Virus record (IMG/VR): IMGVR_UViG_3300037258_000147
Coordinates: 1-64,000 of that record
Reading direction: 5' to 3' (one strand)
DNA from: a virus
DNA length: 64,000 nucleotides
Both the position numbers and the translations under genes were made by a program. The notes under the pieces were generated by a model. It saw only the letters and a list, made by a program, of their open reading frames with translations, searched no databases and had not been told where the DNA came from. This document shows, piece by piece, positions 1 through 64,000 of the stretch. Positions within the stretch are counted from its first letter, which is position 1. The number at the start of each line of letters is the position of its first letter.

Positions 1-251
1 GAACTACTGTTCAACTTCAAGACGGATCGGAAATCAACGAGTGCGAACGCTGCGGACGGTCCATTACTTGGACCAACTTCGAGATGAACGAAATTCTACC
101 GAAGGGTAAAGGCGGCGGTAAAACTGGAGGGGAAGTCAGCTTGGAAAACTGCGAGGCTTTGTGTCGCGGGTGCCATCAAGGTTCCCCGGACTCTGCCCAC
201 GGAAATAGACGGTGGCATACTGCAAAACTTAACTTGGAATCAGGACCCTAA
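1..251 (+). CDS. HNH-like endonuclease, 5'-truncated by window edge
   Basis: Frame from nt 3 reads ...CERCGRSITWTNFEMNEILPKGKGGGKTGGEVSLENCEALCRGCHQ...* (CxxC ... N-x-x-x-LCxxCH); not in the ORF track. Confidence 0.6.
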   Translation, partial: TTVQLQDGSEINECERCGRSITWTNFEMNEILPKGKGGGKTGGEVSLENCEALCRGCHQGSPDSAHGNRRWHTAKLNLESGP

Positions 252-769
252 TGATCGAACCCCTTGAATACTCCCCCGTAATTTCGGATATATTAAAGAA
301 ATTAAAGGTAAAGCCTCAGCATAAAGAAGACCTTACTCAAGAATGTTATGTTGCTTTAATCGAGAAACGGAAGCACTTAGATCACGGAATAAAAATAGGG
401 AAGGGCAAGGAATACGCGGCCTTAATCTGCCGGTCCAGAATTTTGGATTTGTGGGATAAAGAAAGCCCGAGAAACGCAGAGGATAAATTGGAAAAAGTCA
501 GGTTCGAGTCGCTGTCTGATCCTTCGGTTTACAGAAAGGCGGCGAAGGTCTGGGCAACCGAGGAGGTCCAGCCGTGTGCCACAAAAGACGAACTTGAAGA
601 CGCTATATTATCTCTCCAGTTCGATGAATATCGAGTGATTTATGAACGGTATGTCGAAGAGAAAACTCTAGAAGAAACCGCCTCGGCAATCGGAAGTAAT
701 GTTCCCGCAGTTTGGCGGCTGGAGCAAAAAGGAATCGAAGGCTTAAAGAAATATTTCGAGGTAAGTTAA
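251..769 (+). CDS. RNA polymerase sigma-70 family (ECF-like) factor
   Basis: EDLTQE region-2-like segment; C-terminal region-4 HTH (YRVIYERYVEEKTLEETASAIGSNVPAVWRLEQKGIEGLK). Confidence 0.75.
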   Translation: MIEPLEYSPVISDILKKLKVKPQHKEDLTQECYVALIEKRKHLDHGIKIGKGKEYAALICRSRILDLWDKESPRNAEDKLEKVRFESLSDPSVYRKAAKVWATEEVQPCATKDELEDAILSLQFDEYRVIYERYVEEKTLEETASAIGSNVPAVWRLEQKGIEGLKKYFEVS

Positions 770-772
770 CTA

Positions 773-1195
773 ATGGGACTTCTTACTACAATAACAGTAA
801 CGTGCGATAACCCCGAATGTCCTAACGGGCGGAAGGGTCCTGCGGTAATTTCCTGGGAAAAGGAGCATGTCGAATCTGGAAAAATTGAGATGCCGGAGGC
901 GGCCAAATACCTGGTTCTTCTAAACCAAAACGGGAAAATGATTACTTTTTGCACTCAATTATGCGCTTCCAGTGCTTTTTTGCCTCCTGGTTATGATATA
1001 ATGCAAAAGAAAGTCATACCAATACCAAGTACCGAGAATCTTCAAAACGCTCCCGAGAACTCCTCGGGGCTAAAAAATTGCAAGTGCGACCACCCCGTCC
1101 ATTACCACAATAAATGGGGGTGCCAAGCAGTCTTGTCTAAAGAACCTGGGGATTTTTGTAAGTGTAGTGCGCAAGGACCGGAGGGAGAGCGGTGA
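773..1195 (+). CDS. hypothetical Cys/His-rich protein
   Basis: ORF in tightly coupled operon; CDNPEC, FCTQLC, CKCDH...H motifs. Confidence 0.6.
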   Translation: MGLLTTITVTCDNPECPNGRKGPAVISWEKEHVESGKIEMPEAAKYLVLLNQNGKMITFCTQLCASSAFLPPGYDIMQKKVIPIPSTENLQNAPENSSGLKNCKCDHPVHYHNKWGCQAVLSKEPGDFCKCSAQGPEGER

Positions 1196-1560
1196 TTACT
1201 TCCTCGGATTTTACAAAATCTCTGCTTGCCCTTGCCTGCTGGCGGGCCGCTAAAACCGATCTACACTCGTCCATGTTAGGCGTCTGCATGGTGTTTATGA
1301 ACCGGGTGAAACTAAAGTGGTACGCCGGGGATTTATACGATAACGTAACTCGCTGGCTTTCAGAAAACCCAGGCGAATTTCCAGATACCAGAGACCCTGA
1401 GTTTGAAAAACTACTAGCTAGTATAGACGCGGTATTGGCGGGAATGTATACGGACAAGACTGCCGGGGCTTTATGGTTCGCTCCAACATCTAGTCTAGAA
1501 CCTGAGGGAATTACCGGAACGGTAACCACAACAATAGGAAGTTTAGCTTTTATTCGATGA
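1192..1560 (+). CDS. SleB/Hydrolase_2-like cell-wall hydrolase homologue, apparently degenerate
   Basis: LALACWRAA...MLGVCMVFMNRV...TDKTAGALWF resembles SleB (WxEARGE...VxxVxxNRV...DPTxGAxxF). Confidence 0.55.
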   Translation: MITSSDFTKSLLALACWRAAKTDLHSSMLGVCMVFMNRVKLKWYAGDLYDNVTRWLSENPGEFPDTRDPEFEKLLASIDAVLAGMYTDKTAGALWFAPTSSLEPEGITGTVTTTIGSLAFIR

Positions 1561-1724
1561 GCCCAATCTTTAACTACCGTTGTACTGTTTGCGGGTCCGA
1601 GACAGAGAAACTTGTCCATAAAACGGACGAACCGCCAGAGTGTTCCCAATGCGGGAACAAAACAATTCAAGTCTGGAGCACTCCTAGCCCAGCGCAGTGG
1701 AAGTGCAGTAAAGGAAGTTTGTGA
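1557..1724 (+). CDS. FmdB-like zinc-ribbon protein (55 aa)
   Basis: MSPIFNYRCTVCGSETEKLV...PPECSQCG; ATGA overlap with previous stop. Confidence 0.7.
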   Translation: MSPIFNYRCTVCGSETEKLVHKTDEPPECSQCGNKTIQVWSTPSPAQWKCSKGSL

Positions 1725-1754
1725 TGGGAATTACGACGGGGCAAGGACACGCCG

Positions 1755-2240
1755 GTGAGTAAACCAAAAACTCAGGCACAGTTGGACAAGGCTACCGACC
1801 AGCGGTTAAGAAAAACCTATAACATTTCCTTAACGGATTACAAAGTTTTGCTTAGGTCCAATTGTGGAAATTGCTGGATTTGCGGTCGTCCTCCAAACAA
1901 GTGCAGATTATCAGTAGATCATGACCATGCGTGGAAGAAAGTTAAAATTCAGTCCGAAAAATGGACTCCAGAAAAGAACAACGCGGATACGTGGTGCGTA
2001 GAAGCAGACTATCTCGGACAAAATTTTTTCGCTATCAATCCAAAGAAATCTGAAGCCGTCAAGGAACTTAAACAGCAGCTTCTTAGGGCTAGTGTTCGGG
2101 GTCTGTGTTGCGTGTGGTGCAATAGAGGTCTTCGGTACTACCACGACTCTCCCGAAATTTTGCGCTCTGCGGCTCGGTACTTGGATGATTTCTCGGACAG
2201 AAACACGATAACGCTTATAGATTCTCAAGGACGACTATGA
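1755..2240 (+). CDS. endonuclease VII family protein
   Basis: YNISLTDY...CWICG...LSVDHDH...VRGLCCVWCNRGL. Confidence 0.85.
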   Translation: MSKPKTQAQLDKATDQRLRKTYNISLTDYKVLLRSNCGNCWICGRPPNKCRLSVDHDHAWKKVKIQSEKWTPEKNNADTWCVEADYLGQNFFAINPKKSEAVKELKQQLLRASVRGLCCVWCNRGLRYYHDSPEILRSAARYLDDFSDRNTITLIDSQGRL

Positions 2241-2410
2241 AGCACACGATCCGAATTAAACGACATGTAATCCGGGATATAATGGCTTCTATTATCGGCG
2301 GTTGTTTTGTCGGAGCCTTAATCCACTGGTGGCTGGCTATTGTAGGGCTGGCTTTAATGGTTACTCTTTTCATTGAGGAAAGAGCAGATATTGAGGAGGA
2401 AGAAGAATGA
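2237..2410 (+). CDS. small membrane protein (57 aa)
   Basis: MKHTIRIKRHVIRDIMASIIGGCFVGALIHWWLAIVGLALMVTLFIEE...; overlaps neighbouring start/stop codons. Confidence 0.55.
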   Translation: MKHTIRIKRHVIRDIMASIIGGCFVGALIHWWLAIVGLALMVTLFIEERADIEEEEE

Positions 2411-2772
2411 TTTATGTGTTTATAGCGGTTCTGATCGGAACATCTGTCGCTGTTTCTCTTGCGATAGACTCTTTCTCCGAAAAATTTGTCCATAAAATGG
2501 ACGACCTTCTTCTAAAATTAACGGAAGTCTCCGATAGTCTGAGCGGAATATACGAAGAGATGTACGAACTTAGCGGACATTTTATACAATTGGAGAAAAC
2601 CGCGATAATTTCAGACGAAGCCTTAGAAATCTTAAAGCGTCAGGCTGCCCGTGACCCGTCCAAAAGTATTACTAAAGACGGCCTATCTTTCTACGAAGAA
2701 GGGCTAAAAGACGGGGCCGCCGAACTAGCTAAATCTATTTTGGAACACATCAAGGAGCCAGTAAATGGGTAA
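2407..2772 (+). CDS. hypothetical protein with N-terminal TM helix
   Basis: hydrophobic N-terminus; ATGA coupling. Confidence 0.6.
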   Translation: MIYVFIAVLIGTSVAVSLAIDSFSEKFVHKMDDLLLKLTEVSDSLSGIYEEMYELSGHFIQLEKTAIISDEALEILKRQAARDPSKSITKDGLSFYEEGLKDGAAELAKSILEHIKEPVNG

Positions 2773-4042
2773 GACAGTTCCAGTTCCAGAAGAAAAGAAA
2801 CAGGCAATATACCGATTGAAGAGCCAGTATCCGTCTTGGAGTGGACGGACCATAGCCGAAGAGTTGGGCATGGCCCCTAGGACGGTCGAGAGGATTTTGG
2901 AGAAGAAAAACTCGGAAGTTTTTTCTGGAAGGCAAGAACTCCAATCCTTGACCGAAACCTCGGAAGTTAAGGGAGATACGTGGAACATATCTCTGCCCGA
3001 AACTAGTATTCACACACTAGAAGAACTACTGGAATACTGCAAAGTCGATTTGACGATCTGGGAAACAGAAAAATTCGTATGTAATAAGTGGGAACTCGGG
3101 TACAAAAATGACAAAAATGAGGGGGAAGTTTTACCTCTCTTCCAAGTCAAGGCTTTCCTCAAGAAGAAGAAAAATATCGAGGCTGCTATAAATGAAATCG
3201 CCGAACTCAAGGAACTTGCCAAGGAAAACTTTGAGGAGGCGCCATATAAGGTTCATATACTGTCTCCCGAAAATCTGATGCTTGAGCTAACCATGCCTGA
3301 TGTGCATTTCGGAAAACTGGCTTGGGGAGTGGAAACCGGTCACGCGAATTACGATGTTAAGATCGCCGAGTCCATTTATTGGACGGCTTTCGAGACGATT
3401 CTAAGCCGCGCCGAACACAGATGGTTCAACAACATCTTGTTTGTTGTCGGGAATGATATTTTGAATTCTGACGATATCGAAGGAAGAACGACCTCCGGAA
3501 CCTACGTTAGTTCAGACGCCCGATATCACAAGACCTTTTCAGCCGTTCGCTCTACTCAAGTCCGGGCTATTGAAAAGCTCCGAAAGATTGCCCCAGTAAA
3601 AGTAATAACTGTGCAAGGAAATCACGACCAGCTGTCCTGCTGGCACCTTGGGGATTCCTTAGAGTGCTATTTCCACAACTATGCTGATGTTGAAATCGAC
3701 AACCTGCCTAGGCAAAGAAAGTACCACGAGCATGGATTGGTAGGACTAATGTGGACCCATGGCCACAAAGCGAAGAGGACCGACTACCCAGCTTTGATGG
3801 CTGCGGAGCAACCCCAGATGTGGGGCCGGACTAAGTACCGGGAGTGTCATACTGGACACTTGCACATGACCAAAACCGACGAGCAGCACGGGTTTAGAAC
3901 CAGGATTTTACCCTCCCTGACCGCCCCTGACGATTGGCTTGCCACCAACGGCTTTGTAGGCAATCTGAGAAACGCCGAAGGATATGTCTGGTCTGGAAAA
4001 GAAGGGTTAGTCGAACAAGTTTATTACACGGTGCCTGAATGA
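2765..4042 (+). CDS. HTH + calcineurin-like metallophosphoesterase
   Basis: N-terminal SGRTIAEELGMAPRTVERIL HTH; DVH, GND, GNHD, HGH and GHLH motifs. Confidence 0.85.
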   Translation: MGKTVPVPEEKKQAIYRLKSQYPSWSGRTIAEELGMAPRTVERILEKKNSEVFSGRQELQSLTETSEVKGDTWNISLPETSIHTLEELLEYCKVDLTIWETEKFVCNKWELGYKNDKNEGEVLPLFQVKAFLKKKKNIEAAINEIAELKELAKENFEEAPYKVHILSPENLMLELTMPDVHFGKLAWGVETGHANYDVKIAESIYWTAFETILSRAEHRWFNNILFVVGNDILNSDDIEGRTTSGTYVSSDARYHKTFSAVRSTQVRAIEKLRKIAPVKVITVQGNHDQLSCWHLGDSLECYFHNYADVEIDNLPRQRKYHEHGLVGLMWTHGHKAKRTDYPALMAAEQPQMWGRTKYRECHTGHLHMTKTDEQHGFRTRILPSLTAPDDWLATNGFVGNLRNAEGYVWSGKEGLVEQVYYTVPE

Positions 4043-4275
4043 GAAAACCGCTGTCTATTTATAGTTACATTACTGGTCGGCATGACAGGAATCTTTTTCA
4101 TATCTGGTTGACTTGGCTTCTGGAACTCGGCGGTGAATTTCTTCCGTATGTCGGCCCTGGAAGAAAACCAGTTACTGGTAGGAGAAATCCCGACACCAAA
4201 CCAAGGCAGTACGAACTCAATCCAGAAAAATATGGCATGGACCCGAAGACTGGTAGTATATGGAGGAGACGATGA
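4039..4275 (+). CDS. hypothetical protein
   Basis: ATGA overlaps at both ends. Confidence 0.5.
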   Translation: MRKPLSIYSYITGRHDRNLFHIWLTWLLELGGEFLPYVGPGRKPVTGRRNPDTKPRQYELNPEKYGMDPKTGSIWRRR

Positions 4276-4685
4276 CAGAATACGTGGCTGGATTTCTTTT
4301 CGATGGCTACCAAGTAGCCTTAGTAGTAAAGAACCGACCTAGCTGGCAAGCTGGGAGAATGAACGGGATTGGTGGTCATATTGAAGCCGGAGAAACCGCC
4401 CGAGAGGCCATGGCCCGAGAATTCCGGGAAGAAACTGGTTGCTCTGATCGGATTTTGTGGAAGAAATTCGCTGTTCTCTCGGGTTCAGATTTTGTAGTAA
4501 ACTTTTTCTACTCCTACGGAAATACATCAAAACTAAAAACCACAACTGATGAAAAAATAGTGGTAGTTCCAATCAGCGAAATAAATGTCAATAACTCAAT
4601 TCCAAATCTAACGTGGTTGATTCCGATGGCTAAATCCATGAACTGCGATAACGCCGAGGTGTTTTATATAACGGAGGAATCATGA
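4272..4685 (+). CDS. Nudix hydrolase
   Basis: Nudix box GGHIEAGETAREAMAREFREETG; GGAGG RBS before ATG 4272. Confidence 0.9.
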   Translation: MTEYVAGFLFDGYQVALVVKNRPSWQAGRMNGIGGHIEAGETAREAMAREFREETGCSDRILWKKFAVLSGSDFVVNFFYSYGNTSKLKTTTDEKIVVVPISEINVNNSIPNLTWLIPMAKSMNCDNAEVFYITEES

Positions 4686-5077
4686 AAGTCTATCTAGCGG
4701 CTCAATATCCTAGACGGAATGAGATGCGGCAGGCGGCGTCTATTCTAAGGTTTAACGGAATAGAAGTCACGAGTCGTTGGCTAGAAGAAATTGCTCCTCT
4801 TACCTCGCAATTACATGACGCAAGTGCCTCCGAAAATTCTAACGGAGCCATAACCGACAAGGAGGATATTGAACGAGCAGACGCCGTTGTTCGTTTTTCC
4901 GAAAGCCCTACGTTGGGTTTGCCGCGAGGCGCCCATCACACCGAATTTGGTTTAGCTATGGGGTTGGGAAAGAAGTTGATTGTTATTGGAGGACCAGAAA
5001 ATATCTTCGACTACCTCCCGAACGTCATTCATTATTCTACTTTGACTGGTTTTCTAGACGCAGAAAAGGGAGTATGA
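4682..5077 (+). CDS. nucleoside 2-deoxyribosyltransferase-like protein
   Basis: MKVYLAA...DKEDIERADAVV...GAHHTEFGLAMGLGKKLIVIG. Confidence 0.75.
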   Translation: MKVYLAAQYPRRNEMRQAASILRFNGIEVTSRWLEEIAPLTSQLHDASASENSNGAITDKEDIERADAVVRFSESPTLGLPRGAHHTEFGLAMGLGKKLIVIGGPENIFDYLPNVIHYSTLTGFLDAEKGV

Positions 5078-5382
5078 CTCCGCTGCCAACTGACGCAAAG
5101 GAAAGAAAGAATATACCTATCGGGACGGGCGTGTTGGATTATTTTCCAGACGCTCTGGCTGAAGTAGCTAAAGCCTCTATCGCAGGAAACAAACAACATT
5201 TGGATGGAGAGCCTTTACACTGGGATCGTACCAAAAGCGCAGACAACGCGGACGCTTTGATTCGACATTTCCTGGAACGGGGAAAGTTCGATGTTGACTC
5301 CGTGCGACACTCTTCCAAGGTTGCATGGCGTGCGCTTGCGATTCTTCAACTAGAAATAGAAAAAGATAGGGAGAACAAATAA
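5074..5382 (+). CDS. dATP/dGTP diphosphohydrolase-like (DUF5664-type) protein
   Basis: YFPDALAEVAKASIAGNKQH...W...DALIRH...H...VAWRALA. Confidence 0.7.
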   Translation: MTPLPTDAKERKNIPIGTGVLDYFPDALAEVAKASIAGNKQHLDGEPLHWDRTKSADNADALIRHFLERGKFDVDSVRHSSKVAWRALAILQLEIEKDRENK

Positions 5383-5384
5383 AA

Positions 5385-6073
5385 ATGTCACGGGGCCATT
5401 ATGTAAATTTGGTTGGACAACGGTTTGGTACGAGAACGGTCATTTCTAGAGGACCTGATTTTCCGAGTAAAGGGGCCAAAGAGGACCCAACCATTATAGA
5501 GTTTATTGGAAAGTCAAATGTGATTGCGGAAATGAATACATAGGTGAGATTCAATACATTCGCACGCATCAAAATGATCCGTGTCGAAAGTGTAGCCCCG
5601 GTTTGAAAGCTCCCCGACCGGGCAGAAGAAAGCGCCCTTACGAAGCCCAATATAATGCTTGGGTAGCCCGATCTAGATATCCGATAAGCATTACTTACGA
5701 GCAGTTTGTAGAGTTTACCAAAATCCCCGAGTGTCACTATTGCGGAGCTTCTGTAATATGGACTAAGCACCGACTCAAAGATACCATAAGGGTTTCTTAT
5801 GCTTCCAATTTGGACAGGGTTGACGGTACCAAACCATACGATCTAAGTAATGTCGTAGTATGCTGCATGAGATGTAATATTGGAAAGAACACTCTTTTTA
5901 GCTACGAAGAGTGGAAGCAAATTGGAGAAGTAATTCGCTCTTGGGGTCCTTCTGGTCGATTTGGAAGAATACCAAGGAGACGACCAAAATTATCCAACAA
6001 CGGGGGCGGTAACATAGCCATACTCAAAACAGGAGAGAGCCAAAATGGCAATGATATTCACAACCAAGGATAG
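5385..6073 (+). pseudogene. HNH homing endonuclease, frameshifted near 5468-5490
   Basis: MSRGHYVNLVGQRFGTRTVIS in one frame continues as YWKVKCDCGN...CHYCG...LDRVD...NVVVCCMRCN in the -1 frame. Confidence 0.7.
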
Positions 6074-6277
6074 GATTCTTCCTACCCTAAAAGTTGGAAG
6101 AAGAAGTTGAGATAACCATAACGATGGACAAAGAAAATGTCTATCTCCAAATAGGACCACGAGATTGGGCGTGGAATCGAGCAACCAAAGAACTACATAG
6201 CTCCGGCACTGATTTAGGTGCTTTCAGCGGTAAAGATGCGGAGTTTTGGACGAGATAACCAATCCGAATAATGGACA

Positions 6278-6310
6278 CAAAAATACCCACCTGATCTCTC
6301 GGGTGGGTAT
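6278..6310 (-). terminator. intrinsic terminator ending the minus-strand virion operon
   Basis: minus strand ATACCCACC...GGTGGGTAT hairpin followed by a T run, just past the stop at 6329. Confidence 0.75.
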
Positions 6311-6328
6311 CGGTGTTTGTGGGGATGT

Positions 6329-7675
6329 TTACTGTTTCTTAGGGGATTCGCCGGTATCCAAGTAATCCTGCATCTTCCGTAGGATTTGAATCTGCTTTAC
6401 GGAATACATCGTGTGTCCGGAATCCTTCTGACCTTGATGACCGTTTCCTTCGTTGGCTAAGTACCCTCGAATATAGGCATCGTAGGTGGGGCCGAAACGG
6501 TCAGTTGATTTGTTCACGTCGTCCCACCAAGTTTTATTCTGCTTCTGTCTTTCAAGTTCTTGCGGGGTGAAACTCTGCATGAACTGATCGCGCAAGTTTT
6601 TCCAATATGGATCGCTGGACATACCGTGCATCAGATCGCCATACACAGCTTTCTTCAAAAGTTCAGGATTCTTCTTTAGATCGTCCGAGTAAATCTCAAT
6701 GACATTCTTACCAGGGGCCGGTGATGGAAAGTCTTTGGTTCCTGGGTCGTCTGATTTCCAATATTCTAATCCGCCTCTTTCCTTGAGACCGCGTTTCGAA
6801 CGCTCTGGATCAGCCAACACCACAACGGTATTATCCTTATTAAACGTCTTGGAGAGGCCGGGATATTTTTGCAGCACCTCTTGTAATACTTGGGAAGGCT
6901 GCGCTTGCTTGTTTTTGGGGGTTGTAGATTGAGATTTGCCGCCCATTAGAGGATCAGCGGGCAACACCCCGAGGCCTGGTGTGTCATACGAAGGCAGACC
7001 AGGAGGTTTTGGGGAGCCGGTGATGTCTATGGGTTTCTGAATGCCAAGCAATTCGAGCAGCGGACTTCTGTCCAGATTTACTTTGGAACTCGGCATGTCA
7101 GCTAGTTGTTGAATGAACGGATGATACGCTTGTTGCAGATCGTACATCTGTTTTTCTTCAGCGGGTGTGATTTTTCCTTGGGCTGCTTTGGCCAAATACT
7201 GATCGTGATAGAATTTGTAGTCCTTGACGATCTCGGCTTGTTGTTCGTCGTTGAAGTCTGCTATAGTGTTCCGATTTGCTAACGCCGTTTGGAGACCTTT
7301 GATCCCACCGTAATCGTATGCGGCTCTTCCGGATTGAGTTACCGGTGCCGACACGCTTGGGAGGTCTTTGTTGCGAGTCTCCTGATAGGTGTGCGTCAAC
7401 TCGTGGTTGAGAATTGGTGGGCCGTACAAATCTGGAGAGAGAACTTGTACTTTATACGGATCGTCGTCAGACACTTTTGCGATTGAGTTTCTGTCTAGTT
7501 CTGTTATCGGAGCAGTCTCTACTTGGCGCACTTTGCTCATATCGATTCCGCTTTGAATGAATGCAGGCACGTCGCTGTAATCGACTACATACCCAGACGG
7601 CGGAGTTACGTCTACCCTATACCCCGGGGGAGGAATAGGTTGTCCATTATTCGGACTGACGACGGGACTAGCCAT
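6329..7675 (-). CDS. putative internal virion/ejection protein with HExxH metallopeptidase-like domain
   Basis: ILNHELTH...YDYGG...EQQAEIV; last gene of the ejection-protein cluster. Confidence 0.6.
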   Translation of the reverse strand: MASPVVSPNNGQPIPPPGYRVDVTPPSGYVVDYSDVPAFIQSGIDMSKVRQVETAPITELDRNSIAKVSDDDPYKVQVLSPDLYGPPILNHELTHTYQETRNKDLPSVSAPVTQSGRAAYDYGGIKGLQTALANRNTIADFNDEQQAEIVKDYKFYHDQYLAKAAQGKITPAEEKQMYDLQQAYHPFIQQLADMPSSKVNLDRSPLLELLGIQKPIDITGSPKPPGLPSYDTPGLGVLPADPLMGGKSQSTTPKNKQAQPSQVLQEVLQKYPGLSKTFNKDNTVVVLADPERSKRGLKERGGLEYWKSDDPGTKDFPSPAPGKNVIEIYSDDLKKNPELLKKAVYGDLMHGMSSDPYWKNLRDQFMQSFTPQELERQKQNKTWWDDVNKSTDRFGPTYDAYIRGYLANEGNGHQGQKDSGHTMYSVKQIQILRKMQDYLDTGESPKKQ

Positions 7676-10600
7676 TTACCGGTGCTCCAGTCTGATTATC
7701 GTACCAATTTTGTCCGTCATTCGAGCCAACGCGGTGACCCGTTTGTGCGTGAGTCGCGGTGTACAAATACGCAGCCTCTCTTTGAACAGCCGGAGGAATA
7801 TAAGACTGTGGCCCCGGCGCTGATCCGGGTATCATTCGAATAAACTTCTGAAATACTGGGTCTTTGGACCTTTCTTCTGGGGTTTCCTCTTTTTTTGCTT
7901 TAGTCAAGTATCGTTTTTGAGTTTTTATAGTTAGAGGAATTAAGGCTGCTTTCTCCGACGGATTAGCTAAATCCAGCATCTGAAGATACTGGGTTGCGGG
8001 CAAGCGAGAGGCTCGGCTGTACAGCAAAGCGATGTCGGGGGTCTTTCCTTGAGTGGACTTTACGTTATCTTGAATTTTCTTAAGTTCCGATTCCCGTAGT
8101 TGGTCCGTTTGGTAAGTTAACTTGTAAAGGTCGGGCCACGACAACTCTCCAGCCCGAACCTGATCCTCTATACGGAGGACTTGGCGATGTCTGGCTTGGG
8201 CCACCGGGTCCAAAGGTCCGTCCTCGCTATGACTGGAGGCCAAATCTGCCGCGAATTTTTGTGCCGGTGTTGAATAGGTTTGAGCGGTTCCCCCAACAGA
8301 TTTCCACGTTTGTCCTATGTTTCCAACCTCAGGGCCGCTGCCCGACATAGCTTGTCCGGCAGATTGGACCGGGATCGGGGCCATATTACGAAATACATCC
8401 GCCCACAAATCCTCTGGTGCTAGTTTACGACCATACTGGTCTCTTCCTTCAGACAATTCATCTAGTCCCCGAAATGTTGGAGACAAACGTCCCTTAATAA
8501 AACGAACGGGGTCCGAGGCCGCTGAAAGTAGATCGGTTGGTAGAGTTCTGATACCAAAAACCGTTTCCTTACCTTCTTTGTTCTTTACAGCCAGTCCAAA
8601 AGGAGCTTCGTAATGTGGGTTGCCAGTAGTTACTAAATTCAAAACACGTGAAACTCCCCAGAGCCCAAGAGCCATTTTAGCTACTTGGGCACGCCCAATC
8701 CCCCCTTCGTCTTTGTTAAATAATCTGGCACCAGAACGCATCTCTGACTCTAGCCAATCGGGGGCCAACAGCAGTAGCCGCCCCCAGTCCTGGCTCGTAG
8801 CAGCCCGACCCATTGCCCTCCAATTGATTCCACCAAATGTTTCGTTAGCGTGGGTACCTGCGGCTTTTGCTACCCTATCTACTGACCAATCTGGATGAGC
8901 AGATTCATACTGACGATACAACAACTCTATTGCTCTGGATTTCAAAGCCGGTATGTAACGCTTAAATAAAAAATCTTGATACCAGTCCAAAGCATTGGAC
9001 AAAGTTTTCCCGATTAAAGGCACCGACTTGATGATTCCGCCTCCCGCCGACACGCCTTCTGAGTGCTCTTGTAGCGCTTTGTAGTCGGTTCCTAGCGTGG
9101 CTCCGTGTTCTACGGCTTTGCGTAGAATAGTAGGAGAATAAGGATCGGAAGGATCAATTTTCTGCCCGTTCAAAACATCTGGTCCAGTTATGTGAAATGG
9201 ATTTATACCCGTCATAATTCCGCGTAATGCTTCTTGCGCCAAGTGGAAAGGTGACAGACTAAGCAAGGTCTGCTTCAATTTCGTCCCAGCGCCCAACAGA
9301 GCCTTGCCTATTGGATTAGAAGCAATAGCAGATTTTTCCAATCCTAATCTGTTCTGCAAATATTCAGCAAACTCCGGGTGCACACGCACGTCCGAGCGCA
9401 CGAATACCGGCGCTCCGTCAGCCGAGTTGGTGACGAAGTTCCAGCCCTTCATTGCGTTATTATCAAGGCTTATGTAATCTTGCGGGTCCCAAGCGTAAAG
9501 TTTCTTTAATCCGTCATTGAAATCTTTCAGCCCGGAAAAATCCTTATTCCCCAGCATGGACTTTAGATACATGATCTGGGTTCTTAACTTATTGTTTCCT
9601 ACTTCGTCGTATTTTGCATTGGTTCTTCCAGCTTGGTCCTCAAGTCTGTCTATGGCCGTGCCTATATTTCCTGGATTAACATAAGGAGTAATATCTCTTA
9701 TAGTTCCGTCGTCCAAAAATCTTTGCAAATCCCCGGACTTAGTAAGTTGGTCTACCACAGGGTCTGCAATATTTATTCTTCTTACTCTGTTCGGATCGAA
9801 ATACATCCGAGGGTCCTCGCCATTTTGTCCAGAAACCATTTGACCTTGACCAGAAAGAACTACCGCAGGACGGCCATCAGACCCTCTAGGAAACTTGTCT
9901 CTTAAAGTATCAATCAACTGCCGGTTTGCAGCAGCCTTGATTAAAGACGTACGTCCTTGAGCCGTGATTTGCACGGGGTCAAGGAACATTTCTTTCGGAG
10001 ATTTTAAGAGTGCGGTTAAGTTAGAGTCATAAACCCTTTGTCTAGCCATTGAAACATTAGTAGACAGTTTGCCTTGTTTGGCGTCGGACAAAATTACATT
10101 GCCTTGTGGATTAGTGTCTTGATATACACGAGTCATATAATCTTCTATATGTGAGTATAGAAGGTCGTTTGCCGAACCGATTTCGAAGTTCTTGGCCTGC
10201 TGCTCCCCTAAATATTTTGAAGCCGCGAGTTCTTTATCAGACAGTTCTCCGTTTGCTACCCTTCTAAGGGAGTTTAGAACGAGATTCTGGTAGTCTTTGG
10301 AATGATTCTTGAAAACATTCGACTTGATCTGTTCGTCAAGTTGTCCATTTAACGGACGGATTTGCGACTGGTTGAAGGCTACATAAGTGTCTTCTCCAGA
10401 ACCCTCCAGATTATTTTTGTAGACAAGTCCGTCGTAACCCTTGGATTGAAGATAAGATTTGACCTTTTCAAGTTCTTCGTTTTGCGCTTGTTGGAAAGAT
10501 GAAAAAAGTTTGTCTTTGATTTCCTGCTTGGACAGACCCTGTAATCCCTCAGGACCGCCGTAGATTTCTGTTTGCCGGTCGTTTAATCTCTTGGCTAGTT

Positions 10601-12341
10601 CGTCTTCCGTTCCCATTAGTTCTTGAGGAATTACTCCTTGTTTCACCAAGTCTGGGATTGTGGACATAGCGCTGCTGTGGGGAAACCCGTGGTCCTCTAT
10701 ACGAAGAGGATTGTTTATTCCAAGTCTAGCTTCAATTACATTACCAAGTTCTCTTCCAGAAGACCCGGCTGAGAACCTCTCAGCCAGACTTCTATCTGGG
10801 GTAAAATGCGCGCCTAGACCATCGGTTCTTGGCGGGCCTTCAAAACTTATCGGAGTACCATGAAAGACAATCGGGCTTAGTGGTAACCGCTCGTCTCTGC
10901 CAGCAGCTTCGGACAGGGCGTTAAACCATTCTGCGGCTTTGCCTTTATCTCCGCCAGTTACTACATGATGAAGGACAGAGGCTAGTTCAAGTTTCTTTTG
11001 GTTTGCTACCTCTGGAGTGTCTCCTAAAATTGGACGCGGGGATTCGTGGCCCAATAATTGTCGGCCAAGTTTGTCGATACTAATTCCGTGTTGTTCTGCT
11101 ACTACTTGGCTCGCTTCTCTTTCTTTATTAGCCCTGTCTATTGCCAGCCATTCATCATTTGGTCTGAACTTAGTGTTTTCTAGAATCGGTTTGAATAATT
11201 CACCGGCAGAATTCAGGGCATGTGATGTGCCTAAAATACCAAGACCGGCTCCGACAAACATCTCGGTTCCGTATTCCTTGGCCGCGTCGTAGTCCCCTTC
11301 TTTTAACGCATCCAAAAATCTCGGAGACATTTGAGACGCTACTTGTAGTTGTTGTAGAGTAAACCCGGTTGTCAATAAAGTCTTGGCAGTTTTGGCTGCG
11401 CGCAGACTTGTTGCTATAGGTAAATCTGGTACGGCCTTCCTGATGATCTGGAAAGCTCCTCGATCAATCGCATCCCCGCCCAGCAAATCTTGTTCAGTCA
11501 TCCCGTTGTTGTATAAAGCGGCCTGCGCTCTTTTCCACAACGTAGGATCAACACCAGCTTGTTTAACCGCGTCTTCAACCGGGCTGAAATCTTGGGTAGC
11601 TTTTCTGATAGTTTGACTAGCATCAGAAAGTTGTTTAATCTGGTCTTCAGAAAACCCGGAGGCAGTGAGTTGTTTTTGGACTGCTTCTTCCCCGAATTTA
11701 TTAGACAGGTCTATGGGGCCTAGTTTTAACTTGGCGTCATTGACTAACTTAACTAACTCATCTCCCCCCTTAGCCTTAAGAGCGTCTGTAATAACCGGCT
11801 CAATAGGCTTCAGGTCTTTTTGAGCCTGAAGTGCTGCTTGAGATGCTTTTACGATCTGAGGGATTTCTTCGGCTGCAAATTCTCCAGTTTCTTTTAAAGC
11901 TGTGACCCCCGCTGATTCTAAAAGCCCGCCCCCGCCAAATGTAGCAGCCGTAAGAGCTAAAGACAAAGGAGACGTAAGCCCGGAAGCTATATGCTCCAAT
12001 CCTCTTTCAAACCCACCAGCACCTTGTCTGTTTTCTGGAAGCCCGAATAACGATTCGGTTAGAGGAGTGTTGGCAAAATCCCAGGCACGTTTGTACCATG
12101 GTTGGTTAGGGTCTTCGTATAAATGAGACTCAGGTTGTCCATTTTCCGGACTAGAAGAATCTGGGGACCCTACTACAGCAAATCCGTTTTCATCGAAAGC
12201 AGGACTTGAAGACGAAAAAGGGCGGGGACTCGGTGAAGAGCCTCCGCCCACTATTTGAAATCCATTTTGGTCTACACCCGAAGAAGCCGTTGGAGTTGCT
12301 CCAACTATCGGAAAACCATTAGCATCTGTCTGTGAATTCAT
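7668..12341 (-). CDS. large internal virion (DNA ejection) protein with inserted ADP-ribosyltransferase-like domain
   Basis: 1557 aa helical protein at the ejection-protein position; VFHGT...HFT...GYDGLVY...EDTYVAFNQSQI segment. Confidence 0.75.
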   Translation of the reverse strand: MNSQTDANGFPIVGATPTASSGVDQNGFQIVGGGSSPSPRPFSSSSPAFDENGFAVVGSPDSSSPENGQPESHLYEDPNQPWYKRAWDFANTPLTESLFGLPENRQGAGGFERGLEHIASGLTSPLSLALTAATFGGGGLLESAGVTALKETGEFAAEEIPQIVKASQAALQAQKDLKPIEPVITDALKAKGGDELVKLVNDAKLKLGPIDLSNKFGEEAVQKQLTASGFSEDQIKQLSDASQTIRKATQDFSPVEDAVKQAGVDPTLWKRAQAALYNNGMTEQDLLGGDAIDRGAFQIIRKAVPDLPIATSLRAAKTAKTLLTTGFTLQQLQVASQMSPRFLDALKEGDYDAAKEYGTEMFVGAGLGILGTSHALNSAGELFKPILENTKFRPNDEWLAIDRANKEREASQVVAEQHGISIDKLGRQLLGHESPRPILGDTPEVANQKKLELASVLHHVVTGGDKGKAAEWFNALSEAAGRDERLPLSPIVFHGTPISFEGPPRTDGLGAHFTPDRSLAERFSAGSSGRELGNVIEARLGINNPLRIEDHGFPHSSAMSTIPDLVKQGVIPQELMGTEDELAKRLNDRQTEIYGGPEGLQGLSKQEIKDKLFSSFQQAQNEELEKVKSYLQSKGYDGLVYKNNLEGSGEDTYVAFNQSQIRPLNGQLDEQIKSNVFKNHSKDYQNLVLNSLRRVANGELSDKELAASKYLGEQQAKNFEIGSANDLLYSHIEDYMTRVYQDTNPQGNVILSDAKQGKLSTNVSMARQRVYDSNLTALLKSPKEMFLDPVQITAQGRTSLIKAAANRQLIDTLRDKFPRGSDGRPAVVLSGQGQMVSGQNGEDPRMYFDPNRVRRINIADPVVDQLTKSGDLQRFLDDGTIRDITPYVNPGNIGTAIDRLEDQAGRTNAKYDEVGNNKLRTQIMYLKSMLGNKDFSGLKDFNDGLKKLYAWDPQDYISLDNNAMKGWNFVTNSADGAPVFVRSDVRVHPEFAEYLQNRLGLEKSAIASNPIGKALLGAGTKLKQTLLSLSPFHLAQEALRGIMTGINPFHITGPDVLNGQKIDPSDPYSPTILRKAVEHGATLGTDYKALQEHSEGVSAGGGIIKSVPLIGKTLSNALDWYQDFLFKRYIPALKSRAIELLYRQYESAHPDWSVDRVAKAAGTHANETFGGINWRAMGRAATSQDWGRLLLLAPDWLESEMRSGARLFNKDEGGIGRAQVAKMALGLWGVSRVLNLVTTGNPHYEAPFGLAVKNKEGKETVFGIRTLPTDLLSAASDPVRFIKGRLSPTFRGLDELSEGRDQYGRKLAPEDLWADVFRNMAPIPVQSAGQAMSGSGPEVGNIGQTWKSVGGTAQTYSTPAQKFAADLASSHSEDGPLDPVAQARHRQVLRIEDQVRAGELSWPDLYKLTYQTDQLRESELKKIQDNVKSTQGKTPDIALLYSRASRLPATQYLQMLDLANPSEKAALIPLTIKTQKRYLTKAKKEETPEERSKDPVFQKFIRMIPGSAPGPQSYIPPAVQREAAYLYTATHAQTGHRVGSNDGQNWYDNQTGAPVNG

Positions 12342-12373
12342 GCTACCTTTTTATTTTTATTATTCTGCCGTTT

Positions 12374-14095
12374 TCAATAGGAATTTCCTTTGGTCAGGTC
12401 CATCCCCGCCAAAGACTCACTAGGTGTTTGCGGCGGTTTTGCAGGAGCAACTGAGACAACTTTTCCTTGCGCTATCGGGGCTGTCTGGAAAGACGGATTA
12501 GCTTTGCTTGATTCATAATCCGAACGACTGACATCTGTCGTGCTCCCATCAGGAAGTTGTATTGTTAACGTATCATCAGGACTTCCCGCTCCGGCTGATC
12601 CTACTTTTTTATACCCCAATTTAGTGGCCTTATCTATTTGTTCTTGAGTAGCCGCTATAACTTGCTGTCCTTGGGGGTTAATAAAGGTAACTGGCTGAAC
12701 CTGGGCGGACGGGGGAACAAAAATGCTATGTTTCCTAGCATCGTCTAGTTGTTCTTGGAGATTAGAAGCTCTTTGTTGCGCCGATCCTGATATTGCAGAA
12801 TCGTTGCTAGACAACTGTTCCTTCAAATTCGGGTCATTTAATTCAGTTCTATACCCATCAATATCTTTCTGAATTTGAGGCTGCATTGCTACGATTTCTT
12901 CTGGAGTTAGATTTGCTTTGTCCCAATCTCCTTTTGAAGCGGCTAGTTTGGTTTGAGCAGATTCCCCGAGTTTTTCTTGTTTTAGCTCTAGGGACCGAAC
13001 AGCCGCTTCGTCGCCCGAGGCCGCTGCTGCTGCGTTAGATGCTCCTGTTCTAGCCAATAATTCTGTTAATTCATCAGAGTTTTTCTTCGTTTGGAAATCA
13101 TTATCCGCTTTGGCCTTGGAGTCTGCCTTCATTCTAGTATTTTGTACGTTTAAAGAAGTCAGAGCAGAGTACGGCAGCATATACTGCCCGTCTGAGTTTT
13201 TCTTCATGTTGGACAGAAGATTGGGGTTCATGTCCAAAAGCCCGGAGTCTTTCCAGTCTTTTATTAGAGACGAAGGGACTACTACATTTCCTTTTGGATC
13301 GTAAGCAGACCATTGAGTTTGATAACTTACCCTATTGTCTGAATCAACGTAACTTGTAACTCCGCTAGGCTGCCAGTCTAAAGACGCCGACCCGGGGTGA
13401 TTCTTGATATAATTTTCATGGTCGGTTTCTGAAATATTCGAAACTACTGGAGTTAATCCGGTTTCTTGGTACGACTGGATAATTGGTTTTGCGTCTTCAA
13501 CTAACTGCTTATGAGAAGTATAATCCCCGGACTGTATATCATGCAGGGTCTTTAATTTCTCCAGATTATACATGGAAATCTGGGCTTTGCGCAGTTGTTC
13601 TTCGGACGCTTGGGACTGCGCCTTTTGCTGGTTTTCAAATTGCTGTTGGGCTTGTTGATCTTGTCTTTGTTGGTTTTCCTGAGATTGTTTTCCAGCCGCA
13701 GCCGCCCCATTACTAATTGAGGCCCACGGGCTACCAGCCCCTTTAGACTCGGCGGTTTCTCCAGCAGTTCCCATCCCGGCCAAAGCTCCTGCTAAGATAC
13801 TCCTGAAGAGTTGTCCCGGTTTATTAGGAACTTGGATAGGTACAGGCCCGTCGGGGGTCTGCTGATATTGAGTAGAAGTCCCCGAGGCTATGTGGTGAAA
13901 CGCTTGACCTATAGCAGCCATTTTAGATACATGCTGGGCTACTGGGGTTGGTACTGTTACCGTAGGCGGAGTAGGGGCCTGCTGCGTCGGCTGATTCGGA
14001 ATTTGATTAGGGGTCGAATCGGACTGCACTTGCGGGCCACCCATTCCATTTTGTGGACTAGGGGGAGTTGGAGAATTGGGCGGGAAAAACGGCAT
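12374..14095 (-). CDS. putative internal virion/ejection protein
   Basis: P/Q-rich N-terminus, GALAGMG glycine zipper, coiled coil; gene position. Confidence 0.6.
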   Translation of the reverse strand: MPFFPPNSPTPPSPQNGMGGPQVQSDSTPNQIPNQPTQQAPTPPTVTVPTPVAQHVSKMAAIGQAFHHIASGTSTQYQQTPDGPVPIQVPNKPGQLFRSILAGALAGMGTAGETAESKGAGSPWASISNGAAAAGKQSQENQQRQDQQAQQQFENQQKAQSQASEEQLRKAQISMYNLEKLKTLHDIQSGDYTSHKQLVEDAKPIIQSYQETGLTPVVSNISETDHENYIKNHPGSASLDWQPSGVTSYVDSDNRVSYQTQWSAYDPKGNVVVPSSLIKDWKDSGLLDMNPNLLSNMKKNSDGQYMLPYSALTSLNVQNTRMKADSKAKADNDFQTKKNSDELTELLARTGASNAAAAASGDEAAVRSLELKQEKLGESAQTKLAASKGDWDKANLTPEEIVAMQPQIQKDIDGYRTELNDPNLKEQLSSNDSAISGSAQQRASNLQEQLDDARKHSIFVPPSAQVQPVTFINPQGQQVIAATQEQIDKATKLGYKKVGSAGAGSPDDTLTIQLPDGSTTDVSRSDYESSKANPSFQTAPIAQGKVVSVAPAKPPQTPSESLAGMDLTKGNSY

Positions 14096-14487
14096 TATTT
14101 TTTATCCTCCACAAACCACGAAAGCGGGGTTGTGAGTTGAATATTCTGATCCTTCAAAGCTCTACGCAAGAATTTAACGATTTTTTGCTGCGAGCCTACC
14201 TCGGAAATTCCAAACACCCGTAAGATGTTCTCAAGTTTGTCGTCGGATTTTACTCCGGCCCTAGACTCGCCGCGTATCTTTATTTCTAAATCGAACAACC
14301 CGGCTCTTAGTCCTGCAAGAGATGAGTTGAATACACGAGTTCCATCTTCAGTAATCTCATTTTTACCAGGTCTGGAGAAACTTTTCACGAGTAAGGGGTT
14401 TCTGAGTTGATAGGCAGTAGAGTCCGGGTTATTCCAACCCTTCCAGTCCGAAATTGCGTCTAGTAATCCTTCAATTTTATTGACCAT
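14095..14487 (-). CDS. virion-associated lysozyme-fold-like protein
   Basis: MVNKIEGLLDAISDWKGW...S.AYQLRNPL...RVFNS..AGLRA resembles A.A..EG....RNNNPGN lysozyme-like proteins. Confidence 0.45.
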   Translation of the reverse strand: MVNKIEGLLDAISDWKGWNNPDSTAYQLRNPLLVKSFSRPGKNEITEDGTRVFNSSLAGLRAGLFDLEIKIRGESRAGVKSDDKLENILRVFGISEVGSQQKIVKFLRRALKDQNIQLTTPLSWFVEDKK

Positions 14488-15233
14488 TATACTTTTTTCG
14501 CCAGACTGCCGCCCACACCGCCCGTAAAGGAATCTAGTCCAGCGCCTAGCGCTCCACCCAAAAGACCGCCTACGACGTTCCAAGGGCTTGCAGCGTTGTT
14601 CATTTGTTGAACTTGGGAAGCAGAGTCAAAAGCTGAACTTCCAGCGCCTGTAGCCTGCCCGGCGTATCCGGTAGGGTTATACATGCCAGCCACGCCTTGT
14701 TCTTCTCCTAAAGCAGACTGGTACTGGTTATATCCTTGCTGATATCCAGCTTGTTGGACGCCCATTAGCTGGTTTGAAGCCTGATTAGCGCCTGCTGCGG
14801 CCAGACTAGCTTGTTGTGCGGCTTGTGCGCCTGAAGGGAGGTAAGAATTTCCACCCCCAGCGGTTGCTTGGTTGGCTTTAAGGGCCTGAGAAGCGGCGGC
14901 ATACTGTTGTCCAGTTCCTTGTACGGCCTGAGAATTTAAATTATTGGTTTCGGCAGTCGAAAAGCCAAATTGATTAGGGCCTGCGTTTATAATCGGGGAC
15001 AGGGTATTATTCAAACTCGAAAGAATATTTGACTGTTGGGCAAATTGGGTGTTATAATCATTCGTAAGGGTTGAATAATATTGAGCCTGTTGATTAGCCA
15101 GATTCTCTTGGGAAGCCGAAGCACCTTTCAATAAAGCAATTTGTCCATAAAATGGACTAGAGTTTTGGATCACGCGGATATAACGGCCCTGTCTTTGTGA
15201 CCACTCAAATTCGATCCGCGTATAAATTTGCAT
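14487..15233 (-). CDS. putative DNA pilot/ejection protein
   Basis: Q/N/A/G-rich with C-terminal glycine zipper GGLLGGALGAG. Confidence 0.55.
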   Translation of the reverse strand: MQIYTRIEFEWSQRQGRYIRVIQNSSPFYGQIALLKGASASQENLANQQAQYYSTLTNDYNTQFAQQSNILSSLNNTLSPIINAGPNQFGFSTAETNNLNSQAVQGTGQQYAAASQALKANQATAGGGNSYLPSGAQAAQQASLAAAGANQASNQLMGVQQAGYQQGYNQYQSALGEEQGVAGMYNPTGYAGQATGAGSSAFDSASQVQQMNNAASPWNVVGGLLGGALGAGLDSFTGGVGGSLAKKV

Positions 15234-15292
15234 TTTTTAGTCCTTTGGCATATAATGTTTTTGGAGATGGAAATTATTGGCAGGCGTTGAAC

Positions 15293-15703
15293 TTAATCGG
15301 CCAAAAGATCGGCCAGTTTAACTCGGTAGACCTTCAGCGGAACTTCTTCGAAAATATGGTTCGTAGCAAACTCGTTAGTTTTTTCGTCCGAGCCGAGAAA
15401 ATAAATCTCACCAGCCCCAGAAAGGTGTGCTTGTGTGATTGCGTTCTGAGTTAGTTCCCTGAGAGCCGACGAAATACGAATAGAATCTAAGCCCGGTCTT
15501 GGGGCCAAACTCTCCAGCATCGCCGGTCTTTGAATTGTCTGGAAAGCTACTGGGCCTGTTTTATCGTAGGCGCACCAAGTAACTGACGCCGGGTATAACG
15601 GAACTTGGGGGTCGAACTCGTTCTTGTCTTTATTTTCCAGGCTCCAATCGAGGAAAAGTTGTCCTTCATTCGGTTGGATTGGCCGGACAAAAATAGGGTT
15701 CAC
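15293..15703 (-). CDS. GNAT-like virion assembly protein
   Basis: IFVRPI start and GAGEIYF...F segment; lies between nozzle and ejection genes as in podoviruses. Confidence 0.45.
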   Translation of the reverse strand: MNPIFVRPIQPNEGQLFLDWSLENKDKNEFDPQVPLYPASVTWCAYDKTGPVAFQTIQRPAMLESLAPRPGLDSIRISSALRELTQNAITQAHLSGAGEIYFLGSDEKTNEFATNHIFEEVPLKVYRVKLADLLAD

Positions 15704-15999
15704 GGAATCCTGCTTAACACTACATTCATACTGTCGGCCAGCCGAGAGAAGCCGTCCTTTACGTCCTCTCTCAGGCCCGAGATGTTTTCGTTAGTGTGTT
15801 CTAGTTCTATTTGAATATGCGGAAGGTGGTTTGTCATAACTATATTCATGTCCGCTCGCAACGCTGGCAAGTCCTCGGCCCAGACCTCGACTTTTCTAAA
15901 TATCCGGTTTGCCCGGTATAGAAAAACAAGGATAACGGACCACGATAACATACTAGACCAATGCGCGGACAGCCAGTCCATGGGGTTCCAAGGTTGCAT
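15700..15999 (-). CDS. membrane protein (holin-like)
   Basis: single TM helix followed by coiled coil. Confidence 0.45.
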   Translation of the reverse strand: MQPWNPMDWLSAHWSSMLSWSVILVFLYRANRIFRKVEVWAEDLPALRADMNIVMTNHLPHIQIELEHTNENISGLREDVKDGFSRLADSMNVVLSRIP

Positions 16000-16011
16000 A
16001 CGAAGCCTTAA

Positions 16012-16245
16012 TTAAGATATAGGTTTTAGTGGAGAAAACCGGTACTGCGGAATTCTTCCTCCGGCATAATACTGGCGGAGTGAATCAGATGCTGGTATAA
16101 CAAGGTTGGGTAATGGGGTTCGTAAAATCGGACTCATTCCGGGGAATGCTGGAGACAAGGGAGGTTTTATTCCTTGAAGCGGCGTAGTAATCGGCGGGTC
16201 CGGAGAAATCGGGCGAAGTTTTAGTCTGGATGATATTGAGGGCAT
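16012..16245 (-). CDS. small Pro-rich protein
   Basis: MPSISSRLKLRPISPDPP...; fills the gap in the operon. Confidence 0.45.
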   Translation of the reverse strand: MPSISSRLKLRPISPDPPITTPLQGIKPPLSPAFPGMSPILRTPLPNLVIPASDSLRQYYAGGRIPQYRFSPLKPIS

Positions 16246-16274
16246 TTTGATATCCCAAGTCTGAGTTGTTAATT

Positions 16275-19103
16275 CTACTTTTCCTGGTTGTAACTTCCGA
16301 AAATTGAGAGACTTAGCAGTTCGTTTTTCACTACGTCTTCGCCCCAATTAACCTGTATCTGTAAGTGCCTGCAAACCGCAGGCATTTGCGTTTCTGACAG
16401 ATAAAATCTTTGAGCGTATACACTCTTGCTTGGGGATAATTGAGTAGGATCGGGAACATACAAATACAACGGTTCGAAATACCCGGAAGACAACGGGGCA
16501 ATTTCGTCTAATTGTACTGCTAGACTAAGAGGATTTCCGACAGCTTGAGAGTCTGTGATGATACTTTCAACATCAGCCTCTTGCCCCGGCTGCGCGAGCA
16601 CAAGCGAACCCACAACTCCGTAGGCACTGTATTCAACTCCATTATCAGTAAACACTGTCCAGTCTCTTTGCAAAATCTTGCCAGAGGTTTTCGGACCCAG
16701 AAGCAGGTTGTGATTACCGGGGGAGGTTTCCACGGACTGTACTGCCGAAAATCCACTAGATATTTGTGCTTTCGGACTCCAAGTAGTTCCGGTTTCCGGA
16801 GACGGAGTAGACATCATCCTCCACCAAGTCCCTTGAAAATCCGATACATATAAGGCTTTTTCCTGGGAACTTTGGTAGTTCCAAGTAATGTGGGTAGATG
16901 TCGGATTGAAAGTACCAGTTCCGTTTCCTGGGCCGAACTGGTCTCCGATTGCAGAACCAATTTCAGACACCCCGGAAGACGGGTCTATCGTGAGAACTTG
17001 GTTGTCGCTTGTATATACATATACTACTCCTCCGTTAATTGCAAAAGCATCGTAGGAGGATATCCCAAGATTTTGCAAAAACGGAGTTGAGAAGAAACCG
17101 CTGTCTGAAGTACCAAGACCTTGGATGACATATAAATCAGAGTTCGTAAATACTAGCAGCCCGTTTGTGGTCGGCCACAATCTATAGACAGTACTCGGGT
17201 ATTGAAAGAAGTTTTCCGCGTCCCACGCAGTATTTCCATTACCTGATGTTACTAAAGGACCTTGGGAATACTGAACTGAGTTTCCAACCGCCATCCAGAT
17301 TCTACCAAGGTGGTAGGTTAACGCAGACCCTCCAGTTGGCGGAGGATTAGAAGAATCGGCAATTGGGGCTTCGATAAATTCATTTAAAGCAGGACCACCG
17401 TTTACAGACACGTCTGGTAAAGTATCGGTATAAGTCCAATTTTGTGGAATAGTAGTCCCGGCTCCAGGGTTTGGAATACTCCCGTCGAAAAATAATACGC
17501 TTCCGCCTTGGACAGTTCTCCAAATCCAGATTTGATCGCATTGCGGATCGTTAGTTCCCGGTCCAGTAACTGTTAACGAGGGCGAAGAACTGGTTCCTAA
17601 AATTCCGGTAGAGATGGTGAATAAAGGAGAAGCGGTAGTTAGGCTCCCGTCTAGGCCGTGGTAGCTATACGCCCACTGCCAAGCGGCGGTGGAAACAATC
17701 GTTCCTGGTCCCGCGTTTATCCAAGTTATTCCAGAGTCCGTTGTAGAGCCGCCCAGGGTAGTGCTCCAAACAGGTTGGCTACTTCCGGTAGTCCCAGTAC
17801 CTCCGGCCAATATCTGAAGGTTACCATTAGTATCTACAATCAAATATGACCCTATTTGAGCCACAGTTGACGAAGCTTTCCAAGCCCCTGTTTTACCGTA
17901 GTTAGTCCAAACAATCTGGTTATCCACTACGGTAGTAACTGGCTCGCTGTTATTTACCGGACCCGTCGGCCATATAGGTATTGTATTTCCGCTGAGAGCG
18001 GGGGTCGTGGTGAAATTTATGTTAAAAGCTACTTCGTAGTTTCCGTTGGAATCCAGAACAGTCGAAAAAATTTGAAATAGTGTGTTCGGGAACCAGTATA
18101 AATCTGTAGTTCCTCCCGATACTGTGGGCGCTTGGGCCGGGGCAGCAATCTGCCAGTTCTCTGTAGGAAGACCCATGTTCTGCCAGACAAGAGTTCCGTC
18201 TGCCGTGGTTCCCCCGGGGGTGGGATTCCAGCCCGGCTGAGTTCCCCCGGTAGTAAAAGCACTCCCAGACACGGTAATCGAGCCGGTTTCCGCTGTAGGA
18301 GCAACGTTACCGTGAAACGGCCCATAAATTAAAATGGTATTTCCGGAAATATTTCTAACTGCCCAAGGGGTTCCATTGAGATTCGTAACAGTGGTCATTC
18401 CGGTTGGGGTAATCTCGGAGTATACCGGTTCTGGATAGGCGGAAGCCAGCGTCAAGGTGTATACATACGGAGCCCCAAAAGTTAATCCGTGAGAAACTTG
18501 TACTTCTGTAATGTTTATATTAATAGTTTGGGCAGTTACTTCCTGCAAGTTACCATTAGTATCTAAAATAAAATCCCCGACCGAATACGTCTGATTGGCC
18601 GCCCAGATCAAGTTAGGTGTAAGGTATTTTTTGTTGTCTACTCCGTCTGTGAAATATAACGAATTTCCTACAGATTGGAAGTAAGCTGAACCAGACCCGG
18701 CAGACTTATTAAATATTGAGGCGCTGGTAGACGGCCCAGTACAGTCGTAAACCACAGACGCAGTGTCGGCAACTACTTGGATTTTTTCGGACGTTATAGT
18801 TTGAGCAGCGTTAAAAATCGCTGTGCGGTTTTCGTAGAACCGGTTAATTGTCGGGAAGGTAGAGGAGTTATAGACAGAATGTCCGGGGCGGCGGATCAAA
18901 GTCAGCTTAGTAGAAATTTCGGTATTTAGCCCGTCGATTAAGCAAGGTTGTGTTCCGTAAAATTCGTCCTCCAAGTGGGTAAGAGCGGAGCGCAGGGGAT
19001 TTCTTTGGGTGCAAACCCCTAAATAAAAATTGTTATGCCAGATCGGAGCATACCTCGTGGGTTTGCTCGTCTGCGCTCCCTTTTTTGCTAGTTCGTTGGG
19101 CAT
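16275..19103 (-). CDS. tail nozzle / packaged-DNA stabilisation protein
   Basis: 942 aa beta-rich; N-terminal NTEI...LIRRPG and propeller-like repeats (GRIWMAVGNSVQYS, GLLVFT). Confidence 0.7.
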   Translation of the reverse strand: MPNELAKKGAQTSKPTRYAPIWHNNFYLGVCTQRNPLRSALTHLEDEFYGTQPCLIDGLNTEISTKLTLIRRPGHSVYNSSTFPTINRFYENRTAIFNAAQTITSEKIQVVADTASVVYDCTGPSTSASIFNKSAGSGSAYFQSVGNSLYFTDGVDNKKYLTPNLIWAANQTYSVGDFILDTNGNLQEVTAQTININITEVQVSHGLTFGAPYVYTLTLASAYPEPVYSEITPTGMTTVTNLNGTPWAVRNISGNTILIYGPFHGNVAPTAETGSITVSGSAFTTGGTQPGWNPTPGGTTADGTLVWQNMGLPTENWQIAAPAQAPTVSGGTTDLYWFPNTLFQIFSTVLDSNGNYEVAFNINFTTTPALSGNTIPIWPTGPVNNSEPVTTVVDNQIVWTNYGKTGAWKASSTVAQIGSYLIVDTNGNLQILAGGTGTTGSSQPVWSTTLGGSTTDSGITWINAGPGTIVSTAAWQWAYSYHGLDGSLTTASPLFTISTGILGTSSSPSLTVTGPGTNDPQCDQIWIWRTVQGGSVLFFDGSIPNPGAGTTIPQNWTYTDTLPDVSVNGGPALNEFIEAPIADSSNPPPTGGSALTYHLGRIWMAVGNSVQYSQGPLVTSGNGNTAWDAENFFQYPSTVYRLWPTTNGLLVFTNSDLYVIQGLGTSDSGFFSTPFLQNLGISSYDAFAINGGVVYVYTSDNQVLTIDPSSGVSEIGSAIGDQFGPGNGTGTFNPTSTHITWNYQSSQEKALYVSDFQGTWWRMMSTPSPETGTTWSPKAQISSGFSAVQSVETSPGNHNLLLGPKTSGKILQRDWTVFTDNGVEYSAYGVVGSLVLAQPGQEADVESIITDSQAVGNPLSLAVQLDEIAPLSSGYFEPLYLYVPDPTQLSPSKSVYAQRFYLSETQMPAVCRHLQIQVNWGEDVVKNELLSLSIFGSYNQEK

Positions 19104-19109
19104 TGTCTA

Positions 19110-19270
19110 TGATTTTTCCTGAAGTTGATCTGAGTACTATTCCCGATTTTATTAATCTTTTTTGTACGGTAGAATATGATACCGACAGTAACTTCCCCAT
19201 TTGAAGGCTTGACTTACCCGCTTCATACAATCAAATAAGTTCTTCAGTATCGATATCTTTCCGATACTAT
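19110..19270 (-). pseudogene. relic HTH of a homing endonuclease
   Basis: RKDIDTEELI*LYEAGKSSLQMGKLLSVSYSTVQKRLIKSGIVLR with in-frame TGA and no start codon. Confidence 0.45.
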
Positions 19271-19319
19271 TGCCGTAAGGATCGCCGCCCCTGTCTAAAT
19301 AAGTAGAGAATTTCCTAGA

Positions 19320-20411
19320 TCAACCAAAAGGTTGCGGTCCAAAAGGCCACGCGGCTCCGATACCTTGCCACATTCCGTATCCAGAATCCCAGCCAGTTTG
19401 CATTATCCCGGACGGAGGAACTATCCTGTAATCTTCCTGGTTTCTGTCCGCAGCCCGAACGGCCTTGACTAGAACTTCCTCCCACTCAGCATACATCTCT
19501 GGTCCGCGTGGATCACCGTTCTCACGGTATAATGCACTCCTCATTCCTTGCCGAAATAAATATAGAATCTCCGGAGGCAGAGGATCGAGAGTTTGTTGTA
19601 ACGACCATAGACGAGGGGGGCGAGTTTGATATTGACAAACTAAGAACCAGCAGAGACCATTGAGAGCCGGGACGGGGCTTAAACGAAAAGCGTATCCATT
19701 AGGATTAGCAACTGTCCAAATTACCGTGCCGTCTTGTACTAACGACCCGGGAGTGGCGTTTGGCGGAGCCGCTGGCTGCGTGCTTCCAGACGTTCCATAC
19801 GGGGCGTTAGAAGGCAAAGAAATTGTGTTTCCTATATACCCGGGAGATTCAATATTCAATCCTAGTTGAGTAGAATCTATGAATAAAATGTTCCCGTTTA
19901 TGTCCATGAATTGCTGGATAGGCGATCTTGGGAGTTGAGAAACTCCATACCCACATCCGTAAGCAGTGTTAGCCTGCCACAGCCCCATGAAGGATTGGTA
20001 GTTTGGAACAAAAGATATATTAAAAGGCGAGGACTGGATACTTGTTTGGGGTATATCTCTTACGGTTTCCAGACTAAAAATCGGCTTAGGGGCTCCGTTA
20101 GAATTGGACGTAGAATTATTGATGTCTACTCGCCAGCCGTTTTCCAACCATCCAATATCCGTTAGATTCGTACAATAGTCTTGCTGCAAACTTACTGTCA
20201 AAAACGGAGGGGCTATCTTGCGGTTCCATTTCCACGGCATATTCTCGGCCATGATTCTGGACATGACTTCGTTCGCAATTGTGAGAAACGGTTCTGCCGA
20301 ATACCCCGCAGCCCCGCCAAGCAGATTATAGAAGTCGGGATTCGACTTCAGAGCATTGGCGACTTGCTGCACAGTCTGCGTGAAATTTTGGGGGCCGGGA
20401 AGTACAGGCAT
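19320..20411 (-). CDS. head-tail adaptor-like protein
   Basis: IANEVMSRIMAENMPWKWNR...DY...FRLSPVP pattern; adjacent to nozzle gene. Confidence 0.65.
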   Translation of the reverse strand: MPVLPGPQNFTQTVQQVANALKSNPDFYNLLGGAAGYSAEPFLTIANEVMSRIMAENMPWKWNRKIAPPFLTVSLQQDYCTNLTDIGWLENGWRVDINNSTSNSNGAPKPIFSLETVRDIPQTSIQSSPFNISFVPNYQSFMGLWQANTAYGCGYGVSQLPRSPIQQFMDINGNILFIDSTQLGLNIESPGYIGNTISLPSNAPYGTSGSTQPAAPPNATPGSLVQDGTVIWTVANPNGYAFRLSPVPALNGLCWFLVCQYQTRPPRLWSLQQTLDPLPPEILYLFRQGMRSALYRENGDPRGPEMYAEWEEVLVKAVRAADRNQEDYRIVPPSGIMQTGWDSGYGMWQGIGAAWPFGPQPFG

Positions 20412-20435
20412 TATAATCTCCGTCCATTTTATGGA

Positions 20436-23366
20436 CTAATTAGGTGTGCAAAGAATATTTACAGTTCCGCCACTAGCCGTTGTTGCTACGTGTGATATGG
20501 TAACTGAGTTTGTACCAACCGCCGAAATAAACCCAACTACTGTAGACGCTGCCGCCGTCGCGTTAGTCGGAGAAAACGTGCAGTGAGAAGATGAAGTCGC
20601 TCCAGTAACCGTAAAAGCGTCTGAAGTTGCTGTAGTATAAGTCCCGGCTCCGGACACTGCGATCTGGTTTGTTAATGCTAGTGTTCCTGCATTAGACGGT
20701 TGGGCGATTGTATTAGCACCCACCACATAGGTTCCCGGGAGGGTTACGGTTCCGGTAAAAGTTGGGGACGCTGTAGGGGCCGCTCCAAGAGTGTTATAAC
20801 TTATCGTTATCGCAGCAGACCCGTTGAAAGCCTGAGGAGACGCTCCGCCAGAACCAGAACTGTTAAATGTGACAGAATTTGTTAATATGCTTCCGGAATT
20901 TGGTCCGGTTACCCATTGCAAGGAAGCGTTGCACATCGAAAAGATAGGCTGTCCAGCAACTGGGTTCGTCAGCCACTCCGTCAGGCTCTCAGCAGGGCAG
21001 GCTGTTCCCGCAGTAGGCAGGCTTGAAACACGCTTTGCGTCAAACCCGTAGTCCCACGTTGTTACCTGCTGCCAAATCACCGAAGCTGCTCCGGCAGTAG
21101 GGCATCCACTTGTGGTTAAACAAACTGGGATTGGCGTCACCACTACGCCTGGAACGGCAAGCCCGGAGCATGGAGTAGCGGTCGAGTTCATTTGGACGCA
21201 CGTTACTTGCACTGTAGAACTGCCAGTGCCTCCCGAACCAGAATTCGCAATCACGAGCCAGTCGCCGATATGCACGGACCCTGTGGCAGCAGAAGGAATA
21301 TAGGCGGGGCTGAAATTCGTGATGTTGGCGCTCGACCCATTAATAGCCAAGGTTCCTACGGCAGTGACTTGCTCCGTCGAACTGAGCGAACCTCGCCCAC
21401 CAGTCGGTCTGATTACAACTGTAATCGGTCCTCCAGAAGCGGTAAAGTCAGCCCGCTTATTTACAAACCAGTCCCCCGCCTGCCGAAGAACATTGTTGCT
21501 AGAGCGGGATGATTTTGGGATTACGTCTAGCAGCCAGTCTTCGAGACCGATTCCCTGAAATGCCTTCGCGTCGGCTCCAAAAGACCACAACGCTCCTTGA
21601 GCTTCGGCGTCTGAACCATATTCTTGCTGAGTTGTTCTGTTTTTGTACAGCGACGAGGCGTCGAGGATGTAGTTGTGCCCGATGAACTCCGCCCCCACGT
21701 TTCCGGAGTTAGTACTAACAATAGGGTGCGGGTCCGTAAGATTTCCAGCCAGATTGTAATTCTTGATGTTAATGATCGGCTGGATGGTCGAGGGAGAAGT
21801 CTCGTCGTTGTTGAAAAAGAACCGGCCTTGGTCATTGTTTCCGACCAACGTAGTCGGAAGGTTTTCTTCGATTCTCGCGTTGTCTATCTCGATCAACTGC
21901 CCCGGCCCGCACGAGTCGCAGAACAAGTCTCCGGCTCCGTTGGTTGTCGGACGAATCGGCGACCCGCCGCAGGAATCGTAAATCCCAGCAGTGCAGGCAT
22001 ATGTGGAAACTGCCGTAGACACGTTGTTGTCCATCGTGTAGTCGCGCAATGCGATGGGGAATCCATCTGCTGTGTCAGTTGACCAAAATTTCAGGAAATA
22101 CCCGCCTAAAGCGTCGGTTCTGAAATGAGTGAAGTATCCATTTAGAATCTGTCCGGGCGTTACTTGGCTTCCCATTGTGATGCCGTCTCCGAAGAAGTTT
22201 TGAATCTGGAAGTTGTTCAAAACCGCGCGGGAATCTATGATCTCCTGGCTCGTAGTGGTCAGGTTCATGAAGTTCTGCGCCATGGTTGTGACGGTGCTTC
22301 CGGGATTGACTCCCTCAAAGCGCATGTTTTCGAATCCGCCCGCAGACAGACCGGGCCATTGCACCATGTACGTGTTCGAACCACCCGCCCCGTTGTAAAA
22401 GATATGGCTTGATCCGGGGAAGGCCCCTCTCCAGAAAACCTGAGAATTATACGTGTTGGGTATGACCTCCTCGTGCATACGATAGTTTCCCGTAGGCCAC
22501 AGAGAGGGCAGGCAACTCTGAACGCTGCTGAATGTGGAGCAGGAACCTGGCAAGACGCCATTTATATAGAGAGCAGAAGAATCGGACACCCCGGAATTAT
22601 CCGCCCCAAAATCACGCACGTTAGAAACACCGGTTCTGGCTGACTGCCCATTTCTTTGGTTATCCACCATCGGGTTGGTTTGGACTGGAGACCCTACTCC
22701 GGCATTGATGCAATTATAAGGAATAGTATCCGTACCAGAGTAGTTCTGCTCGATTAAAACAGAACCCCCAAACGTACAGGCGTCTACATAACTGGTTGTA
22801 ATTCCATTATTTCCGGTATTATTTCGAACCGCCGACCAGACAGTATTAGACACGCCAGCGAGCAAAGATTGGGAAATCAAATTAACAGAAGTCAGGGTAT
22901 GGGTATTAGGAGTAATCGTAATTGACGAGTCGCCCTGGAAAGCCGTGGCTCCTGAGTTAGCGAACTGGACTGCGAAAGACGGGGGTGCGGGGGTGCTTCC
23001 TCCGCTTAAACTGCAAATATTAGGAATGACTATCGGAGACTGACCGGGAGAAGAAATGGTTTCGGTTACGCAGTTTCCTAAAGAAATGTAATACGAATAG
23101 TTACCCGCCGCGTCTGCGGTTAAGACCGGGGGAGTTATTGGGGCGGTTAGCAGAGGGTCAGAATAAATAGACGCGGCTGAACCAGTCCCAGTGCTGGTAA
23201 CCGAGATTTTTGCAAACGGAGCTACGTTTGCCGCAATTCCTTGACTGGAGCGAGACAGGACTTGGCCTACTCGGTGAAATCCCGTAGTCGATTGAGCAGA
23301 CGAATTTTGTCCATAAAATGGACAGATCGCCAGAAGCAAAATTAATAGTTTCTTCATTAGTCTCAT
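20436..23366 (-). CDS. tailspike / receptor-binding protein with pectate-lyase-like beta-helix
   Basis: NVRDFGADNSGVSDSSA...WPTGNY; N-terminal ASIYSDP...LTADAAGNYSYY head-binding-like domain. Confidence 0.75.
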   Translation of the reverse strand: MRLMKKLLILLLAICPFYGQNSSAQSTTGFHRVGQVLSRSSQGIAANVAPFAKISVTSTGTGSAASIYSDPLLTAPITPPVLTADAAGNYSYYISLGNCVTETISSPGQSPIVIPNICSLSGGSTPAPPSFAVQFANSGATAFQGDSSITITPNTHTLTSVNLISQSLLAGVSNTVWSAVRNNTGNNGITTSYVDACTFGGSVLIEQNYSGTDTIPYNCINAGVGSPVQTNPMVDNQRNGQSARTGVSNVRDFGADNSGVSDSSALYINGVLPGSCSTFSSVQSCLPSLWPTGNYRMHEEVIPNTYNSQVFWRGAFPGSSHIFYNGAGGSNTYMVQWPGLSAGGFENMRFEGVNPGSTVTTMAQNFMNLTTTSQEIIDSRAVLNNFQIQNFFGDGITMGSQVTPGQILNGYFTHFRTDALGGYFLKFWSTDTADGFPIALRDYTMDNNVSTAVSTYACTAGIYDSCGGSPIRPTTNGAGDLFCDSCGPGQLIEIDNARIEENLPTTLVGNNDQGRFFFNNDETSPSTIQPIINIKNYNLAGNLTDPHPIVSTNSGNVGAEFIGHNYILDASSLYKNRTTQQEYGSDAEAQGALWSFGADAKAFQGIGLEDWLLDVIPKSSRSSNNVLRQAGDWFVNKRADFTASGGPITVVIRPTGGRGSLSSTEQVTAVGTLAINGSSANITNFSPAYIPSAATGSVHIGDWLVIANSGSGGTGSSTVQVTCVQMNSTATPCSGLAVPGVVVTPIPVCLTTSGCPTAGAASVIWQQVTTWDYGFDAKRVSSLPTAGTACPAESLTEWLTNPVAGQPIFSMCNASLQWVTGPNSGSILTNSVTFNSSGSGGASPQAFNGSAAITISYNTLGAAPTASPTFTGTVTLPGTYVVGANTIAQPSNAGTLALTNQIAVSGAGTYTTATSDAFTVTGATSSSHCTFSPTNATAAASTVVGFISAVGTNSVTISHVATTASGGTVNILCTPN

Positions 23367-23881
23367 TAGTATGGTGTCACCAAAACATTGAAAGTCGCGC
23401 CTGCTGTGCTAGGGTGGGTTACTACGAACTGACCTGCTGAAACCGAGGACACGTATGTAGATGTAAGCATTGTAGCAGCCGTTGAATTAGTCGGCTGTAA
23501 AAACACATGGCTTGTGCTGATAACCCCGACCAAAGTAACGGTGTCTGTTGCATTAGCAGTTGTTGTTAAAGTGGTTACTAGAGGGCCGTTGTTTGAGATG
23601 TTACTTATTGTGTACAAAGACCCCGAGGCAGAAGAAATGTTTTCGGTGACATTGTAATTAAGAGGAACAAAATAGTTATAGTTTCCGTCTTGATCTGCCG
23701 TAACCACAGAACCGGGAATTGTTATGGACAGGGCCGGGTCTGAGTAAATAACCGCAGCGGCTCCGCTTGAAGTCAAAGTTACGTATACTGAGGCATAGGG
23801 AACAACCAAAGACCCCACGCCCGAAAACTCGCGCATGGTAGCGCTACTAATTCTTTGCCAGCCTGTAGTTACTGTAGCCAC
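23366..23881 (-). CDS. short tail fibre/spike-related protein
   Basis: AVIYSDP...VTADQDGNYNYF and a C-terminal domain both resemble the ends of the neighbouring 976-aa protein. Confidence 0.6.
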   Translation of the reverse strand: MATVTTGWQRISSATMREFSGVGSLVVPYASVYVTLTSSGAAAVIYSDPALSITIPGSVVTADQDGNYNYFVPLNYNVTENISSASGSLYTISNISNNGPLVTTLTTTANATDTVTLVGVISTSHVFLQPTNSTAATMLTSTYVSSVSAGQFVVTHPSTAGATFNVLVTPY

Positions 23882-24813
23882 TAAGCACGCCCCTGCTGTA
23901 CGGTCATTGTTTGTCTGATGCTGTTCAACCGATCACTTAACCAGAGATTTTTCTGAGTCTGGTCTAATCCTTCCGCACAGGAAGCGAGGTTGGTATAAAA
24001 CGTCTGATAGGAGTTTGTAAATCTAGGGTCTCCGCTGTACTCGTAAGCCTTTGCTTGGAAACCTTCATTTACTATATATCCTAAATAATCCGGAATAGGA
24101 GCCCAAGTCTGCTGAATCGAGGTGAACAACTGGGCAGAATTTTGGAACTCAACCGCTACATTATAAACTTTGTCGGGGGCTGGGAATATACGAAACGTGA
24201 TATTACCAGCATCGTCGTCGAATTGCGCCGAAATTCTAGCAGGCTGATTAGATGTAGTTTCTGCGGATAAATCTAGACTGACTTGTAATTCGTAAGCCTG
24301 ATATCCAGCGTTTGGATCGTAAGCAGTTGCTTTTTCTATCCAACCAAAATTAGGAATATTGACTGTGTAATCCGGAACTCCAATTTGAGTTTGAAACAGC
24401 GGAGATGCGTATGTTCCTCCGTCCCCTCTATTCCACCTCCAACCCCCCAAAGACGGAGATAGAATTGTCTGCATCACCCAATCAGCGTTTGAAAAAGCAG
24501 GGTCGTTAGAAGTCAGAATTGTGATTTCAAGACCAGAACCCGTACCTCCCGAGACCCCGCTAGTCGAGTTATTAATAAACCCATACCCACCCGATAAAAG
24601 TAATAGTCCGGTCGCTCCCCCGCTTCCATTGATAGCGGTTATCATTGCCCTGCCTTGGAAACCTCCACCAAGACTTACTATATCTCCGACAGTATAAGCC
24701 GTTCCAGCCGCAATAATTTCGAGGTTTACCGCCGCTGTAAAGATAAGCGGAGCCAGACGAAGGAATTGCTGGGCCAGATTAACTGTCCGCTGGAGTGTTA
24801 TAGTTGAAGCCAT
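23881..24813 (-). CDS. head-tail adaptor-like protein (paralogue of 19320-20411)
   Basis: WRWNR...DY...FGWIEK...FRIFPAPD shared with the other adaptor. Confidence 0.65.
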   Translation of the reverse strand: MASTITLQRTVNLAQQFLRLAPLIFTAAVNLEIIAAGTAYTVGDIVSLGGGFQGRAMITAINGSGGATGLLLLSGGYGFINNSTSGVSGGTGSGLEITILTSNDPAFSNADWVMQTILSPSLGGWRWNRGDGGTYASPLFQTQIGVPDYTVNIPNFGWIEKATAYDPNAGYQAYELQVSLDLSAETTSNQPARISAQFDDDAGNITFRIFPAPDKVYNVAVEFQNSAQLFTSIQQTWAPIPDYLGYIVNEGFQAKAYEYSGDPRFTNSYQTFYTNLASCAEGLDQTQKNLWLSDRLNSIRQTMTVQQGRA

Positions 24814-24822
24814 GTAGTTGGA

Positions 24823-25230
24823 TTACCTCGGGGGAATTAAGTATTCAGGGATGGACTTCATAAAGACCATTGTTAGTTGCTGGGTCTGCTGTTCTAAAAC
24901 TCTCATAAAGTCCATAGTAGAGGATTCAGATAGAAACGGACTTATCTTTTCGTGGAACGGGTCTAGTAATAAATGTATGGTTTCGTGGACGATAGACATT
25001 GTAAGTCTGCCCATAGTCTCCGTAGTATTTTCTTCGAAGTCGGTTTTGGACTGTTTATATAGCTTTAAAGTAGCCGAATAATACGTAGAATTTACTGTGG
25101 CTTCCGCGTAGGAATCGTCTTTGTCGGTAGCATAAAATTCGGTCTTGATCCGCCAGCCTTGCAGGTTAAAATACTCGCGGAGGTTCTCTATGAAGGCGGT
25201 TACCCACCCTTCGTAAGCTTCCGTTTCCAT
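24823..25230 (-). CDS. HExxH zincin-like protein
   Basis: IVHETIHLLL. Confidence 0.6.
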   Translation of the reverse strand: METEAYEGWVTAFIENLREYFNLQGWRIKTEFYATDKDDSYAEATVNSTYYSATLKLYKQSKTDFEENTTETMGRLTMSIVHETIHLLLDPFHEKISPFLSESSTMDFMRVLEQQTQQLTMVFMKSIPEYLIPPR

Positions 25231-25238
25231 TTTTTCTC

Positions 25239-25835
25239 CTATGAGTCTTTTAGAAACGCTTCGTTAATTGCAGCACTCGGGTCCAATACTGTTCTAAATC
25301 CGGCGGCGGACAAGCGGTTGAAGCTGGGTTTTCTGCGCCACAGAGCGTAGTCTTCTTGACCCGGATAGAAGATACGTCCGCAGGTAGTGCAAACTCCAGC
25401 GATTCCGCCTACGTCGTTGCGGTGCCATGCAATCGAAGTACGGCCTGCAATGTCGCGTTGTTCGGACAATTCGCTGCCGCCTGCGATGTGGTCACAAATC
25501 GACTGAGAAGCCTTGATGTTAGTCTTCTTCCGAAGTTCCAATTCCTTTTCGTTCTTGCGGAATAGTTCATCGTTTGCTTCTCGTGCTTTTTGTTCTTTAG
25601 TCTTGATTACTTCTCTAGGCTTTGTGGTCTCTAGAATAGCGTCTGCCAAGGCTTGATTGGCTACTGACTGATTTTCTGTCAGCTTCGCCATCTGTTCCTG
25701 CATTTTAGCAATGATGGATAAAAGTTGGTCTGTAGACAATGGCGAAACCGAAACCGGATCAGCTACCGGGGTTTCTTGATTCGCGGAGATATCCGCGTCC
25801 TTGGCTTTGTAAAAACTAGGGGGCTTAATTGACAT
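25239..25835 (-). CDS. hypothetical protein
   Basis: start MSIKPP after GGAG RBS; coiled coil plus CDH...CTTC. Confidence 0.65.
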   Translation of the reverse strand: MSIKPPSFYKAKDADISANQETPVADPVSVSPLSTDQLLSIIAKMQEQMAKLTENQSVANQALADAILETTKPREVIKTKEQKAREANDELFRKNEKELELRKKTNIKASQSICDHIAGGSELSEQRDIAGRTSIAWHRNDVGGIAGVCTTCGRIFYPGQEDYALWRRKPSFNRLSAAGFRTVLDPSAAINEAFLKDS

Positions 25836-25890
25836 TTCATTCTCCTTGAGAAATCCTCTCAAACGGGTTTTTGTCCATTTAATGGACTTG

Positions 25891-26085
25891 TTACTTTTTC
25901 TTCTTGGCTGGTTTCACGACTTCGCCCTTGTGAACCAAAGCCATCCCGGTCTTTTTTACTTTCCCACCCTTTTTGTAAGACGGAGGAGAAGCAAGACCTG
26001 GTTTTGGTCTGGCTGGGGTAATCGGAGTAATTGGTTTTGGAGTTTTCGGGACGGGTAGAAGTGGTCCCCTCGGCGGTAGCATCAT
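25891..26085 (-). CDS. small basic protein
   Basis: YKKGGKVKKTG...HKGE motif common in phage late regions. Confidence 0.55.
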   Translation of the reverse strand: MMLPPRGPLLPVPKTPKPITPITPARPKPGLASPPSYKKGGKVKKTGMALVHKGEVVKPAKKKK

Positions 26086-26094
26086 ATATTTTCC

Positions 26095-26763
26095 TTATGC
26101 TTTGGATTTTTTATTTCTAAATTGGTGGAGTTTTTTGGCCCAATATTCTGGACAGGATGGTACTCCAAATTCCTTGTTTATTTGTTCCTCGGTTAGAATC
26201 TTGGACTCTATGAATCTTAGGAGTACAGACCTCCAACCCATTTTCTTAGCCCGAAGTAAAATATCTCGTTGGTCAAATTCGTATTCAGAATATTCAGGAA
26301 GTACGCCCAAAGTACAGTACCCCAAATACTTAAACGACTGTCCGTTCCAATCTTTTCTCTGCGATCCACTGGTGATATATAAAGCGATATCCCCGGCGAT
26401 GCCCCCTTGGGTTATGTACAAACTAGGCAGGATGTGGTGGAGTTTTTGGATGAATAATGAGCAGTCCATAGGACGACCAGTCCGGGAACCCCGCAAGTCG
26501 TCGGTGTCAGGATGTCTTTGTCTGCGAGTGCCTTCCGAGTTGTAATTCATTTCTCTTAATCGAGAAGTGTGCTCAGACAGACTTAGGCGGGGTTGGGTTT
26601 TGCACCAACTACACTGAGGTTCCCGGCCATTCTTGTACGCAGAATTTCTATCAAAAAATTCCCATGTTAACAAACGAAAACATGAGTGGCACTCTTGACC
26701 CCTGAGTTCTGAATCGACTCCGGCTTCGTAATTAATTACGTCATAGTCGGATTCGATTCTCAT
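26095..26763 (-). CDS. hypothetical protein with N-terminal CxxC...CxxC
   Basis: ORF track; operon continuity. Confidence 0.65.
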   Translation of the reverse strand: MRIESDYDVINYEAGVDSELRGQECHSCFRLLTWEFFDRNSAYKNGREPQCSWCKTQPRLSLSEHTSRLREMNYNSEGTRRQRHPDTDDLRGSRTGRPMDCSLFIQKLHHILPSLYITQGGIAGDIALYITSGSQRKDWNGQSFKYLGYCTLGVLPEYSEYEFDQRDILLRAKKMGWRSVLLRFIESKILTEEQINKEFGVPSCPEYWAKKLHQFRNKKSKA

Positions 26764-27026
26764 TCAGGTATCCAGAGTTTAGCTTCTGGAACCGGTTCGA
26801 AGATTTCCGCAAGTTTGGCTTCTACTTTTTTGATGAAGTCTCCAGCAATTGCGTTTTCTTCTGCCGAGTCCGCGTTAACCCCAATGATTCGTTCTACGTC
26901 CAAGTCCCCGTTGTCTTTTTTGACTACTAAGACAAGAGCATGACCAATTACGTGCCCTTGGTCTACGTCTGGTTTCTTCGATTCCCAAGAATCTTGAGAG
27001 TTGAAAATTTGTACTAAAGCTGACAT
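26760..27026 (-). CDS. hypothetical protein
   Basis: ORF track; AAGGA RBS. Confidence 0.6.
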   Translation of the reverse strand: MSALVQIFNSQDSWESKKPDVDQGHVIGHALVLVVKKDNGDLDVERIIGVNADSAEENAIAGDFIKKVEAKLAEIFEPVPEAKLWIPE

Positions 27027-27099
27027 ATTTTCCTTAGTCCATTAATCGGACAGATTGTGGGGAGCAATAACCTTTCGGCGATGCTCCCCAGATAGATTA

Positions 27100-27777
27100 C
27101 TACCATTTGTCTAGGCAAAATTCTCTCAACGTGATTGTTGACGAAGCGCCGTTACCTAGGGTCAATCCGCCCACGAACGATAGGTTTGCCGCAGTTACGC
27201 TAGTTACGCTAGTGAACTTGGTTGGAGCTACGATCTGAGACGTAGCAGCAAACGTAACAATTCCAGTGTAGTATCCAGCAAGAATTTCGGACGTTGCGTC
27301 CCATATGCAGTTTGCTTCGACCACGAAACTAAACGCTCCGCCAGCCACAGCAGCAAGCCCAGTTCCGGTAGACCCGATCAGGTTGTCCGATCCGAGGGTT
27401 GCTGAGGTGCCTTGATACAAGTTAACTTGAATAGTTTGGGCACCGTTAGCCCCCGCGTTTCCAATTCCAGCAATCTTCAGCTTGAAGGGATGCCCGTCCC
27501 AAGACGCGGACGAGAATTGGTCATTAGACTCTCCGGAAGGGAGACCCCAAAGTTGCCCAGACCGGCCTGTAATAGACGAGTTTGCATTTACATCAAGTTT
27601 TTGCTGCGCTCCGAAAATCGATCCCCCGGTAGGCAGGACTAGGAAATAATTAGCAGTACCAGAATCGGTGCTGATTGTTAGAGGAGTTGCTGTGGTGGTG
27701 GCCACAGTCTGGGTGGGAAACTGGTTACGACTTGACCCGCTTCCGGAAAACCCGAATACGCTATTAGAATTTGACAT
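27100..27777 (-). CDS. putative virion structural/decoration protein (paralogue of 49579-50232)
   Basis: beta-rich; WDGHPFKLKIAG, IWDATS, ITLREF shared with paralogue. Confidence 0.6.
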   Translation of the reverse strand: MSNSNSVFGFSGSGSSRNQFPTQTVATTTATPLTISTDSGTANYFLVLPTGGSIFGAQQKLDVNANSSITGRSGQLWGLPSGESNDQFSSASWDGHPFKLKIAGIGNAGANGAQTIQVNLYQGTSATLGSDNLIGSTGTGLAAVAGGAFSFVVEANCIWDATSEILAGYYTGIVTFAATSQIVAPTKFTSVTSVTAANLSFVGGLTLGNGASSTITLREFCLDKW

Positions 27778-27810
27778 TTTTGATCCTTTTGTTGGTTTGC
27801 CCGTTACGGG

Positions 27811-28449
27811 TTATGTGATTGACCCAGCTTTACTACCCTGCTGGCCTTTGACTGGTCTGAAAATTGGTTCGGCCTTCATCTTGCCGTCTTGGAAATAAAT
27901 TGCAATCGCCCCGCCGGGTTCGACTAGCTTTTCTTTATGATTTCCGGTAGACATGGCAGAAACTTCGTGTACAACCGACGAATGCGCTACGAGTAATGGT
28001 GGGACCCCGTGTTCCTCGTATATCTTAAGGGCTTGGGCTATGCAGGGCCTTATTCGAGATTTGAAGTCATTCAGAGATTCCCCACCGGGAATTGTACAGT
28101 TTGGATCGTCCAGATAGGTTTGAAGATCGGCTTCGGAGTCTGTAGTTCTAGGCTGGCCGGAAAAATCCCCGACATTCAAGGCCCGCAGGTTTTCGGACGG
28201 GTGGACTTTATATCCCTTTTTCTGCGCTATGATTTCTGCGGTTTTGGTTGCTCGCTGTTTATCGGAGCAGAAGATACAAGAAAGGTCTATATTTTCGAAG
28301 AGGTTTGCTAATGTGTGGGCTTGTTTTAGTCCGGCAGAATCCAAAGGAGGGTTTGCAGAGCCCCGAAATTTTTTCTCGTGATTGAGTACGGTCTGGCCGT
28401 GACGTACTATAAAACACGCGATTGGGGAATCAGGAGGAGATAACATCAT
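27811..28449 (-). CDS. histidine phosphatase family protein
   Basis: VRHGQT, SDKQRA, PGGES and VAH motifs. Confidence 0.9.
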   Translation of the reverse strand: MMLSPPDSPIACFIVRHGQTVLNHEKKFRGSANPPLDSAGLKQAHTLANLFENIDLSCIFCSDKQRATKTAEIIAQKKGYKVHPSENLRALNVGDFSGQPRTTDSEADLQTYLDDPNCTIPGGESLNDFKSRIRPCIAQALKIYEEHGVPPLLVAHSSVVHEVSAMSTGNHKEKLVEPGGAIAIYFQDGKMKAEPIFRPVKGQQGSKAGSIT

Positions 28450-28876
28450 CAGGTTCCTTGGGTTTGGATTGTCGAGGCTTTTTGGGCTGGGATGGTACGG
28501 GGGCTGACGGGGGTGGAATCTCAAAGTCGAAACCTGTAAATTTAGTGTTCTGGTCTAATGAAGCCGCATACTGACGGAGCGCCTCCATGTCGATAGTTTC
28601 GCCGCCAAACATGGTTGCTGTGGTTACACTAGCTCTCAAGGTTGGAGTTTGGGGAGGGTGTTCAAACTCTACGCCGTCCAGTTCCACGTTTAGTTCTTCC
28701 ACAAACCTGCGGAGGTCTTCGTGTTTGGCAAAGGGGGACTTCCGAACGACTAATAACTCTACCGCTTGCTTGCGGTAGTCGTGCGGGGCCGCATCATTGC
28801 GTCCGAGGTCTCTTAGAATGTGGTCTGGAAATTGTGTTAGGTGGGCGTAGTTATCGAAAAACGGGTCAGTTGGCAT
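28430..28876 (-). CDS. hypothetical protein
   Basis: ORF track; GGAG RBS. Confidence 0.6.
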   Translation of the reverse strand: MPTDPFFDNYAHLTQFPDHILRDLGRNDAAPHDYRKQAVELLVVRKSPFAKHEDLRRFVEELNVELDGVEFEHPPQTPTLRASVTTATMFGGETIDMEALRQYAASLDQNTKFTGFDFEIPPPSAPVPSQPKKPRQSKPKEPDDVISS

Positions 28877-28889
28877 TGCTCTCCGTGGC

Positions 28890-29069
28890 CTAGGCAGGCA
28901 GCGAGTCTTGAAATTCTTTTATAAATTGTCTGGACATATCTAATTCTTTAAGGATGTCTTCCATCCTCTCGGCAGACCCGTCAGACACCGCCACCATTTC
29001 GATGCGAAACAAGGCGTCGGCTACTAGGTCCGATACTTTAATAAAAGCGAGTTTGGTTTCTTTATCCAT
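28890..29069 (-). CDS. hypothetical protein (59 aa)
   Basis: MDKETKLAFIKVSDLVADALFRIE...; manual translation. Confidence 0.45.
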   Translation of the reverse strand: MDKETKLAFIKVSDLVADALFRIEMVAVSDGSAERMEDILKELDMSRQFIKEFQDSLPA

Positions 29070-29302
29070 AATAAAAAGGCAGGTTGTTAAGGCTTAGACA
29101 CATTTGCCCGGATTTCAGATACAAACCCAATAGGCAACGAGATCATCGGTGACTTTGAAATTGTTTCTACAATCCAACATGAATAACTTCCTCGGTAGTT
29201 TTGGGCAAAACCGCCGGATGGGTTCCCCGACAACCTGCGTAGTCCATTTTGTGGACAAAGTGCGGAACGGGCAATTCCGTCTGCTCCGCCGCACAAGGGG
29301 AA

Positions 29303-29377
29303 GCCGGGACCACGAGAAAGGAGGTAAGCGCGATCCCGGCGGACGACAGCGTATGAGGAGGAGGCAAGGCTGTCGTC
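29303..29377 (-). ncRNA. candidate sRNA: two hairpins with anti-Shine-Dalgarno loops
   Basis: GACGACAGC[CTTGCCTCCTCCTCATAC]GCTGTCGTC and GCCGGGATCGCG[CTTACCTCCTTTCT]CGTGGTCCCGGC. Confidence 0.6.
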
Positions 29378-29517
29378 AATCTAACTTAAATTTAATTGCT
29401 CGATAGCATAATCACGCTCTAGGCGGCAGTAAGTACCCCCAAGATGTTCATGCCTGCTTCCCTATTTACGAAACACGGGACCGGGCCGGTGAAACCCGCT
29501 ACCAAGCAAACTTAAAC

Positions 29518-29838
29518 CTACTTCTTCGGAGTCTCGGCAGGCTTTACAGGCGCTGGCTTCGGCACCAAAACGGGGTCCGCTCCAGTTACGTCTACTGTAA
29601 ATCCCGGGAACTCGTCTTCGATCTTCTTTAGTAGATCGGAGTACTGAGCCCGGATATTTGCCTGGTCCGAAGTCAAAGCGTTAATCGCGTTGGTGTCGTC
29701 CTTGAACTTCAATTCCAGATTCTGGACCTTGAGTTTTTGAAGTTCGGACAGTTGGGGTGTGGGCTTTTGAGAATGAGCCAAAGGCATAAACCCCGCAGCC
29801 AAGATTAAGCAGAAGCTAATTAAACTGATTCTCTTCAT
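29518..29838 (-). CDS. secreted coiled-coil protein
   Basis: signal peptide MKRISLISFCLILAAGFMPLAHS-Q. Confidence 0.65.
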   Translation of the reverse strand: MKRISLISFCLILAAGFMPLAHSQKPTPQLSELQKLKVQNLELKFKDDTNAINALTSDQANIRAQYSDLLKKIEDEFPGFTVDVTGADPVLVPKPAPVKPAETPKK

Positions 29839-29851
29839 CTTTTCCTTTTGG

Positions 29852-30070
29852 TTATTTAATTCTTGAATGTGGCAGCTGTTTGAGGTGCTTGTGGTAAAAA
29901 ATTCCGTGACTATCGGAAGATTCAAATTTATCGGCTAAATCTTCGTCTACCCCGCCTACAGCATAGGCTTTTCCGTCATTTAAGTCTACTTCCAACGTTC
30001 CAGAATCCGGGTCATGTCTAGCTCCATGTATCTGGGAACTTGGTTTTAAGGTCAGAGTACGCTGGGCCAT
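29852..30070 (-). CDS. KTSC domain protein
   Basis: SSQIHGARHDPDSGTLEV...Y.V.GV...SDSHGIFYHKHLK. Confidence 0.85.
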   Translation of the reverse strand: MAQRTLTLKPSSQIHGARHDPDSGTLEVDLNDGKAYAVGGVDEDLADKFESSDSHGIFYHKHLKQLPHSRIK

Positions 30071-30222
30071 TACTTGACTTTTTTCAATTTCTGATTCTTG
30101 GCTTTGGCGGACTTACTAGCGTTGCGAGTAGCGTTTGCTAAAATAGCCCCAGCCGAGGATTTGCTATATCCCTCGCCTCGAATCTTTTTAGCTACAGCTT
30201 TGAAACCTGGATGTTTCTGCAT
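30070..30222 (-). CDS. small basic protein (50 aa)
   Basis: MQKHPGFKAVAKKIRGEGYSKSSAGAILANATRNASKSAKAKNQKLKKVK; AAGGAG RBS. Confidence 0.65.
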   Translation of the reverse strand: MQKHPGFKAVAKKIRGEGYSKSSAGAILANATRNASKSAKAKNQKLKKVK

Positions 30223-30453
30223 ACTTAGTTCTCCTTGTTAATTACAGGGGCGGGAATAGAGACTAACGTGTGTTCTTCGGGGATGCAATAGAGTCTTCTA
30301 TTCCCCTACTACACGATCATATCCCCGCCCCATCTTGTTAGAACAACTCTAATCCGGTTCCGCAAGTTCCGCAGAACTTATCCCTTGATTTACCTATTGT
30401 ACCACAAGTCGGACAGTCCCCTTTCGCGGACAACTAAAAACTAGACTAAATAC

Positions 30454-30482
30454 ATTGTACCACCGTTTATTTAATTTGTCAA
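30454..30482 (-). promoter_or_regulatory. sigma70-type promoter
   Basis: TTGACA-N17-TACAAT; a second TGTGGTACAAT lies at about 30396-30406. Confidence 0.7.
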
Positions 30483-30593
30483 CTTTTTAAGACTCCGCCA
30501 TGAAAAGGAAGCGGCGCAAAACTGTCCAGAAAATGGACAAATCTTTGGGACTGAACCGCTCGGTCTAACATTTCTTGGCCGCCGGGGCCGAGT

Positions 30594-31073
30594 TCATTTA
30601 CTTTTCCTTTTGGCGGGCTTCTTCTTTACTTTCTTAGGCTTACCGTAATATATTGCAGTGGTATTAGGTAAACTCGCGGACGTGGTTACTGCTGCGTGGG
30701 ATACTGGCATATTCCTCCTTCTGATATCATCTATCTGGTGTTTTCCAATCCCGGTGTATCTCCAGTACAAATACGAGATATTGAAAGCTGGATCGAAATC
30801 GGCGTACCCTATCCAACTGGTTATTTGCGGGTAAGCACTTTGGGATGTGTACTGCCTGCGTTCGAATTGCAGTAAAATATTGTTCGGAGGAAACGAATAC
30901 TGGTATTCGTGCCAATCATTTTCGTCCATTTGCCGGGGGTTTAGGGCAGTTGATAAGTATTGGCCGACTGTCAAAAGACCTGTTTCCCCGAAGAGCGAGG
31001 ACAGGCTACTGGCGTATCCGAAAGCGTTTAACTGCTGCTGTTGGCCACACATTGGGTCGTATCCTTGATACAT
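30594..31073 (-). CDS. hypothetical protein
   Basis: MYQGYDP start after AGGAGG; basic C-terminus. Confidence 0.5.
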   Translation of the reverse strand: MYQGYDPMCGQQQQLNAFGYASSLSSLFGETGLLTVGQYLSTALNPRQMDENDWHEYQYSFPPNNILLQFERRQYTSQSAYPQITSWIGYADFDPAFNISYLYWRYTGIGKHQIDDIRRRNMPVSHAAVTTSASLPNTTAIYYGKPKKVKKKPAKRKSK

Positions 31074-31483
31074 TACGCAGCCTCCTTTTGGAGGTCTATC
31101 CAATCAGCTATTTTCCGAAGTTCTTCTGGATTGGCGTCCGCTTTAATCCTATTGGCACGAAAAGAAATGATAGAAATATTACCTTTTACATACCCTAGAT
31201 TCGGGTCGAGTCGATCCACACTCGGAGAATTTTCGTGATAACCTTTTCCGCCTCGTTCTAATTTGACCCCGAATATGGGACAGTATTCTGGGATGATAAA
31301 ATCTTCTGGTTCCAGATTAAATTCTAATCCTAATTTCTTGGCTCGGGACTTGCAGACGTTCCGAAGATAAGTCCCGGGGTTGTCTATGTAGTATTGCTTC
31401 TGTCTGGCCGCATATTTTGGCTTGTTGTTGCGGCGATGTCTACGAACTTTTTCACGTTCTTGCTCCGGGTCTTTGTATGGCAT
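31073..31483 (-). CDS. HNH homing endonuclease
   Basis: RAKKLGLEFNL...CPIFG...PSVDRLDPNLGYVKGNISIISFRANRIK; own TGTGGTATAAT promoter near 31562-31572. Confidence 0.85.
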   Translation of the reverse strand: MPYKDPEQEREKVRRHRRNNKPKYAARQKQYYIDNPGTYLRNVCKSRAKKLGLEFNLEPEDFIIPEYCPIFGVKLERGGKGYHENSPSVDRLDPNLGYVKGNISIISFRANRIKADANPEELRKIADWIDLQKEAA

Positions 31484-31617
31484 TTTATCCTCATCTGATC
31501 ATGAGGTTTTGGGACGACGGATCAGCGCCGTCCCATTACCTTTTATTTTGAATTCAAGTACATTATACCACAGAAATCTGTGGAAAACAACTTAAATTCA
31601 AATTATTTTTTCAAAGC

Positions 31618-34007
31618 TTACGAGGAACTCGTTTCGCTCTGAAGTCTACGCAGGGTCATGGTACTGCCCGGACGCAGCGTGTTGGTGTAGCGACTTCTTG
31701 TTACCTTCCGTTGTTTTCGGACGGGATCGATCATTTCTGTCGATCTCTTGCAGTTTCTTTTCCTGCAAGAACGGACTATTGCATCGCCTTTCGGCGTCTC
31801 TTCGCTTAGTCTCTCACGGTCCCTTTCGGGTTCCGCCTCGTTCCCATTTCAGGATTCGAGTCAATCAGAAGAGATTTAGACAACGCTGGCTATCAACGTT
31901 GTAGGAAACCCATCCGCCAATTTGACGGGCTGGATCGCTTACGCTTCCTTGTTCTGGTGCTGACTGAATAACGCTTTTGTTACTTCGTCCACAAAATGGA
32001 CAAGGGCAAATCATTTCTGTTTGCCTCCCTATGTCACCATAGGGGCCGGAGCACATCATAATCCACTTGGGATTCCTCGTCTATGCTCTCTACACATTTA
32101 CCAACCTTGCGGTCGGATTTAGCTCGGTATTGTCTCAGGGAGAGTTCCACCGAATTAGCGAGGTTATTCAAGAATCATTGCTGATTCAGGCTGCTTTTCT
32201 TGACGAATACAGTTTGTAGTTTTTGGAACCATCTTCTGGGTTTTTGCCCAGGAACACGGAGAAGATCGCGTCGTCTCCAAATATATAAGTGTTATAGTAC
32301 GTGTTTCCACTTATTGTTACTGTCGGCGCAGTTGAAGTCTGCTTGAAGGTTACGCCCGCGAACGAAATAACATCATCGTTCTTAGGCAGTTCAAACAGCA
32401 TGTTGTTCATTGACGGGTCACGCTTTAGGATATCCGTCAGACCGTTGTAAGAAGTATCGTTCAATACGTCTCTTACTACGTTCGGGTGAATGATCCCGCC
32501 AAATTTTCCGTCAACCAATGGCCGAGCATTGACACTGACTAGGGATTGTGCCGCACTACGAATGTTATTCGCAGTTAGGTACGAGCCGTTTGCCAGTTGG
32601 ATATTGACTAGCGTATCGACCGCGACAGCCGAGTCCGCCGTTAGTTGGACAAGGGTGTTGAGGGTGAGTGCTAGTCTGTAGTTTAGTTCGTTTGCCAGAT
32701 TCTGTAGCAAACCCGGGTCGTCGATGGCAACGTCAAGAGCCAAATCTGAGGAGTTAATAAAGTCAGCGTACTGACCAATTGTAGCCACAATTTTGGTGCT
32801 TGATTCTGAGATCGGCGATCCTACGGTACCTTCAGCCGCTTGGTTAATGTTGGCTGCTAGGAGCGAGTAGGTGTAGAACTGAATCTGGTTGCCCTGACGA
32901 AGCGGCAACGGACGCTGCTTTGTCATGCTCAAAAACGGCGTCTGGGCTTTTAGGTTGGGGGTAGCTTCACGTTCAACAATGTGTTTTAGCCGCCAACATC
33001 TCTGTTGGGGCGTTCTGCATATCACTATGCAGTTCAGACTGTGTCTTCAACTTTTTCAAAGCAATAAGCCTTAGATAGATTTCTTCTCTTTGTTCGGGGC
33101 AATGTTTTTTATGTCCCAATCTTATGTATTCCACAGCAGCTAAAGCCTCTTCTCTTTTCACTACAAGATACGGAAGAGTATTTAGAAAAAACTGTTCAAT
33201 ATGGAGTTTGTTAAAAAGACTCCAAGAATAACAATTTCTTTTTCCTTTTGATCTTACATCTCCGCCGTAGACTTCTTTGCAAGAGTCTAATATGGAACGA
33301 TCATTATTAGCTATGGTCAAAATCAGATGATAACAAATTACATTCCGACTGAGAGTTTTGTTCACTCGGATGCAACCTTCACCATCGAAGAAACCGGCAA
33401 TATAGGCTGGCTCTGCTTTAATATAATTGCTGTTCGTTTCAGTCGTTACGGACCCGTGTTGCTTTAGTTCTTTGAGTTGTTTAGCAACTCCGGTTTTCTG
33501 TTCCTCGGACAGACTGTCCTTGGTCTCGATAAACCGCATTAGAACTTCGGCTTGCTCCCTTTTATATTTCAAATAGGGCAGAATAGTTTTGAGGAAATCA
33601 ACAACGGTGGGAAAGGACTGGAGATACCAAATATACCAGTCTTCCCCTGCTTTGTTGTTTACATTTCTGGAAAAACTTCCTCCGAAATGTAAAACCAGCC
33701 ACTGCATTACCGCCCTTGATTTATTGCTTACATAAACCTTGGGTTCGTAGTAGGTTTTGATCCCTCGTTTGCGGGTGGCGATTCTTGCGCAGCCTTCTGC
33801 GTCAAAAAGCCCAGCCATATAACTCTTTGTTTTCTCTTTCACGGTTTCCTCGGTGTTTTCTGATGCTTTAATATTACCACACCTGATAATATTTGTCAAC
33901 CAGATTTTCGCCGATTTAGAACAGTTTTGATTCACCAAGTTTTAGTGAATTGCAACTAAGTTAGGAAGCGCCCCGGACGTTACTATGGATGCAGGAGAGT
34001 AACTCAT
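31618..34007 (-). CDS. major capsid protein (N4-gp56-like), 4 exons: 34007-33944, 32976-32209, 31971-31896, 31693-31618; 327 aa
   Basis: manual splicing gives MSYSPAS...VAIH-F-EREATPNLKAQTPF...LPLRQGNQIQF...GQYADF...NYKL-F-IQSAPEQ...GWVSYN-V-RYTN...*; follows the scaffold gene; AAGGAG RBS. Confidence 0.88.
31694..31895 (-). mobile_element. group I intron 3 of capsid gene (202 nt, no ORF)
   Basis: P1 CAACGT/GCGTTG; GTGAGAGACTAA...GCAATAGTCC core; GNRA loops; removal restores frame. Confidence 0.85.
31972..32208 (-). mobile_element. group I intron 2 of capsid gene (237 nt, no ORF)
   Basis: P1 CTGT/GCAG with U.G; GTAGAGAGC...GATGTGCTC variant P7; removal restores frame. Confidence 0.8.
32973..33842 (-). 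CDS. double-motif LAGLIDADG homing endonuclease
   Basis: YMAGLFDAEG and YIAGFFDGEG; GAGG RBS + GTG 33842; TTGACA-N17-TAATAT promoter inside the intron. Confidence 0.9.
   Translation of the reverse strand: MKEKTKSYMAGLFDAEGCARIATRKRGIKTYYEPKVYVSNKSRAVMQWLVLHFGGSFSRNVNNKAGEDWYIWYLQSFPTVVDFLKTILPYLKYKREQAEVLMRFIETKDSLSEEQKTGVAKQLKELKQHGSVTTETNSNYIKAEPAYIAGFFDGEGCIRVNKTLSRNVICYHLILTIANNDRSILDSCKEVYGGDVRSKGKRNCYSWSLFNKLHIEQFFLNTLPYLVVKREEALAAVEYIRLGHKKHCPEQREEIYLRLIALKKLKTQSELHSDMQNAPTEMLAAKTHC
32977..33943 (-). mobile_element. group I intron 1 of capsid gene (967 nt) carrying a LAGLIDADG ORF
   Basis: P1 TTCACT/GGTGAA with U.G at the splice site; CGTAACGACTGA and AAGACACAGTC core (P7) elements; terminal G. 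Confidence 0.85.
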
Positions 34008-34024
34008 GGTTACTCCTTTGTTGT

Positions 34025-35158
34025 TTAGTTAGAGCGCCGACCTTGCACTTTCTGTCTGCGAACGCCTTGATATAAAGCTTTTATCTGGGCATCGCTCAGA
34101 GAATCTAGGTCCTCGGCTGAGGGCGCGTTTTCGGTTGAGGGCGGTGCGACGGGTGTTACGTCCGACGACCTCAATCCTAACGCCGCTCTCGGGCGCGTCT
34201 CCGTTCGAACAATCCGTTCGTTCGTGGGGCGCGGCGCAGGTTCCGGTTCTGAAGACGGGACCGGCGGAGTTCTCGGGGGTTTGGGAAGTTTGACCAGCAA
34301 ATCATCGCTGCTCAAGTCTTCGAAAGCCTCCTCAATACTTTCTACTGTCCAATTACCAGTAGCAACTAAGCGGTCGAAGGTGGCGTTTTCTTCACCTTTC
34401 TTCACGATTTCACTTAGTTTAAACTTAGAAATCCATCTTACTATCGACTTGAAGTTTTCCCACTGGGGGTCTGGGTAGTAGTCTGGATTGTTTTCAATAA
34501 ATGATTTGGTAGCAGATTCCGCTTGCATTTGAGCTAAAGCATAGGTGCTTTTTTCTGCGGATTGCTGGGTCGTGCTAACCAGTTGTTGGAGAGTAAGTCC
34601 AGTTTTCTTTTGGAACCAGTTCTCCATGGCTAAGTCCGGATTATCTCCCAATTGGGTTTTAATCTCGAAAATTTCATCGGCTGACAGAACTCGATTTATC
34701 GGAAGCGGAACCGGCGGGGGGGTTGGTACCGTTTTTACTGGACTTCCTAGTTTAATCTGCTTGTTCTGTTCCCGAATCTTGTTGGTTGCGTTTATCTGGG
34801 CTTTTGCCAAGCTGGACAGCAATAACTCGTTTTTGGTCTTGCCCCAGTAAACCTGAGGATTTCCTCCAGCAGAACCAACTACTGTTAACTTCCACTGACC
34901 TTTTTCCTTTTCGAGAGTCGCGGTTCCGCCGTCAAACTCTACTGTCTCCGGGCTTTCATCTGGCGGAGGCGGCGGCGGTTCAGGATCGGAGGAAGGAGCT
35001 ACCGGCTGTCTGACAACCTCGGGTTCCAAAACTGGGTGGGGGTCTAAAGTCAGGTCCGGGTCTATTTCATCTAGTCTAGAGCTACTGAAATCTACGTGGG
35101 TAAAGGGGTCGGGATTACCGTTGGCGTCTAATAGCCATTGGTCTATTGTTGCTGGCAT
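34025..35158 (-). CDS. putative capsid scaffolding protein
   Basis: directly upstream of the capsid gene; acidic/Pro-rich; C-terminal DLDSLSDAQIKAL helix. Confidence 0.65.
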   Translation of the reverse strand: MPATIDQWLLDANGNPDPFTHVDFSSSRLDEIDPDLTLDPHPVLEPEVVRQPVAPSSDPEPPPPPPDESPETVEFDGGTATLEKEKGQWKLTVVGSAGGNPQVYWGKTKNELLLSSLAKAQINATNKIREQNKQIKLGSPVKTVPTPPPVPLPINRVLSADEIFEIKTQLGDNPDLAMENWFQKKTGLTLQQLVSTTQQSAEKSTYALAQMQAESATKSFIENNPDYYPDPQWENFKSIVRWISKFKLSEIVKKGEENATFDRLVATGNWTVESIEEAFEDLSSDDLLVKLPKPPRTPPVPSSEPEPAPRPTNERIVRTETRPRAALGLRSSDVTPVAPPSTENAPSAEDLDSLSDAQIKALYQGVRRQKVQGRRSN

Positions 35159-35311
35159 TTCGTTCTCCTACTCACAATCCGTGAGAGCGGGTTATTTTGT
35201 TCCTAGGTTTTATCCACAAAATGGACTAGTAGTTTTGATGTATTTGATAGCTTGGAATTGTTGTTATTACCGGTGGACTATAATAAGGGTCGAACCTTCA
35301 AAACATGCCAC

Positions 35312-35665
35312 TTATATACCCATCGCTTTCGCTACGTCTGTTGCTTCGCTTAGATTATAGAGATACCGCTGAAATTCTGGGCTTGGGTGTTCTACGAATT
35401 CGACGGCCTTTGGTAAATCTTCTTTGAACTTTCTTAGGAATTCATCTAGGGCGTGTACGGCTGCGTGCGCCCCAATTACCCCAGGGTCTCCGGGCGGTAG
35501 CCTGCGATAAGCTAAATCTATGTCATTGACGTACTGTTCTACGAATTCTACTAAATCTGGCCAAGCGGGAGATACAACAACCCCACGCATCTTGCGTCCG
35601 AATTCGTATAATTCAAAGTCCTGCTCACCTTGCTCTAAAGAAATTTCGTCTAGTTTAGTTGACAT
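35312..35665 (-). CDS. small head-assembly-associated protein
   Basis: SPAWPDLVEF...helical; between portal and scaffold. Confidence 0.55.
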   Translation of the reverse strand: MSTKLDEISLEQGEQDFELYEFGRKMRGVVVSPAWPDLVEFVEQYVNDIDLAYRRLPPGDPGVIGAHAAVHALDEFLRKFKEDLPKAVEFVEHPSPEFQRYLYNLSEATDVAKAMGI

Positions 35666-35864
35666 TCAAACCCCCAAAGACGTGATCTAGATTAACTATG
35701 TTGGGGCCTTGCGGGGGTTTTGAAGGTGAAAAATTTCCGGGCTTCTTATTCAGGAACCGTCCAGTTTCGTTAAGTAACTTGGTAAGTTCTTCGTCGGACA
35801 GGTTGTCGTATTCCGTGCCGGGGATTGCGTTTGCTTTGGTGATGAAATTAGGCTGGTTAGACAT
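35655..35864 (-). CDS. hypothetical protein
   Basis: ORF track. Confidence 0.5.
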   Translation of the reverse strand: MSNQPNFITKANAIPGTEYDNLSDEELTKLLNETGRFLNKKPGNFSPSKPPQGPNIVNLDHVFGGLNVN

Positions 35865-36017
35865 CTAGGCCGATCTCCCGTTTAGGTCGTCCCTAGTATC
35901 TACCCACGGATCGTATGCTCCATTTGAGGCTCTCTTTTTGCGCTGTTTAAACCAATTATTTATTCTACTGACTAGAATGTTAAATTTGAATTTCCACGTG
36001 TTGAACCACTTCTTCAT
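35865..36017 (-). CDS. small basic protein (50 aa)
   Basis: MKKWFNTWKFKFNILV...; GAGGTG RBS. Confidence 0.45.
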   Translation of the reverse strand: MKKWFNTWKFKFNILVSRINNWFKQRKKRASNGAYDPWVDTRDDLNGRSA

Positions 36018-36088
36018 TCTTTCACCTCTACCGTAATCCACGGTGACGGGTTATTTTGTCCACAAAACGGACGGTTTAGTTTTTTAGA

Positions 36089-38176
36089 TTAAACGAGAGA
36101 GCCGAACCCGCCAGAAGCGGACGGCGCTCCTGTCAAATCCTGCGGGGCTACTGATGCCTTGAAGCCCTCCCTCAAAACGTCTCTTGCCGCTCTCGCAACA
36201 TTTTCTGAGTCGGCTTGTTGTTCTTGTATCTGAGACCTTTGAGCCAACAGTTGCTGTTGTTGCTGGAACTTCTGTTCGTTTACTCCGCCTTGAGATTGCT
36301 GCTGCTGCCTTTGTTTATCTTCGTCCGTCATTGGTACAATAATGTCGTGGAAGTTTTTCATTTCAGCGGCTTCGAACCAGTTCCGGATAATCTCATCTAC
36401 ATTGACTTTCTTGCCTTCGATTGCTAGTTGTTCTACAATAGACGGCTGAGAAAGAAATTGAGTCAATTGGGGGAGGGCCTGAACCATAATCCGGCGAACC
36501 TGCATCTTGGACCCCGCCAGAATATCAAACTTTACTCTAGCGTTTAAGATGTCTAATAAGTCTCCAGGTTTACCTTCTTCATCTAAATACTCATGCTTTA
36601 GTTCGTCAGACATGACGTAGTTTAATTGGGACTCTGGCAACATAGCCCGATTCATTTCCTGAAATTCATATAGCATTGGAACTATAACTTGGTTCGCAAG
36701 TTTGTCCACGAAATCGGAAATCGGGTTGTAAGCACCTTGTAACAGTCCTTGAGCGCCCGCAGAACTTCTAGCTAGATTCGAGTGTCCGGACGACCCAGCT
36801 TGTCCCATAGAACTAATTGGGTTCGCGCCAGATACAGTTTCTACTCTGCCCTGGGACCAGCCTATTAAGGCTCCGGCCTCGGGGACTGGTGCTGGTCTGC
36901 CTAATGGCGCTAAGTCTCCTTGAGAGTCTACTTGAATAATTTTACCAGGACCGATGCGAATATTCTGGGTAGGAATACTCTTTCCACGGACCTGTACAAG
37001 CGGGGTATTTAAAGCAAGAGAAGCGTTGTCAATAATAAGATGGGTGATACCAGTTTGAAGTCTTTGCTCCGCCCCAATCGTGCGCCCGAGACCCAAAGAC
37101 CAGAAAGCTCCTGGGATGTCCCACCATCCGACAGAGAGAAACGGGATTTTCCCGTAAATATTTTTGTCGTTGTAGATTACAAGTTTTTTCTGTAAGGCTA
37201 TTATATAAGTGTTGTTATCCCAACGTTCTAAAACCTCTAGGGGTTTTTGTAACGGATCGGCGGTGGTTTCTTCCCAACGAGGTTCTGCCCGGGCTTCCCA
37301 TAAAGGATTCCTAGAGCCATCTTCAGACACGTTTGATTCTACAGGTTCCTGAGGCGGCAAGAATAATTTTAGTAAGTCGTCTTTGGAAGGAATTGTATAG
37401 CCGGGGCGGTCCCGGAGCTTGTCTAAATCCTCCCACGTCATGTACCGGCGGCGGATAACATATTTTGCCTTGCGGATATCAGGCACATTAAGGCCGGGGT
37501 CTACTAAGACCTCCCGCATGTTTACAATGTGCTCAAATATAGGCCGGTCTACTACTTCTTCAATTACTTCTTCTTCTAATTCCCCAGAAGACAGTCTGGT
37601 TGGGGGAGTGCCAGGAACTAAACTCGGAACTGTCGCAGTAGGAGTTTTACGCTTGATTATTTTCCGTTCTTTAGTAAACTTTTCCCAGCCCCATTGGAAT
37701 AACGCCGTGCCGAATAACAAGCAGTTTCTCGTCCCAAGGACCATTTCTGTCCGGAAATCTATATCGTCTAGTTGATAACCTAATAAAGCAGAAACAGCCC
37801 GGGCAGCCTGAGAACTAGTTCCTGGTCTTTCTTGGGTAACGAACGGAGGATTTTCATAAAACAATCCGGACATTACTTGCGGTACAATACCGTTTACTGA
37901 AGTAGCTACTGTGAAAAACGGGATACTAGCTGCTTCTGTGGTTGTTCCGGGCCAGCAGCGGGGGCTGTTCGGGCTTTCGTAAAGAAATCGACTCGCACTC
38001 CAGCTTAAAATCCAGGCTTTTGTGTTCTCGGCTTGCTCCGCTCTTTGAGCGTCCTGGACCACCAATTTCAAAGCAGGCGAGTCTTCTTCCCAATAGCCGA
38101 CGTGCATCCGAGAAATTGCCTCAGATGGCGTGATATCCATATTAGGGTTTATCTTCGGTTCAGGGAGTATTGACAT
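36089..38176 (-). CDS. portal protein (podovirus-type)
   Basis: 695 aa near TerL; CLLFGTALFQWGW, IPF...GAFWSLGLG, IDNASLALN, GPGKII; Q-rich tail. Confidence 0.85.
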   Translation of the reverse strand: MSILPEPKINPNMDITPSEAISRMHVGYWEEDSPALKLVVQDAQRAEQAENTKAWILSWSASRFLYESPNSPRCWPGTTTEAASIPFFTVATSVNGIVPQVMSGLFYENPPFVTQERPGTSSQAARAVSALLGYQLDDIDFRTEMVLGTRNCLLFGTALFQWGWEKFTKERKIIKRKTPTATVPSLVPGTPPTRLSSGELEEEVIEEVVDRPIFEHIVNMREVLVDPGLNVPDIRKAKYVIRRRYMTWEDLDKLRDRPGYTIPSKDDLLKLFLPPQEPVESNVSEDGSRNPLWEARAEPRWEETTADPLQKPLEVLERWDNNTYIIALQKKLVIYNDKNIYGKIPFLSVGWWDIPGAFWSLGLGRTIGAEQRLQTGITHLIIDNASLALNTPLVQVRGKSIPTQNIRIGPGKIIQVDSQGDLAPLGRPAPVPEAGALIGWSQGRVETVSGANPISSMGQAGSSGHSNLARSSAGAQGLLQGAYNPISDFVDKLANQVIVPMLYEFQEMNRAMLPESQLNYVMSDELKHEYLDEEGKPGDLLDILNARVKFDILAGSKMQVRRIMVQALPQLTQFLSQPSIVEQLAIEGKKVNVDEIIRNWFEAAEMKNFHDIIVPMTDEDKQRQQQQSQGGVNEQKFQQQQQLLAQRSQIQEQQADSENVARAARDVLREGFKASVAPQDLTGAPSASGGFGSLV

Positions 38177-38321
38177 TTATCTTCCGTGTGGTACAATGGG
38201 TTCTCAGTCAATCAGACTTGGTGGCTTCGATTTCAGAACTTACCGATAAGGTTCTCGGGTATTGGTGCGCCCCACTCCCTTGTCACGGAGACATTCTGAA
38301 GAGATTATCCATAAAATGGAC

Positions 38322-38660
38322 TCAATAAGTCTGCATCATGGAGTTCGGCTCCATTTGACCTGTCTCGCAATTGATGCTTCCCTTGATCGAGAGTGCGGAC
38401 CCGCCGACTCCCTCACCTTTGTTCTTCATAACCGGAAAATCGGCTTTGCCCCAGACGGACGGGGTTTGGTCCCCGGAGTCTTGGGTGTGCATTGGACCTT
38501 CTTGGGACTCGGTTTGCTTGACTAGCTGTCCAGCGCCTGAGGATTCTCCGGCGGACCCTGAAGGACCGACTGCGGGGAAATCAGTTGCTTTTGCGTAACG
38601 AGGGGATTCTAGATTGCCCCCTAAAGAAATAAGACCGCCCATTTTTGATTCGGTGTTCAT
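38322..38660 (-). CDS. hypothetical protein
   Basis: ORF track; GAGG RBS. Confidence 0.55.
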   Translation of the reverse strand: MNTESKMGGLISLGGNLESPRYAKATDFPAVGPSGSAGESSGAGQLVKQTESQEGPMHTQDSGDQTPSVWGKADFPVMKNKGEGVGGSALSIKGSINCETGQMEPNSMMQTY

Positions 38661-38664
38661 TTTG

Positions 38665-38991
38665 TTAACCTCTTGGAATTAGTGCGGGCGGTAATGCCCG
38701 ATTTTCGGATTGTGTCGGAGCAGACGTGCTCCACGGGGGAGTAAAACTTTGTCCATTTAATGGACTTGCTGCTGGTTTCCAACCATTTGGTTTATCTACT
38801 CTAACGTGCGGCTGGACAGTGATTCTGAATAATTCGTAAGTCCCGGTATTTTCGTTGTCAGAATTTTGTGGCATTTTGCTTACAAATCTCTGCCCGGTAG
38901 GAACGTTCCACGAACTTGGAGTCGAGGCATCGGCCCAATGATCGGACAAAACCTCTCCGTTGTCTTCTAGTATCTGTAGGTGGATTTTCAT
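38665..38991 (-). CDS. hypothetical protein
   Basis: ORF abuts the TerL stop. Confidence 0.55.
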   Translation of the reverse strand: MKIHLQILEDNGEVLSDHWADASTPSSWNVPTGQRFVSKMPQNSDNENTGTYELFRITVQPHVRVDKPNGWKPAASPLNGQSFTPPWSTSAPTQSENRALPPALIPRG

Positions 38992-41112
38992 TTATCCCCA
39001 CAACCCCGCTCCTAGAATATTCGGCATACCGCCGGGGCTGGCGCTTGGTAAGTCGGGTTCTGGTAAGAAATCTGTCATACTAGACATTAAAGGTGATGGA
39101 GAGTCCAAGGACTGAAACATGCCGTCATCTCCTAACAAAAACCTTGAAGGGGACATTTGTTGGTGTGGACTTATTACTCCGTCGTCGCCCATGAAATACG
39201 CTTGACCTAAATTCGGTCGGTAATTAGGGTCGTAGATGTCATACCAGCCTTGACGATCCACATTCGAAAACATTTCTGTTCTATTCTCTACGATGACCTG
39301 AGTTGCTTTGGGAGCATATCTATTAGGCATCTGAGAGATAACATCTGGTATATCGTCGTGGTGGTGACTAACGAGACATTTTTCCCACTCAGAATAAAAG
39401 GCTTCTAGCTGAGGGTCGTCGGGGGCCATGCAGGCGTTCAGAAATTTCAATCGGCCTTCAGCTATCCACGGGTGCATGGACCGCATACGGACACGTTTTG
39501 CGTCGACCTGATTGTCTGTGGGAACCCAATCAATATGGGAGCACACCTCGATTACGCGAGGATTCTGAGTTCTAAGCGCGGTAGAAATAATGGTGGGTTC
39601 GAGTAATTCGGAACCAGCCGCTTTTTCAATGCCGATAATCCACGGCTGTTCTTGTTCTGCTAGGTCTACGATGGCTTGGGCCAAGGCAGAGTGGTTGAAT
39701 CTGCCGCGAATAATTTTTCGGACGTATCCTACGGTTTTTCTGTTTCCGGTTTTAGTTCCGTCTGGTTTTAACTCGTCTTCTTCGGACCATATAATGGACG
39801 CGCCTGTGGAGTAGTCTCTGCCCTTTTTTTGGCTAAAAGCAAAGTCCCAGAACTGGCAGCAGGGACCTTGACGCGGTAGTCTTTGAAACGGGACAACCGA
39901 GCGAACCATAAAAGCTCGATTGAATTCTACGTCACTTGCCGCTTGAGGATTTTGATTAAGTTGACCTTCAGTTACTCTTTCGTTCTTAGTGAACTTACTC
40001 ATAAAGAAAGAGTAAGACATTAAGTTAGGAAGAAGAAGTATACATCCGTCTTCCCCGGCTTCGGAGTAGGTTACGGGGCGGCCTTCTCTGGCTAATTTCT
40101 CGGCAACTTCCTGCTTTATCTGACAACACTTGCCTATTAAGATGTCTACATTAAAGGTCTGGTTATGTAGAAATTGCCATCCCCGACCCTGACGAAGTAC
40201 CAAGACCTCGCCTTTGGTTTTGAACTTGTCGGTTAATTTTCCGTAGTGGTCTACCTCGTGATAACGGGTTCCGATAAACTGAATGTAGAACCCACCCCCT
40301 CCTGGAATCAAAAGGTTCTCGACCAAATCTAATTTTTCGGATACGCTAAGACATTGGGTCTCTGTCTCAGAGTTCTTATCCGAAACAGCATCATCTGCCT
40401 TTATAACTTCGTAATGCCAGCCCGATTTTGTCTTTCCCACTGACGAAGCAACAATCGTAGGTTCCTTACGTCCGGTTTTCTTTGACTTGTAGACTGGGGT
40501 TGTGTAGAGGTTCCCCTTTCTCATGTCTTTGGCTAGACTGCAATGTTCTGGAAAGAATAGATTCGAGAAACTCGGATCATCCTCCCGGATAGTAAACATG
40601 GCCTTGACTTCGCTCATAAAACCAACAGACAAGCTGGCTTCGGCGGTCAGGTATAGGATTCGGATGCTAGGGTATGCAATAACCCACTGGTAGGTGTCTA
40701 CGTGGTCCGAGAAACTTTTAGCTCCTCCACGCGGCCAAAGCAAGACTCTGGTTTTTACGGGACTAAGTTTCTCAATAGAGACAGCGGGGTCTTTCTTGAC
40801 ATATAGGTCCCAAATGGAGTCGTATTGCGGGTCTAAAAATATGTTTTTCTCTATCGGTAGAATTCCACCGTCAGAAGCCGGAATAGCGTCCCAGAGGAAA
40901 TAATGAGCTAACCACCGAATGTCGAATACGCAGCGCCTACGAACTTCTTTCCCCAAAGACGAGGTAGGTACAGTATCTGATCCTAATTTAGAAAGATTCA
41001 CTAAATCTTGTTTTATTTCCAGAAGAAAGGAGTATAGAATATCGTTTGGGATATTCTCTTTACTTCCATATTGATCCTGGAGTGAGTCGAATCTATCTCG
41101 ATTACCTGACAT
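38992..41112 (-). CDS. terL: terminase large subunit
   Basis: Walker A WPRGGAKS, Walker B IKADD, IGTRYH, nuclease motifs FWDFA, GIE and HDDIPD. Confidence 0.9.
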   Translation of the reverse strand: MSGNRDRFDSLQDQYGSKENIPNDILYSFLLEIKQDLVNLSKLGSDTVPTSSLGKEVRRRCVFDIRWLAHYFLWDAIPASDGGILPIEKNIFLDPQYDSIWDLYVKKDPAVSIEKLSPVKTRVLLWPRGGAKSFSDHVDTYQWVIAYPSIRILYLTAEASLSVGFMSEVKAMFTIREDDPSFSNLFFPEHCSLAKDMRKGNLYTTPVYKSKKTGRKEPTIVASSVGKTKSGWHYEVIKADDAVSDKNSETETQCLSVSEKLDLVENLLIPGGGGFYIQFIGTRYHEVDHYGKLTDKFKTKGEVLVLRQGRGWQFLHNQTFNVDILIGKCCQIKQEVAEKLAREGRPVTYSEAGEDGCILLLPNLMSYSFFMSKFTKNERVTEGQLNQNPQAASDVEFNRAFMVRSVVPFQRLPRQGPCCQFWDFAFSQKKGRDYSTGASIIWSEEDELKPDGTKTGNRKTVGYVRKIIRGRFNHSALAQAIVDLAEQEQPWIIGIEKAAGSELLEPTIISTALRTQNPRVIEVCSHIDWVPTDNQVDAKRVRMRSMHPWIAEGRLKFLNACMAPDDPQLEAFYSEWEKCLVSHHHDDIPDVISQMPNRYAPKATQVIVENRTEMFSNVDRQGWYDIYDPNYRPNLGQAYFMGDDGVISPHQQMSPSRFLLGDDGMFQSLDSPSPLMSSMTDFLPEPDLPSASPGGMPNILGAGLWG

Positions 41113-41122
41113 AAACCGTCCA

Positions 41123-41389
41123 TTAATTGGACAAATCGTCCTTGTCTTCCGGAGACCAGTATCGGCAACAGCCTTTTATCGGGTCTATAATCTTGAACCC
41201 GGTTTTCTTGTCCGAAGGAACTTGCTTGTCTTTTGCGACTATCTTCTGTCGGCAAAGATTTTTTCCTGTTAAATACTCGCAAGTTCCGCAGTGAATTCTG
41301 AGAGGGGTCTCGATATATTCAGATACACGAGTTCCTTCTCCGTGGGGTTCGGATTTACCCATCGCGGTTTTGGCTCTTGAGTCCGTCAT
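41123..41389 (-). CDS. small Cys-rich (HiPIP-like pattern) protein
   Basis: CGTCEY...C...IDPIKGCCRYW. Confidence 0.5.
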   Translation of the reverse strand: MTDSRAKTAMGKSEPHGEGTRVSEYIETPLRIHCGTCEYLTGKNLCRQKIVAKDKQVPSDKKTGFKIIDPIKGCCRYWSPEDKDDLSN

Positions 41390-41558
41390 TACTTTATTTT
41401 CTTTTCCAAAGCCAATCCGTGCATGTCAATTAGTGGAGATTCTTTTCCGTCTCCGTGAAAGCAGTGACCATACCCAGCCTCGGTAAGTTTATCGTAAATC
41501 TCGTAGTAGGTTTCTTCGGAGACTGGCAGAGTTACGTAGGTGTAAGTGGAGGTAAGCA

Positions 41559-41741
41559 TTACTTTTTTCGTTTCCGGGACTGGCCCGATTCGGACAGGGC
41601 GACTGCGATCGCCTGCTTGGGGTTTGTTACTTTCGGTCCTTTTTTAGAACCTGAATGTAGAGACCCGCTCTTAAACTCATCCATTACCGTTTTTACGGCA
41701 GCGCGTTTTCCAGATTTTGTAGTAGGCTTTTTGTCAGGCAT
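41559..41741 (-). CDS. DUF6496-like small basic protein
   Basis: VMDEFKSGSLHSG...KVTNPKQAIAVALSE. Confidence 0.75.
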   Translation of the reverse strand: MPDKKPTTKSGKRAAVKTVMDEFKSGSLHSGSKKGPKVTNPKQAIAVALSESGQSRKRKK

Positions 41742-41911
41742 CTACCAACTCCTTAAGCAGTTGCTCACCATAAACAGCTTCGTTTTCTTTCTCGGATGCT
41801 ATTGCAAGATAGCCGTTTAGACGAGAGTTGTTCGCCGACATTCTATCTTGGCGAATCTTTCCAGTCAGGTAAAATCGAAACCGCTCGATAACGTCTGGTG
41901 TCATATTTCCT

Positions 41912-42631
41912 TTAAAATATCGCGGCGGAAATTTTAGCTCCCGCTGCTAGAAACGGATTAGCTATATTCCACGTTCTTACAAAAGGATTCTTACTAGGGT
42001 GCAAATAAGTATAGGTTGCTTTGGTTTCTACTTGATCTCCAGTTTGGAGCATATGCTCCCCAGTTCCGGATATGGCTACAAAGTTTTTGCTTAACGGGCC
42101 GAGGTTATCCACAAAATCCGAAACCGCTTGTTTCTTTAACAAAGTATTTACGTTTGTTCCAATTTCCGTGTACTGGCTGACCATCGGATTTACTCTACCT
42201 AGCATCCCGTGAAAATCATCAAAAATTGTTTCTTCTTGGGAGTCTAATACGGACAGGTTTTTGTCTTCGTGATTAGCAGCAATTTCTAACTGTCCGGCAG
42301 TTAATCTAAAAGTCCCTAGAGTTTTATTTACATCAGCCAAAGTTCCGCAAGGGCCGGGTACGCAATTCCGATTAATGGATTGTAATGTGGTGTTAATTCC
42401 AACTGAGGTGCCCCCAAGTTTTTCGGAAGCACTGGACAAGGACCGCGAGGTTTTGCTGACCGCTGTATCTAGGTTGTTTAAACTCTTGGTAGTCTGGACC
42501 AAAACCGTGGATGCTTGGTTCCCTAAATTCTTAATAGCCCGAGTCGTAGTCCATAAGAAATACGACCCGAATCCTAGAAATATAACTAGAGACAAGCAAC
42601 AAACGATTTTGGACCAGTACAGGAGTTTCAT
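41912..42631 (-). CDS. membrane-anchored coiled-coil protein (possible i-spanin)
   Basis: N-terminal TM helix plus long helical periplasmic-type region. Confidence 0.5.
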   Translation of the reverse strand: MKLLYWSKIVCCLSLVIFLGFGSYFLWTTTRAIKNLGNQASTVLVQTTKSLNNLDTAVSKTSRSLSSASEKLGGTSVGINTTLQSINRNCVPGPCGTLADVNKTLGTFRLTAGQLEIAANHEDKNLSVLDSQEETIFDDFHGMLGRVNPMVSQYTEIGTNVNTLLKKQAVSDFVDNLGPLSKNFVAISGTGEHMLQTGDQVETKATYTYLHPSKNPFVRTWNIANPFLAAGAKISAAIF

Positions 42632-42640
42632 AGTTCCAAA

Positions 42641-43021
42641 CTACGAGATTTGTCCGGACAAGGCGTTCAGGAAGGATACGATTCCGTTGGCTCCTGCTTG
42701 AATCTGAGCAGCAGTTGGAGTAGGGAGTTTATTCTGCTGTGCATACGCAAGTGCGGTTGGGGTGACTGCGGCGATTACTGCGGCCAGTTTCTGAGTTCCC
42801 GTGCCGTTCTGTTGTGCGGCTCCAGCAGCCAAAGCTTCCGTCTTTAGGGACTCGGTGATATAGGTGTTAGCAAGATTTACAAGACCAGTGATTTCTGGGA
42901 ACGCAGTTTCTGCCACACTTTCTCCTGCGGTAATAAGGGCCTGCCCTTGCGGGCTGCCGACATACGCGAATACTTTCTTCACATCCGCGCCAATAGTTTC
43001 TAGTACGCTCTTAAAACTCAT
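42641..43021 (-). CDS. hypothetical protein (holin-associated type)
   Basis: Ala-rich; GTGTQKLAAV. Confidence 0.55.
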   Translation of the reverse strand: MSFKSVLETIGADVKKVFAYVGSPQGQALITAGESVAETAFPEITGLVNLANTYITESLKTEALAAGAAQQNGTGTQKLAAVIAAVTPTALAYAQQNKLPTPTAAQIQAGANGIVSFLNALSGQIS

Positions 43022-43281
43022 TTTGTTGCTCCTTGGGGTTGGGCCGGGGGTACCGGCAAAATAGGATTTGAATTATTCCTCGATATTGGAAGTGCTGTTT
43101 GAACCGAATCCCGAATCCAAGTCCATAATTCCTGCGGGGACTTAGGAATGCTAGGAGGCATATTTTTGGCTATAGACAAGCCTCCCGCGATGGCTCCAGT
43201 TCCGTATGCCTCGGAATGTCGAGTGACATGGCCTCCAATAGTGGACCAGAAGTCGCAAAAGAATTTCCAAAAACAGTCCAT
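43018..43281 (-). CDS. small membrane protein (holin-like)
   Basis: hydrophobic core, MPP...LWTWIRDS. Confidence 0.45.
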   Translation of the reverse strand: MDCFWKFFCDFWSTIGGHVTRHSEAYGTGAIAGGLSIAKNMPPSIPKSPQELWTWIRDSVQTALPISRNNSNPILPVPPAQPQGATK

Positions 43282-43282
43282 T

Positions 43283-43564
43283 TTACATTCCTGCGGGAAG
43301 TGCTTGGGCTTGGGCAGGTTCTGGCGGAGCCGCTGCGGGTGCCGCGCCCTGATCTCCCATTGTTTGGTCTAGGTGATCGTGCAAACTGTTCATATCGGGG
43401 ACTACATGCTGCTCTGTTTCGGGCATACTGCCGTCTTCTTCGGGGGAGAAGTGGTGGTGAGCAATGAATCCTCCCGATTTTCCGCGATGAATTTCTAGGT
43501 GATGCGGCTTTTTGCCGGATTTACTTTTCGACTTTTTTCCGCCCATGGCAGACTTGGCTCTCAT
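43283..43564 (-). CDS. hypothetical His-rich protein
   Basis: ORF track; AAGG RBS. Confidence 0.6.
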   Translation of the reverse strand: MRAKSAMGGKKSKSKSGKKPHHLEIHRGKSGGFIAHHHFSPEEDGSMPETEQHVVPDMNSLHDHLDQTMGDQGAAPAAAPPEPAQAQALPAGM

Positions 43565-43666
43565 ATTTTTTCCTTGTCCATTAAATGGACGATTAGATTG
43601 ATTTTGTTAATTAACTGTCGCGCTCGCGAAGGTCGCGCCTTGTGCGTTGCTCACGGTTCCCCAAAC

Positions 43667-45910
43667 TCACTGTCCGGCGAGGAGCAACTGCGGCGGCGTG
43701 CTGCCCGTGCCACTCGTGGAGTCATTCTCAAACACCTTTTCGTCAAACTGCCGCACATCCGGCCAGAGCATCGTTCCAGTACAAGAGCCCGGGTTTGAAG
43801 CAAGCGCATATTTGATCGTCGTCGTGGTCGAACCGGTCATAAACACTTCCGCTCCGGTAGCTGTCCCGGCTCCGCTGGTTGCGCAACTGCCTCCACTGAT
43901 CTGGAGCGGGCCGATAATGTCGTTCGCATTGCCGGGGAGCCCGGAAACAGTCAGAGTCTCCGTTCCGCTGGTCCAGCTTGAGCCCGTGATGGTGTAGGAG
44001 TTCTGGTAGCTCGTGTCTACCGGTAGATGGTAGTAGGCCAGGGCCGCAGGGTTGTCATAGGCGAATCCATTGACGTGAGGGCCGCTAGTCACGTCAGGTC
44101 CAGCGGCGGGGAAAGGATTCGTCGTCGAACCGGAGCAAGAAGTCGGGAAAGTCGCCCAGCTTGTGCAAACCTTCCACCACGAGAGGCCGGTCCCGCCGGA
44201 AGGATGGGCCGTAGCCGAGTTCATGAAGAACGATGCTGGAATGGTACCCGAACCTCCGCAGACCGCTGGTGTGGAGGGGACCGAGTTTTCAAACGGCACC
44301 GCGTTCCCGCTCAAAGTTACGGGGACCTCGCTCGACTGGCACCGCACCGCATTGTTGACCGTATCGTAGTTGGCCCAGCGCATCAGGCTTGTGGGCGTCA
44401 ACGTGTCGCCAGGACCATGATTCACGCGGAAGATTGCGCCGTCGGACGTGCCCTGATACACGGTGCATTGTTGCCCATTTGTATTGCCGAGCGCATTCGC
44501 AACGGCATTGTCGAAGCGGTGAAACGAGTCGAACGAAAGGCCGTCTCCGGTGATTCCTGCGCTATGGATAAACGGTGGATCGGTGCAGGAATCGTAGTTC
44601 CTAAAGAAAGTGTTCAGGTCGCCGGTGCCCCAGGTATCGTCGTCGTCGATCCAATTCATCTCGTTGCCTTCGTTGAGGAGGAAGGAAACGCCGGAATTGA
44701 AATTGTCATGCTGGTAGTCGGTGGACTGTACGTAGTTCGCCGTGACGTTCTGCGCGAAGTTGTACGCGATCACGTCTCCGGTCGATGCTCCGTGGCCCTC
44801 AAGAAACAGACCGTTTTCAGCCAGATTGTTGATGATGAGGCTGTCGGAATCGTTCCACAGCACCACTTGGAATCCATTGCCGGACATCGTGGCCGGGGCC
44901 GCACCGAAGAAATAGCTATTGGCCAGGAGATTGTTTTTTCCTGCGGTATTGTTCCCAACGATGAGTGCGGTGCCGTTACCGCCAACGAACCGCACGCCTT
45001 TAATCCAGGAAGCGTAGCCAACAAGCGCGGTAGTGGGGCTGACGATGGTCAGGTCTTCAAGTCCGCTGCCAAATCCGCTGGTGCCGCTCGACCAGTAGAG
45101 GACGGCGGTGTTGGACGTTGACCAGTTGGGAAGATAGATTCCTGGCGCGAAGCCGAGAGTGTACGAGCCCCCGCCGTTATTGGTGACGGAGGTTATGACC
45201 ACGACTTGCTTTTGTGAGGTCTGTTGGCCGCTCCCCGAACCGCTGCCGGAGATATTGCAGACACTCGACCCTCCGCAGACAAAGACCGCGCCGTTGTCCG
45301 TGATTGATCCTGTCGGGCAGGAATTGAAGCCGGAAGTGTTCTGCGCGCTTCCGCTGAATCCAGAGTCGCATTGGTTGAACCACGCCAGCGCGTGAACCAC
45401 CGGAGTTGCGCCGGAAGCACTGGTTACCGTGACTGAAGTGGCACCGGCGGATGGGCTGGCGTTCAACGTACCGCCTCCAATTGATCCATTGCCTCCAACG
45501 CTTAGAGTTCCACCGGATTGCGTCAGAATGGTGCTCATCGGACCTGACCCGCGCAGCGTTGTGTAAGCAGCGTTGACGCTGAAATTGGAGCTCATGGAGA
45601 ATGCCCCGGCGGCCAGCAGCAGGTACGATCCTGTCGGATTTGCGGAGGCGCAGGCCGATAGCGCAGTGGCAATCGTTGATGTCGAAGTCCCTGCCGCAAC
45701 CGGTACGGTGATTCCCGCCTGAGCGGAAGTACAGGCTGGACGTGTTGGCGGAGTCCAGGGGTTAGGCGGCATCTCACCGTCAGGCAGCGAAGCGGGGAGG
45801 CCCGCCGATCCCCAATCGATTGCGCGCGCGGGAGCGATGATGCCCGACCATGATTGTGCGGGAACAAGCGAACTAGAAAACAACAGGGCCAGAAGCACAA
45901 TCTTCTTCAT
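43667..45910 (-). CDS. secreted beta-helix (polysaccharide lyase/hydrolase-like) protein
   Basis: signal peptide MKKIVLLALLFSSSLVPA-Q; IDWGSAG, TTLRGSGP, NNLxEN repeats; high GC. Confidence 0.7.
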   Translation of the reverse strand: MKKIVLLALLFSSSLVPAQSWSGIIAPARAIDWGSAGLPASLPDGEMPPNPWTPPTRPACTSAQAGITVPVAAGTSTSTIATALSACASANPTGSYLLLAAGAFSMSSNFSVNAAYTTLRGSGPMSTILTQSGGTLSVGGNGSIGGGTLNASPSAGATSVTVTSASGATPVVHALAWFNQCDSGFSGSAQNTSGFNSCPTGSITDNGAVFVCGGSSVCNISGSGSGSGQQTSQKQVVVITSVTNNGGGSYTLGFAPGIYLPNWSTSNTAVLYWSSGTSGFGSGLEDLTIVSPTTALVGYASWIKGVRFVGGNGTALIVGNNTAGKNNLLANSYFFGAAPATMSGNGFQVVLWNDSDSLIINNLAENGLFLEGHGASTGDVIAYNFAQNVTANYVQSTDYQHDNFNSGVSFLLNEGNEMNWIDDDDTWGTGDLNTFFRNYDSCTDPPFIHSAGITGDGLSFDSFHRFDNAVANALGNTNGQQCTVYQGTSDGAIFRVNHGPGDTLTPTSLMRWANYDTVNNAVRCQSSEVPVTLSGNAVPFENSVPSTPAVCGGSGTIPASFFMNSATAHPSGGTGLSWWKVCTSWATFPTSCSGSTTNPFPAAGPDVTSGPHVNGFAYDNPAALAYYHLPVDTSYQNSYTITGSSWTSGTETLTVSGLPGNANDIIGPLQISGGSCATSGAGTATGAEVFMTGSTTTTIKYALASNPGSCTGTMLWPDVRQFDEKVFENDSTSGTGSTPPQLLLAGQ

Positions 45911-46650
45911 TTGAACCCCGCCGCTGTTCCGGCAAATGATTGGAAGCCTGCGCCGATTTGACCGGTAATCGAAGTCTGCGTGCTGCTGAATATGAAATCC
46001 TCACAACCAGAATCGGTAGCTGTAGTCAGGGTTGCTCCAGAGACTCCTCGCAATGTCGCTGATGATGCGCCTATCGTGCCTGCCGTCCATGCGGCCCCTG
46101 ATCCCGAAGCGCCTGCGCACACAATAACCAACTCCGCAGATGCGCCCGTGGAGAATGCTGGCGAGGTCCATTGCGAGGCTGCCGTGGCTTGGTAGCTTCC
46201 CGTTTGAACGTCGAAAGAGGGCGAGCCAGCGACGGTGTAGTGCAGCACGACCAGGCTTGAAAATGTTCCCGCGCCGGTCGCGCAACTAAAGGTTGTGCTG
46301 CCTGTTGAAGTCATCCTACTCCAGGCACCTTGCAACGTTCCCGGACCACCACCCGTAGCTTGCGGCGTTAACGTATTCCATGTAGAGGACGGCGAACTGG
46401 TGAAGGTGAAGGAAGCGACAGCCCCAAAGGTTCGACAATACTGATATACGAAGTCTCCGGCGGTAACAGAAAGGGCCGGGCTGGTTATGGTGCCTCCGCC
46501 CGCCACTTCATCCACAAAAGTGTAGTTGACAAAAGTGTAGGTCGCACCGCCGCCGCCAGTCGCTTGGGGGACGAACGGGAACGGCATCACCGGAGACTGT
46601 GCCGCGCACGATGCACAGAGGACGAGCAGAGCCAGCATCACTTTGCTCAT
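45907..46650 (-). CDS. secreted beta-rich protein
   Basis: MSKVMLALLVLCASCAA-Q; ATGA overlap with upstream gene. Confidence 0.65.
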   Translation of the reverse strand: MSKVMLALLVLCASCAAQSPVMPFPFVPQATGGGGATYTFVNYTFVDEVAGGGTITSPALSVTAGDFVYQYCRTFGAVASFTFTSSPSSTWNTLTPQATGGGPGTLQGAWSRMTSTGSTTFSCATGAGTFSSLVVLHYTVAGSPSFDVQTGSYQATAASQWTSPAFSTGASAELVIVCAGASGSGAAWTAGTIGASSATLRGVSGATLTTATDSGCEDFIFSSTQTSITGQIGAGFQSFAGTAAGFK

Positions 46651-48980
46651 CGCACCACTCTCCAGTTGAGTGTCAAGGCTCCGGGCGTGATCGATGCGGA
46701 AGTAGAATTGCAGACTTTGAAATTGACGTTGCCAGAAGTCGGATACGGATAGATACTCAAGACCGCACCCGTAGATGACGCGCCGTAGCCCGTCACTGCC
46801 GTGGGGTCGCCGTTGAAGCCCACTGTGATGGTATCCGTGGTCGCCACGCCGGTTGCCGAGACCGTGACTACTGTTTCGCAAGCTCCAGAGGCTACCGCGC
46901 CGGTGTTCATGGCGGCTGTCCCGCTGGCTATCAGCACGCCGAACGCGCCCGCCGTTCCTGTGTTAACGGCAAGCGCCGTAGCAACGCCAGTGCCGAGACC
47001 CGTAACCGCGCTCAGCGGAGCCGCCGCAACTGTCGTGGCGCACGAACCTGCGGAAGTGGTCACGTTGCCGGTAAGTGCGGGCTGTTGCGCGCACGGCACT
47101 GTGCCGCTGTTGATCTGTGCACCGGAAATGCTCTTGTTGGTCAGCGTCTGCGTGTCGCTCGTGCCGACAATCGCTCCCGATGGTGCAGACTTCCCGGCGA
47201 GCGTGCTTGCATTGCCCCACGCCGCGTTAAAGTTGGTCCCGTCGGTCAGGATAGTGAAGCTGGCAGGACCGAGAACTGTTGAAGGTCCGTTGTACGTCAC
47301 CGTCCCGCTAGTGACGGTCAGTGTGCTGCCGCTGGTAACCTGAAAACTCATGATCCCGCCTGTGCACACAGCAGAAGGCAGCGTCACCGTCACGCTTGCG
47401 GTCACGTAGTAGGAGTTCCCCGCGCAGGATGCGGAGAACGAAGTCCCTTCCGTAGTCTGGTTTGTGTTCGCAGCAGCCGCGCCCATGTCGCCGAGAGCCT
47501 GCGTGGGCGTGCGGTACTGAATCAGGTGGAGCGTCGAAGTCGATTCGGCAAACTCCGGGGTTGTAGTTGTGCCAGAGCCGTCGCTGACATTGCCGCTGCC
47601 GCTGGCGTTTGCCAGTACGAACGCATCGGTCGCCAACTTGGTCGTGTTGTCGCCCACGGTTTGCGTAGTCGCCGCCGTGCCGTTCGGCAGCGCGGGTGTG
47701 CCGCTCAAGTTCGAGGCAGTCCCGCCCACGTTGCACGATGTGCAAGTTCCCGTAAGATTAGTAATAACTCCAGATGTTGGGGTTCCGAGCAACGGGCTAA
47801 CTAAAGTAGGCGAGGTTGCAAATACTGCCGCACCCGAACCGGTTTCATCAGTCAAGGCACTTGCTAAATTCGCGCTGGAAGGTGTTGCTAGGAAGGTAGC
47901 GACTCCAGTTCCTAATCCAGTAATTCCAGATACCGGAACACTAGTAGCTGCAATAGTTCCGCTTCCGGATACCCCAAGAGAAGCCCCAGTTCCAACCACC
48001 ATCGCAGCGGTAGTATTAGTGCTGCTGGTAAGAGCAGAGAAAGCCGAAGAACCAGAACCGCAAGACCCCCAAGTTGGAGTAGCAGCAGGACCTGCTGAAA
48101 GAAAACAATTCCCTAATGTTCCAGCAGAACCGGCTACCTCTAAAGGAGAAGTAGTTCCAGAAAGATTTATCCCAGCAGAATAAGTATTTAGTGCGCTGAA
48201 TGTCTGGGCAATTCCCAAGCCTGCTACTGTAGCACTAGTAGCCGGGAACGTCATTGTAGTAGCGTCTGTTCCGGCAAAAGTAAGGCTGTTACTTATAGTA
48301 AGGGTCTTGGAAGTAGTTCCGCCAGCAACCGAAAACCCTGTTGCGCGCGCAGTGAAAGTCAAACCATTTACGGTAGACGGAGTAATCGCCCCGAGGGTGA
48401 TAGTTAGATTAGGAGTCGTTCCTCCAGAAGAAGTACCAGACACTCCGTTTGCTGTGGCTACCCCAATTGCTGTTACTGTCCCGGTTCCCGGGGCTCCGCC
48501 GTCTGTCAACGTGCAAGTAGAACCAGATACTGTACAGGTAACGACGTGGCCGTTTGTCGGAACCGTAACGAAACCTAAAATTGTGTTTGAAGTAGTAGCA
48601 GCACTTCCCCAAATCGTATGGGCTGCGGAACCCCCGTTAGCTGTCTGAAGAGTTCCCGCACTTGTTCCGTCGATTCCTAAAACTGGGGTAAATGTTAATG
48701 CTGGGGTTGCTCCGGCCATAATCTGACCAACAGAACCTGCAAGGTCTAGCGTAGTCGCGCCCGCACTTCCCCCAACCGCAATAGTAGAATGGGGAGAAGT
48801 AATCGCATCTCCGCCGCCGCTGCTACTAAACGTAAAGGTCTGCCCCGATTGACTAACTCCCGTGCCGTTAAAGATATACGGGGGCGGAACTCCGTTGATC
48901 GTAGGAGATGGAGTCTGCGCACTCGTCCATTTTATGGACAAAAAAGCGAGCGCGATAAATAATAGATTTCTTGCTTTCAC
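46647..48980 (-). CDS. tail-fibre-like protein with signal peptide
   Basis: GLGTGVATFLATPSSANLASALTDETGSG, GDNTTKLATDAFV and TQTLTNK fibre motifs. Confidence 0.75.
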   Translation of the reverse strand: MKARNLLFIALAFLSIKWTSAQTPSPTINGVPPPYIFNGTGVSQSGQTFTFSSSGGGDAITSPHSTIAVGGSAGATTLDLAGSVGQIMAGATPALTFTPVLGIDGTSAGTLQTANGGSAAHTIWGSAATTSNTILGFVTVPTNGHVVTCTVSGSTCTLTDGGAPGTGTVTAIGVATANGVSGTSSGGTTPNLTITLGAITPSTVNGLTFTARATGFSVAGGTTSKTLTISNSLTFAGTDATTMTFPATSATVAGLGIAQTFSALNTYSAGINLSGTTSPLEVAGSAGTLGNCFLSAGPAATPTWGSCGSGSSAFSALTSSTNTTAAMVVGTGASLGVSGSGTIAATSVPVSGITGLGTGVATFLATPSSANLASALTDETGSGAAVFATSPTLVSPLLGTPTSGVITNLTGTCTSCNVGGTASNLSGTPALPNGTAATTQTVGDNTTKLATDAFVLANASGSGNVSDGSGTTTTPEFAESTSTLHLIQYRTPTQALGDMGAAAANTNQTTEGTSFSASCAGNSYYVTASVTVTLPSAVCTGGIMSFQVTSGSTLTVTSGTVTYNGPSTVLGPASFTILTDGTNFNAAWGNASTLAGKSAPSGAIVGTSDTQTLTNKSISGAQINSGTVPCAQQPALTGNVTTSAGSCATTVAAAPLSAVTGLGTGVATALAVNTGTAGAFGVLIASGTAAMNTGAVASGACETVVTVSATGVATTDTITVGFNGDPTAVTGYGASSTGAVLSIYPYPTSGNVNFKVCNSTSASITPGALTLNWRVVR

Positions 48981-48984
48981 TCAA

Positions 48985-49335
48985 TCACACTGTCCAGTAA
49001 AGATACAAAACGGTTCCAGTCGCAGTTAAACCTGTGACAGCGAAATCTCTCCAAGTAAAAGTTCCGAGCGGTTCTGTCGGTTCGTCCGAATATAAAATAG
49101 AGCGCGCGCCTACGGAGGCGGCCACGGGCAGCGGTGGGTACAAATTAATCGAATCGGATGGGGCCGTAATGGTTACAGTTCCAGCAGACGAGGCTCCGCC
49201 CGTCCCGACTACGAGAACTAATTTGTAGACACGAATTCCTGTGGTATACCCGGCATTTTTGACAGCCGTTATATTGCGCCATGACGTGGTATCAGTATCC
49301 AGAGTCATGGGCTGGTTCAAAGGTTGGTTAGCCAA
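48985..49335 (-). CDS. putative structural protein
   Basis: GAGGT RBS + TTG; beta-rich. Confidence 0.55.
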   Translation of the reverse strand: MANQPLNQPMTLDTDTTSWRNITAVKNAGYTTGIRVYKLVLVVGTGGASSAGTVTITAPSDSINLYPPLPVAASVGARSILYSDEPTEPLGTFTWRDFAVTGLTATGTVLYLYWTV

Positions 49336-49344
49336 GGTTACCTC

Positions 49345-49554
49345 TTATAAATCAAAATGATGGCGGATAGCTTGCTTCAGTTTGGATATAACCGCCTGAA
49401 AGTGTACCTGAAGACGCGGCTCAGCCAAATCTCTGGCAACCAACAGATCGCCGAGCCAGTCTTTTAATTCTTGTTCTACGTCGGAGAGAATAAGGGTTCG
49501 GTCCCAAGCCCATAGACAGGCTAAAAGTGCTATGACTAAAAATACGAGCCACAT
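49345..49554 (-). CDS. small membrane protein
   Basis: N-terminal TM helix; GGAGG RBS. Confidence 0.5.
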   Translation of the reverse strand: MWLVFLVIALLACLWAWDRTLILSDVEQELKDWLGDLLVARDLAEPRLQVHFQAVISKLKQAIRHHFDL

Positions 49555-49578
49555 ATTCCCTCCGACGGTTGGGTTTAA

Positions 49579-50232
49579 TTACAGACGGTTGATAACAAAT
49601 TCGGTCAATGTTAGGGAAGCCCCAATAGTAGTAGCCCAAGTAAACGTCGGGAAGAAGTTTAGGTCGGACGATCCTACGGAAGTAATGCTGGCAGTCGTAA
49701 TTGCTCCGGTTCTTGTTGCCCCGATGGAATAGAACACGGGAAGATTGGCCGAATTCAATTGCTGCGAAGCCGAATCCCAGATAAGCTGAGTCGTGAAACT
49801 GAAATTGGTGGAAACGGAGGTACTAACCGTAGTTGCCCCAGCCGAAGATACACCATTAATTCCAGTACCGCTTGGACCGTGAGTCAACAACTGAGCATAT
49901 GTTGAAGACGTAACTCCGCTGGTAAGAACCGCATTGGACGCCTGATACAGCTTAACGGTTAGTGTGCTGGTTCCCGCTGGTCCGGTTACTTTACCGGCAA
50001 TCTTAACTTCAAACGGGTGACCATCAAATTCTCCGCCCGCAATATCAGGAGAAACTCCCTGCCACAAGACTACGGGGTAGGTTGAAGTTCCTAGGGGGAG
50101 AGTAGGAGAAGGAAGTCCCGGGTAGTATCCGGAAGTGTTAGGAGCAAGCAGTGCTGTTTCTGTCAGTCCGGAGTATTGAGACAGCGGAACTGGGTAACTG
50201 TAAATGCCGACTACGGTGTCTTGGCGTGCCAT
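49579..50232 (-). CDS. putative virion structural/decoration protein (paralogue of 27100-27777)
   Basis: start MARQD; FDGHPFEVKIAG, IWDSAS, LTLTEF. Confidence 0.6.
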   Translation of the reverse strand: MARQDTVVGIYSYPVPLSQYSGLTETALLAPNTSGYYPGLPSPTLPLGTSTYPVVLWQGVSPDIAGGEFDGHPFEVKIAGKVTGPAGTSTLTVKLYQASNAVLTSGVTSSTYAQLLTHGPSGTGINGVSSAGATTVSTSVSTNFSFTTQLIWDSASQQLNSANLPVFYSIGATRTGAITTASITSVGSSDLNFFPTFTWATTIGASLTLTEFVINRL

Positions 50233-50395
50233 TTTTATTATCCTTTGTGGGGTTTTTGACCGACTTGAAGAAGGGGCTCGGCCTGCCCCACGGTGGTGCA
50301 AAACGCCCGCATACTGGGGGCTAATATTTTGTCCACAAAAATGGACAATGTTGTATTGCAAAACTCTAGTTTTAAGGGGGTTTTGTTATGGAAGA

Positions 50396-50470
50396 TGGAG
50401 CGAAGCAGGGGAATCCGACCCCTTTCTCTGGTTTGGAAGACCAGGGCAACAAGCAATATACCAGCTTCGC
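50396..50470 (-). tRNA. tRNA-Gly(TCC)
   Basis: cloverleaf, loop CTTCCAA, CCA end. Confidence 0.85.
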
Positions 50471-50474
50471 AAAT

Positions 50475-50553
50475 TGGTCCCCGAAGGGTGAATTGAACAC
50501 CCGATCTTTCGATTATCGGTCGAATGCTTTAAGCCAACTAAGCTATTCGGGGA
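50475..50553 (-). tRNA. tRNA-Ile(GAT)
   Basis: loop CCGATAA, CCA end. Confidence 0.85.
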
Positions 50554-50631
50554 TGGTACCAGAGACTGGATTCGAACCAGTGAAATTTTCTTTGTAGGAG
50601 AAACGGTTTAGACCACTCACACCACTCTGGC
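50554..50631 (-). tRNA. tRNA-Val(TAC)
   Basis: loop CCTACAA, CCA end. Confidence 0.85.
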
Positions 50632-50636
50632 AAATA

Positions 50637-50712
50637 TGGTGCTCTCGGCTAGGCTCGAACTAGCATATCCATTTACGGTACTTACCTTCGGAGGGTAAGC
50701 CGATACGGGAGC
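50637..50712 (-). tRNA. D-armless tRNA-like RNA, anticodon CCG (Arg)
   Basis: acceptor stem, 6-nt linker, anticodon loop CTCCGAA, T arm, CCA; no D arm. Confidence 0.65.
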
Positions 50713-50720
50713 AAAATTTT

Positions 50721-50810
50721 TACAGCGGGCCAATGCAATCCAGAACTCGTCAGTTCTTCGTGCCCCTAAGTCGTTAGACATGGACCATTGAATTATGCGC
50801 CCCCGCTGTA
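50721..50810 (-). ncRNA. unidentified structured RNA
   Basis: closing stem TACAGCGGG/CCCGCTGTA with internal hairpins. Confidence 0.5.
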
Positions 50811-50813
50811 ACT

Positions 50814-50889
50814 TGGAACCGCTGGCCAGACTCGAACTGGCATCTCCTCTTACTCTGTCTCGTTTAGGAAACGAGTGAGATACAGCGGC
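50814..50889 (-). tRNA. D-armless tRNA-like RNA, anticodon CCT (Arg)
   Basis: acceptor GCCGCTG/CAGCGGT, loop TTCCTAA, T arm, CCA; no D arm. Confidence 0.65.
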
Positions 50890-50893
50890 AAAA

Positions 50894-50969
50894 TGGAGGC
50901 CCCGGAGAGATTCAAACTCCCGACCAATCGGGTAGAAACCGATGACTCTGTTCACTGAGTTACGAGGCC
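50894..50969 (-). tRNA. tRNA-Arg(TCT)
   Basis: loop TTTCTAC, CCA end. Confidence 0.9.
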
Positions 50970-50973
50970 GAAA

Positions 50974-51486
50974 TTAATAAGTTCTAAGAAGTCTAATGAT
51001 TTGGGCAGAGTCGGCGAACTTTATCCATTCCCCTTCAGCTAGGTGAACATCAAATCTTTCTAGTAGCCCCTTTTCTGCGGAGCGTCTATCCAAACAAAAC
51101 TCGTAGTTCTTGATGTAAAAAGCCTTATGCGGATCGTAGGTTTGATACGAAGCAAGCCTATCCTCAGTGTCAACCGTCATTCCAATCTTCAAATAATCTG
51201 GCCATGTCGGGTTGGCAATGATGTAGACTTGGCCTTCTTTGCAATCTTTCGGCTTGCATCCTCTGGAGAATTTCAATTTTAGTAAATTTAAGCCGTGTAT
51301 CTTCCTAGCCAAATTATAATCAAATTTTTTATTTCCTCCGATGCTCAAAGTTCCGTAAACTTTAACAGACTCAGATATCATCTCTTCTGTTATATCAAAA
51401 GCAGAATATGGAGGTATTATACCGCGTTCGGACAGAATTTCTATCGTCTTTAGGCTTTTTTCACTAGGATTGCTCAAAGGACTCAT
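50974..51486 (-). CDS. GIY-YIG superfamily (T5orf172/MUG113-like) protein
   Basis: GQVYII...YLKIGMT...RLASYQT...E...GEW. Confidence 0.8.
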   Translation of the reverse strand: MSPLSNPSEKSLKTIEILSERGIIPPYSAFDITEEMISESVKVYGTLSIGGNKKFDYNLARKIHGLNLLKLKFSRGCKPKDCKEGQVYIIANPTWPDYLKIGMTVDTEDRLASYQTYDPHKAFYIKNYEFCLDRRSAEKGLLERFDVHLAEGEWIKFADSAQIIRLLRTY

Positions 51487-51515
51487 CCCTTTTCTAAAGT
51501 TAAACCAACTAGAAT

Positions 51516-51589
51516 TGGTACCTCGCTAGAGAATCGAACTCTATCCAACCGGGGTAAAAACCCGATATGCACCATCACACTCACGAGGC
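51516..51589 (-). tRNA. tRNA-Lys(TTT)
   Basis: loop TTTTTAC, CCA end. Confidence 0.8.
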
Positions 51590-51872
51590 GTCTTTTATCA
51601 CTCTCGGATTTTGGTGTCATAACTGCTTCTCAGCCAACTAGGTAGTCCGTGGTTTTTAATCCCTGTTCGATACGGAACGCTTCATTCCGTTTCCACGTCT
51701 TGCTTATCGACCAACCTAATAGCCTAATCAAACAATATTGAAATTTTGAACCGGAGAAAGCTGTACCATCGTTTGTCCCAAACAAAATTACATGGGCCGG
51801 ATCAGCCACAGACCCTCTCCAAAATATTCTTGCCTGCGTTGGTCCTGTGTACATTTTTAACTACTCCTAAAA

Positions 51873-51947
51873 TGGTGGGTTGCCAGATAATCGAAATCTG
51901 TTCTTCCGGGTAAGAACCGGATGCTTCGCCAGCAAAGCTTGCAACCC
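51873..51947 (-). tRNA. tRNA-Lys(CTT)
   Basis: loop TTCTTAC, CCA end. Confidence 0.85.
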
Positions 51948-51953
51948 GTTAAC

Positions 51954-52394
51954 TTACGGTATTGTGGTTACGGTAACAGTAACTGTTGTAGTAGTTCCAC
52001 TTGGGGTAGAAGGAACGCCTGGAGTTCCGGGGACTACTACGAAAGCTGGAGCAGAAGAACCGCTTACTGCCGATGCTTGTTGAGTTTGAACTACGTAACA
52101 ATAACTCGTTCCTGATGTTACGGATGAATCGACATATGCGGTTGCCTGCGGAGCAGAAACCCCAACTGAAGAATAAGACGACGCAGTTAGTGGGCAAGTT
52201 GTTCCGGTAACTGGGGTTTTAGAAACCAGAAAAGTACAAGGTGCCGAAGTGCTGCATCCGGACCAACCAGGGGAAGCAGCAGGAACTGTCCAACTCAAAT
52301 TAACCTGAAAAGAAGTCTGAGTTATCTGAGACTCGGCAGAACTTCCAAACACCAGCAGTCCAGCAAAAACCACAAACAGGAATATCTTCTTCAC
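51954..52394 (-). CDS. secreted fibronectin type III-like protein
   Basis: GTG start, signal peptide, VNLSWT...YVDSSVTSGTSYCYVV. Confidence 0.75.
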   Translation of the reverse strand: MKKIFLFVVFAGLLVFGSSAESQITQTSFQVNLSWTVPAASPGWSGCSTSAPCTFLVSKTPVTGTTCPLTASSYSSVGVSAPQATAYVDSSVTSGTSYCYVVQTQQASAVSGSSAPAFVVVPGTPGVPSTPSGTTTTVTVTVTTIP

Positions 52395-52437
52395 GTGTTT
52401 TAGCCTTTCATGTCGTTCAAAATTCTTGAATATCGAA

Positions 52438-52529
52438 TGGTGGGCGACGAGGGAATCGAACCCGTCTGGCATCTCTCATCTAGAGACTACAGGGTTTATA
52501 AGGCCCCGCCCCGTCCTACGGCATCGCCC
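52438..52529 (-). tRNA. non-canonical tRNA, anticodon TAT (Ile)
   Basis: loop CTTATAA; 3-nt D loop, long variable arm, bulged T stem, CCA. Confidence 0.65.
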
Positions 52530-52550
52530 AAACTTGTCCATTTAATGGAC

Positions 52551-52621
52551 TGGTCCCGAAGCGTGGAATCAAACCACTCACCTGGTCTTATGAGAACCAG
52601 TGCTGAATCATCAGCCTCGGG
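52551..52621 (-). tRNA. short tRNA, anticodon CAT (Met or Ile2)
   Basis: loop CTCATAA; 71 nt with a 4-nt D loop; CCA. Confidence 0.7.
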
Positions 52622-52628
52622 TAAAACA

Positions 52629-52702
52629 TGGCAGGAGATGAAGGATTTGAACCCTCGAATCCCGGGTTGGAGCCGGGCGGTTTCCGTTAAGCCTAATCTC
52701 CC
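52629..52702 (-). tRNA. tRNA-Trp(CCA)
   Basis: loop CTCCAAC, CCA end. Confidence 0.85.
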
Positions 52703-53121
52703 AAAAGATACTCGGATGCATTTTTTAGTAGAGAAGGATCGTCCTTAAAATGACCAATCCCTAGATTGCAACTCCTGCACAACAATCCTCTTACTTTTCC
52801 CGTAAGATGATCGTGATCAACATGCAAAGGTTTGTCGTCTTTCTTACCACAAATCTTACAAATCCCATTCTGCTGCGAAAATAAGAATAGGTATTCCGCT
52901 CCCGTCATCCCATATCTATTTGCTATTTTATAGCTAGGATGTGCTTTGTTCCATTTGTTTGCTTTAGAAATATATTTTTCTATGTTTCTGAGATAATGTT
53001 CTCTACGATAGTCGGCCTGGCAATCTCGGCATTGTTTATGCCTTATCCCTCTCGCTTCATCTCTAAAAGCAAAATCTTGTTCTTCGTCTTTAGAAGTATG
53101 ACATTTAGAACAAATACTCAT
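52693..53121 (-). CDS. endonuclease VII-type homing endonuclease
   Basis: QNGICKICG...LHVDHDHLTGKVRGLLCRSCN; stop lies inside the 5' end of tRNA-Trp. Confidence 0.85.
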   Translation of the reverse strand: MSICSKCHTSKDEEQDFAFRDEARGIRHKQCRDCQADYRREHYLRNIEKYISKANKWNKAHPSYKIANRYGMTGAEYLFLFSQQNGICKICGKKDDKPLHVDHDHLTGKVRGLLCRSCNLGIGHFKDDPSLLKNASEYLLGD

Positions 53122-53136
53122 TTTATTATCAAGAAG

Positions 53137-53213
53137 TGGTAGCCCTAGTAGGATTCGAACCTACACTATGACTCGTTCGTAGCGAGTATGACTTTCCAGT
53201 TGCCGATAGGGCC
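53137..53213 (-). tRNA. tRNA-Arg(ACG)
   Basis: loop CTACGAA, CCA end. Confidence 0.85.
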
Positions 53214-53221
53214 GTAAAACT

Positions 53222-53295
53222 TGGTCTCCGAGCGGGGATTCAAACCCCGGACGCCGCGCCCCAAACGCGGAATGTTTTCACTACACTACTCAGAG
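53222..53295 (-). tRNA. tRNA-Pro(TGG)
   Basis: loop TTTGGGG, CCA end. Confidence 0.85.
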
Positions 53296-53300
53296 ATAAA

Positions 53301-53379
53301 TGGTGCGGGTGGCAGGATTTCAACCTGCGATCTCCTGTTCCCGAAACAGGCGCGTTAAGGCAAACTTCGCTACACCCAC
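53301..53379 (-). tRNA. tRNA-Pro(CGG)
   Basis: loop TTCGGGA, CCA end. Confidence 0.85.
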
Positions 53380-53390
53380 TTAAACTTTTC

Positions 53391-53485
53391 GGCCACGATA
53401 AAACTCTGTTCCCCCGCTTCCGACTAGGTTCGAACCTTCTGGGCGTTGGGTGTCTTGTTTTATCTTCGCTCTTTCGAACTAGGCC
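53391..53485 (-). ncRNA. unidentified structured RNA
   Basis: GGCC/GGCC and GATAAAAC/GTTTTATC stems; apical GGTTCGAACC. Confidence 0.5.
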
Positions 53486-53494
53486 AAAACTTTA

Positions 53495-53569
53495 TGGTGG
53501 ACTCGGGCGGACTTGAACCGCCATCGCGCAAGGCTTCAACATGCCGCTCTACATTGGAGCTACGAGTCC
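53495..53569 (-). tRNA. tRNA-Phe(GAA)
   Basis: loop TTGAAGC, CCA end. Confidence 0.85.
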
Positions 53570-53578
53570 GAATTTTGA

Positions 53579-53687
53579 TATACGACTTGAGGTCGCTGCG
53601 ACTCCCGTAGGGGCCACTCTTTCTTGTGGTGTCAGCCAAAGCAACCCGATAGACATCTGACAATGCCCGTCAAATTACTCCCGTATA
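53579..53687 (-). ncRNA. unidentified multibranch RNA
   Basis: TATACG/CGTATA closing stem; GTCAG/CTGAC, CCAC/GTGG and CCC/GGG arms. Confidence 0.5.
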
Positions 53688-53750
53688 AACTTGGTGGACC
53701 TGTTGTCATCCCTCCGCGCTTTCGCTACGCGGCCCTATGAGGGTTTACGA

Positions 53751-53826
53751 TGGTGGACCCGGAGGGATTGCAACCCTCAAAACTACATTGCAGGTGTAGT
53801 ATGATCGCATGTTTCATCACGGGCCC
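53751..53826 (-). tRNA. tRNA-Ala(TGC)
   Basis: loop CCTGCAA, G3:U70, CCA end. Confidence 0.85.
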
Positions 53827-54076
53827 GTTTAAATCCAGTATACATTCCATCTTTTGCTAGAAAATGTTCAAGATCGTGGCAATTAGGACACAAAATTTCC
53901 AAATTGGACGGATCATTATTTGCGTGACTACGATCCTTATGGTGAACCTTCAAAATTCCAACTTGTTCATCATATCCGCATCGATTGCATTTCGAGGGAT
54001 AGTTTCTTCTTGCAATTTCCCGATAAGTCCCCTCTGGGGGGGGGGGGGGCGACCACCGAAGCAAGATATCCACCAT
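53783..54076 (-). CDS. HNH endonuclease (possibly N-terminally disrupted)
   Basis: CNRCG...VHHKD...NNDPSNLEILCPNCH; G14 run at 54036-54049. Confidence 0.7.
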   Translation of the reverse strand: MVDILLRWSPPPPPEGTYREIARRNYPSKCNRCGYDEQVGILKVHHKDRSHANNDPSNLEILCPNCHDLEHFLAKDGMYTGFKRARDETCDHTTPAM

Positions 54077-54150
54077 CTGTAGAACTTCTACGCTACAGAA
54101 CGTTCGTCACTCCAGAGTTTAGCATCCTCTGACACTTTCAAAAAGTCCCG

Positions 54151-54375
54151 CTGGTCCTCACCAATACCCGAGTCGAACGGGAAAGCGGGTTTGTCGCAGC
54201 CTACCATTAGAAGACGGTCCAAAGACCGGAGAGATTCGAACTCTCATTTACGACCCACATCAAGCCAGACATCCTATCCACTAGACGACGCTCCGACTCG
54301 GGGACTGTTTACTCGTGTTTGCATCCACGTCAGTCCTTGCTCAGAACGGGATGATTCGAACATCCGTCCTCTGGC
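54151..54375 (-). ncRNA. RNA with two circularly permuted tRNA-like domains (YrlA-like topology)
   Basis: T arm -> loop-closed acceptor stem -> D arm order, twice (54264-54375, 54185-54258), plus a third T-loop hairpin. Confidence 0.65.
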
Positions 54376-54379
54376 ACCT

Positions 54380-54455
54380 TGGAGGGAAGGGAGCGAGTCG
54401 AACGCTCTAAAGACATGATCCACAATCATGCGCCGCACCGTTTGGCTTCCAACCC
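54380..54455 (-). tRNA. tRNA-His(GTG), atypical acceptor
   Basis: loop TTGTGGA; two U.U mismatches in the acceptor stem, U73; CCA. Confidence 0.75.
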
Positions 54456-54674
54456 AATTTTTGTTGTCCATTTTATGGACTAAATTTGAGGACCAGACCG
54501 TTGGACACCTCGTTGCTTATTGCGGTCGGCTTGATCTCTTTTATGCGGAAGCCGAGTGGTAATCTTCCGCAGAGCCAAACTCACGGTGTAAATTTGTCGG
54601 TGCTCTCCCTGGTGTCACACCACTGGTTAGGCAAAAGGTATTAGCTCTGCTACCGGGCAAGGTGTCGCCCATTA

Positions 54675-54745
54675 TGGAGCCGATGTACGGAGTTCAACCG
54701 TCAGGAACTCTTTACAGGAGAGTGCCGCTTGCGAAGCACATCGGC
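54675..54745 (-). tRNA. tRNA-Thr(TGT), non-canonical
   Basis: loop CCTGTAA; 3-nt D loop, bulged T stem; CCA. Confidence 0.7.
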
Positions 54746-54830
54746 TAACTTTTCGGTGGTATCTTCCCTCAAACCCTGATACTAGGTCCCTCATCTGAGT
54801 CCTTGCAGACCCCAGCACCGATGAAATTCG

Positions 54831-54988
54831 AGTGATGACGAATCGGACTTGATACCGATTCCTACTTTCGCGGTTGCGCCGCTACCATGCCACTAGGGAA
54901 TCTCTTAATGTACACTCAGTTCTACCCCGGTAGGAGAAGCCCTAACACCTTCAAAGCTGCACGTCCATCCGTGCGGATCGTCATCACC
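54831..54988 (-). ncRNA. 158-nt tRNA-like RNA with large insertion
   Basis: 10-bp terminal stem, D-like arm GCACG/CGTGC, T-like arm ATCGG/CCGAT; begins just after a promoter. Confidence 0.55.
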
Positions 54989-54994
54989 AAATAC

Positions 54995-55023
54995 ATTGTC
55001 TCACAACTCTAAAAACTTGTCAA
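54995..55023 (-). promoter_or_regulatory. sigma70-type promoter within the tRNA array
   Basis: TTGACA-N17-GACAAT. Confidence 0.6.
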
Positions 55024-55035
55024 CCTAAATTTTGT

Positions 55036-55344
55036 CTAAATCGTATCGTTTTGTTCTAAAGACTCTAACAGCCACAAATCTACAGACAGTTGGGTCCGAT
55101 CTTCTTGGTACCCGATCTCCTGTCCATTTTCTGGAAGCAGTTTTTCCGCCAAGATTAGAGTTGGTTCTATTAAAGAATCTAACCAAGGGTAGTCTGTTCT
55201 GGCCCGATCAAGTTCGGCCATATCCGCTAAAATCAGATTGCCGCTGTCCATTTGTGAAAATATATCAGGAAGAGGCGGCGCTGGTTTTTGCGCTTTGTGG
55301 TGATGGAAGCCGAGGATCACATATAACAAACCTACTGAAATCAT
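55036..55344 (-). CDS. hypothetical membrane-anchored protein
   Basis: AAGGAAG RBS; MISVGLLYVILGF. Confidence 0.5.
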   Translation of the reverse strand: MISVGLLYVILGFHHHKAQKPAPPLPDIFSQMDSGNLILADMAELDRARTDYPWLDSLIEPTLILAEKLLPENGQEIGYQEDRTQLSVDLWLLESLEQNDTI

Positions 55345-55362
55345 AGCTTCCTTTTCAAAGAG

Positions 55363-55434
55363 AGGTCGAAGTCGGAACTGCCCCGACACCGTATCCATAC
55401 CAGGGATACATTCTTCTAGTTAAACTATTCGACC
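55363..55434 (-). tRNA. tRNA-Thr(GGT), no encoded CCA
   Basis: loop CTGGTAT; atypical T loop GGCAGTT. Confidence 0.7.
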
Positions 55435-55438
55435 AAAT

Positions 55439-55514
55439 TGGAGCACCTGACCGGAGTCGAACCGGTGACTTCCTCTTTACGGGAGAGGCGCTGTGCCGTC
55501 TGAGCCACAGGTGC
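55439..55514 (-). tRNA. tRNA-Thr(CGT)
   Basis: loop CCCGTAA, CCA end. Confidence 0.85.
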
Positions 55515-55547
55515 AGTAAGGTATCATAAAAGTGACCTTAAGTAGGT

Positions 55548-55571
55548 TAAGGTGTCATATATGACACCTTA
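55548..55571. repeat. perfect 24-bp palindrome
   Basis: TAAGGTGTCATATATGACACCTTA. Confidence 0.9.
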
Positions 55572-55727
55572 GTCCATTATATGGACTGAAATTTATGCCA
55601 ACTCGGTGGACGAAAGTTCGAGGGGGGTGTCTAATCGTCTACCTCTGGTCGCGACTAGTTCTAGGCCGCTGGCTGGAGCTTCTTCGCCTTATCACAGACC
55701 CTTATCCGCAAAAAGGTTGAATAGAAA

Positions 55728-55802
55728 TGGAGCGGGCGACGGGTCTTGCCCCCGCAACCTTTGCATTGGCAACGCAATGTTCTGCAATTGAACTACGCCC
55801 GC
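55728..55802 (-). tRNA. tRNA-Gly(GCC)
   Basis: loop TTGCCAA, CCA end. Confidence 0.85.
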
Positions 55803-55806
55803 GAAA

Positions 55807-55882
55807 TGGCAGGGAGTACAGGAATCGAACCTGTCTGGGTGGGTCCAAAGGCCACCGCCTGAAACCAATCGGCCAACTCCCT
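55807..55882 (-). tRNA. tRNA-Gln(TTG)
   Basis: loop CTTTGGA, CCA end. Confidence 0.8.
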
Positions 55883-55890
55883 GTAAAACT

Positions 55891-55964
55891 TGGCACCCCG
55901 TCGTGGATTCGAACCACGATACTCTGCTTCAGAAACAGAAGTCCTGCCGTTGAACGAACGGGGT
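55891..55964 (-). tRNA. tRNA-Gln(CTG)
   Basis: loop TTCTGAA, CCA end. Confidence 0.85.
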
Positions 55965-55969
55965 AAATT

Positions 55970-56044
55970 TGGCTCCTCCCCTCCGACTCGAACGGAGACC
56001 TTTTTGGTTAACTGCCAAAAGCAATGCCATTATGCTAGAGAGGA
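55970..56044 (-). tRNA. tRNA-Asn(GTT)
   Basis: loop CAGTTAA, CCA end. Confidence 0.8.
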
Positions 56045-56050
56045 ATAAAA

Positions 56051-56569
56051 TCAAAAAGTGCGAAGAGTTCTGATGATTTCCAGGGAATTAGAATGCTTAA
56101 TCCATTCTCCCTCTTCGAGGTGAAAACCAAAATCATCCAACAACTTCTTTTCTGCTTCTCTTCTATCAAGAACGAATTCGTAATTCTTGATGTAAAAAGC
56201 CTTGAAAGGATCATACGTCTGATACGAATCCAGTCTCGCTTCCGAATCTACAGACATGCCTATCTTGATGTGATCCGGCCAGGCTGGGTTACCGATCAAG
56301 TAGATTTGTCCTTCTTTACAATCCTTCGGTTTGGCTCCTCGATGAAACTTCAATCTTAAGAGTTCTAGGCCCGCTAATTTTCTGGCGTACCTATATTGGA
56401 ATTTTCCATTACTTTTCGGGGCAAGACTACCATAGATTCGGATGTACTCGGAAAGCATTTCTTCTGTAATATCGAAGGTTGTGTACGGAGGGACAATATC
56501 TGCATCCGAGAGAAGTCTTACAGTTTCTGCAATTCTTTCTGTTCTTCCTATTTCTTTAGGGTTGCTCAA
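56051..56569 (-). CDS. GIY-YIG superfamily (T5orf172-like) protein, paralogue of 50974-51486
   Basis: GQIYLIG...IKIGMS...RLDSYQTYDP...GEW. Confidence 0.8.
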   Translation of the reverse strand: MSNPKEIGRTERIAETVRLLSDADIVPPYTTFDITEEMLSEYIRIYGSLAPKSNGKFQYRYARKLAGLELLRLKFHRGAKPKDCKEGQIYLIGNPAWPDHIKIGMSVDSEARLDSYQTYDPFKAFYIKNYEFVLDRREAEKKLLDDFGFHLEEGEWIKHSNSLEIIRTLRTF

Positions 56570-56592
56570 CGGCTCTCCCCTTTTGAATTTTA

Positions 56593-56669
56593 TGGTAGGG
56601 ATGGTGAGGCTCTAACTCACTAGGACGTGGGTGAAGGCCACGGCACTCGAACACTTTGTATTCATCCCC
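56593..56669 (-). tRNA. tRNA-Glu(TTC)
   Basis: loop CCTTCAC, CCA end. Confidence 0.75.
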
Positions 56670-56676
56670 ATAAATT

Positions 56677-56807
56677 TGTGCGACTTACTCGGTGATCGAG
56701 TCGAACGATCCCCCGCTACTTTTGCATTCACGGGTGACAACCAGGGTTCCGTCCTCAGCATCAGATTTGCTGTCTTCCGCCTTGTAGTCCTAATGGACAG
56801 CCGCACA
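56677..56807 (-). ncRNA. unidentified RNA with T-loop hairpin
   Basis: TGTGCGGCT/AGTCGCACA closing stem; GATCG-TTCGACT-CGATC. Confidence 0.55.
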
Positions 56808-56822
56808 AACTATTTTAAAACT

Positions 56823-57503
56823 TTAAAACGCTACATCACTCCAGGTCAGTTGAATATTTTTGTACAAAGTATTCAATCCTCCAGGTACTAAAGTTTCTGT
56901 TTGCAACTGAATAGCCGCGACTGAAGACCAGTTTGAGGTTTGACTAGGTAGTTCTTGCAAATTACTCGGGACTGAAAATTCTGTGGCTCCCCAAGTAGTA
57001 GACAGCATACTGAACTTGTTGTTCGGTACGTCTATGAAATATCTGAAACTTATTGGCGTCCAAGTGTCAGGAGCCAGAGTTGGTTTAAACCCAGTGTCTA
57101 TCCAGCCCGGAGGGGATGTGTCGATCTGCCAGCTTCCGGTAGACAAATTCAACTGTGAACTAAAGTTGAAGACATTAGGAATCTGTGTACTTGCGTTGGG
57201 GGCTGATTGCGAAACTACTTTTACGTCAATCTCCAGCCGTCCCAAAACAGGAAGATCAAAAGACGAAACGTAAACTTGTAAATCCAATCCCAGATATGGT
57301 AAAAAAATTCCGGGGATACTAGGGACCGGGCGCTTATTGGTTACTAACGCCCCACCAAAAGCTGAGGTACTTACGTTGGTTACCTTCAGAGCCCCAGACG
57401 GAAGTAACGTCGGGATAAAAGCTGAAGAAGGAATAGGATTTACGCTTGCTCCGGTTTGTACTACCCACGTGCCTTTTTCCAGTCCATCATCAATTACCCG
57501 CAT
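56823..57503 (-). CDS. hypothetical beta-sandwich (lectin-like) protein
   Basis: AGGAG RBS; beta-rich. Confidence 0.6.
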   Translation of the reverse strand: MRVIDDGLEKGTWVVQTGASVNPIPSSAFIPTLLPSGALKVTNVSTSAFGGALVTNKRPVPSIPGIFLPYLGLDLQVYVSSFDLPVLGRLEIDVKVVSQSAPNASTQIPNVFNFSSQLNLSTGSWQIDTSPPGWIDTGFKPTLAPDTWTPISFRYFIDVPNNKFSMLSTTWGATEFSVPSNLQELPSQTSNWSSVAAIQLQTETLVPGGLNTLYKNIQLTWSDVAF

Positions 57504-57514
57504 TAGTCTCCTAT

Positions 57515-57589
57515 TGGTAGCCTACCAGAGAATCAAACTCTGTTCTCGATCTTGAGAAAATCGCATCCTAATCAGTAGAAGAGTAGGCC
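57515..57589 (-). tRNA. tRNA-Glu(CTC)
   Basis: loop TTCTCAA, CCA end. Confidence 0.85.
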
Positions 57590-57635
57590 GTTTTATATTC
57601 CACGCCAACGAATTACTGTCATGGTTACTCCTAAA

Positions 57636-57710
57636 TGGCGGGACCGACGAGAATCAAACTCGCATCTTTCTCCTCGACAGGGAGACATCTTATCATTAGA
57701 CTACGGTCCC
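57636..57710 (-). tRNA. tRNA-Asp(GTC)
   Basis: loop CTGTCGA, G73, CCA end. Confidence 0.85.
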
Positions 57711-57713
57711 AAT

Positions 57714-57791
57714 TGGTTGCGGCTCTCGGGAGTTGAACCCGGTATCCCAAGGGTATGAGTCTTGGATGGTCATCCGTTCCACTCAGCCGCA
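57714..57791 (-). tRNA. tRNA-Met(CAT), initiator-like acceptor end
   Basis: loop CTCATAC; ends CCGCAACCA. Confidence 0.75.
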
Positions 57792-58406
57792 TCAAAATTT
57801 AAAAATTCCTGCATCATATTCCCAATGATGATTTGGACACAAGGGTAGGAGGTTATCAATATCATTGATCTCTCTTATCAAAGTGTCAGTAGAAAAAGAG
57901 GAAACTGATCTAATATGAGCAACGTCAACGTGATTCGAATACCCGCAAACACAGCATTTCTTCTCTTTACCCCCGTCTAGGTATGTCTGTCTGGCATGTC
58001 GTTGAATCGAACTTCTAGCAGATTGATACCCGCCTCTTCGACCAAACAACTCGCCTTTCGTCCACCCCGAAAGTTTCCCAGTTCTAGTTTTCTTTAAGCC
58101 TCGAACTTTCTTGCACTCTTCAGAACAAGTAAACTTTCTTTTAGGAACAGGAGCCCCACAGACCCGACATCTACGAGAAATATTCTTGTTTCGTTTCCTT
58201 TTCTTAGGAAATTTTGCATTGTTAAAACTCGCAGAACAAGTTCTGTTACAGAACTTCTTTTGTCGAATTTCAGATACTTTCCTTTTTGGATCAATAGTAA
58301 TCATTGACAAACAATGCTTACAAAAATTAGGGTTTGCTAAGTACCTTTCCTCCGCTCTCTGCCTTTGCAGTAAAGCGGAGACTATCGAACCACTTGATTT
58401 TGCCAT
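57792..58406 (-). CDS. HNH homing endonuclease
   Basis: KFCNRTC, FTCSEEC, CCVCGY...VAHI...NLLPLCPNHH; own TGTGGTATGAT promoter near 58440-58450. Confidence 0.85.
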   Translation of the reverse strand: MAKSSGSIVSALLQRQRAEERYLANPNFCKHCLSMITIDPKRKVSEIRQKKFCNRTCSASFNNAKFPKKRKRNKNISRRCRVCGAPVPKRKFTCSEECKKVRGLKKTRTGKLSGWTKGELFGRRGGYQSARSSIQRHARQTYLDGGKEKKCCVCGYSNHVDVAHIRSVSSFSTDTLIREINDIDNLLPLCPNHHWEYDAGIFKF

Positions 58407-58485
58407 ACCTAAACGTAAGTTTCCTTTCTCGTATGTTTTATCATACCACAGAAGTCCAGATAATGGAAATCTTTTCTGTGAAAAA

Positions 58486-58572
58486 TGGTGGGTTGTGTAG
58501 GGCTTTAACCTACCATGCTCGAAGGAGCGCCACTTTTACAGAGTGGGAGCCGTACGCCCGGCAATACAACCC
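58486..58572 (-). tRNA. tRNA-Tyr(GTA)
   Basis: loop CTGTAAA, variable arm, CCA. Confidence 0.8.
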
Positions 58573-58577
58573 AAAAA

Positions 58578-58662
58578 TGGAGGAGAGCAGCCGAATCGAA
58601 CGGCCATCCCGAAGGAGCCCCGGTTTTCAAGACCGGATGTATCACCATCAACAGTGCTCTCC
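58578..58662 (-). tRNA. tRNA-Ser(TGA)
   Basis: loop CTTGAAA, variable arm, U73, CCA. Confidence 0.8.
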
Positions 58663-58745
58663 GAATATAACATGACAAGTTATAAAAAGTCAAGGTCCTA
58701 TATATGGGTCGTTAATCCACTATACGACCTATATATGAACCAAAA

Positions 58746-58833
58746 TGGCGGAAGATGAAGTAATCGAAACCTTGTCCATTTAATGGACAGCATCGGGTTC
58801 GAGCCGATTTGACCGCCTTGGTCGCCATCTTCC
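58746..58833 (-). tRNA. tRNA-Ser(CGA)
   Basis: loop CTCGAAC; variable arm is TGTCCATTAAATGGACA. Confidence 0.85.
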
Positions 58834-58869
58834 GTTAACTTGGCCATGTTAATTATCATGGCCGTGATA

Positions 58870-58957
58870 TGGCGGATGGGACAGGACTCGAACCTGCACA
58901 TGCTTTCACATGAGCCGACTTTCCAAGCCGGTGCGATACCGTTCCGCTCACCCATCC
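58870..58957 (-). tRNA. tRNA-Ser(GGA)
   Basis: loop TTGGAAA, variable arm, CCA. Confidence 0.9.
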
Positions 58958-58979
58958 AATTTTTACTGTACAGCAAATA

Positions 58980-59072
58980 TGGCGGAGAGTGAGGGCTTCG
59001 ATCCCCCGTGTCCAAATAATGGACAGCCTCTGTTTAGCAAACAGGCACAATACCGGGCTCTGTCAACTCTCC
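58980..59072 (-). tRNA. tRNA-Ser(GCT)
   Basis: loop TTGCTAA; variable arm is TGTCCATTATTTGGACA. Confidence 0.9.
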
Positions 59073-59078
59073 AAAAAT

Positions 59079-59258
59079 TTAAACTTTCATTCTCCGGTAG
59101 TCTGTCCAAGCTTCTTTTCTTGTACTTCCTATTCCCAGAACTTGTTCCCAACGATCACGGCCTCCTATGGAATAGGGTTTGGGAGGCAAAAAACCACCAA
59201 AGCATACTACGAATCCACTGTTGTCTTCTAAACTACGGCAATAAACTTTGTCAGACAT
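59079..59258 (-). CDS. small hypothetical protein (59 aa)
   Basis: GGAG RBS; MSDKVYC...LGIGSTRKEAW. Confidence 0.45.
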   Translation of the reverse strand: MSDKVYCRSLEDNSGFVVCFGGFLPPKPYSIGGRDRWEQVLGIGSTRKEAWTDYRRMKV

Positions 59259-59271
59259 TGTTTCTCCAGCT

Positions 59272-59428
59272 TGGTGCGGCTTCGAGCCGTCAGCGCCAAC
59301 GGTTGACTCTCCGTAAAACTTTCTTAGTCTAGACTTTGAGTCTAGCAATCTGGACCTTTCGCCGCCGGTCGCCCAGTGGGGGTTTAGCGCCCAGATAACG
59401 CCCCTATCTCGTAACCGTGATTGGCCGC
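59272..59428 (-). ncRNA. CCA-ending structured RNA containing a CAA anticodon-like hairpin
   Basis: GCGGC/GCCGC-ACCA ends, ACGGTT/AACCGT stem, CTAGA-CTCAAAG-TCTAG. Confidence 0.5.
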
Positions 59429-59490
59429 TCCACAATCCTTCGGACTCGGTTATTTGATAATCTATGTGTCAAACACAGTGCTAAGAAACT

Positions 59491-59566
59491 TGGTCCCCGC
59501 GCCCAGATTCGAACTGGGAAAATTACTGGGTTTGAGCCAGTCGCTCTGCCGTTTCGCTACGCGGGG
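59491..59566 (-). tRNA. tRNA-Leu(CAA), short variable loop
   Basis: loop CTCAAAC, CCA end. Confidence 0.85.
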
Positions 59567-59572
59567 GTGATA

Positions 59573-59658
59573 TGGTGGGCACGGCGAGACTCGAACTCGC
59601 AATCGGTTTTACCCTTCCGGTTTCTAAGACCGGCGCTTTGCCATTTTGCTACGCGCCC
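59573..59658 (-). tRNA. tRNA-Leu(TAG)
   Basis: loop CTTAGAA, variable arm, CCA. Confidence 0.9.
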
Positions 59659-59666
59659 GTAAAATA

Positions 59667-59742
59667 TGGAGGTCCAGATCGGACTCGAACCGACGATTAA
59701 GAGTTTTGCAGACTCTCGCATTTGCCGCTTTGCTACTGGACC
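59667..59742 (-). tRNA. tRNA-Cys(GCA)
   Basis: loop CTGCAAA, U73, CCA. Confidence 0.9.
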
Positions 59743-59743
59743 A

Positions 59744-59818
59744 TGGTGCGATAGGAGGGACTCGAACCCTCAGACGCTGGGTTTTAAATCCAGATGATTT
59801 GCCATTCTCTACTATCGC
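59744..59818 (-). tRNA. tRNA-Leu(TAA), short variable loop
   Basis: loop TTTAAAA, CCA end. Confidence 0.8.
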
Positions 59819-59844
59819 GTGTCCATTATTTGGACTAAATTTAA

Positions 59845-60086
59845 CGTCAAACGTCGGAAAAGAAAACCGACAGGACAATATTCGAAGTCCGATAAGCGAA
59901 GTCCAAAGTGCAGAAATGCTCCATACTTCCCGCGTCAATATGCAGTCGATTCTAAGAATCTAATATTAGCGGGCGTCACAAAGCGTCAATGCTGGCGGAG
60001 TGTTAACTCCAAGCGATCCTATTTTTTAGGTAGGGTCAGCCGGTTGTCCTTCTCTTCGGTTTGACGGGGATGGCCGAGGCCGTCCC
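59845..60086 (-). ncRNA. structured RNA immediately 3' of the coiled-coil gene
   Basis: CGTCAAAC/GTTTGACG, AGGACAA/TTGTCCT and CCCGC/GCGGG stems; repeated TGACGC and GGACTTCG words. Confidence 0.55.
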
Positions 60087-60090
60087 AAGC

Positions 60091-60660
60091 TTAGATGAGA
60101 TCGTATTTCTTGAGGACAGTTTCTTCCTCTTCAGATAGTTCGATCTCATGTCTGATGTTCAAATCAAGTAGCTTGTCGCTTAGACTTTGCTTGCGCTTGC
60201 GGAGATCAGACACTTCCTTAAGATACGTCGGAATCCATCCTTGCGGAATAGCCCCCGTTGTGAAAGAGTTGGACCGAGGGGAATAGGAATTAACCGGTTG
60301 TTCCTTCTTCAGATCGGCGTGTGCTTCGAATAGCACGTTCTCGTCCGGAGCGAAAGACGAGACGGAAGCAAGAGGCTTCAAAACTGCGGCCAGTTTGTCA
60401 ATATGGGCGACTTCGGAAAGAATCGCCGATACCCCCGCTTCGTGGCTCTCGTTCGAAACCTTCTGCCGGATCGAGTACAATACCGCTAGCAAATATCGGG
60501 TCTTATCCAAAGCCGCTTGGAAAATACTCGCCGCGTGGATAATTGCCAGCTTGGGATCATCGTACTTCCCAATCGATACTTGGGTCGAAATCGAAGTTGA
60601 CCCGATGCTCTCGTTGATCAACAATTGAAGTGCATTTGCTTTTCTCAGCGTTAGTTTCAT
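60091..60660 (-). CDS. coiled-coil protein (DIP1984/DUF6847-like)
   Basis: MKLTLRKANALQ...LRKRKQSLSDKLLDLNIRHEIEL pattern; GGAG RBS. Confidence 0.6.
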   Translation of the reverse strand: MKLTLRKANALQLLINESIGSTSISTQVSIGKYDDPKLAIIHAASIFQAALDKTRYLLAVLYSIRQKVSNESHEAGVSAILSEVAHIDKLAAVLKPLASVSSFAPDENVLFEAHADLKKEQPVNSYSPRSNSFTTGAIPQGWIPTYLKEVSDLRKRKQSLSDKLLDLNIRHEIELSEEEETVLKKYDLI

Positions 60661-60697
60661 GACATTCTCCAGCTTTCGCTCGGGGTTTTAAAATTTA

Positions 60698-60807
60698 GTG
60701 GTTGGTCAGGCGACTCCGTCTGATGTCGTTTCGGGGAATCCACTCGACTGGCTCGAACAGGTAACTGACCTCGTCCCTTGAGTTTCATACATCCGCGCTG
60801 CAACCAC
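60698..60807 (-). ncRNA. unidentified RNA with T-loop, first product of a promoter
   Basis: GTGGTTG/CAACCAC closing stem; CTG-TTCGAGC-CAG; TGTGGTATAAT at 60815-60825. Confidence 0.5.
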
Positions 60808-60844
60808 TAAAGACATTATACCACAGATTTTTGTTTTGTGCGGA

Positions 60845-61387
60845 TCAGCAGAAAAGATATTTTTTCCACCGTTGGTCCTCATCAAGTCCCACAAGTCTTA
60901 ATAACATACGCGACGTGTGGATCGTTAGCCTACCTGGGATATGCAGCAACGGCATGTCTGCTTCTTCGGGGGTTCGATCCCCTTTCTTCAAATTACAAAA
61001 TTTGCAGGCAGACGCTAGGTTATCCCAAAAAAATCCGCCGCCGCGAGACTCCGGAAGAATGTGATCTAGCGTCAAAACCACTTTGGTGGGTTTACCATTT
61101 ATGATTTTGATGGACCCCTCCTTTGCCCCGCAATACAAACACAAGTAGTGATCTCGTGCATATATGTTTGGCCGAGTCAAGAGCGAAATCCGAATAGGAA
61201 TTTTTTTATAATTCCGGAGCCTGATAACGCAGGGCAAGGGGATTCCGGGGTAGACTTCAACTCCGTAGTCTTCTTCTGCTACTGCCGCTCCTTTAACCAA
61301 TAGCTTTAAAGCGTTCTTGGCCCGAGTGATTGAAACGGGCTCAAAACTCGCGTTCAAAACTAAAACAGCTTTATTAACCAGTGACAA
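60845..61387 (-). CDS. HNH endonuclease (McrA-like family)
   Basis: VLVLNASFEP...IYARDHYLCLYCG...TLDHILPESRGG...WDNLASACKFCN. Confidence 0.9.
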   Translation of the reverse strand: MSLVNKAVLVLNASFEPVSITRAKNALKLLVKGAAVAEEDYGVEVYPGIPLPCVIRLRNYKKIPIRISLLTRPNIYARDHYLCLYCGAKEGSIKIINGKPTKVVLTLDHILPESRGGGFFWDNLASACKFCNLKKGDRTPEEADMPLLHIPGRLTIHTSRMLLRLVGLDEDQRWKKYLFC

Positions 61388-61412
61388 TTGGTTTCCTTCT
61401 TAAACTGAAACC

Positions 61413-61440
61413 ATTATACCACAGAATTCCGAAATGTCAA
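61413..61440 (-). promoter_or_regulatory. sigma70-type promoter
   Basis: TTGACA-N16-TATAAT with TGTGG extension. Confidence 0.7.
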
Positions 61441-61656
61441 AATCATTCCATCATGGAACTAAAGAACCCAGTCTTTGTCCATTTTATGGACTAAACTTTG
61501 TGAATGAGAAGCCCGTTCTCTACTCGTTCTGCTACTAACTTATACGAGCGAAAGGTACAGTAGACTTTATCTAATCCAGTGTGTTCAAGGAGTCCAACCA
61601 TACTCTGAAAGTTTCAAGTTTAATAGGACGTGGTTTTCTTTCAAGTTTTTTAGCCA

Positions 61657-61884
61657 TTACGCCTCCAAAAAATATCCGCGCCTCAGCAACTCCCCGTACG
61701 CAAGTTGTCTAATGGCTTTGTCTGCTAGGTTAACATCATCTTGGTCGTTGCTTATCAACAATTTAAGGAGAATAACGTCGGAAGGTTCTTTGCACCGGAG
61801 AGCGGCTCGAACTTCGTCAGTCTTTCGAATTACCTTTTTGTGTCCAGCGACAAAGATTTTTCTTCTGTCGAATTTCATTACCAA
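61657..61884 (-). CDS. hypothetical protein
   Basis: ORF track; operon continuity. Confidence 0.5.
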   Translation of the reverse strand: MVMKFDRRKIFVAGHKKVIRKTDEVRAALRCKEPSDVILLKLLISNDQDDVNLADKAIRQLAYGELLRRGYFLEA

Positions 61885-62228
61885 ATAGTCCTAAAAGCTC
61901 CGACTATAGCCAGACGCTTCATTTCTTTTTGCCACAAAAATCCGTGACCCGCGAAAACTCGGGTTGATTTTCCTTGCACTCTTAAATGTAGATGACACAT
62001 CTCATGAAGCAGGGACTGGAGGGCACGACATTCGGCTCCCAATTTCTTCATCATAGGGTTTAAACAAATCTCTGTATCTTCCAGAGTATGAGTCCAAACT
62101 AAGAGTTGCGCGGCTCTTTTATGAGTAGTTTTGGAACTCCAGATTACAGCGGCATCTACAGGTAATTTATTCCCAAAGTACCTTTTGTTGAAAATATCGT
62201 ACTGCAACTTCAACCAACGATTAGTCAT
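61878..62228 (-). CDS. SprT-like metalloprotease
   Basis: FNKRYFGNKLP...LLHEMCH...HG..WQKEMKRL. Confidence 0.85.
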   Translation of the reverse strand: MTNRWLKLQYDIFNKRYFGNKLPVDAAVIWSSKTTHKRAAQLLVWTHTLEDTEICLNPMMKKLGAECRALQSLLHEMCHLHLRVQGKSTRVFAGHGFLWQKEMKRLAIVGAFRTIW

Positions 62229-62539
62229 TGGGTAAGATACTCAACTAAACTTGGATTCTCTTGCAAGACCTGAAGCAGGACCGGGGCCGTTGCAGTCACA
62301 AAATTTTCTTCATCAAACACATTACCAGGGACTTCTGAAATATCTCCGCAGGCGTGTAACAATTCGTGAACTAATATTTCCTGCGCTTTAGACCGTTTGA
62401 GTCTTTGAATTATCCATATTTCCAGGGAATTAGAATCTACGTGCCCGTTGTCATTTGGCATCGTACCTGCGGGCTTCCTTAAAATCGAGTAGGTGTGTGG
62501 ACCTACTTTAACTGAAGCGGGCATGGGTTTGGGCTTCAT
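62225..62539 (-). CDS. HExxH zincin-like protein
   Basis: MPASVKVGPHTY...ILVHELLHA...EE. Confidence 0.7.
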   Translation of the reverse strand: MKPKPMPASVKVGPHTYSILRKPAGTMPNDNGHVDSNSLEIWIIQRLKRSKAQEILVHELLHACGDISEVPGNVFDEENFVTATAPVLLQVLQENPSLVEYLTQ

Positions 62540-62618
62540 TGTCCGTCCAGAAAATGGAATTCTTTTTAAAGGCCAGAGAATTACTCGGCCCCGCACAGAT
62601 TTGTTTATTTTGTCAAAC

Positions 62619-63185
62619 TCAAACCACGAACACGTCTTTATGCGCGTTATAAGTCTGGATTACGGACAAGCTTCTTTTGGGATCAGTAGACCATCTGCTA
62701 GTATTAAACTGCCAGGAACCTGAGGGGAACGTCACTACCGGGTGGGATATAGTATCATTTAGGGTCCCCTGCTTAACCCAAGACGCCGAAACCAAACGGA
62801 CAAAATCTTCGCCGGTAGTAGCTTCAAGAGCTTCTGAATAATAATTAGGCAGAGATTTTAAAACTCTGATCCGGGCAGAAAAGCAGTCCGCGTAAGATTC
62901 GAAGACCGGCCACTTCGCCGAGACCATTACTGAGACGCCGTGTAAAACCTCTCTGGTCTGGATTTCGTCTACTTGCCCAGTCCACCAGCCTGGTTGCTTT
63001 AAACCGAACACGTCTTTGTCCCTATAGGCCAACCCAGACTGTCCATTAACGGAGGAGTATGACGCAGATTCCAGAAAGGCTTCTGCCGCAGCGTATCCAG
63101 GAAACGGGTGGTCAGAAGTCTTGGCTTCTGAAACCATCAGGCGCGCGAATTCTAGTTCTGGTTCAGTCATACAAAATCCGAACAA
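62619..63185 (-). CDS. glucosaminidase (GH73/FlgJ-like) endolysin
   Basis: AAAEAFLES...VFGLK...TRE...AKWPVFES...WSTDP. Confidence 0.75.
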   Translation of the reverse strand: MFGFCMTEPELEFARLMVSEAKTSDHPFPGYAAAEAFLESASYSSVNGQSGLAYRDKDVFGLKQPGWWTGQVDEIQTREVLHGVSVMVSAKWPVFESYADCFSARIRVLKSLPNYYSEALEATTGEDFVRLVSASWVKQGTLNDTISHPVVTFPSGSWQFNTSRWSTDPKRSLSVIQTYNAHKDVFVV

Positions 63186-63261
63186 CTCATGTAGTAATTA
63201 CAAACCGGACAGACTAGCTTGCATTTGAATTCGGTTAACGTACTGGAACAGTTGGGGCAAA

Positions 63262-63603
63262 TCAGGCAACATGCTCTAATTCTATTTTTTCTATTTTTAG
63301 ATTCTCGGGGGCCATCATCCGGTCTACCAGTTCGTCTATGTTCTTCCACCTCCCCAAACGCTTCAGGGACTCTAATCTGTGCCATGCTTTGAAAGTAGGA
63401 GACTCTACACATTTAAGAAAAGCCGCTTCCTTGTTCTTGCGTTGATCTCGACCGTCTCTGTGCTCGGCCCGGGCTCCGGATTCGGGATGGATACATCGGA
63501 CTCCGTTCTGCTTGGCGTTTCGGTGCTGACCGCCGTTACCTCCAGTGCAGAAGGTCTGAAACTCGAAGTTTTTTGCGGTCAAAGAAAATAATAGAGTTTT
63601 CAT
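63262..63603 (-). CDS. class I release-factor-like (GGQ) peptidyl-tRNA hydrolase domain
   Basis: GGNGGQHRN...GVRCIHPESG...RDQRKNKEAAF. Confidence 0.88.
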   Translation of the reverse strand: MKTLLFSLTAKNFEFQTFCTGGNGGQHRNAKQNGVRCIHPESGARAEHRDGRDQRKNKEAAFLKCVESPTFKAWHRLESLKRLGRWKNIDELVDRMMAPENLKIEKIELEHVA

Positions 63604-64000
63604 TTTCAGGTTCTTGTGTTAACTACTTAAATAACATTTGAATTCATTGTTATTTATTTAATTACTAATTTTTATTTTAAGTTGTTTGTTATCAGCGAGT
63701 CGATGATTAGGGGTTATTTAAATTTGGTGTTTACTATTTAAATAACATTGTTGTATTTCTGATTGGGGATTTCAAAAGTGTTTTCCCGAGTTTTTGGAGA
63801 CTTTTTAAACTTTTTTGTTTATAACAAAGAAGTTAGGATGTGTTTATCAATTAGTTACTAGGGTCCACTGAGATGAAAGAGAGGTTGCTAGGTCACTGGT
63901 AGCCGCTCGGCACTCCTCAAGGGGGTTAGGCCGCCCGTACCTGGCTTCTCAATCTAGGGTCCCCTAAGTCTTTTGTACTGAGCAACTTAAAACCTTGTCG

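Follow-up and report, generated by a model that had tools for sequence, protein, structure and literature searches.

The window analysed here is the whole 64,000-nucleotide stretch that opens a virus record of 104,680 bp (CheckV 97% complete). It carries 28 exact copies of a 15-bp motif, GTCCR-N5-YGGAC, some within genes, others between them, and several in or near tRNA genes. An integrase gene is present in the genome, that is, temperate gene content. A pattern search of the window returned precisely the 28 starts reported in the initial annotation, and the eight near matches described there were all present at their coordinates. Seven of the near matches (6262, 14044, 35212, 38307, 55122, 58454, and 62545) are one-mismatch sites, the change falling mostly at the outermost base, and the one at 50331 is an N6 variant. 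The copies are as follows; none is assigned a strand, and (+) and (-) refer to genes.

59..73: exact copy GTCCATTACTTGGAC; in non-coding DNA, with the sigma-like gene 251-769 beginning about 180 nt further on
1614..1628: exact copy; between (+) genes 773-1195 and 1755-2240, covered only by a doubtful minus-strand ORF
1952..1966: exact copy; within the endonuclease VII-like gene 1755-2240, peptide SEKWT
2488..2502: exact copy; within ORF 2407-2772, codons about 28-32, VHKMD
3370..3384: exact copy; within ORF 2765-4042, SIYWT; no site at the orthologous place in G001/G002
6262..6276: one-mismatch copy ATCCGAATAATGGAC; where two gene arms converge
7642..7656: exact copy; ORF 6329-7675(-), first dozen codons, SPNNGQ
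10343..10357: exact copy; deep within the 1557-aa ORF 7668-12341(-), PLNGQ
12137..12151: exact copy; same 1557-aa ORF, PENGQ; orthologous site in G001 (PDNGQ) and G002, with their own spacers
14044..14058: one-mismatch copy TTCCATTTTGTGGAC
15143..15157: exact copy; ORF 14487-15233(-), PFYGQ; site of relatives in a different reading frame (SIFWT/SITWT)
20422..20436: exact copy; intergenic, ends 10 nt before the ATG of 19320-20411(-), SD directly following
23309..23323: exact copy; ORF 20436-23366(-), codons about 15-20, PFYGQ
25873..25887: exact copy; intergenic, upstream of 25239-25862(-); apparently likewise in the syntenic region of G001, G002, and G003 (by eye)
27037..27051: exact copy; intergenic, 10 nt before the ATG of 26760-27026(-); also before the ATG of the orthologue in G001, G002, and G003 (by eye)
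29242..29256: exact copy; stretch without a confident minus-strand gene
30524..30538: exact copy; intergenic, downstream of 30594-31103(-)
31987..32001: exact copy; within the small ORF 31865-32059(-)
35212..35226: one-mismatch copy ATCCACAAAATGGAC
36058..36072: exact copy; intergenic, just downstream of the portal gene 36089-38176(-)
38307..38321: one-mismatch copy ATCCATAAAATGGAC
38751..38765: exact copy; ORF 38665-38991(-), PLNGQ; PNNGQ at the same place in G003
41118..41132: exact copy at a junction; includes the stop codon of 41123-41389(-), and its end precedes by 5 nt the ATG of the large terminase gene 38992-41112(-)
43576..43590: exact copy; intergenic, 11 nt ahead of the 43283-43564(-) start codon (ATG), on the left margin of a site-free GC-rich island
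48925..48939: exact copy; ORF 46647-48980(-), codons about 15-19, conserved N-terminal part
50331..50346: N6 variant GTCCACAAAAATGGAC
52536..52550: exact copy; flanked by a tRNA-like 3' end (..CCA) and by a weak tRNA call, 52438-52529(-)
54466..54480: exact copy; 10 nt upstream of tRNA-His 54380-54455(-)
55122..55136: one-mismatch copy GTCCATTTTCTGGAA
55572..55586: exact copy; between tRNA-Thr 55439-55514 and tRNA-Gly 55728-55802
58454..58468: one-mismatch copy; on the minus strand spans the -35/spacer of a promoter-like site with an extended -10 (TGGTATGAT), ahead of the HNH gene 57792-58406
58774..58788: exact copy; sits where tRNA-Ser(cga) 58746-58833(-), a tRNA called only at a relaxed ARAGORN threshold, has its long variable arm
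59010..59024: exact copy; sits where tRNA-Ser(gct) 58980-59072(-) has its long variable arm
59821..59835: exact copy; upstream of tRNA-Leu(taa) 59744-59818(-), 3 nt from its 5' end
61477..61491: exact copy; intergenic, between 61657-61884(-) and the HNH gene 60845-61387(-)
62545..62559: one-mismatch copy GTCCAGAAAATGGAA

The 28 exact copies in the window compare with a mean of 0.19 and a maximum of 3 in dinucleotide-preserving shuffles. The full-genome count proposed in the initial annotation gave 58 exact copies (1 per 1.8 kb) against 0 for the reversed pattern, and one-mismatch sites numbered 32 genome-wide where 8.5 were expected, with copies of this kind put at about 20. Overall, there are about 60-80 sites, one per 1.3-1.8 kb, and about 60% of them lie in the interior of ORFs. 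In synonymous-codon shuffles that kept all protein sequences, the codon-preserving control that had been suggested, 4.3 +/- 2.0 in-ORF sites were expected and 35 were observed (16 against 2.1 for the share in the window). The recurring peptides VHKMD, SIYWT, PLNGQ, PENGQ, PFYGQ, and PNNGQ are real, as are the copies in tRNAs. We conclude from these sequence comparisons that the motif is under strong purifying selection as DNA, overriding codon choice, protein sequence, and even tRNA sequence. Moreover, the minimum gap between sites, 194-251 bp in four genomes, exceeds the random value (P 0.0004-0.03), and three of those four have a gap CV of 0.75-0.79.

The geometry of the motif is strict, as judged from its copies. 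N5 spacing accounted for all 58 exact copies, while N3, N4, N6, N7, and N8 yielded 0-3 each. The half-sites are (G)TCC and GGA(C), around a 7-bp centre that includes the 5' R and the 3' Y; positions 2, 3, 13, and 14 are invariant. The spacer is indeed A/T-rich, as first described, but it is not mere filler, being directional (..A-W-A-A-T ahead of GGAC). Relatives show an almost fixed, asymmetric spacer (AGATAAT, GAATAAT), which makes the element a pseudo-palindrome. Binding by a simple symmetric homodimer would leave that asymmetry unexplained.

The motif is conserved well beyond this genome. Relatives carry 51, 40, 27, 55, and 72 copies, and uncultured relatives down to about 50% TerL identity carry 40-72 each. 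G001 and G002 share 82% nucleotide identity, and of their 14 alignable sites 12 are retained. For in-gene sites of G000, the check on positional conservation found the site kept in 16 of 31 orthologue comparisons, mostly at 45-65% protein identity. In retained orthologous sites, the spacer is rewritten to each genome's own dialect, and in two cases the site is in another reading frame. In the L056/L057 clade, the outer pair differs per half-site (T..A, G..A, T..C, A..C), and G414, a 26%-identity relative, has a diverged dialect, GTACGGAAAACGGA, in which arm complementarity is broken. We conclude that lineage-specific dialects, as read from these alignments, evolved throughout a large clade whose members are uncultured soil phages of about 90-110 kb, with Acidobacteriaceae as the probable hosts.

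How the motif is recognized can be approached from its orientation. Relative to transcription, the orientations are mixed, 121:54 (69:31), such that one third of the sites run against transcription, and the asymmetric spacer is found in both orientations, SD-adjacent sites included. The 2:1 bias toward the purine-rich strand as sense is somewhat above a rough estimate of about 59% (for a 53% purine sense strand). The strict N5, the orthologous sites, the lineage-specific spacers, the use of both orientations, the non-complementary arm changes, the two tRNA-Ser variable arms made out of the motif, and the lack of enrichment in candidate host-family genomes together show that selection acts on double-stranded DNA. 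Thus, the sequence evidence supports sites that behave as duplex DNA read by a protein that is sequence-specific and probably dimeric. The motif has no evident role as a classical operator, as the early divergent control region (63.6-64.4 kb) has no motif site and promoter-like positions hold few.

Other readings of the motif were weighed. It might be the target of a DNA-processing enzyme, by way of T5-like strand-specific nicks, a recombination or module-exchange hotspot (RecT/exonuclease/endonuclease VII), or a methyltransferase or HNH target, and we consider this unlikely. Suitable enzymes are encoded (RecT, a PD-(D/E)XK nuclease, endonuclease VII, three HNH proteins, a C5 methylase, and an N6/N4 methylase), homology breakpoints fall near sites above the random rate in some comparisons (10 versus 3.4 for G002 against G001; 5 versus 1.6 for G000 against G001), one site adjoins the GC-rich island at its left edge, and the authors on Cluster O report indels flanked by repeats. 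However, three of the six comparisons lacked breakpoint enrichment, and gene boundaries confound it. Among the motif-bearing relatives G001-G003, no homologue of either methylase was detected, and for two of the three HNH genes the only homologue is in the G003 fragment. Moreover, a modification target would not predict enrichment, the mixed orientation is unlike the T5 nick system, which acts on one strand, and sites kept in place at 50% protein identity argue for a maintained function per site. Somewhat more doubtful is an RNA or single-strand DNA hairpin on messages, for instance a stem-loop that stabilizes or insulates, placed just ahead of ribosome-binding sites, or the target of an RNA-binding protein or nuclease. 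Between a quarter and a third of the sites stop 8-14 nt short of a start codon, the SD following at once, which is about 3 times random. Pairing of the arms is possible, at -3.4 to -5.5 kcal/mol for the 15-mer and -7.8 once flanks are included. A-T or G.T makes up the fifth pair, with the sense strand favouring the G.T form (18:5 by eye), and in tRNA-Ser two copies form real RNA hairpins. Yet the stem is only 5 bp, the loop is asymmetric in both orientations even next to the SD, and arm changes are uncompensated at outer and inner positions. Furthermore, spacer and complement are fixed alike per lineage, as duplex recognition predicts, and cleavage or binding would be harmful at the many sites in ORFs and the two in tRNAs.

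A site for a recruited host protein, such as a Fis-type nucleoid-associated protein, is improbable. The consensus matches the Fis-type degenerate pattern G-N2-Y-R-W5-Y-R-N2-C, R/Y positions included, and a classical phage repressor was not found among the phage proteins. The host genomes, however, speak otherwise: the motif was not enriched in one Acidobacteriaceae MAG, matches in 401 family genomes were roughly level with the reversed-pattern control, and matches in 151 genomes with one mismatch allowed were modestly above it (the latter two by table inspection, with no totals computed). The host check proposed at the outset thus found candidate host-family genomes without enrichment, nor was there a site family, and these searches support the view that the motif is not a host signal. 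In addition, the invariant positions are unlike a degenerate nucleoid-protein site, relatives have a central G, dialects follow phage lineage, and Fis is a proteobacterial protein, whereas the evidence indicates Acidobacteriaceae hosts. A promoter-type signal for the ECF-like sigma factor encoded at 251-769 of the window, or for another transcription factor, with A-W-A-A-T plus GGAC resembling a -10 and discriminator, is harder still to credit. While the sigma-like gene is retained in relatives, the most conserved half, (A/T)AATGGAC, resembles a -10 hexamer, and the sense-strand bias is 69%, one third of the sites oppose transcription, some lie within tRNAs, and a second conserved block at -35 distance was not found. 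Counted over the listed sites and ORFs, site density is 0.74 per kb in the early/replication arm and 0.37 per kb in the structural arm, the reverse of a late-promoter pattern, and a start 7 nt past the -10 would remove the SD of SD-adjacent genes. Finally, a selfish miniature repeat copying itself into the genome is largely refuted. Near-identical copies are many, and a length that is a multiple of three makes in-frame insertion tolerable, but orthologue alignments at sites are mostly indel-free and show substitution rather than 15-bp insertion, in keeping with the original claim that this is not a mobile repeat. Spacers also vary from copy to copy, positions are conserved over deep divergence, and copies are over-dispersed along the genome.

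Which protein reads the motif was sought among the phage genes. The initial annotation held that the binder could not be identified in the window, and for the window this stands, but a weak candidate lies beyond it, at 103645-104337 of the genome. It is a conserved 230-aa protein of the replication module with 119 homologues, many on contigs of tens of kb, the largest of these contigs measuring 96-113 kb. Its AF2 model (pLDDT 85.6) weakly suggests a ParB/Spo0J/Noc-like HTH DNA-binding domain. The best nine VIA-align rows all came from the DNA-binding regions of ParB/Spo0J/Noc (Z 8.0-6.5; 4umk_C, for instance, at rmsd 4.3 A across 119 residues) and stood above unrelated folds, which reached Z 6.4 or lower, although a Z of about 8 is in the VIA-align grey zone for helical proteins. 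Foldseek gave E-values of 0.8 or worse, and HMM searches with the protein matched neither ParB chains nor any Pfam family. The candidate is also predicted to form a symmetric homodimer that leaves its HTH domain free (score 0.72 versus 0.05 for the best control; contact agreement among runs at least 91%, partner pLDDT at least 81), by a mark that, in the calibration of the method, 20 of 30 proteins solved as one-chain pairs reached and 1 of 23 solved as single chains. It occurs in eight motif-bearing genomes, G414 among them, and is absent from four near-complete motif-less relatives (G412, G413, G415, and Tunturi_3). This co-occurrence is confounded by a gene set that G414 shares with the motif clade and not with G412, mostly replication-module genes (DNA polymerase A, SSB, a DUF1376 protein, endonuclease VII, and an 80-aa family), and therefore another shared protein could be the reader. 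On model and distribution, the 230-aa protein may be regarded as the best, still weak, candidate, and its location in the replication module fits a lytic-phase organizer or regulator better than an immunity repressor. Among phage-encoded proteins there was no ParB N-terminal domain (ParB_N), Cro/CI-type HTH, or Fis-type HTH, and thus neither canonical parABS nor a classical repressor is evident. The proposal of a dimeric binder is partly supported, then, insofar as the sites behave as duplex DNA that is read by a protein, and not in its canonical partition or classical repressor forms, whose domains were not found.

We favor, at a probability of roughly 55%, the reading that a dimeric, sequence-specific protein encoded by the phage binds the motif as its cognate site on duplex DNA, with about 60-80 such sites on the chromosome. 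The reader would be encoded by the phage and would co-evolve with its sites. More tentatively, binding might be additive along the genome and, by analogy, might damp or block transcription in the manner of stoperators or KorB-OB, or alternatively mark or organize replicating phage DNA as Noc-NBS does a chromosome. The function would then be either global silencing by roadblock or chromosome marking and organization. Sites gather in short intergenic gaps, first codons, and tRNA variable arms, perhaps because these are the cheapest spots for 15 fixed bases.

The nearest precedent comes from Cluster O mycobacteriophages, whose 17-bp repeat is unexplained and was seen by its authors to bound indels. 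The stoperators of Cluster A are paralleled here by site density (1 per 1.8 kb), temperate gene content, and lineage-specific motif variants, but the present orientation is only 69:31 and not uniform. Stoperators and KorB/Noc sites serve as functional analogues, of which stoperators and KorB-OB damp or block transcription and Noc-NBS marks or organizes a chromosome.

The window holds 28 exact copies of the 15-bp motif GTCCR-N5-YGGAC at precisely the starts given in the initial annotation, compared with 0.19 (maximum of 3) in dinucleotide-preserving shuffles, and every near match named there is present too. The whole phage genome (104,680 bp, 97% complete by CheckV, 47.7% G+C) carries 58 exact copies spread over both arms, and a reversed control gave none. 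One-mismatch sites are also in excess (32 versus 8.5 expected), and about 20 of the 32 have the typical A/T-rich center and differ only at the outermost base. Spacer length is strict, with 58 copies at N5 and 0 to 3 each at N3, N4, N6, N7, and N8. Within ORFs, 35 sites were observed versus 4.3 +/- 2.0 after synonymous codon shuffling within each ORF; therefore, the motif has shaped codon choice and, in part, peptides. The spacer was originally described as varied and A/T rich, and the A/T-rich center is borne out, but the center is directional. Read along the strand of the local gene, the copies give the consensus tt(t/a)-GTCC-(A/g)-(t/a)-(A/T)-(A/t)-A-A-T-GGAC-(a/g)aa, a pseudo-palindrome with symmetric arms in which the right half, (A/T)AATGGAC, is stricter. 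Moreover, copies avoid one another, as the smallest gap is 194 to 251 bp in four genomes (P = 0.0004 to 0.03), and in three of those four the spread is more even than random. We conclude that the motif is a real, striking, and well-conserved feature of this phage.

The motif is a property of a lineage. No close phage was found in GenBank at the DNA level. Among sequencing runs, the source soil DNA run alone contains the sequence, and no RNA run was listed for it. In IMG/VR, however, a terminase search returned ten contigs at 66 to 70% identity, all ten with the motif, and a profile search returned 79 loci, in most of which the motif was the top or near-top gapped palindrome down to ~50% terminase identity. 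It was absent from one locus at 54% terminase identity (L050) and from most loci at <=30%. Whole records of relatives carry 51, 40, 27, 22, 13, 55, and 72 copies. Tunturiibacter phage Tunturi_3, the nearest cultured phage by terminase (26%), has one chance copy only and lacks the motif family. As related phages diverge, the variant of the motif changes with them, and we refer to each lineage-specific form as a dialect. The uncultured relatives G001 and G002 share the dialect GTCCAGATAATGGAC, G003 has GTCCGAATAATGGAC, and successive clades have AWAAAAT, AGATAAT, GAATAAT, GGGTAAT, AGAAAAT, TTCC..GGAA, and GTACGGAAAACGGA. We note that each of two distant relatives has its own dispersed motifs: GTAT-N3-ATAC occurs in 38 copies in G412 (L127-L131), and several further 9-mers, such as TCGCCCGAA and TTCGGGCAA, occur in 40 to 44 copies each in G414 (L122-L126). 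Large soil phages of this group may commonly carry short repeats throughout their genomes.

Where the copies sit is biased toward gene boundaries. Non-ORF DNA is touched by 23 of the 58 copies (7 expected), ~13 more lie within the first 110 nt of ORFs, and the remainder are internal. A start codon with a Shine-Dalgarno-like sequence is found at -8 to +35 nt of the copy end for 16 copies, compared to 5.6 at random positions, and the enrichment is similar in three relatives. Most of the 16 end 8 to 14 nt before the start, and a few supply their own ATG as the start. Several copies either hold the upstream stop codon or provide the ATG by a TAATG overlap, as at the start of the DNA polymerase gene and at the junction of a split helicase gene. 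Two copies stand in the place of the long variable arm, in tRNA-Ser(gct) and tRNA-Ser(cga), and others abut tRNA ends. The features concerned are as follows.

Genome 88078-89921 (L016:4078-5921): split UvrD-type helicase, N- and C-terminal ORFs, with the TAATG stop/start overlap inside a motif copy
Window 50396-59818, minus strand: tRNA array of 28 genes (35 calls at relaxed threshold), including both motif-armed tRNA-Ser genes
Window 43700-47800: GC-rich island of 4 kb, 55-65% G+C (59%) against 47% for the genome, comprising ORF 43667-45910 and part of ORF 46647-48980

The helicase split is common to G001 and G002, where extra DNA parts the two halves. No copy lies inside the GC-rich island, and its left edge alone meets a site. 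The 777-aa ORF is conserved in relatives only over its first ~35 residues, as in exchangeable tail-fiber genes, and the island is probably a recent import. Sites are likewise missing, either exact or with one mismatch, across 62653-65581, a stretch that includes the putative early control region, the divergent region at 63.6 to 64.4 kb. A small RF-1 domain protein (ArfB/peptidyl-tRNA hydrolase-like) is encoded at 63262-63603 and adjoins the large tRNA set. Over the whole genome, Rfam at its gathering threshold returned tRNAs alone, with no twister ribozyme at 64890-68050 (L015:890-4050).

What selection maintains can be read from orthologous positions. Most orthologue alignments are gap-free, in keeping with the original view that the copies do not belong to a mobile repeat, and sites therefore arise by substitution rather than insertion. 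Site positions are conserved: 12 of 14 sites are kept between G001 and G002, which are 82% identical where alignable, and a same-place site was found in 16 of 31 orthologue comparisons between the present genome and its relatives, mostly at 45 to 65% protein identity. Kept sites are rewritten to the local dialect, such that VHKMD is matched by VRIMD, PENGQ by PDNGQ, and VHLLD by VQIMD, and twice the site is kept in another reading frame (PFYGQ versus SIFWT). The asymmetric center lies in the sense orientation relative to local transcription in 121 sites and antisense in 54 (69:31) over four genomes, and sites abutting ribosome-binding sites show about the same 2:1 mix by a count from the context listing. 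With the center in both orientations, a reader of the duplex sees one site, whereas a reader of RNA would see two different loops. Furthermore, the L056/L057 clade has the outer pair T..A together with the hybrids G..A, T..C, and A..C, and the dialect of G414 breaks the third pair. No compensatory change preserving arm pairing was found at either position. Thus, the arms evolve as two half-sites and not as base pairs. Judged from these comparisons of sequence, it is the duplex DNA that is under selection, rather than an RNA or a protein. An intrinsic terminator was also considered, but the flanks are T rich upstream and A rich downstream on both strands, opposite to a terminator, and a terminator scan picked one site only. 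We conclude that the motif is a strictly spaced, lineage-specific duplex site that is evenly distributed and under strong selection. Separately, two copies in G002 lie 438 bp apart at 46287-46740 (L025:6287-6740) with identical flanks of 30 nt and 45 nt, and the identical flanks indicate a recent tandem duplication.

How the motif might be read was approached through the proteins that the phage encodes. Pfam and PHROGs searches of about 100 ORFs returned no classical repressor and no regulator except an ECF-like sigma factor. Fis-family HTH_8, ParB_N, and Cro/CI-type HTH_3 domains were absent from the phage genome, and a six-frame search with the Pfam ParB_N model gave no match at E <= 1. The following proteins bear on the question.

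Window 251-769: ECF-like sigma factor with matches to Sigma70 r2 and r4 that narrowly miss the Pfam cut-offs, conserved at 40-47% identity in relatives
Genome 76468-76710, 77421-77660, 80960-81304, and 87506-87751 (L015, L016): four paralogues of an 80-aa protein (MKI.VT..HI..G...CPIALAL)
Genome 103645-104337: conserved 230-aa ORF, just beyond the window and one ORF downstream of the primase-helicase gene

The motif could be a promoter signal for the sigma factor, but its sites are not distributed as promoters would be. Within the region scanned, Sigma-70-like sites show no enrichment and hold no consistent position relative to the copies, and -10-like hexamers downstream of sites reach only 1.7 times expectation, partly because the spacers between Shine-Dalgarno and ATG are AT rich. 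A parS-like partition system had also been proposed, and two hallmarks of such a system are missing: ParB_N is absent, and the sites are overdispersed (minimum gap, ~200 bp) rather than clustered near a par operon. A Fis-type site is disfavored by the lack of HTH_8 in the phage and of any such site family in candidate host-family genomes. A polar packaging or translocase-type signal is at odds with 31 copies on the plus strand and 26 on the minus strand, and a link to recombination junctions was inconsistent across comparisons. Three other possible binders were set aside. The ORF at 81313-81696 resembles a low-molecular-weight phosphatase by eye (CX5R motif; no Pfam or PHROGs match), the ORF at 83489-84436 encodes a clamp-loader-like AAA+ protein, and a small protein common to G001, G003, and a motif-bearing element in the Acidobacteriaceae genome G184 is absent from the phage studied here. 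We note a nucleotide-metabolism trio at 4260-5382 of the window, consisting of a NUDIX protein, a weak nucleoside 2-deoxyribosyltransferase-like match, and a dATP/dGTP diphosphohydrolase N-terminal domain that is 70% identical in G414. The trio may hint at nonstandard DNA bases. The early region also encodes, at genome 68496-69179 (L015:4496-5179), a fusion of a pentapeptide-repeat protein with DUF5758, which occurs in G003 and G414 as well.

The 230-aa protein is a plausible candidate reader. The binding protein had been judged not identifiable in the window, and while a candidate can now be named, its gene indeed falls just outside. A protein atlas gave ParB-flavored leads for it, and it has 119 homologues without a Pfam assignment, many on contigs of tens of kilobases, the largest 96 to 113 kb. 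The predicted structure (pLDDT of 85.6 from a 36-sequence alignment) drew nothing significant from Foldseek (E values of 0.8 or worse), and neither a profile search of PDB sequences nor a Pfam search of each member gave a match, i.e., there is no sequence-level homology to ParB. With VIA-align, the top nine rows were all Spo0J/ParB/Noc DNA-binding regions (Z of 8.0 to 6.5; root mean square deviation of 4.3 A over 119 residues to 4umk_C), with unrelated folds at Z <=6.4, scores that by the tool's own warning are in the gray zone for a helical protein. For a pair of copies, a symmetric dimer joined by the helices at the N and C termini is predicted. The dimer score was 0.72, compared to 0.05 for the best control, runs agreed on >=91% of contacts, and partner pLDDT was >=81. 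In calibration, the mark was reached in 20 of 30 known homodimers and in 1 of 23 monomers. The modeling supports dimerization. The gene is present in the phage studied here and in the motif-bearing relatives G001, G002, G407, G409, G410, and G411, as well as in G414, whose terminase is 26% identical and whose dialect is diverged, and is absent from four near-complete phages without the motif (G412, G413, G415, and Tunturi_3). The reader could instead be a DUF1376 protein, encoded at genome 95824-97041, or a member of the 80-aa family, because what G414 shares with the clade is mostly replication-module genes that G412 is without, and the 230-aa gene is not alone among them. The 80-aa family is confidently modeled by AF2 (pLDDT of 94) and occurs in G001, G002, and G414, and comparison with PDB structures gave no match (Foldseek E > 4; best VIA Z of 2.8).

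The host is probably a member of the Acidobacteriaceae. We infer this from a 39%-identity terminase fragment in an Acidobacteriaceae metagenome-assembled genome, the motif-bearing locus in G184, acidobacterial nearest structural neighbors of one phage protein, and the terminase of Tunturi_3. In G184, four copies are clustered in 2 kb (L039:451-2453; G184:C5:256451-258453), three of them over the stop codons of small genes, and adjoin an integrase and an AAA+ gene, both homologous to those of the phage. The locus suggests a small integrated relative, and a prophage search with one terminase found nothing. The motif family was not seen in genomes of the presumptive host family: there was no enrichment among 401 of them, with counts about level with the reversed control by table inspection without totals. 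With one mismatch allowed, matches in 151 family genomes were modestly above the reversed control, again by table inspection without totals, an excess attributed to codon-friendly words. Among the genomes sampled are two unpublished ones, G008 and G031, on which no particular conclusion depends. A recurrent host 15-mer, GTCCGCAAAATGGAC, was rejected as a host signal, as it occurs in unrelated contexts over common codons (VRKMD) and was judged a codon artifact.

How the motif works may be pictured as follows. A phage-encoded dimer would bind each site, and the sites would gather where 15 fixed bases cost least, namely where genes meet, in the N-terminal codons, and in the variable arms of tRNAs. 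The effect would add up along the chromosome and would either repress or roadblock transcription, as stoperators and KorB do, or mark and organize phage DNA, as Noc does. We lean slightly toward a lytic-phase organizer or global damper over an immunity repressor, because the candidate gene belongs to the replication operon and no site lies in the early control region. In the boldest version, a dimer with a ParB/Noc fold but no CTPase, encoded in the replication module, would read a lineage "identity code" every 1 to 2 kb and mark or organize replicating DNA while controlling no particular genes. We give this reading a probability of roughly 0.2. Were the identity-code reading true, the dimer might, for example, nucleate a phage-specific nucleoprotein state that tells self from host or from coinfecting relatives, for protection, replication, or packaging, and the dialects would be incompatibility barriers between related phages.

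The motif is a new form within a kind of phage element that is known but still unexplained. To our knowledge, genome-wide short repeats have been recognized in phages since the stoperators of L5, the only case that is understood, and we know of no explanation offered since 2015 for a look-alike repeat in the Cluster O mycobacteriophages. Here, that anatomy has arisen again in large soil phages, an unrelated group that is abundant and uncultured. The comparison spans enough divergence for selection on DNA to be seen overriding protein and tRNA sequence and for dialects to be seen evolving with lineage, and it leaves a few proteins as possible readers. With oligonucleotides and a few expressed ORFs, and with no need of a cultured host, the benefit to a phage of tagging its chromosome every 1 to 2 kb becomes directly testable. 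Moreover, the motif is a practical signature by which to recognize and sort this phage clade in metagenomes.

Among known systems, the stoperators of Cluster A phages are 13 bp long and asymmetric, lie predominantly in one orientation to transcription, and are recognized by a monomeric two-domain immunity repressor of the L5 gp71 type, and each phage lineage has its own variant that follows repressor divergence. There are roughly 25 to 35 stoperators per genome of about 50 kb, and those of L5 prefer short intergenic gaps. The motif resembles them in its dozens of dispersed copies (~1 per 1.8 kb), its temperate phage, and its lineage-specific variants. The stoperator-like role raised initially is thus supported by density and dialects but not by orientation (121:54), and the motif differs further in that it is a pseudo-palindrome, most copies lie in ORFs, and the family searches identified no homologue of the repressor. 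Nor was an operator seen at the putative early control region. In Cluster K phages, start-associated sequences are short repeated motifs immediately upstream of many start codons, asymmetric, overlapping the ribosome-binding site, and found only before genes and oriented with them, whereas most copies of the motif lie elsewhere and in both orientations. KorB of plasmid RK2 at OB and Noc of B. subtilis at NBS are dimeric HTH proteins on scattered palindromes of ~13 to 16 bp, with a global effect of long-range silencing or chromosome marking. The DNA-binding regions of ParB/Spo0J/Noc give the best alignments to the modeled 230-aa protein, but the phage replicon has far denser sites, and neither a ParA nor the N-terminal CTPase domain of ParB was found. 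Clamp loading and sliding are therefore not expected.

The closest published case is that of the Cluster O mycobacteriophages, in which a 17-bp repeat, TGTTCGG-N3-CCGAACA, is present in 34 copies per genome (Cresawn et al. 2015, PMC4351075). About one-third of those copies are intergenic, one-third are near gene 5' ends, and one-third are internal, with a slight orientation preference, and positions are mostly common to relatives while the repeat is absent from host genomes (PMC4351075). The authors propose dimeric regulators, yet a transcriptional role seemed unlikely to them (PMC4351075). Like the Cluster O repeat, the motif is an inverted repeat with an A/T-rich center, more than 30 copies, mixed placement, shared positions, and absence from candidate host-family genomes. 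It differs in having arms of 4 to 5 bp with N5-7 rather than 7 bp with N3 and in its unrelated sequence, lineage, and host phylum. The present case goes beyond Cluster O in the deeper divergence followed, the dialects, the frame-shifted conservation, the tRNA-embedded copies, and a candidate reader. Ultimately, the motif is an analogue of the Cluster O repeat and not its relative.

What the first reader, a model, noticed from the sequence alone, without database searches (positions are those of the whole stretch)
54151..54496. Tandem circularly permuted tRNA-like domains fused behind tRNA-His
On the minus strand directly after the His CCA, module 1 (54375-54264) reads GCCAGA, T arm GGATG-TTCGAAT-CATCC, acceptor-like stem CGTTCTGA/TCGGAGCG capped by an internal hairpin, D arm GTCT-AGTGGATA-GGAT, then TCTGGC. 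Module 2 (54258-54185) reads GTCGTA, T arm GAGAG-TTCGAAT-CTCTC, CGGTC-TTTG-GACCG, D-like TTCTAATGGTAGG, TGCGAC. A third T-loop hairpin and ...GGACCA follow. This T -> acceptor -> D order is the topology of bacterial YrlA Y RNAs and of permuted tRNA genes. Two such elbows in one RNA is unusual, and no Ro60/Rsr gene is in the window. Module 1 has Pro-like C1:G72/A73. A 10-bp inverted repeat (54151-54160 / 54487-54496) could enclose the whole unit including tRNA-His. Inference: a multivalent tRNA-elbow mimic, e.g. a decoy for anticodon nucleases or other tRNA-sensing defences, or a permuted tRNA precursor.
Basis: partly seen in the sequence, partly recalled or inferred. Interest (0 to 1): 0.85.

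Follow-up and report, generated by a model that had tools for sequence, protein, structure and literature searches.

The report
Tandem inside-out tRNA mimics in phage
Right after the tRNA-His gene of an uncultured 105-kb phage lies a conserved non-coding RNA made of two "inside-out" tRNA bodies plus a third small hairpin. It is built like the tRNA-like part of bacterial YrlA Y RNAs, but it has no Ro60-docking stem and the phage has no Ro60 gene, so it probably imitates tRNA for some other partner.

Summary
On the minus strand, 4 nt after the tRNA-His CCA, lie two circularly permuted tRNA-like modules: M1 at 54264-54375 and M2 at 54193-54254. Each has a closing anticodon-type stem, a variable region, a T arm, a capped acceptor hairpin and a D arm. 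A third stem holding a T-type hairpin (M3, 54147-54189) follows.

The same tandem element occurs in five other related uncultured phage contigs. Across the six phages, 95% of helix cells pair and 25 of 46 pairs show compensatory double changes. tRNA core positions are kept (U8, A14, GG, and the 15-48 pair switching between G-C and A-U).

Rfam gives no family hit. The only match is a 23-bit tRNA hit that joins M1's D arm to M2's T arm. The 10-bp inverted repeat around tRNA-His is not conserved.

[quoted passage not shown] However, the modules lack the Ro60-binding handle, and the 97%-complete genome has no TROVE, DUF2828 or Ro60-vWA gene. A sister phage carries Ro60 plus three handle-bearing Y RNAs at the head of the same tRNA array, and also this handle-less tandem element.

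My reading is a processed tRNA-body mimic, most likely a decoy with no cleavable ends. Its function is untested.

This scan has already noted handle-bearing, YrlA-like permuted mimics beside Ro60-like genes in other phages. This stretch itself was also noted from another window.

The parts
54380..54455 (-). tRNA-His (GTG) with encoded CCA. The element starts 4 nt after it.
   Evidence: ARAGORN; Rfam tRNA 36.4 bits. tRNA-His also precedes the element in L002, L026 and, with an 80-nt gap, L033.
54264..54375 (-). Module 1: a circularly permuted tRNA-like body. Parts in order: 6-bp closing stem, 4-nt variable region, T arm, 8-bp acceptor stem capped by a 44-nt insert (internal loop GCAA/CCGAG plus a hairpin), D arm.
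   Evidence: Sequence; own descriptor scan; covariation in all four helices; chance 12 of 50,000.
54255..54263 (-). 9-nt single-stranded linker UUGAUGUGG between M1 and M2.
   Evidence: Sequence. Linkers of 6-7 nt sit at the same place in homologs, with different sequences.
54193..54254 (-). Module 2: a minimal permuted tRNA-like body. Parts: 6-bp closing stem, T arm, 5-bp acceptor stem closed by tetraloop UUUG, 3-bp D stem with loop AAUGGU.
   Evidence: chance 93 of 50,000.
54147..54189 (-). Module 3: stem CCCGC/GCGGG enclosing a T-arm-like hairpin CCCG-UUCGACU-CGGG and a 15-nt strand. It is followed by ACUUUUUGAAAGUG (54133-54146).
   Evidence: Present in window, L002 and L028 only. The inner hairpin covaries (CCCG/CGGG, CAGG/CCTG, CCAG/CTGG). 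The outer stem is invariant, so it is uninformative.
54995..55023 (-). Sigma-70-like promoter TTGACA-17-GACAAT with an extended -10 TG. It is a candidate start of the transcription unit that runs through tRNA-Thr(UGU), tRNA-His and the element.
   Evidence: Consensus scan, 10 of 12 matches. This is context only, not evidence of function.

Best explanation
The element is a non-coding RNA gene inside the phage tRNA operon. It is transcribed with tRNA-His. Its ends are set by the processing of its neighbours: 3' maturation of tRNA-His upstream, and in relatives RNase P cleavage at the 5' end of tRNA-Ala 12-14 nt downstream.

Each of its two main modules folds into an L-shaped tRNA body, with T-loop/D-loop elbow, acceptor/T coaxial stack and D arm. 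The chain ends sit where the anticodon loop would be, and the acceptor end is sealed by a loop. The RNA therefore cannot be aminoacylated and cannot decode.

Selection keeps the shape and the tertiary core but lets most stem sequences drift. I therefore infer that it is read by a factor that recognises generic tRNA architecture.

Most likely it acts as a stable, multivalent tRNA-body decoy. It would occupy a host tRNA-binding factor, such as a tRNA-directed defence nuclease or sensor, or a processing or modification enzyme. It offers neither of the usual reactive sites (anticodon loop, free CCA end), so it would be a competitor that is not consumed. It would work without a phage Ro60.

Shown: the anatomy, conservation, covariation, operon context, and absence of Ro60 and of the handle.
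Inferred: expression, processing, stability, the partner and the decoy role.
For: Anatomy at the stated coordinates.

Homologous tandem elements in six related phage contigs: window, L002, L028, L026, L010, L033.

Covariation:
- 95.1% of helix cells paired.
- 25 of 46 pairs with changes on both sides.
- 0 of 500 shuffles reach the observed values.
- Slid controls pair at only 34-53%.
- A structure-blind MAFFT + RNAalifold run recovers the closing, T and D stems.

tRNA tertiary core in 11 modules:
- U8 in 10 of 11.
- A14 in 10 of 11.
- GG in 11 of 11.
- The 15-48 pair is G-C in 3, A-U in 5 and U-A in 1.

Operon context: same strand as 28 ARAGORN tRNAs, 4 nt after the His CCA, and in relatives followed directly by tRNA-Ala.

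No Ro60-type gene in the 97%-complete genome: TROVE, DUF2828, vWA_Ro60 and tblastn with the sister phage's Ro60 are all negative.

No Y-RNA handle: the sister phage's handle-bearing Y RNAs have no match in this genome.

The phage invests heavily in tRNA supply and carries an RNA ligase (PF09414).

Published work shows phage tRNA genes countering tRNA-targeting defences (titles and abstracts of PMC10264068 and PMC11555353, listed).
Against: There are no expression or processing data, and no partner is known.

A decoy without an anticodon loop cannot trap nucleases that read the anticodon.

The closest architectural relatives (YrlA) work with Ro60. The nearest sister phage (G003) encodes Ro60 3.3 kb upstream on the same strand, so a Ro60-linked role is not excluded.

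Only six distinct sequences from one phage clade are known. The main alignment was fitted to the model structure.

Some modules have degenerate arms:
- L010 M1 T stem.
- L010 M2 D arm and T loop.
- L002 M2, with an 8-nt T loop.
Confidence: 0.4

Rival explanations
1. It is a Ro60-linked Y-RNA-type element. The modules are YrlA-like effector domains that work with a Ro60/Rsr protein, supplied by the host in this phage and by the phage itself in G003. They could act as tethers, or as clients or regulators of the Ro60 RNA-surveillance machine.
For: The module topology is the same as the YrlA tRNA-like domain (PMC4201824; structure preprint 10.1101/312249).

G003 encodes a TROVE + vWA_Ro60 protein. 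It lies 3.3 kb upstream of its copy of the element on the same strand, which is inside the 4-kb rule used by Chen et al. G014, another relative, has Ro60 followed directly by a YrlA-like RNA.

M2's acceptor hairpin (CGGTC-TTTG-GACCG) resembles that of the G003 YrlA (CCGGTCC-TTCG-GGGTCGG).
Against: The element has no Ro60-binding handle. The clade's canonical Y RNAs share GGTTACTTC ... CGCTTGTTCC ends, which the tandem modules lack.

Rfam YrlA gives no hit at E <= 10.

This 97%-complete genome has no Ro60-type gene. At the syntenic place it carries an unrelated 189-aa ORF.

G003 keeps three separate handle-bearing Y RNAs besides the tandem element, so the two are not interchangeable.

YrlA D and T stem sequences are conserved (10.1101/312249). 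Here the T stems drift freely.
Confidence: 0.2
2. It is a cis-acting operon element. The compact tRNA-shaped folds serve the tRNA transcript itself. They could block 3' exonucleases after tRNA-His, guide or space RNase P/RNase E processing, or (M3 plus U run) attenuate or terminate transcription.
For: Fixed position between tRNA-His and tRNA-Ala in most homologs. M3 is a GC stem followed by a U run. Only shape is conserved, not sequence.
Against: L010 has the element without tRNA-His.

M3 is missing in three of six homologs. In L002 and L028 the sequence right after M3's U run (4-5 nt away) starts like a tRNA acceptor strand (my reading; ARAGORN calls no tRNA there). If that is a tRNA, M3 is a poor terminator.

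A simple hairpin would do these jobs. Keeping U8, A14, GG, the T loop and the covarying 15-48 pair in two full tRNA cores points to recognition as tRNA.

Other tRNAs in the array sit 1-8 nt apart without such elements.
Confidence: 0.2
3. They are true circularly permuted tRNA genes. Transcripts would be circularised or ligated (the phage has an RNA ligase), and the acceptor cap removed by RNase P and a 3' nuclease, giving working tRNAs.
For: The 3' half precedes the 5' half. M1 in window, L002 and L033 has a 7-8-bp acceptor stem, U at -1, A73 and then GCA, which looks like a decayed CCA (the likeness is my inference). RNA ligase PF09414 is in the genome. ARAGORN finds no Met, Glu or Val tRNA in the window.
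Against: The linkers that would form the anticodon loop differ between homologs: UUGAUGU(GG), UUAAGCU, GAGAAGC, GUAAGU, GUAAGCA. No anticodon is conserved.

Closing stems are 5-6 bp with no loop. M2-type acceptor stems are 3-7 bp with 4-20-nt caps, mostly too short for RNase P.

No bulge-helix-bulge motif is present, and bacteria lack the splicing endonuclease (established knowledge).

Other readers' notes place unusual Met, Glu and Val tRNAs elsewhere in the array (not checked here).
Confidence: 0.03
4. It is a neutral relic: leftovers of tandemly duplicated or rearranged tRNA genes, shuffled by the homing endonucleases in the array, with no function of their own.
For: The array is full of HNH, GIY-YIG and Endo VII-type endonuclease genes. 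An HNH gene sits right after M3. A tandem tRNA duplication is a plausible origin of a permuted unit (inference).
Against: Pairing in the permuted register is kept at 95% through many double changes, across phages whose terminases are only 55-70% identical. The normal register (M1 5' half with M2 3' half) does not pair. It gives only the 23-bit chimeric tRNA hit.
Confidence: 0.03

Closest known systems
YrlA (Y RNA-like A; Rfam RF02553), the tRNA-mimicking Y RNA bound by bacterial and mycobacteriophage Ro60/Rsr (Chen et al. 2014, PMC4201824; Wang et al. 2018, 10.1101/312249)
   Same: - Permuted order: variable region, T arm, capped acceptor-like stem, D arm, with chain ends on the anticodon side.
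- tRNA tertiary core kept, including G15:C48 / A15:U48 switching.
- No free CCA end.
- Found in phages with tRNA arrays.
- In the sister phage G003 the element lies within 4 kb of Ro60 on the same strand.
   Different: - No Ro60-binding handle, and no V stem-loop.
- Two full modules plus a third hairpin in tandem in one unit.
- T stem sequences are not conserved.
- No RF02553 hit at E <= 10.
- This phage has no Ro60-type gene.
- G003 has separate canonical Y RNAs as well.
Circularly permuted tRNA genes of Cyanidioschyzon merolae and some archaea (from my own knowledge: Soma et al. 2007; reviewed in PMC4090602, listed)
   Same: The 3' half is encoded before the 5' half. The acceptor strands are joined by a removable linker. 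A tandem-duplication origin is plausible.
   Different: No anticodon loop can be rebuilt consistently. There is no BHB splice motif. Acceptor stems are short in half of the modules. The setting is bacterial/phage, which lacks the splicing endonuclease.
Two-piece tmRNA from permuted ssrA genes
   Same: A permuted tRNA-like domain, with T arm and acceptor 3' strand before the acceptor 5' strand.
   Different: No tag reading frame, no pseudoknots, and no CCA after the acceptor strand. It has a full D arm, which tmRNA lacks. ARAGORN reports no tmRNA.
Stable non-tRNA RNAs of the phage T4 tRNA cluster (species 1 and 2; recalled from memory, not checked here)
   Same: Small stable RNAs of unknown function, co-transcribed and co-processed with phage tRNAs.
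   Different: No sequence or fold comparison was made here. Permuted topology is not known to me for them.

Membership tests
YrlA / bacterial Y RNA (RF02553) | tRNA-like domain in the order T arm, capped acceptor-like stem, D arm, with ends on the anticodon side | tested here: met
   The definition is from PMC4201824.
YrlA / bacterial Y RNA (RF02553) | Terminal helix formed by the 5' and 3' ends that carries the conserved Ro60/Rsr-binding site (the 'handle') | tested here: not met
   The closing stems are 5-6 bp and abut single-stranded linkers. The clade's own handle motifs are absent from the element and from the whole genome.
YrlA / bacterial Y RNA (RF02553) | Encoded near (within 4 kb, same strand) a Ro60/TROVE gene | tested here: not met
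   No TROVE, DUF2828 or vWA_Ro60 in the 104.7-kb genome, and no tblastn match. The feature is met in the sister phage G003, at 3.3 kb on the same strand.
YrlA / bacterial Y RNA (RF02553) | Score at or above the Rfam gathering threshold (69 bits) | tested here: not met
   No RF02553 hit at E <= 10 in 53800-55400. No hit on the L002 copy at E <= 1 either, while the Ro60-adjacent Y RNA of L002 scores 24.9 bits.
YrlA / bacterial Y RNA (RF02553) | Physical binding to Ro60/Rsr | not testable with these tools
   Needs EMSA or co-immunoprecipitation.
Circularly permuted tRNA gene | 3' half upstream of the 5' half, with complementary acceptor and anticodon-stem strands | tested here: met
Circularly permuted tRNA gene | A 7-nt anticodon loop with a conserved anticodon is restored on joining the ends | tested here: not met
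   The flanking linkers differ in sequence and length between homologs.
Circularly permuted tRNA gene | 7-bp acceptor stem with a discriminator and a CCA, or a CCA-addition site | tested here: inconclusive
   M1 of window, L002 and L033 has 7-8 bp, A73 and then GCA. All other modules have 3-7 bp, and their caps show no discriminator-plus-CCA; L028 M1's CCUAAG is at best a decayed one.
tRNA (RF00005) | Contiguous cloverleaf scoring at or above 29 bits | tested here: not met
   The only hit is 23 bits at 54221-54295. It joins M1's D arm to M2's T arm, with mismatched acceptor and anticodon stems.
tmRNA (one- or two-piece) | tRNA-like domain plus tag reading frame and pseudoknots | tested here: not met
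   ARAGORN finds no tmRNA in the window or genome.

The most novel reading that the evidence does not exclude
A new class of phage counter-defence RNA: handle-less, multivalent 'sealed' tRNA bodies made from the tRNA operon. They would act independently of Ro60 as non-consumable decoys for host immune proteins that dock on the tRNA body. They would have arisen by tandem duplication of a tRNA gene and fixation of the permuted pairing register.
Probability: 0.2. Interest if true: 0.8.

Novelty: new variant of a known kind. Interest (0 to 1): 0.6.

Why it matters
Phage tRNA arrays are now seen as counter-measures to tRNA-cleaving immunity. [quoted passage not shown]

Here that same sealed tRNA body appears stripped of its Ro60 handle, doubled, and placed in the tRNA operon of a phage without Ro60. 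A sister phage keeps Ro60, canonical Y RNAs and this element side by side. That separates the tRNA-mimic module from Ro60 and gives a natural comparison for asking what the module binds.

It also shows that standard tRNA finders and Rfam miss such genes. If the decoy reading holds, it would add RNA mimics to the list of phage anti-defence tools.

Tried and rejected
- **MFE folding.** Folding of the region alone was not informative (z -0.55 and -1.84).
- **Rfam.** Scans at the gathering threshold and at E <= 10 gave no family other than tRNA. The 23-bit tRNA hit is a chimera of M1 and M2.
- **Normal-register reading.** Pairing the M1 5' half, the linker and the M2 3' half as an ordinary tRNA fails. 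The acceptor and anticodon strands do not pair in the window or in L026.
- **Enclosing inverted repeat.** The 10-bp repeat is not conserved.
- **Cultured phages.** BLAST against cultured phages gave only an HNH match. The nearest cultured phage by terminase, Tunturiibacter phage Tunturi_3 (26% identity), has 3 tRNAs and no element.
- **Pattern scans.** Scans of IMG/VR and of metagenome contigs for M1/M2/M3 motifs found only the same contigs or ordinary tRNAs.
- **tRNA-His pattern scan.** It gave 19 loci. The model hits there were the L026 phage again or tandem ordinary tRNAs. My descriptor scan found single handle-bearing permuted modules in unrelated large phages.
- **False positive.** L028:2391-2606 (34 bits) is a false positive on tandem Lys/Arg tRNAs.
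- **Origin of M1.** M1 is not a copy of any tRNA in the window. The best partial likeness is to tRNA-Asp's D arm.
- **'CCAAG' trailer idea.** Only 4 of 28 tRNAs in the window have an AG trailer. The likeness of M1's cap start (A-GCA-AG) to a decayed N73-CCA trailer is therefore only a weak inference.
- **189-aa ORF.** The ORF that replaces Ro60 syntenically has no Pfam or PHROG match and no informative Atlas match.
- **Relatives cut inside the array.** G001, G002 and G015 give no information.

Full report
**Setting.** The window is the first 64 kb of a 104,680-bp IMG/VR phage record that CheckV rates 97% complete. On the minus strand between 50.4 and 59.8 kb, ARAGORN finds 28 tRNA genes, all but one with an encoded CCA. 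Homing-endonuclease genes of HNH, GIY-YIG/T5orf172 and Endo VII type are scattered among them. Portal and terminase genes lie upstream. The nearest cultured phage by terminase is Tunturiibacter phage Tunturi_3 at only 26% identity, so the host is unknown.

**The observation.**
- tRNA-His runs from 54455 to 54380 and ends in CCA.
- After the 4-nt spacer AGGU comes module 1 (M1, 54375-54264). It has a 6-bp closing stem, a 4-nt variable region, a 5-bp T stem with loop TTCGAAT, an 8-bp acceptor stem capped by 44 nt, the linker TC, and a D arm GTCT-AGTGGATA-GGAT. The second strand of the closing stem ends the module.
- A 9-nt linker leads to module 2 (M2, 54254-54193). It has the same order of parts, with a 5-bp acceptor stem closed by UUUG.
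- After AAA comes M3 (54189-54147). A GC stem encloses a T-arm-like hairpin and a 15-nt strand, and a U run follows.

My own descriptor scan of the whole genome finds M1 and M2. It otherwise finds only two weak matches, with long caps and minimal stems. With each T arm held fixed and its flanks shuffled, geometry as good as M1 arises in 12 of 50,000 trials and as good as M2 in 93 of 50,000.

**Known RNA families.** Rfam gives no hit apart from tRNA-His and a 23-bit sub-threshold tRNA match at 54221-54295. That match joins M1's D arm to M2's T arm and has mismatched acceptor and anticodon stems. It is the mirror image of the 'dimeric tRNA' artefact that Chen et al. warn about. ARAGORN reports no tmRNA.

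**Relatives.** Terminase-based retrieval from IMG/VR gave 30 related loci.
- BLAST found a 70%-identical copy of tRNA-His plus the element in contig G003 (L002/L011).
- A covariance model built from the two sequences and my structure then found the element in L028 (three modules), L026 and L010 (two modules), and L033. In L033 my descriptor scan found a second, short module just before the M1-type one.
- One 34-bit hit (L028:2391-2606) lies on tandem Lys/Arg tRNAs and is a false positive.
- The element follows tRNA-His in window, L002, L026 and L033. It directly precedes tRNA-Ala in L026, L010 and L033. In the window an HNH gene has been inserted between the element and tRNA-Ala.
- Further pattern scans of IMG/VR and of metagenome contigs brought only the same phages or ordinary tRNAs.
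- The family as known has six distinct members in one clade of uncultured phages of about 100 kb.

**Covariation on the six-sequence alignment (A5).**
- 95.1% of helix cells form standard pairs.
- 25 of 46 pairs show changes on both sides.
- No shuffle out of 500 reaches any observed measure.
- Sliding the 3' partners by 1-3 columns drops pairing to 34-53%.
- Every helix of M1 and M2 has compensatory pairs. M3's inner hairpin covaries and its outer stem never varies.

That alignment was fitted to the model, so I ran two independent checks.

First, a structure-blind MAFFT alignment of seven modules was folded with RNAalifold. It recovers the closing, T and D stems, with double changes in 8 of 14 pairs.

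Second, I made a segment-by-segment table of 11 modules from coordinates alone:
- 214 of 224 helix cells pair.
- U8 is present in 10 of 11 modules.
- A14 is present in 10 of 11.
- GG in the D loop is present in all 11.
- The 15-48 tertiary pair is G-C in three modules, A-U in five and U-A in one.

The last point is the classical tRNA Levitt-pair switch, which Chen et al. also noted for YrlA. These are true tRNA-shaped folds under selection.

The 10-bp inverted repeat around tRNA-His is not conserved in L002 or L028.

[quoted passage not shown] Three defining YrlA features fail.
- The element has no terminal Ro60-binding helix.
- RF02553 gives no hit.
- The genome has no TROVE, DUF2828 or Ro60-type vWA gene, and no tblastn match to the sister phage's Ro60.

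**The sister phage G003.** G003 encodes a 439-aa TROVE + vWA_Ro60 protein. Three RNAs with shared handle motifs (GGTTACTTC ... CGCTTGTTCC) follow it directly. The first contains a permuted tRNA-like domain and scores weakly on RF02553. Then comes the tRNA array, and 3.3 kb further on the same strand lies the handle-less tandem element.

Another relative, G014, has Ro60 followed by a YrlA-like RNA.

Synteny shows where the window differs. At the place where G003 has Ro60 plus its Y RNAs, the window has an unrelated 189-aa ORF between the same HNH gene and the first tRNA. Canonical Y RNAs and the tandem element therefore coexist in one phage and are distinct. The tandem element persists where Ro60 is absent.

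My scan also found single, handle-bearing permuted modules in unrelated large phages. Two of those phages encode TROVE proteins. Earlier reports of this scan describe similar Ro60-linked cases in other phages.

**How it probably works.** The element is almost certainly co-transcribed with its neighbours. A sigma-70-like promoter lies at 55023-54995. Its ends are probably set by tRNA processing. It has no anticodon loop and no free acceptor end, so it cannot be charged and cannot decode.

Selection preserves the L-shape core but lets stems drift. This contrasts with YrlA, whose D and T stem sequences are conserved. It points to a partner that reads generic tRNA architecture.

I commit, at about 40%, to a Ro60-independent, multivalent tRNA-body decoy or competitor for a host tRNA-binding factor. 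Its sealed ends would make it non-consumable. The rivals are:
- a Ro60-linked role using a host Ro60 (about 20%);
- a cis-acting processing or stability element (about 20%);
- true permuted tRNA genes (about 3%);
- neutral relics (about 3%).

The remainder is something not yet thought of.

A side inference concerns M1. In three phages it has U-1, a 7-8-bp acceptor stem, A73 and then GCA. That looks like a decayed tRNA end. It suggests an origin from a tandem tRNA duplication, and possible opening of the cap by RNase P, as reported for M. smegmatis YrlA. The supporting trailer consensus is weak in this window.

**Verdict.** The YrlA-like topology is right. Membership in YrlA is not met. Function is open. 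I class it as a new variant of a known kind: a handle-less, tandem, operon-embedded tRNA mimic in a phage without Ro60.

Noticed in passing
window 54835-54990 (-), promoter 54995-55023: A promoter-led RNA of about 155 nt with a 9-10-bp terminal stem (GGTGATGACG / CGTCATCAC), a T-arm-like hairpin and a large structured interior. It lies upstream of tRNA-Thr(UGU) and tRNA-His, probably in the same transcription unit as the element. Another reader also noted it.
   Followed up: partly
window 54466-54480: A copy of the genome-wide palindrome GTCC-N7-GGAC (here GTCCATAAAATGGAC) sits 11 nt upstream of tRNA-His. Many further copies showed up in a motif listing of the genome.
   Followed up: no
window 60091-60660 (-): A 189-aa ORF with no Pfam or PHROG match occupies exactly the place where the sister phage G003 has Ro60 plus three Y RNAs, between a shared HNH gene and the first tRNA.
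   Followed up: partly
L002:370-700 (G003) and L066:934-2253: A phage Ro60 (TROVE + vWA_Ro60, 439 aa) is followed by three handle-bearing Y-like RNAs. The first scores 40.7 bits on Rfam tRNA (382-449) and 24.9 bits on YrlA (424-476). It therefore seems to hold both a near-normal tRNA 5' part and a permuted tRNA-like domain.
   Followed up: partly
L023:15070-16700 (G014): A Ro60 homolog (78% identical to G003's) is followed by a terminator-like hairpin, a YrlA-like RNA with an 8-bp capped acceptor, and a second handle-bearing RNA.
   Followed up: partly
L045:1768-1830 and 1899-1971; L049:5510-5582 and 8812-8880; L046:8297-8370 and 10141-10213: Clean single permuted tRNA-like modules of 63-74 nt in unrelated large phage contigs. 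Several have extended flanking stems or Y-RNA-type handle motifs. G006 and G008 encode TROVE proteins. The complete 360-kb G007 does not.
   Followed up: partly
window 54036-54049: A run of 14 C on the minus strand lies inside the 5' part of the HNH endonuclease ORF (53783-54076). It could be a slippage-prone tract or an assembly artefact.
   Followed up: no
G000 79824-80870 (L068:2825-3871): An RNA ligase (PF09414, E 1.6e-15) lies next to the family-A DNA polymerase gene. It fits an RNA-repair capacity in a tRNA-rich phage.
   Followed up: partly
window 57718-57790 (-): A sub-threshold tRNA-like gene (26.4 bits) lies next to tRNA-Asp and is missed by ARAGORN. The array holds several such atypical tRNAs, according to other readers.
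   Followed up: no
L072:4600-4770 (also L073-L077, phage records of about 156-161 kb): A normal-order tRNA-like gene with roughly 20 extra nt in the anticodon region. It was picked up as a false positive of my M1 pattern.
   Followed up: no
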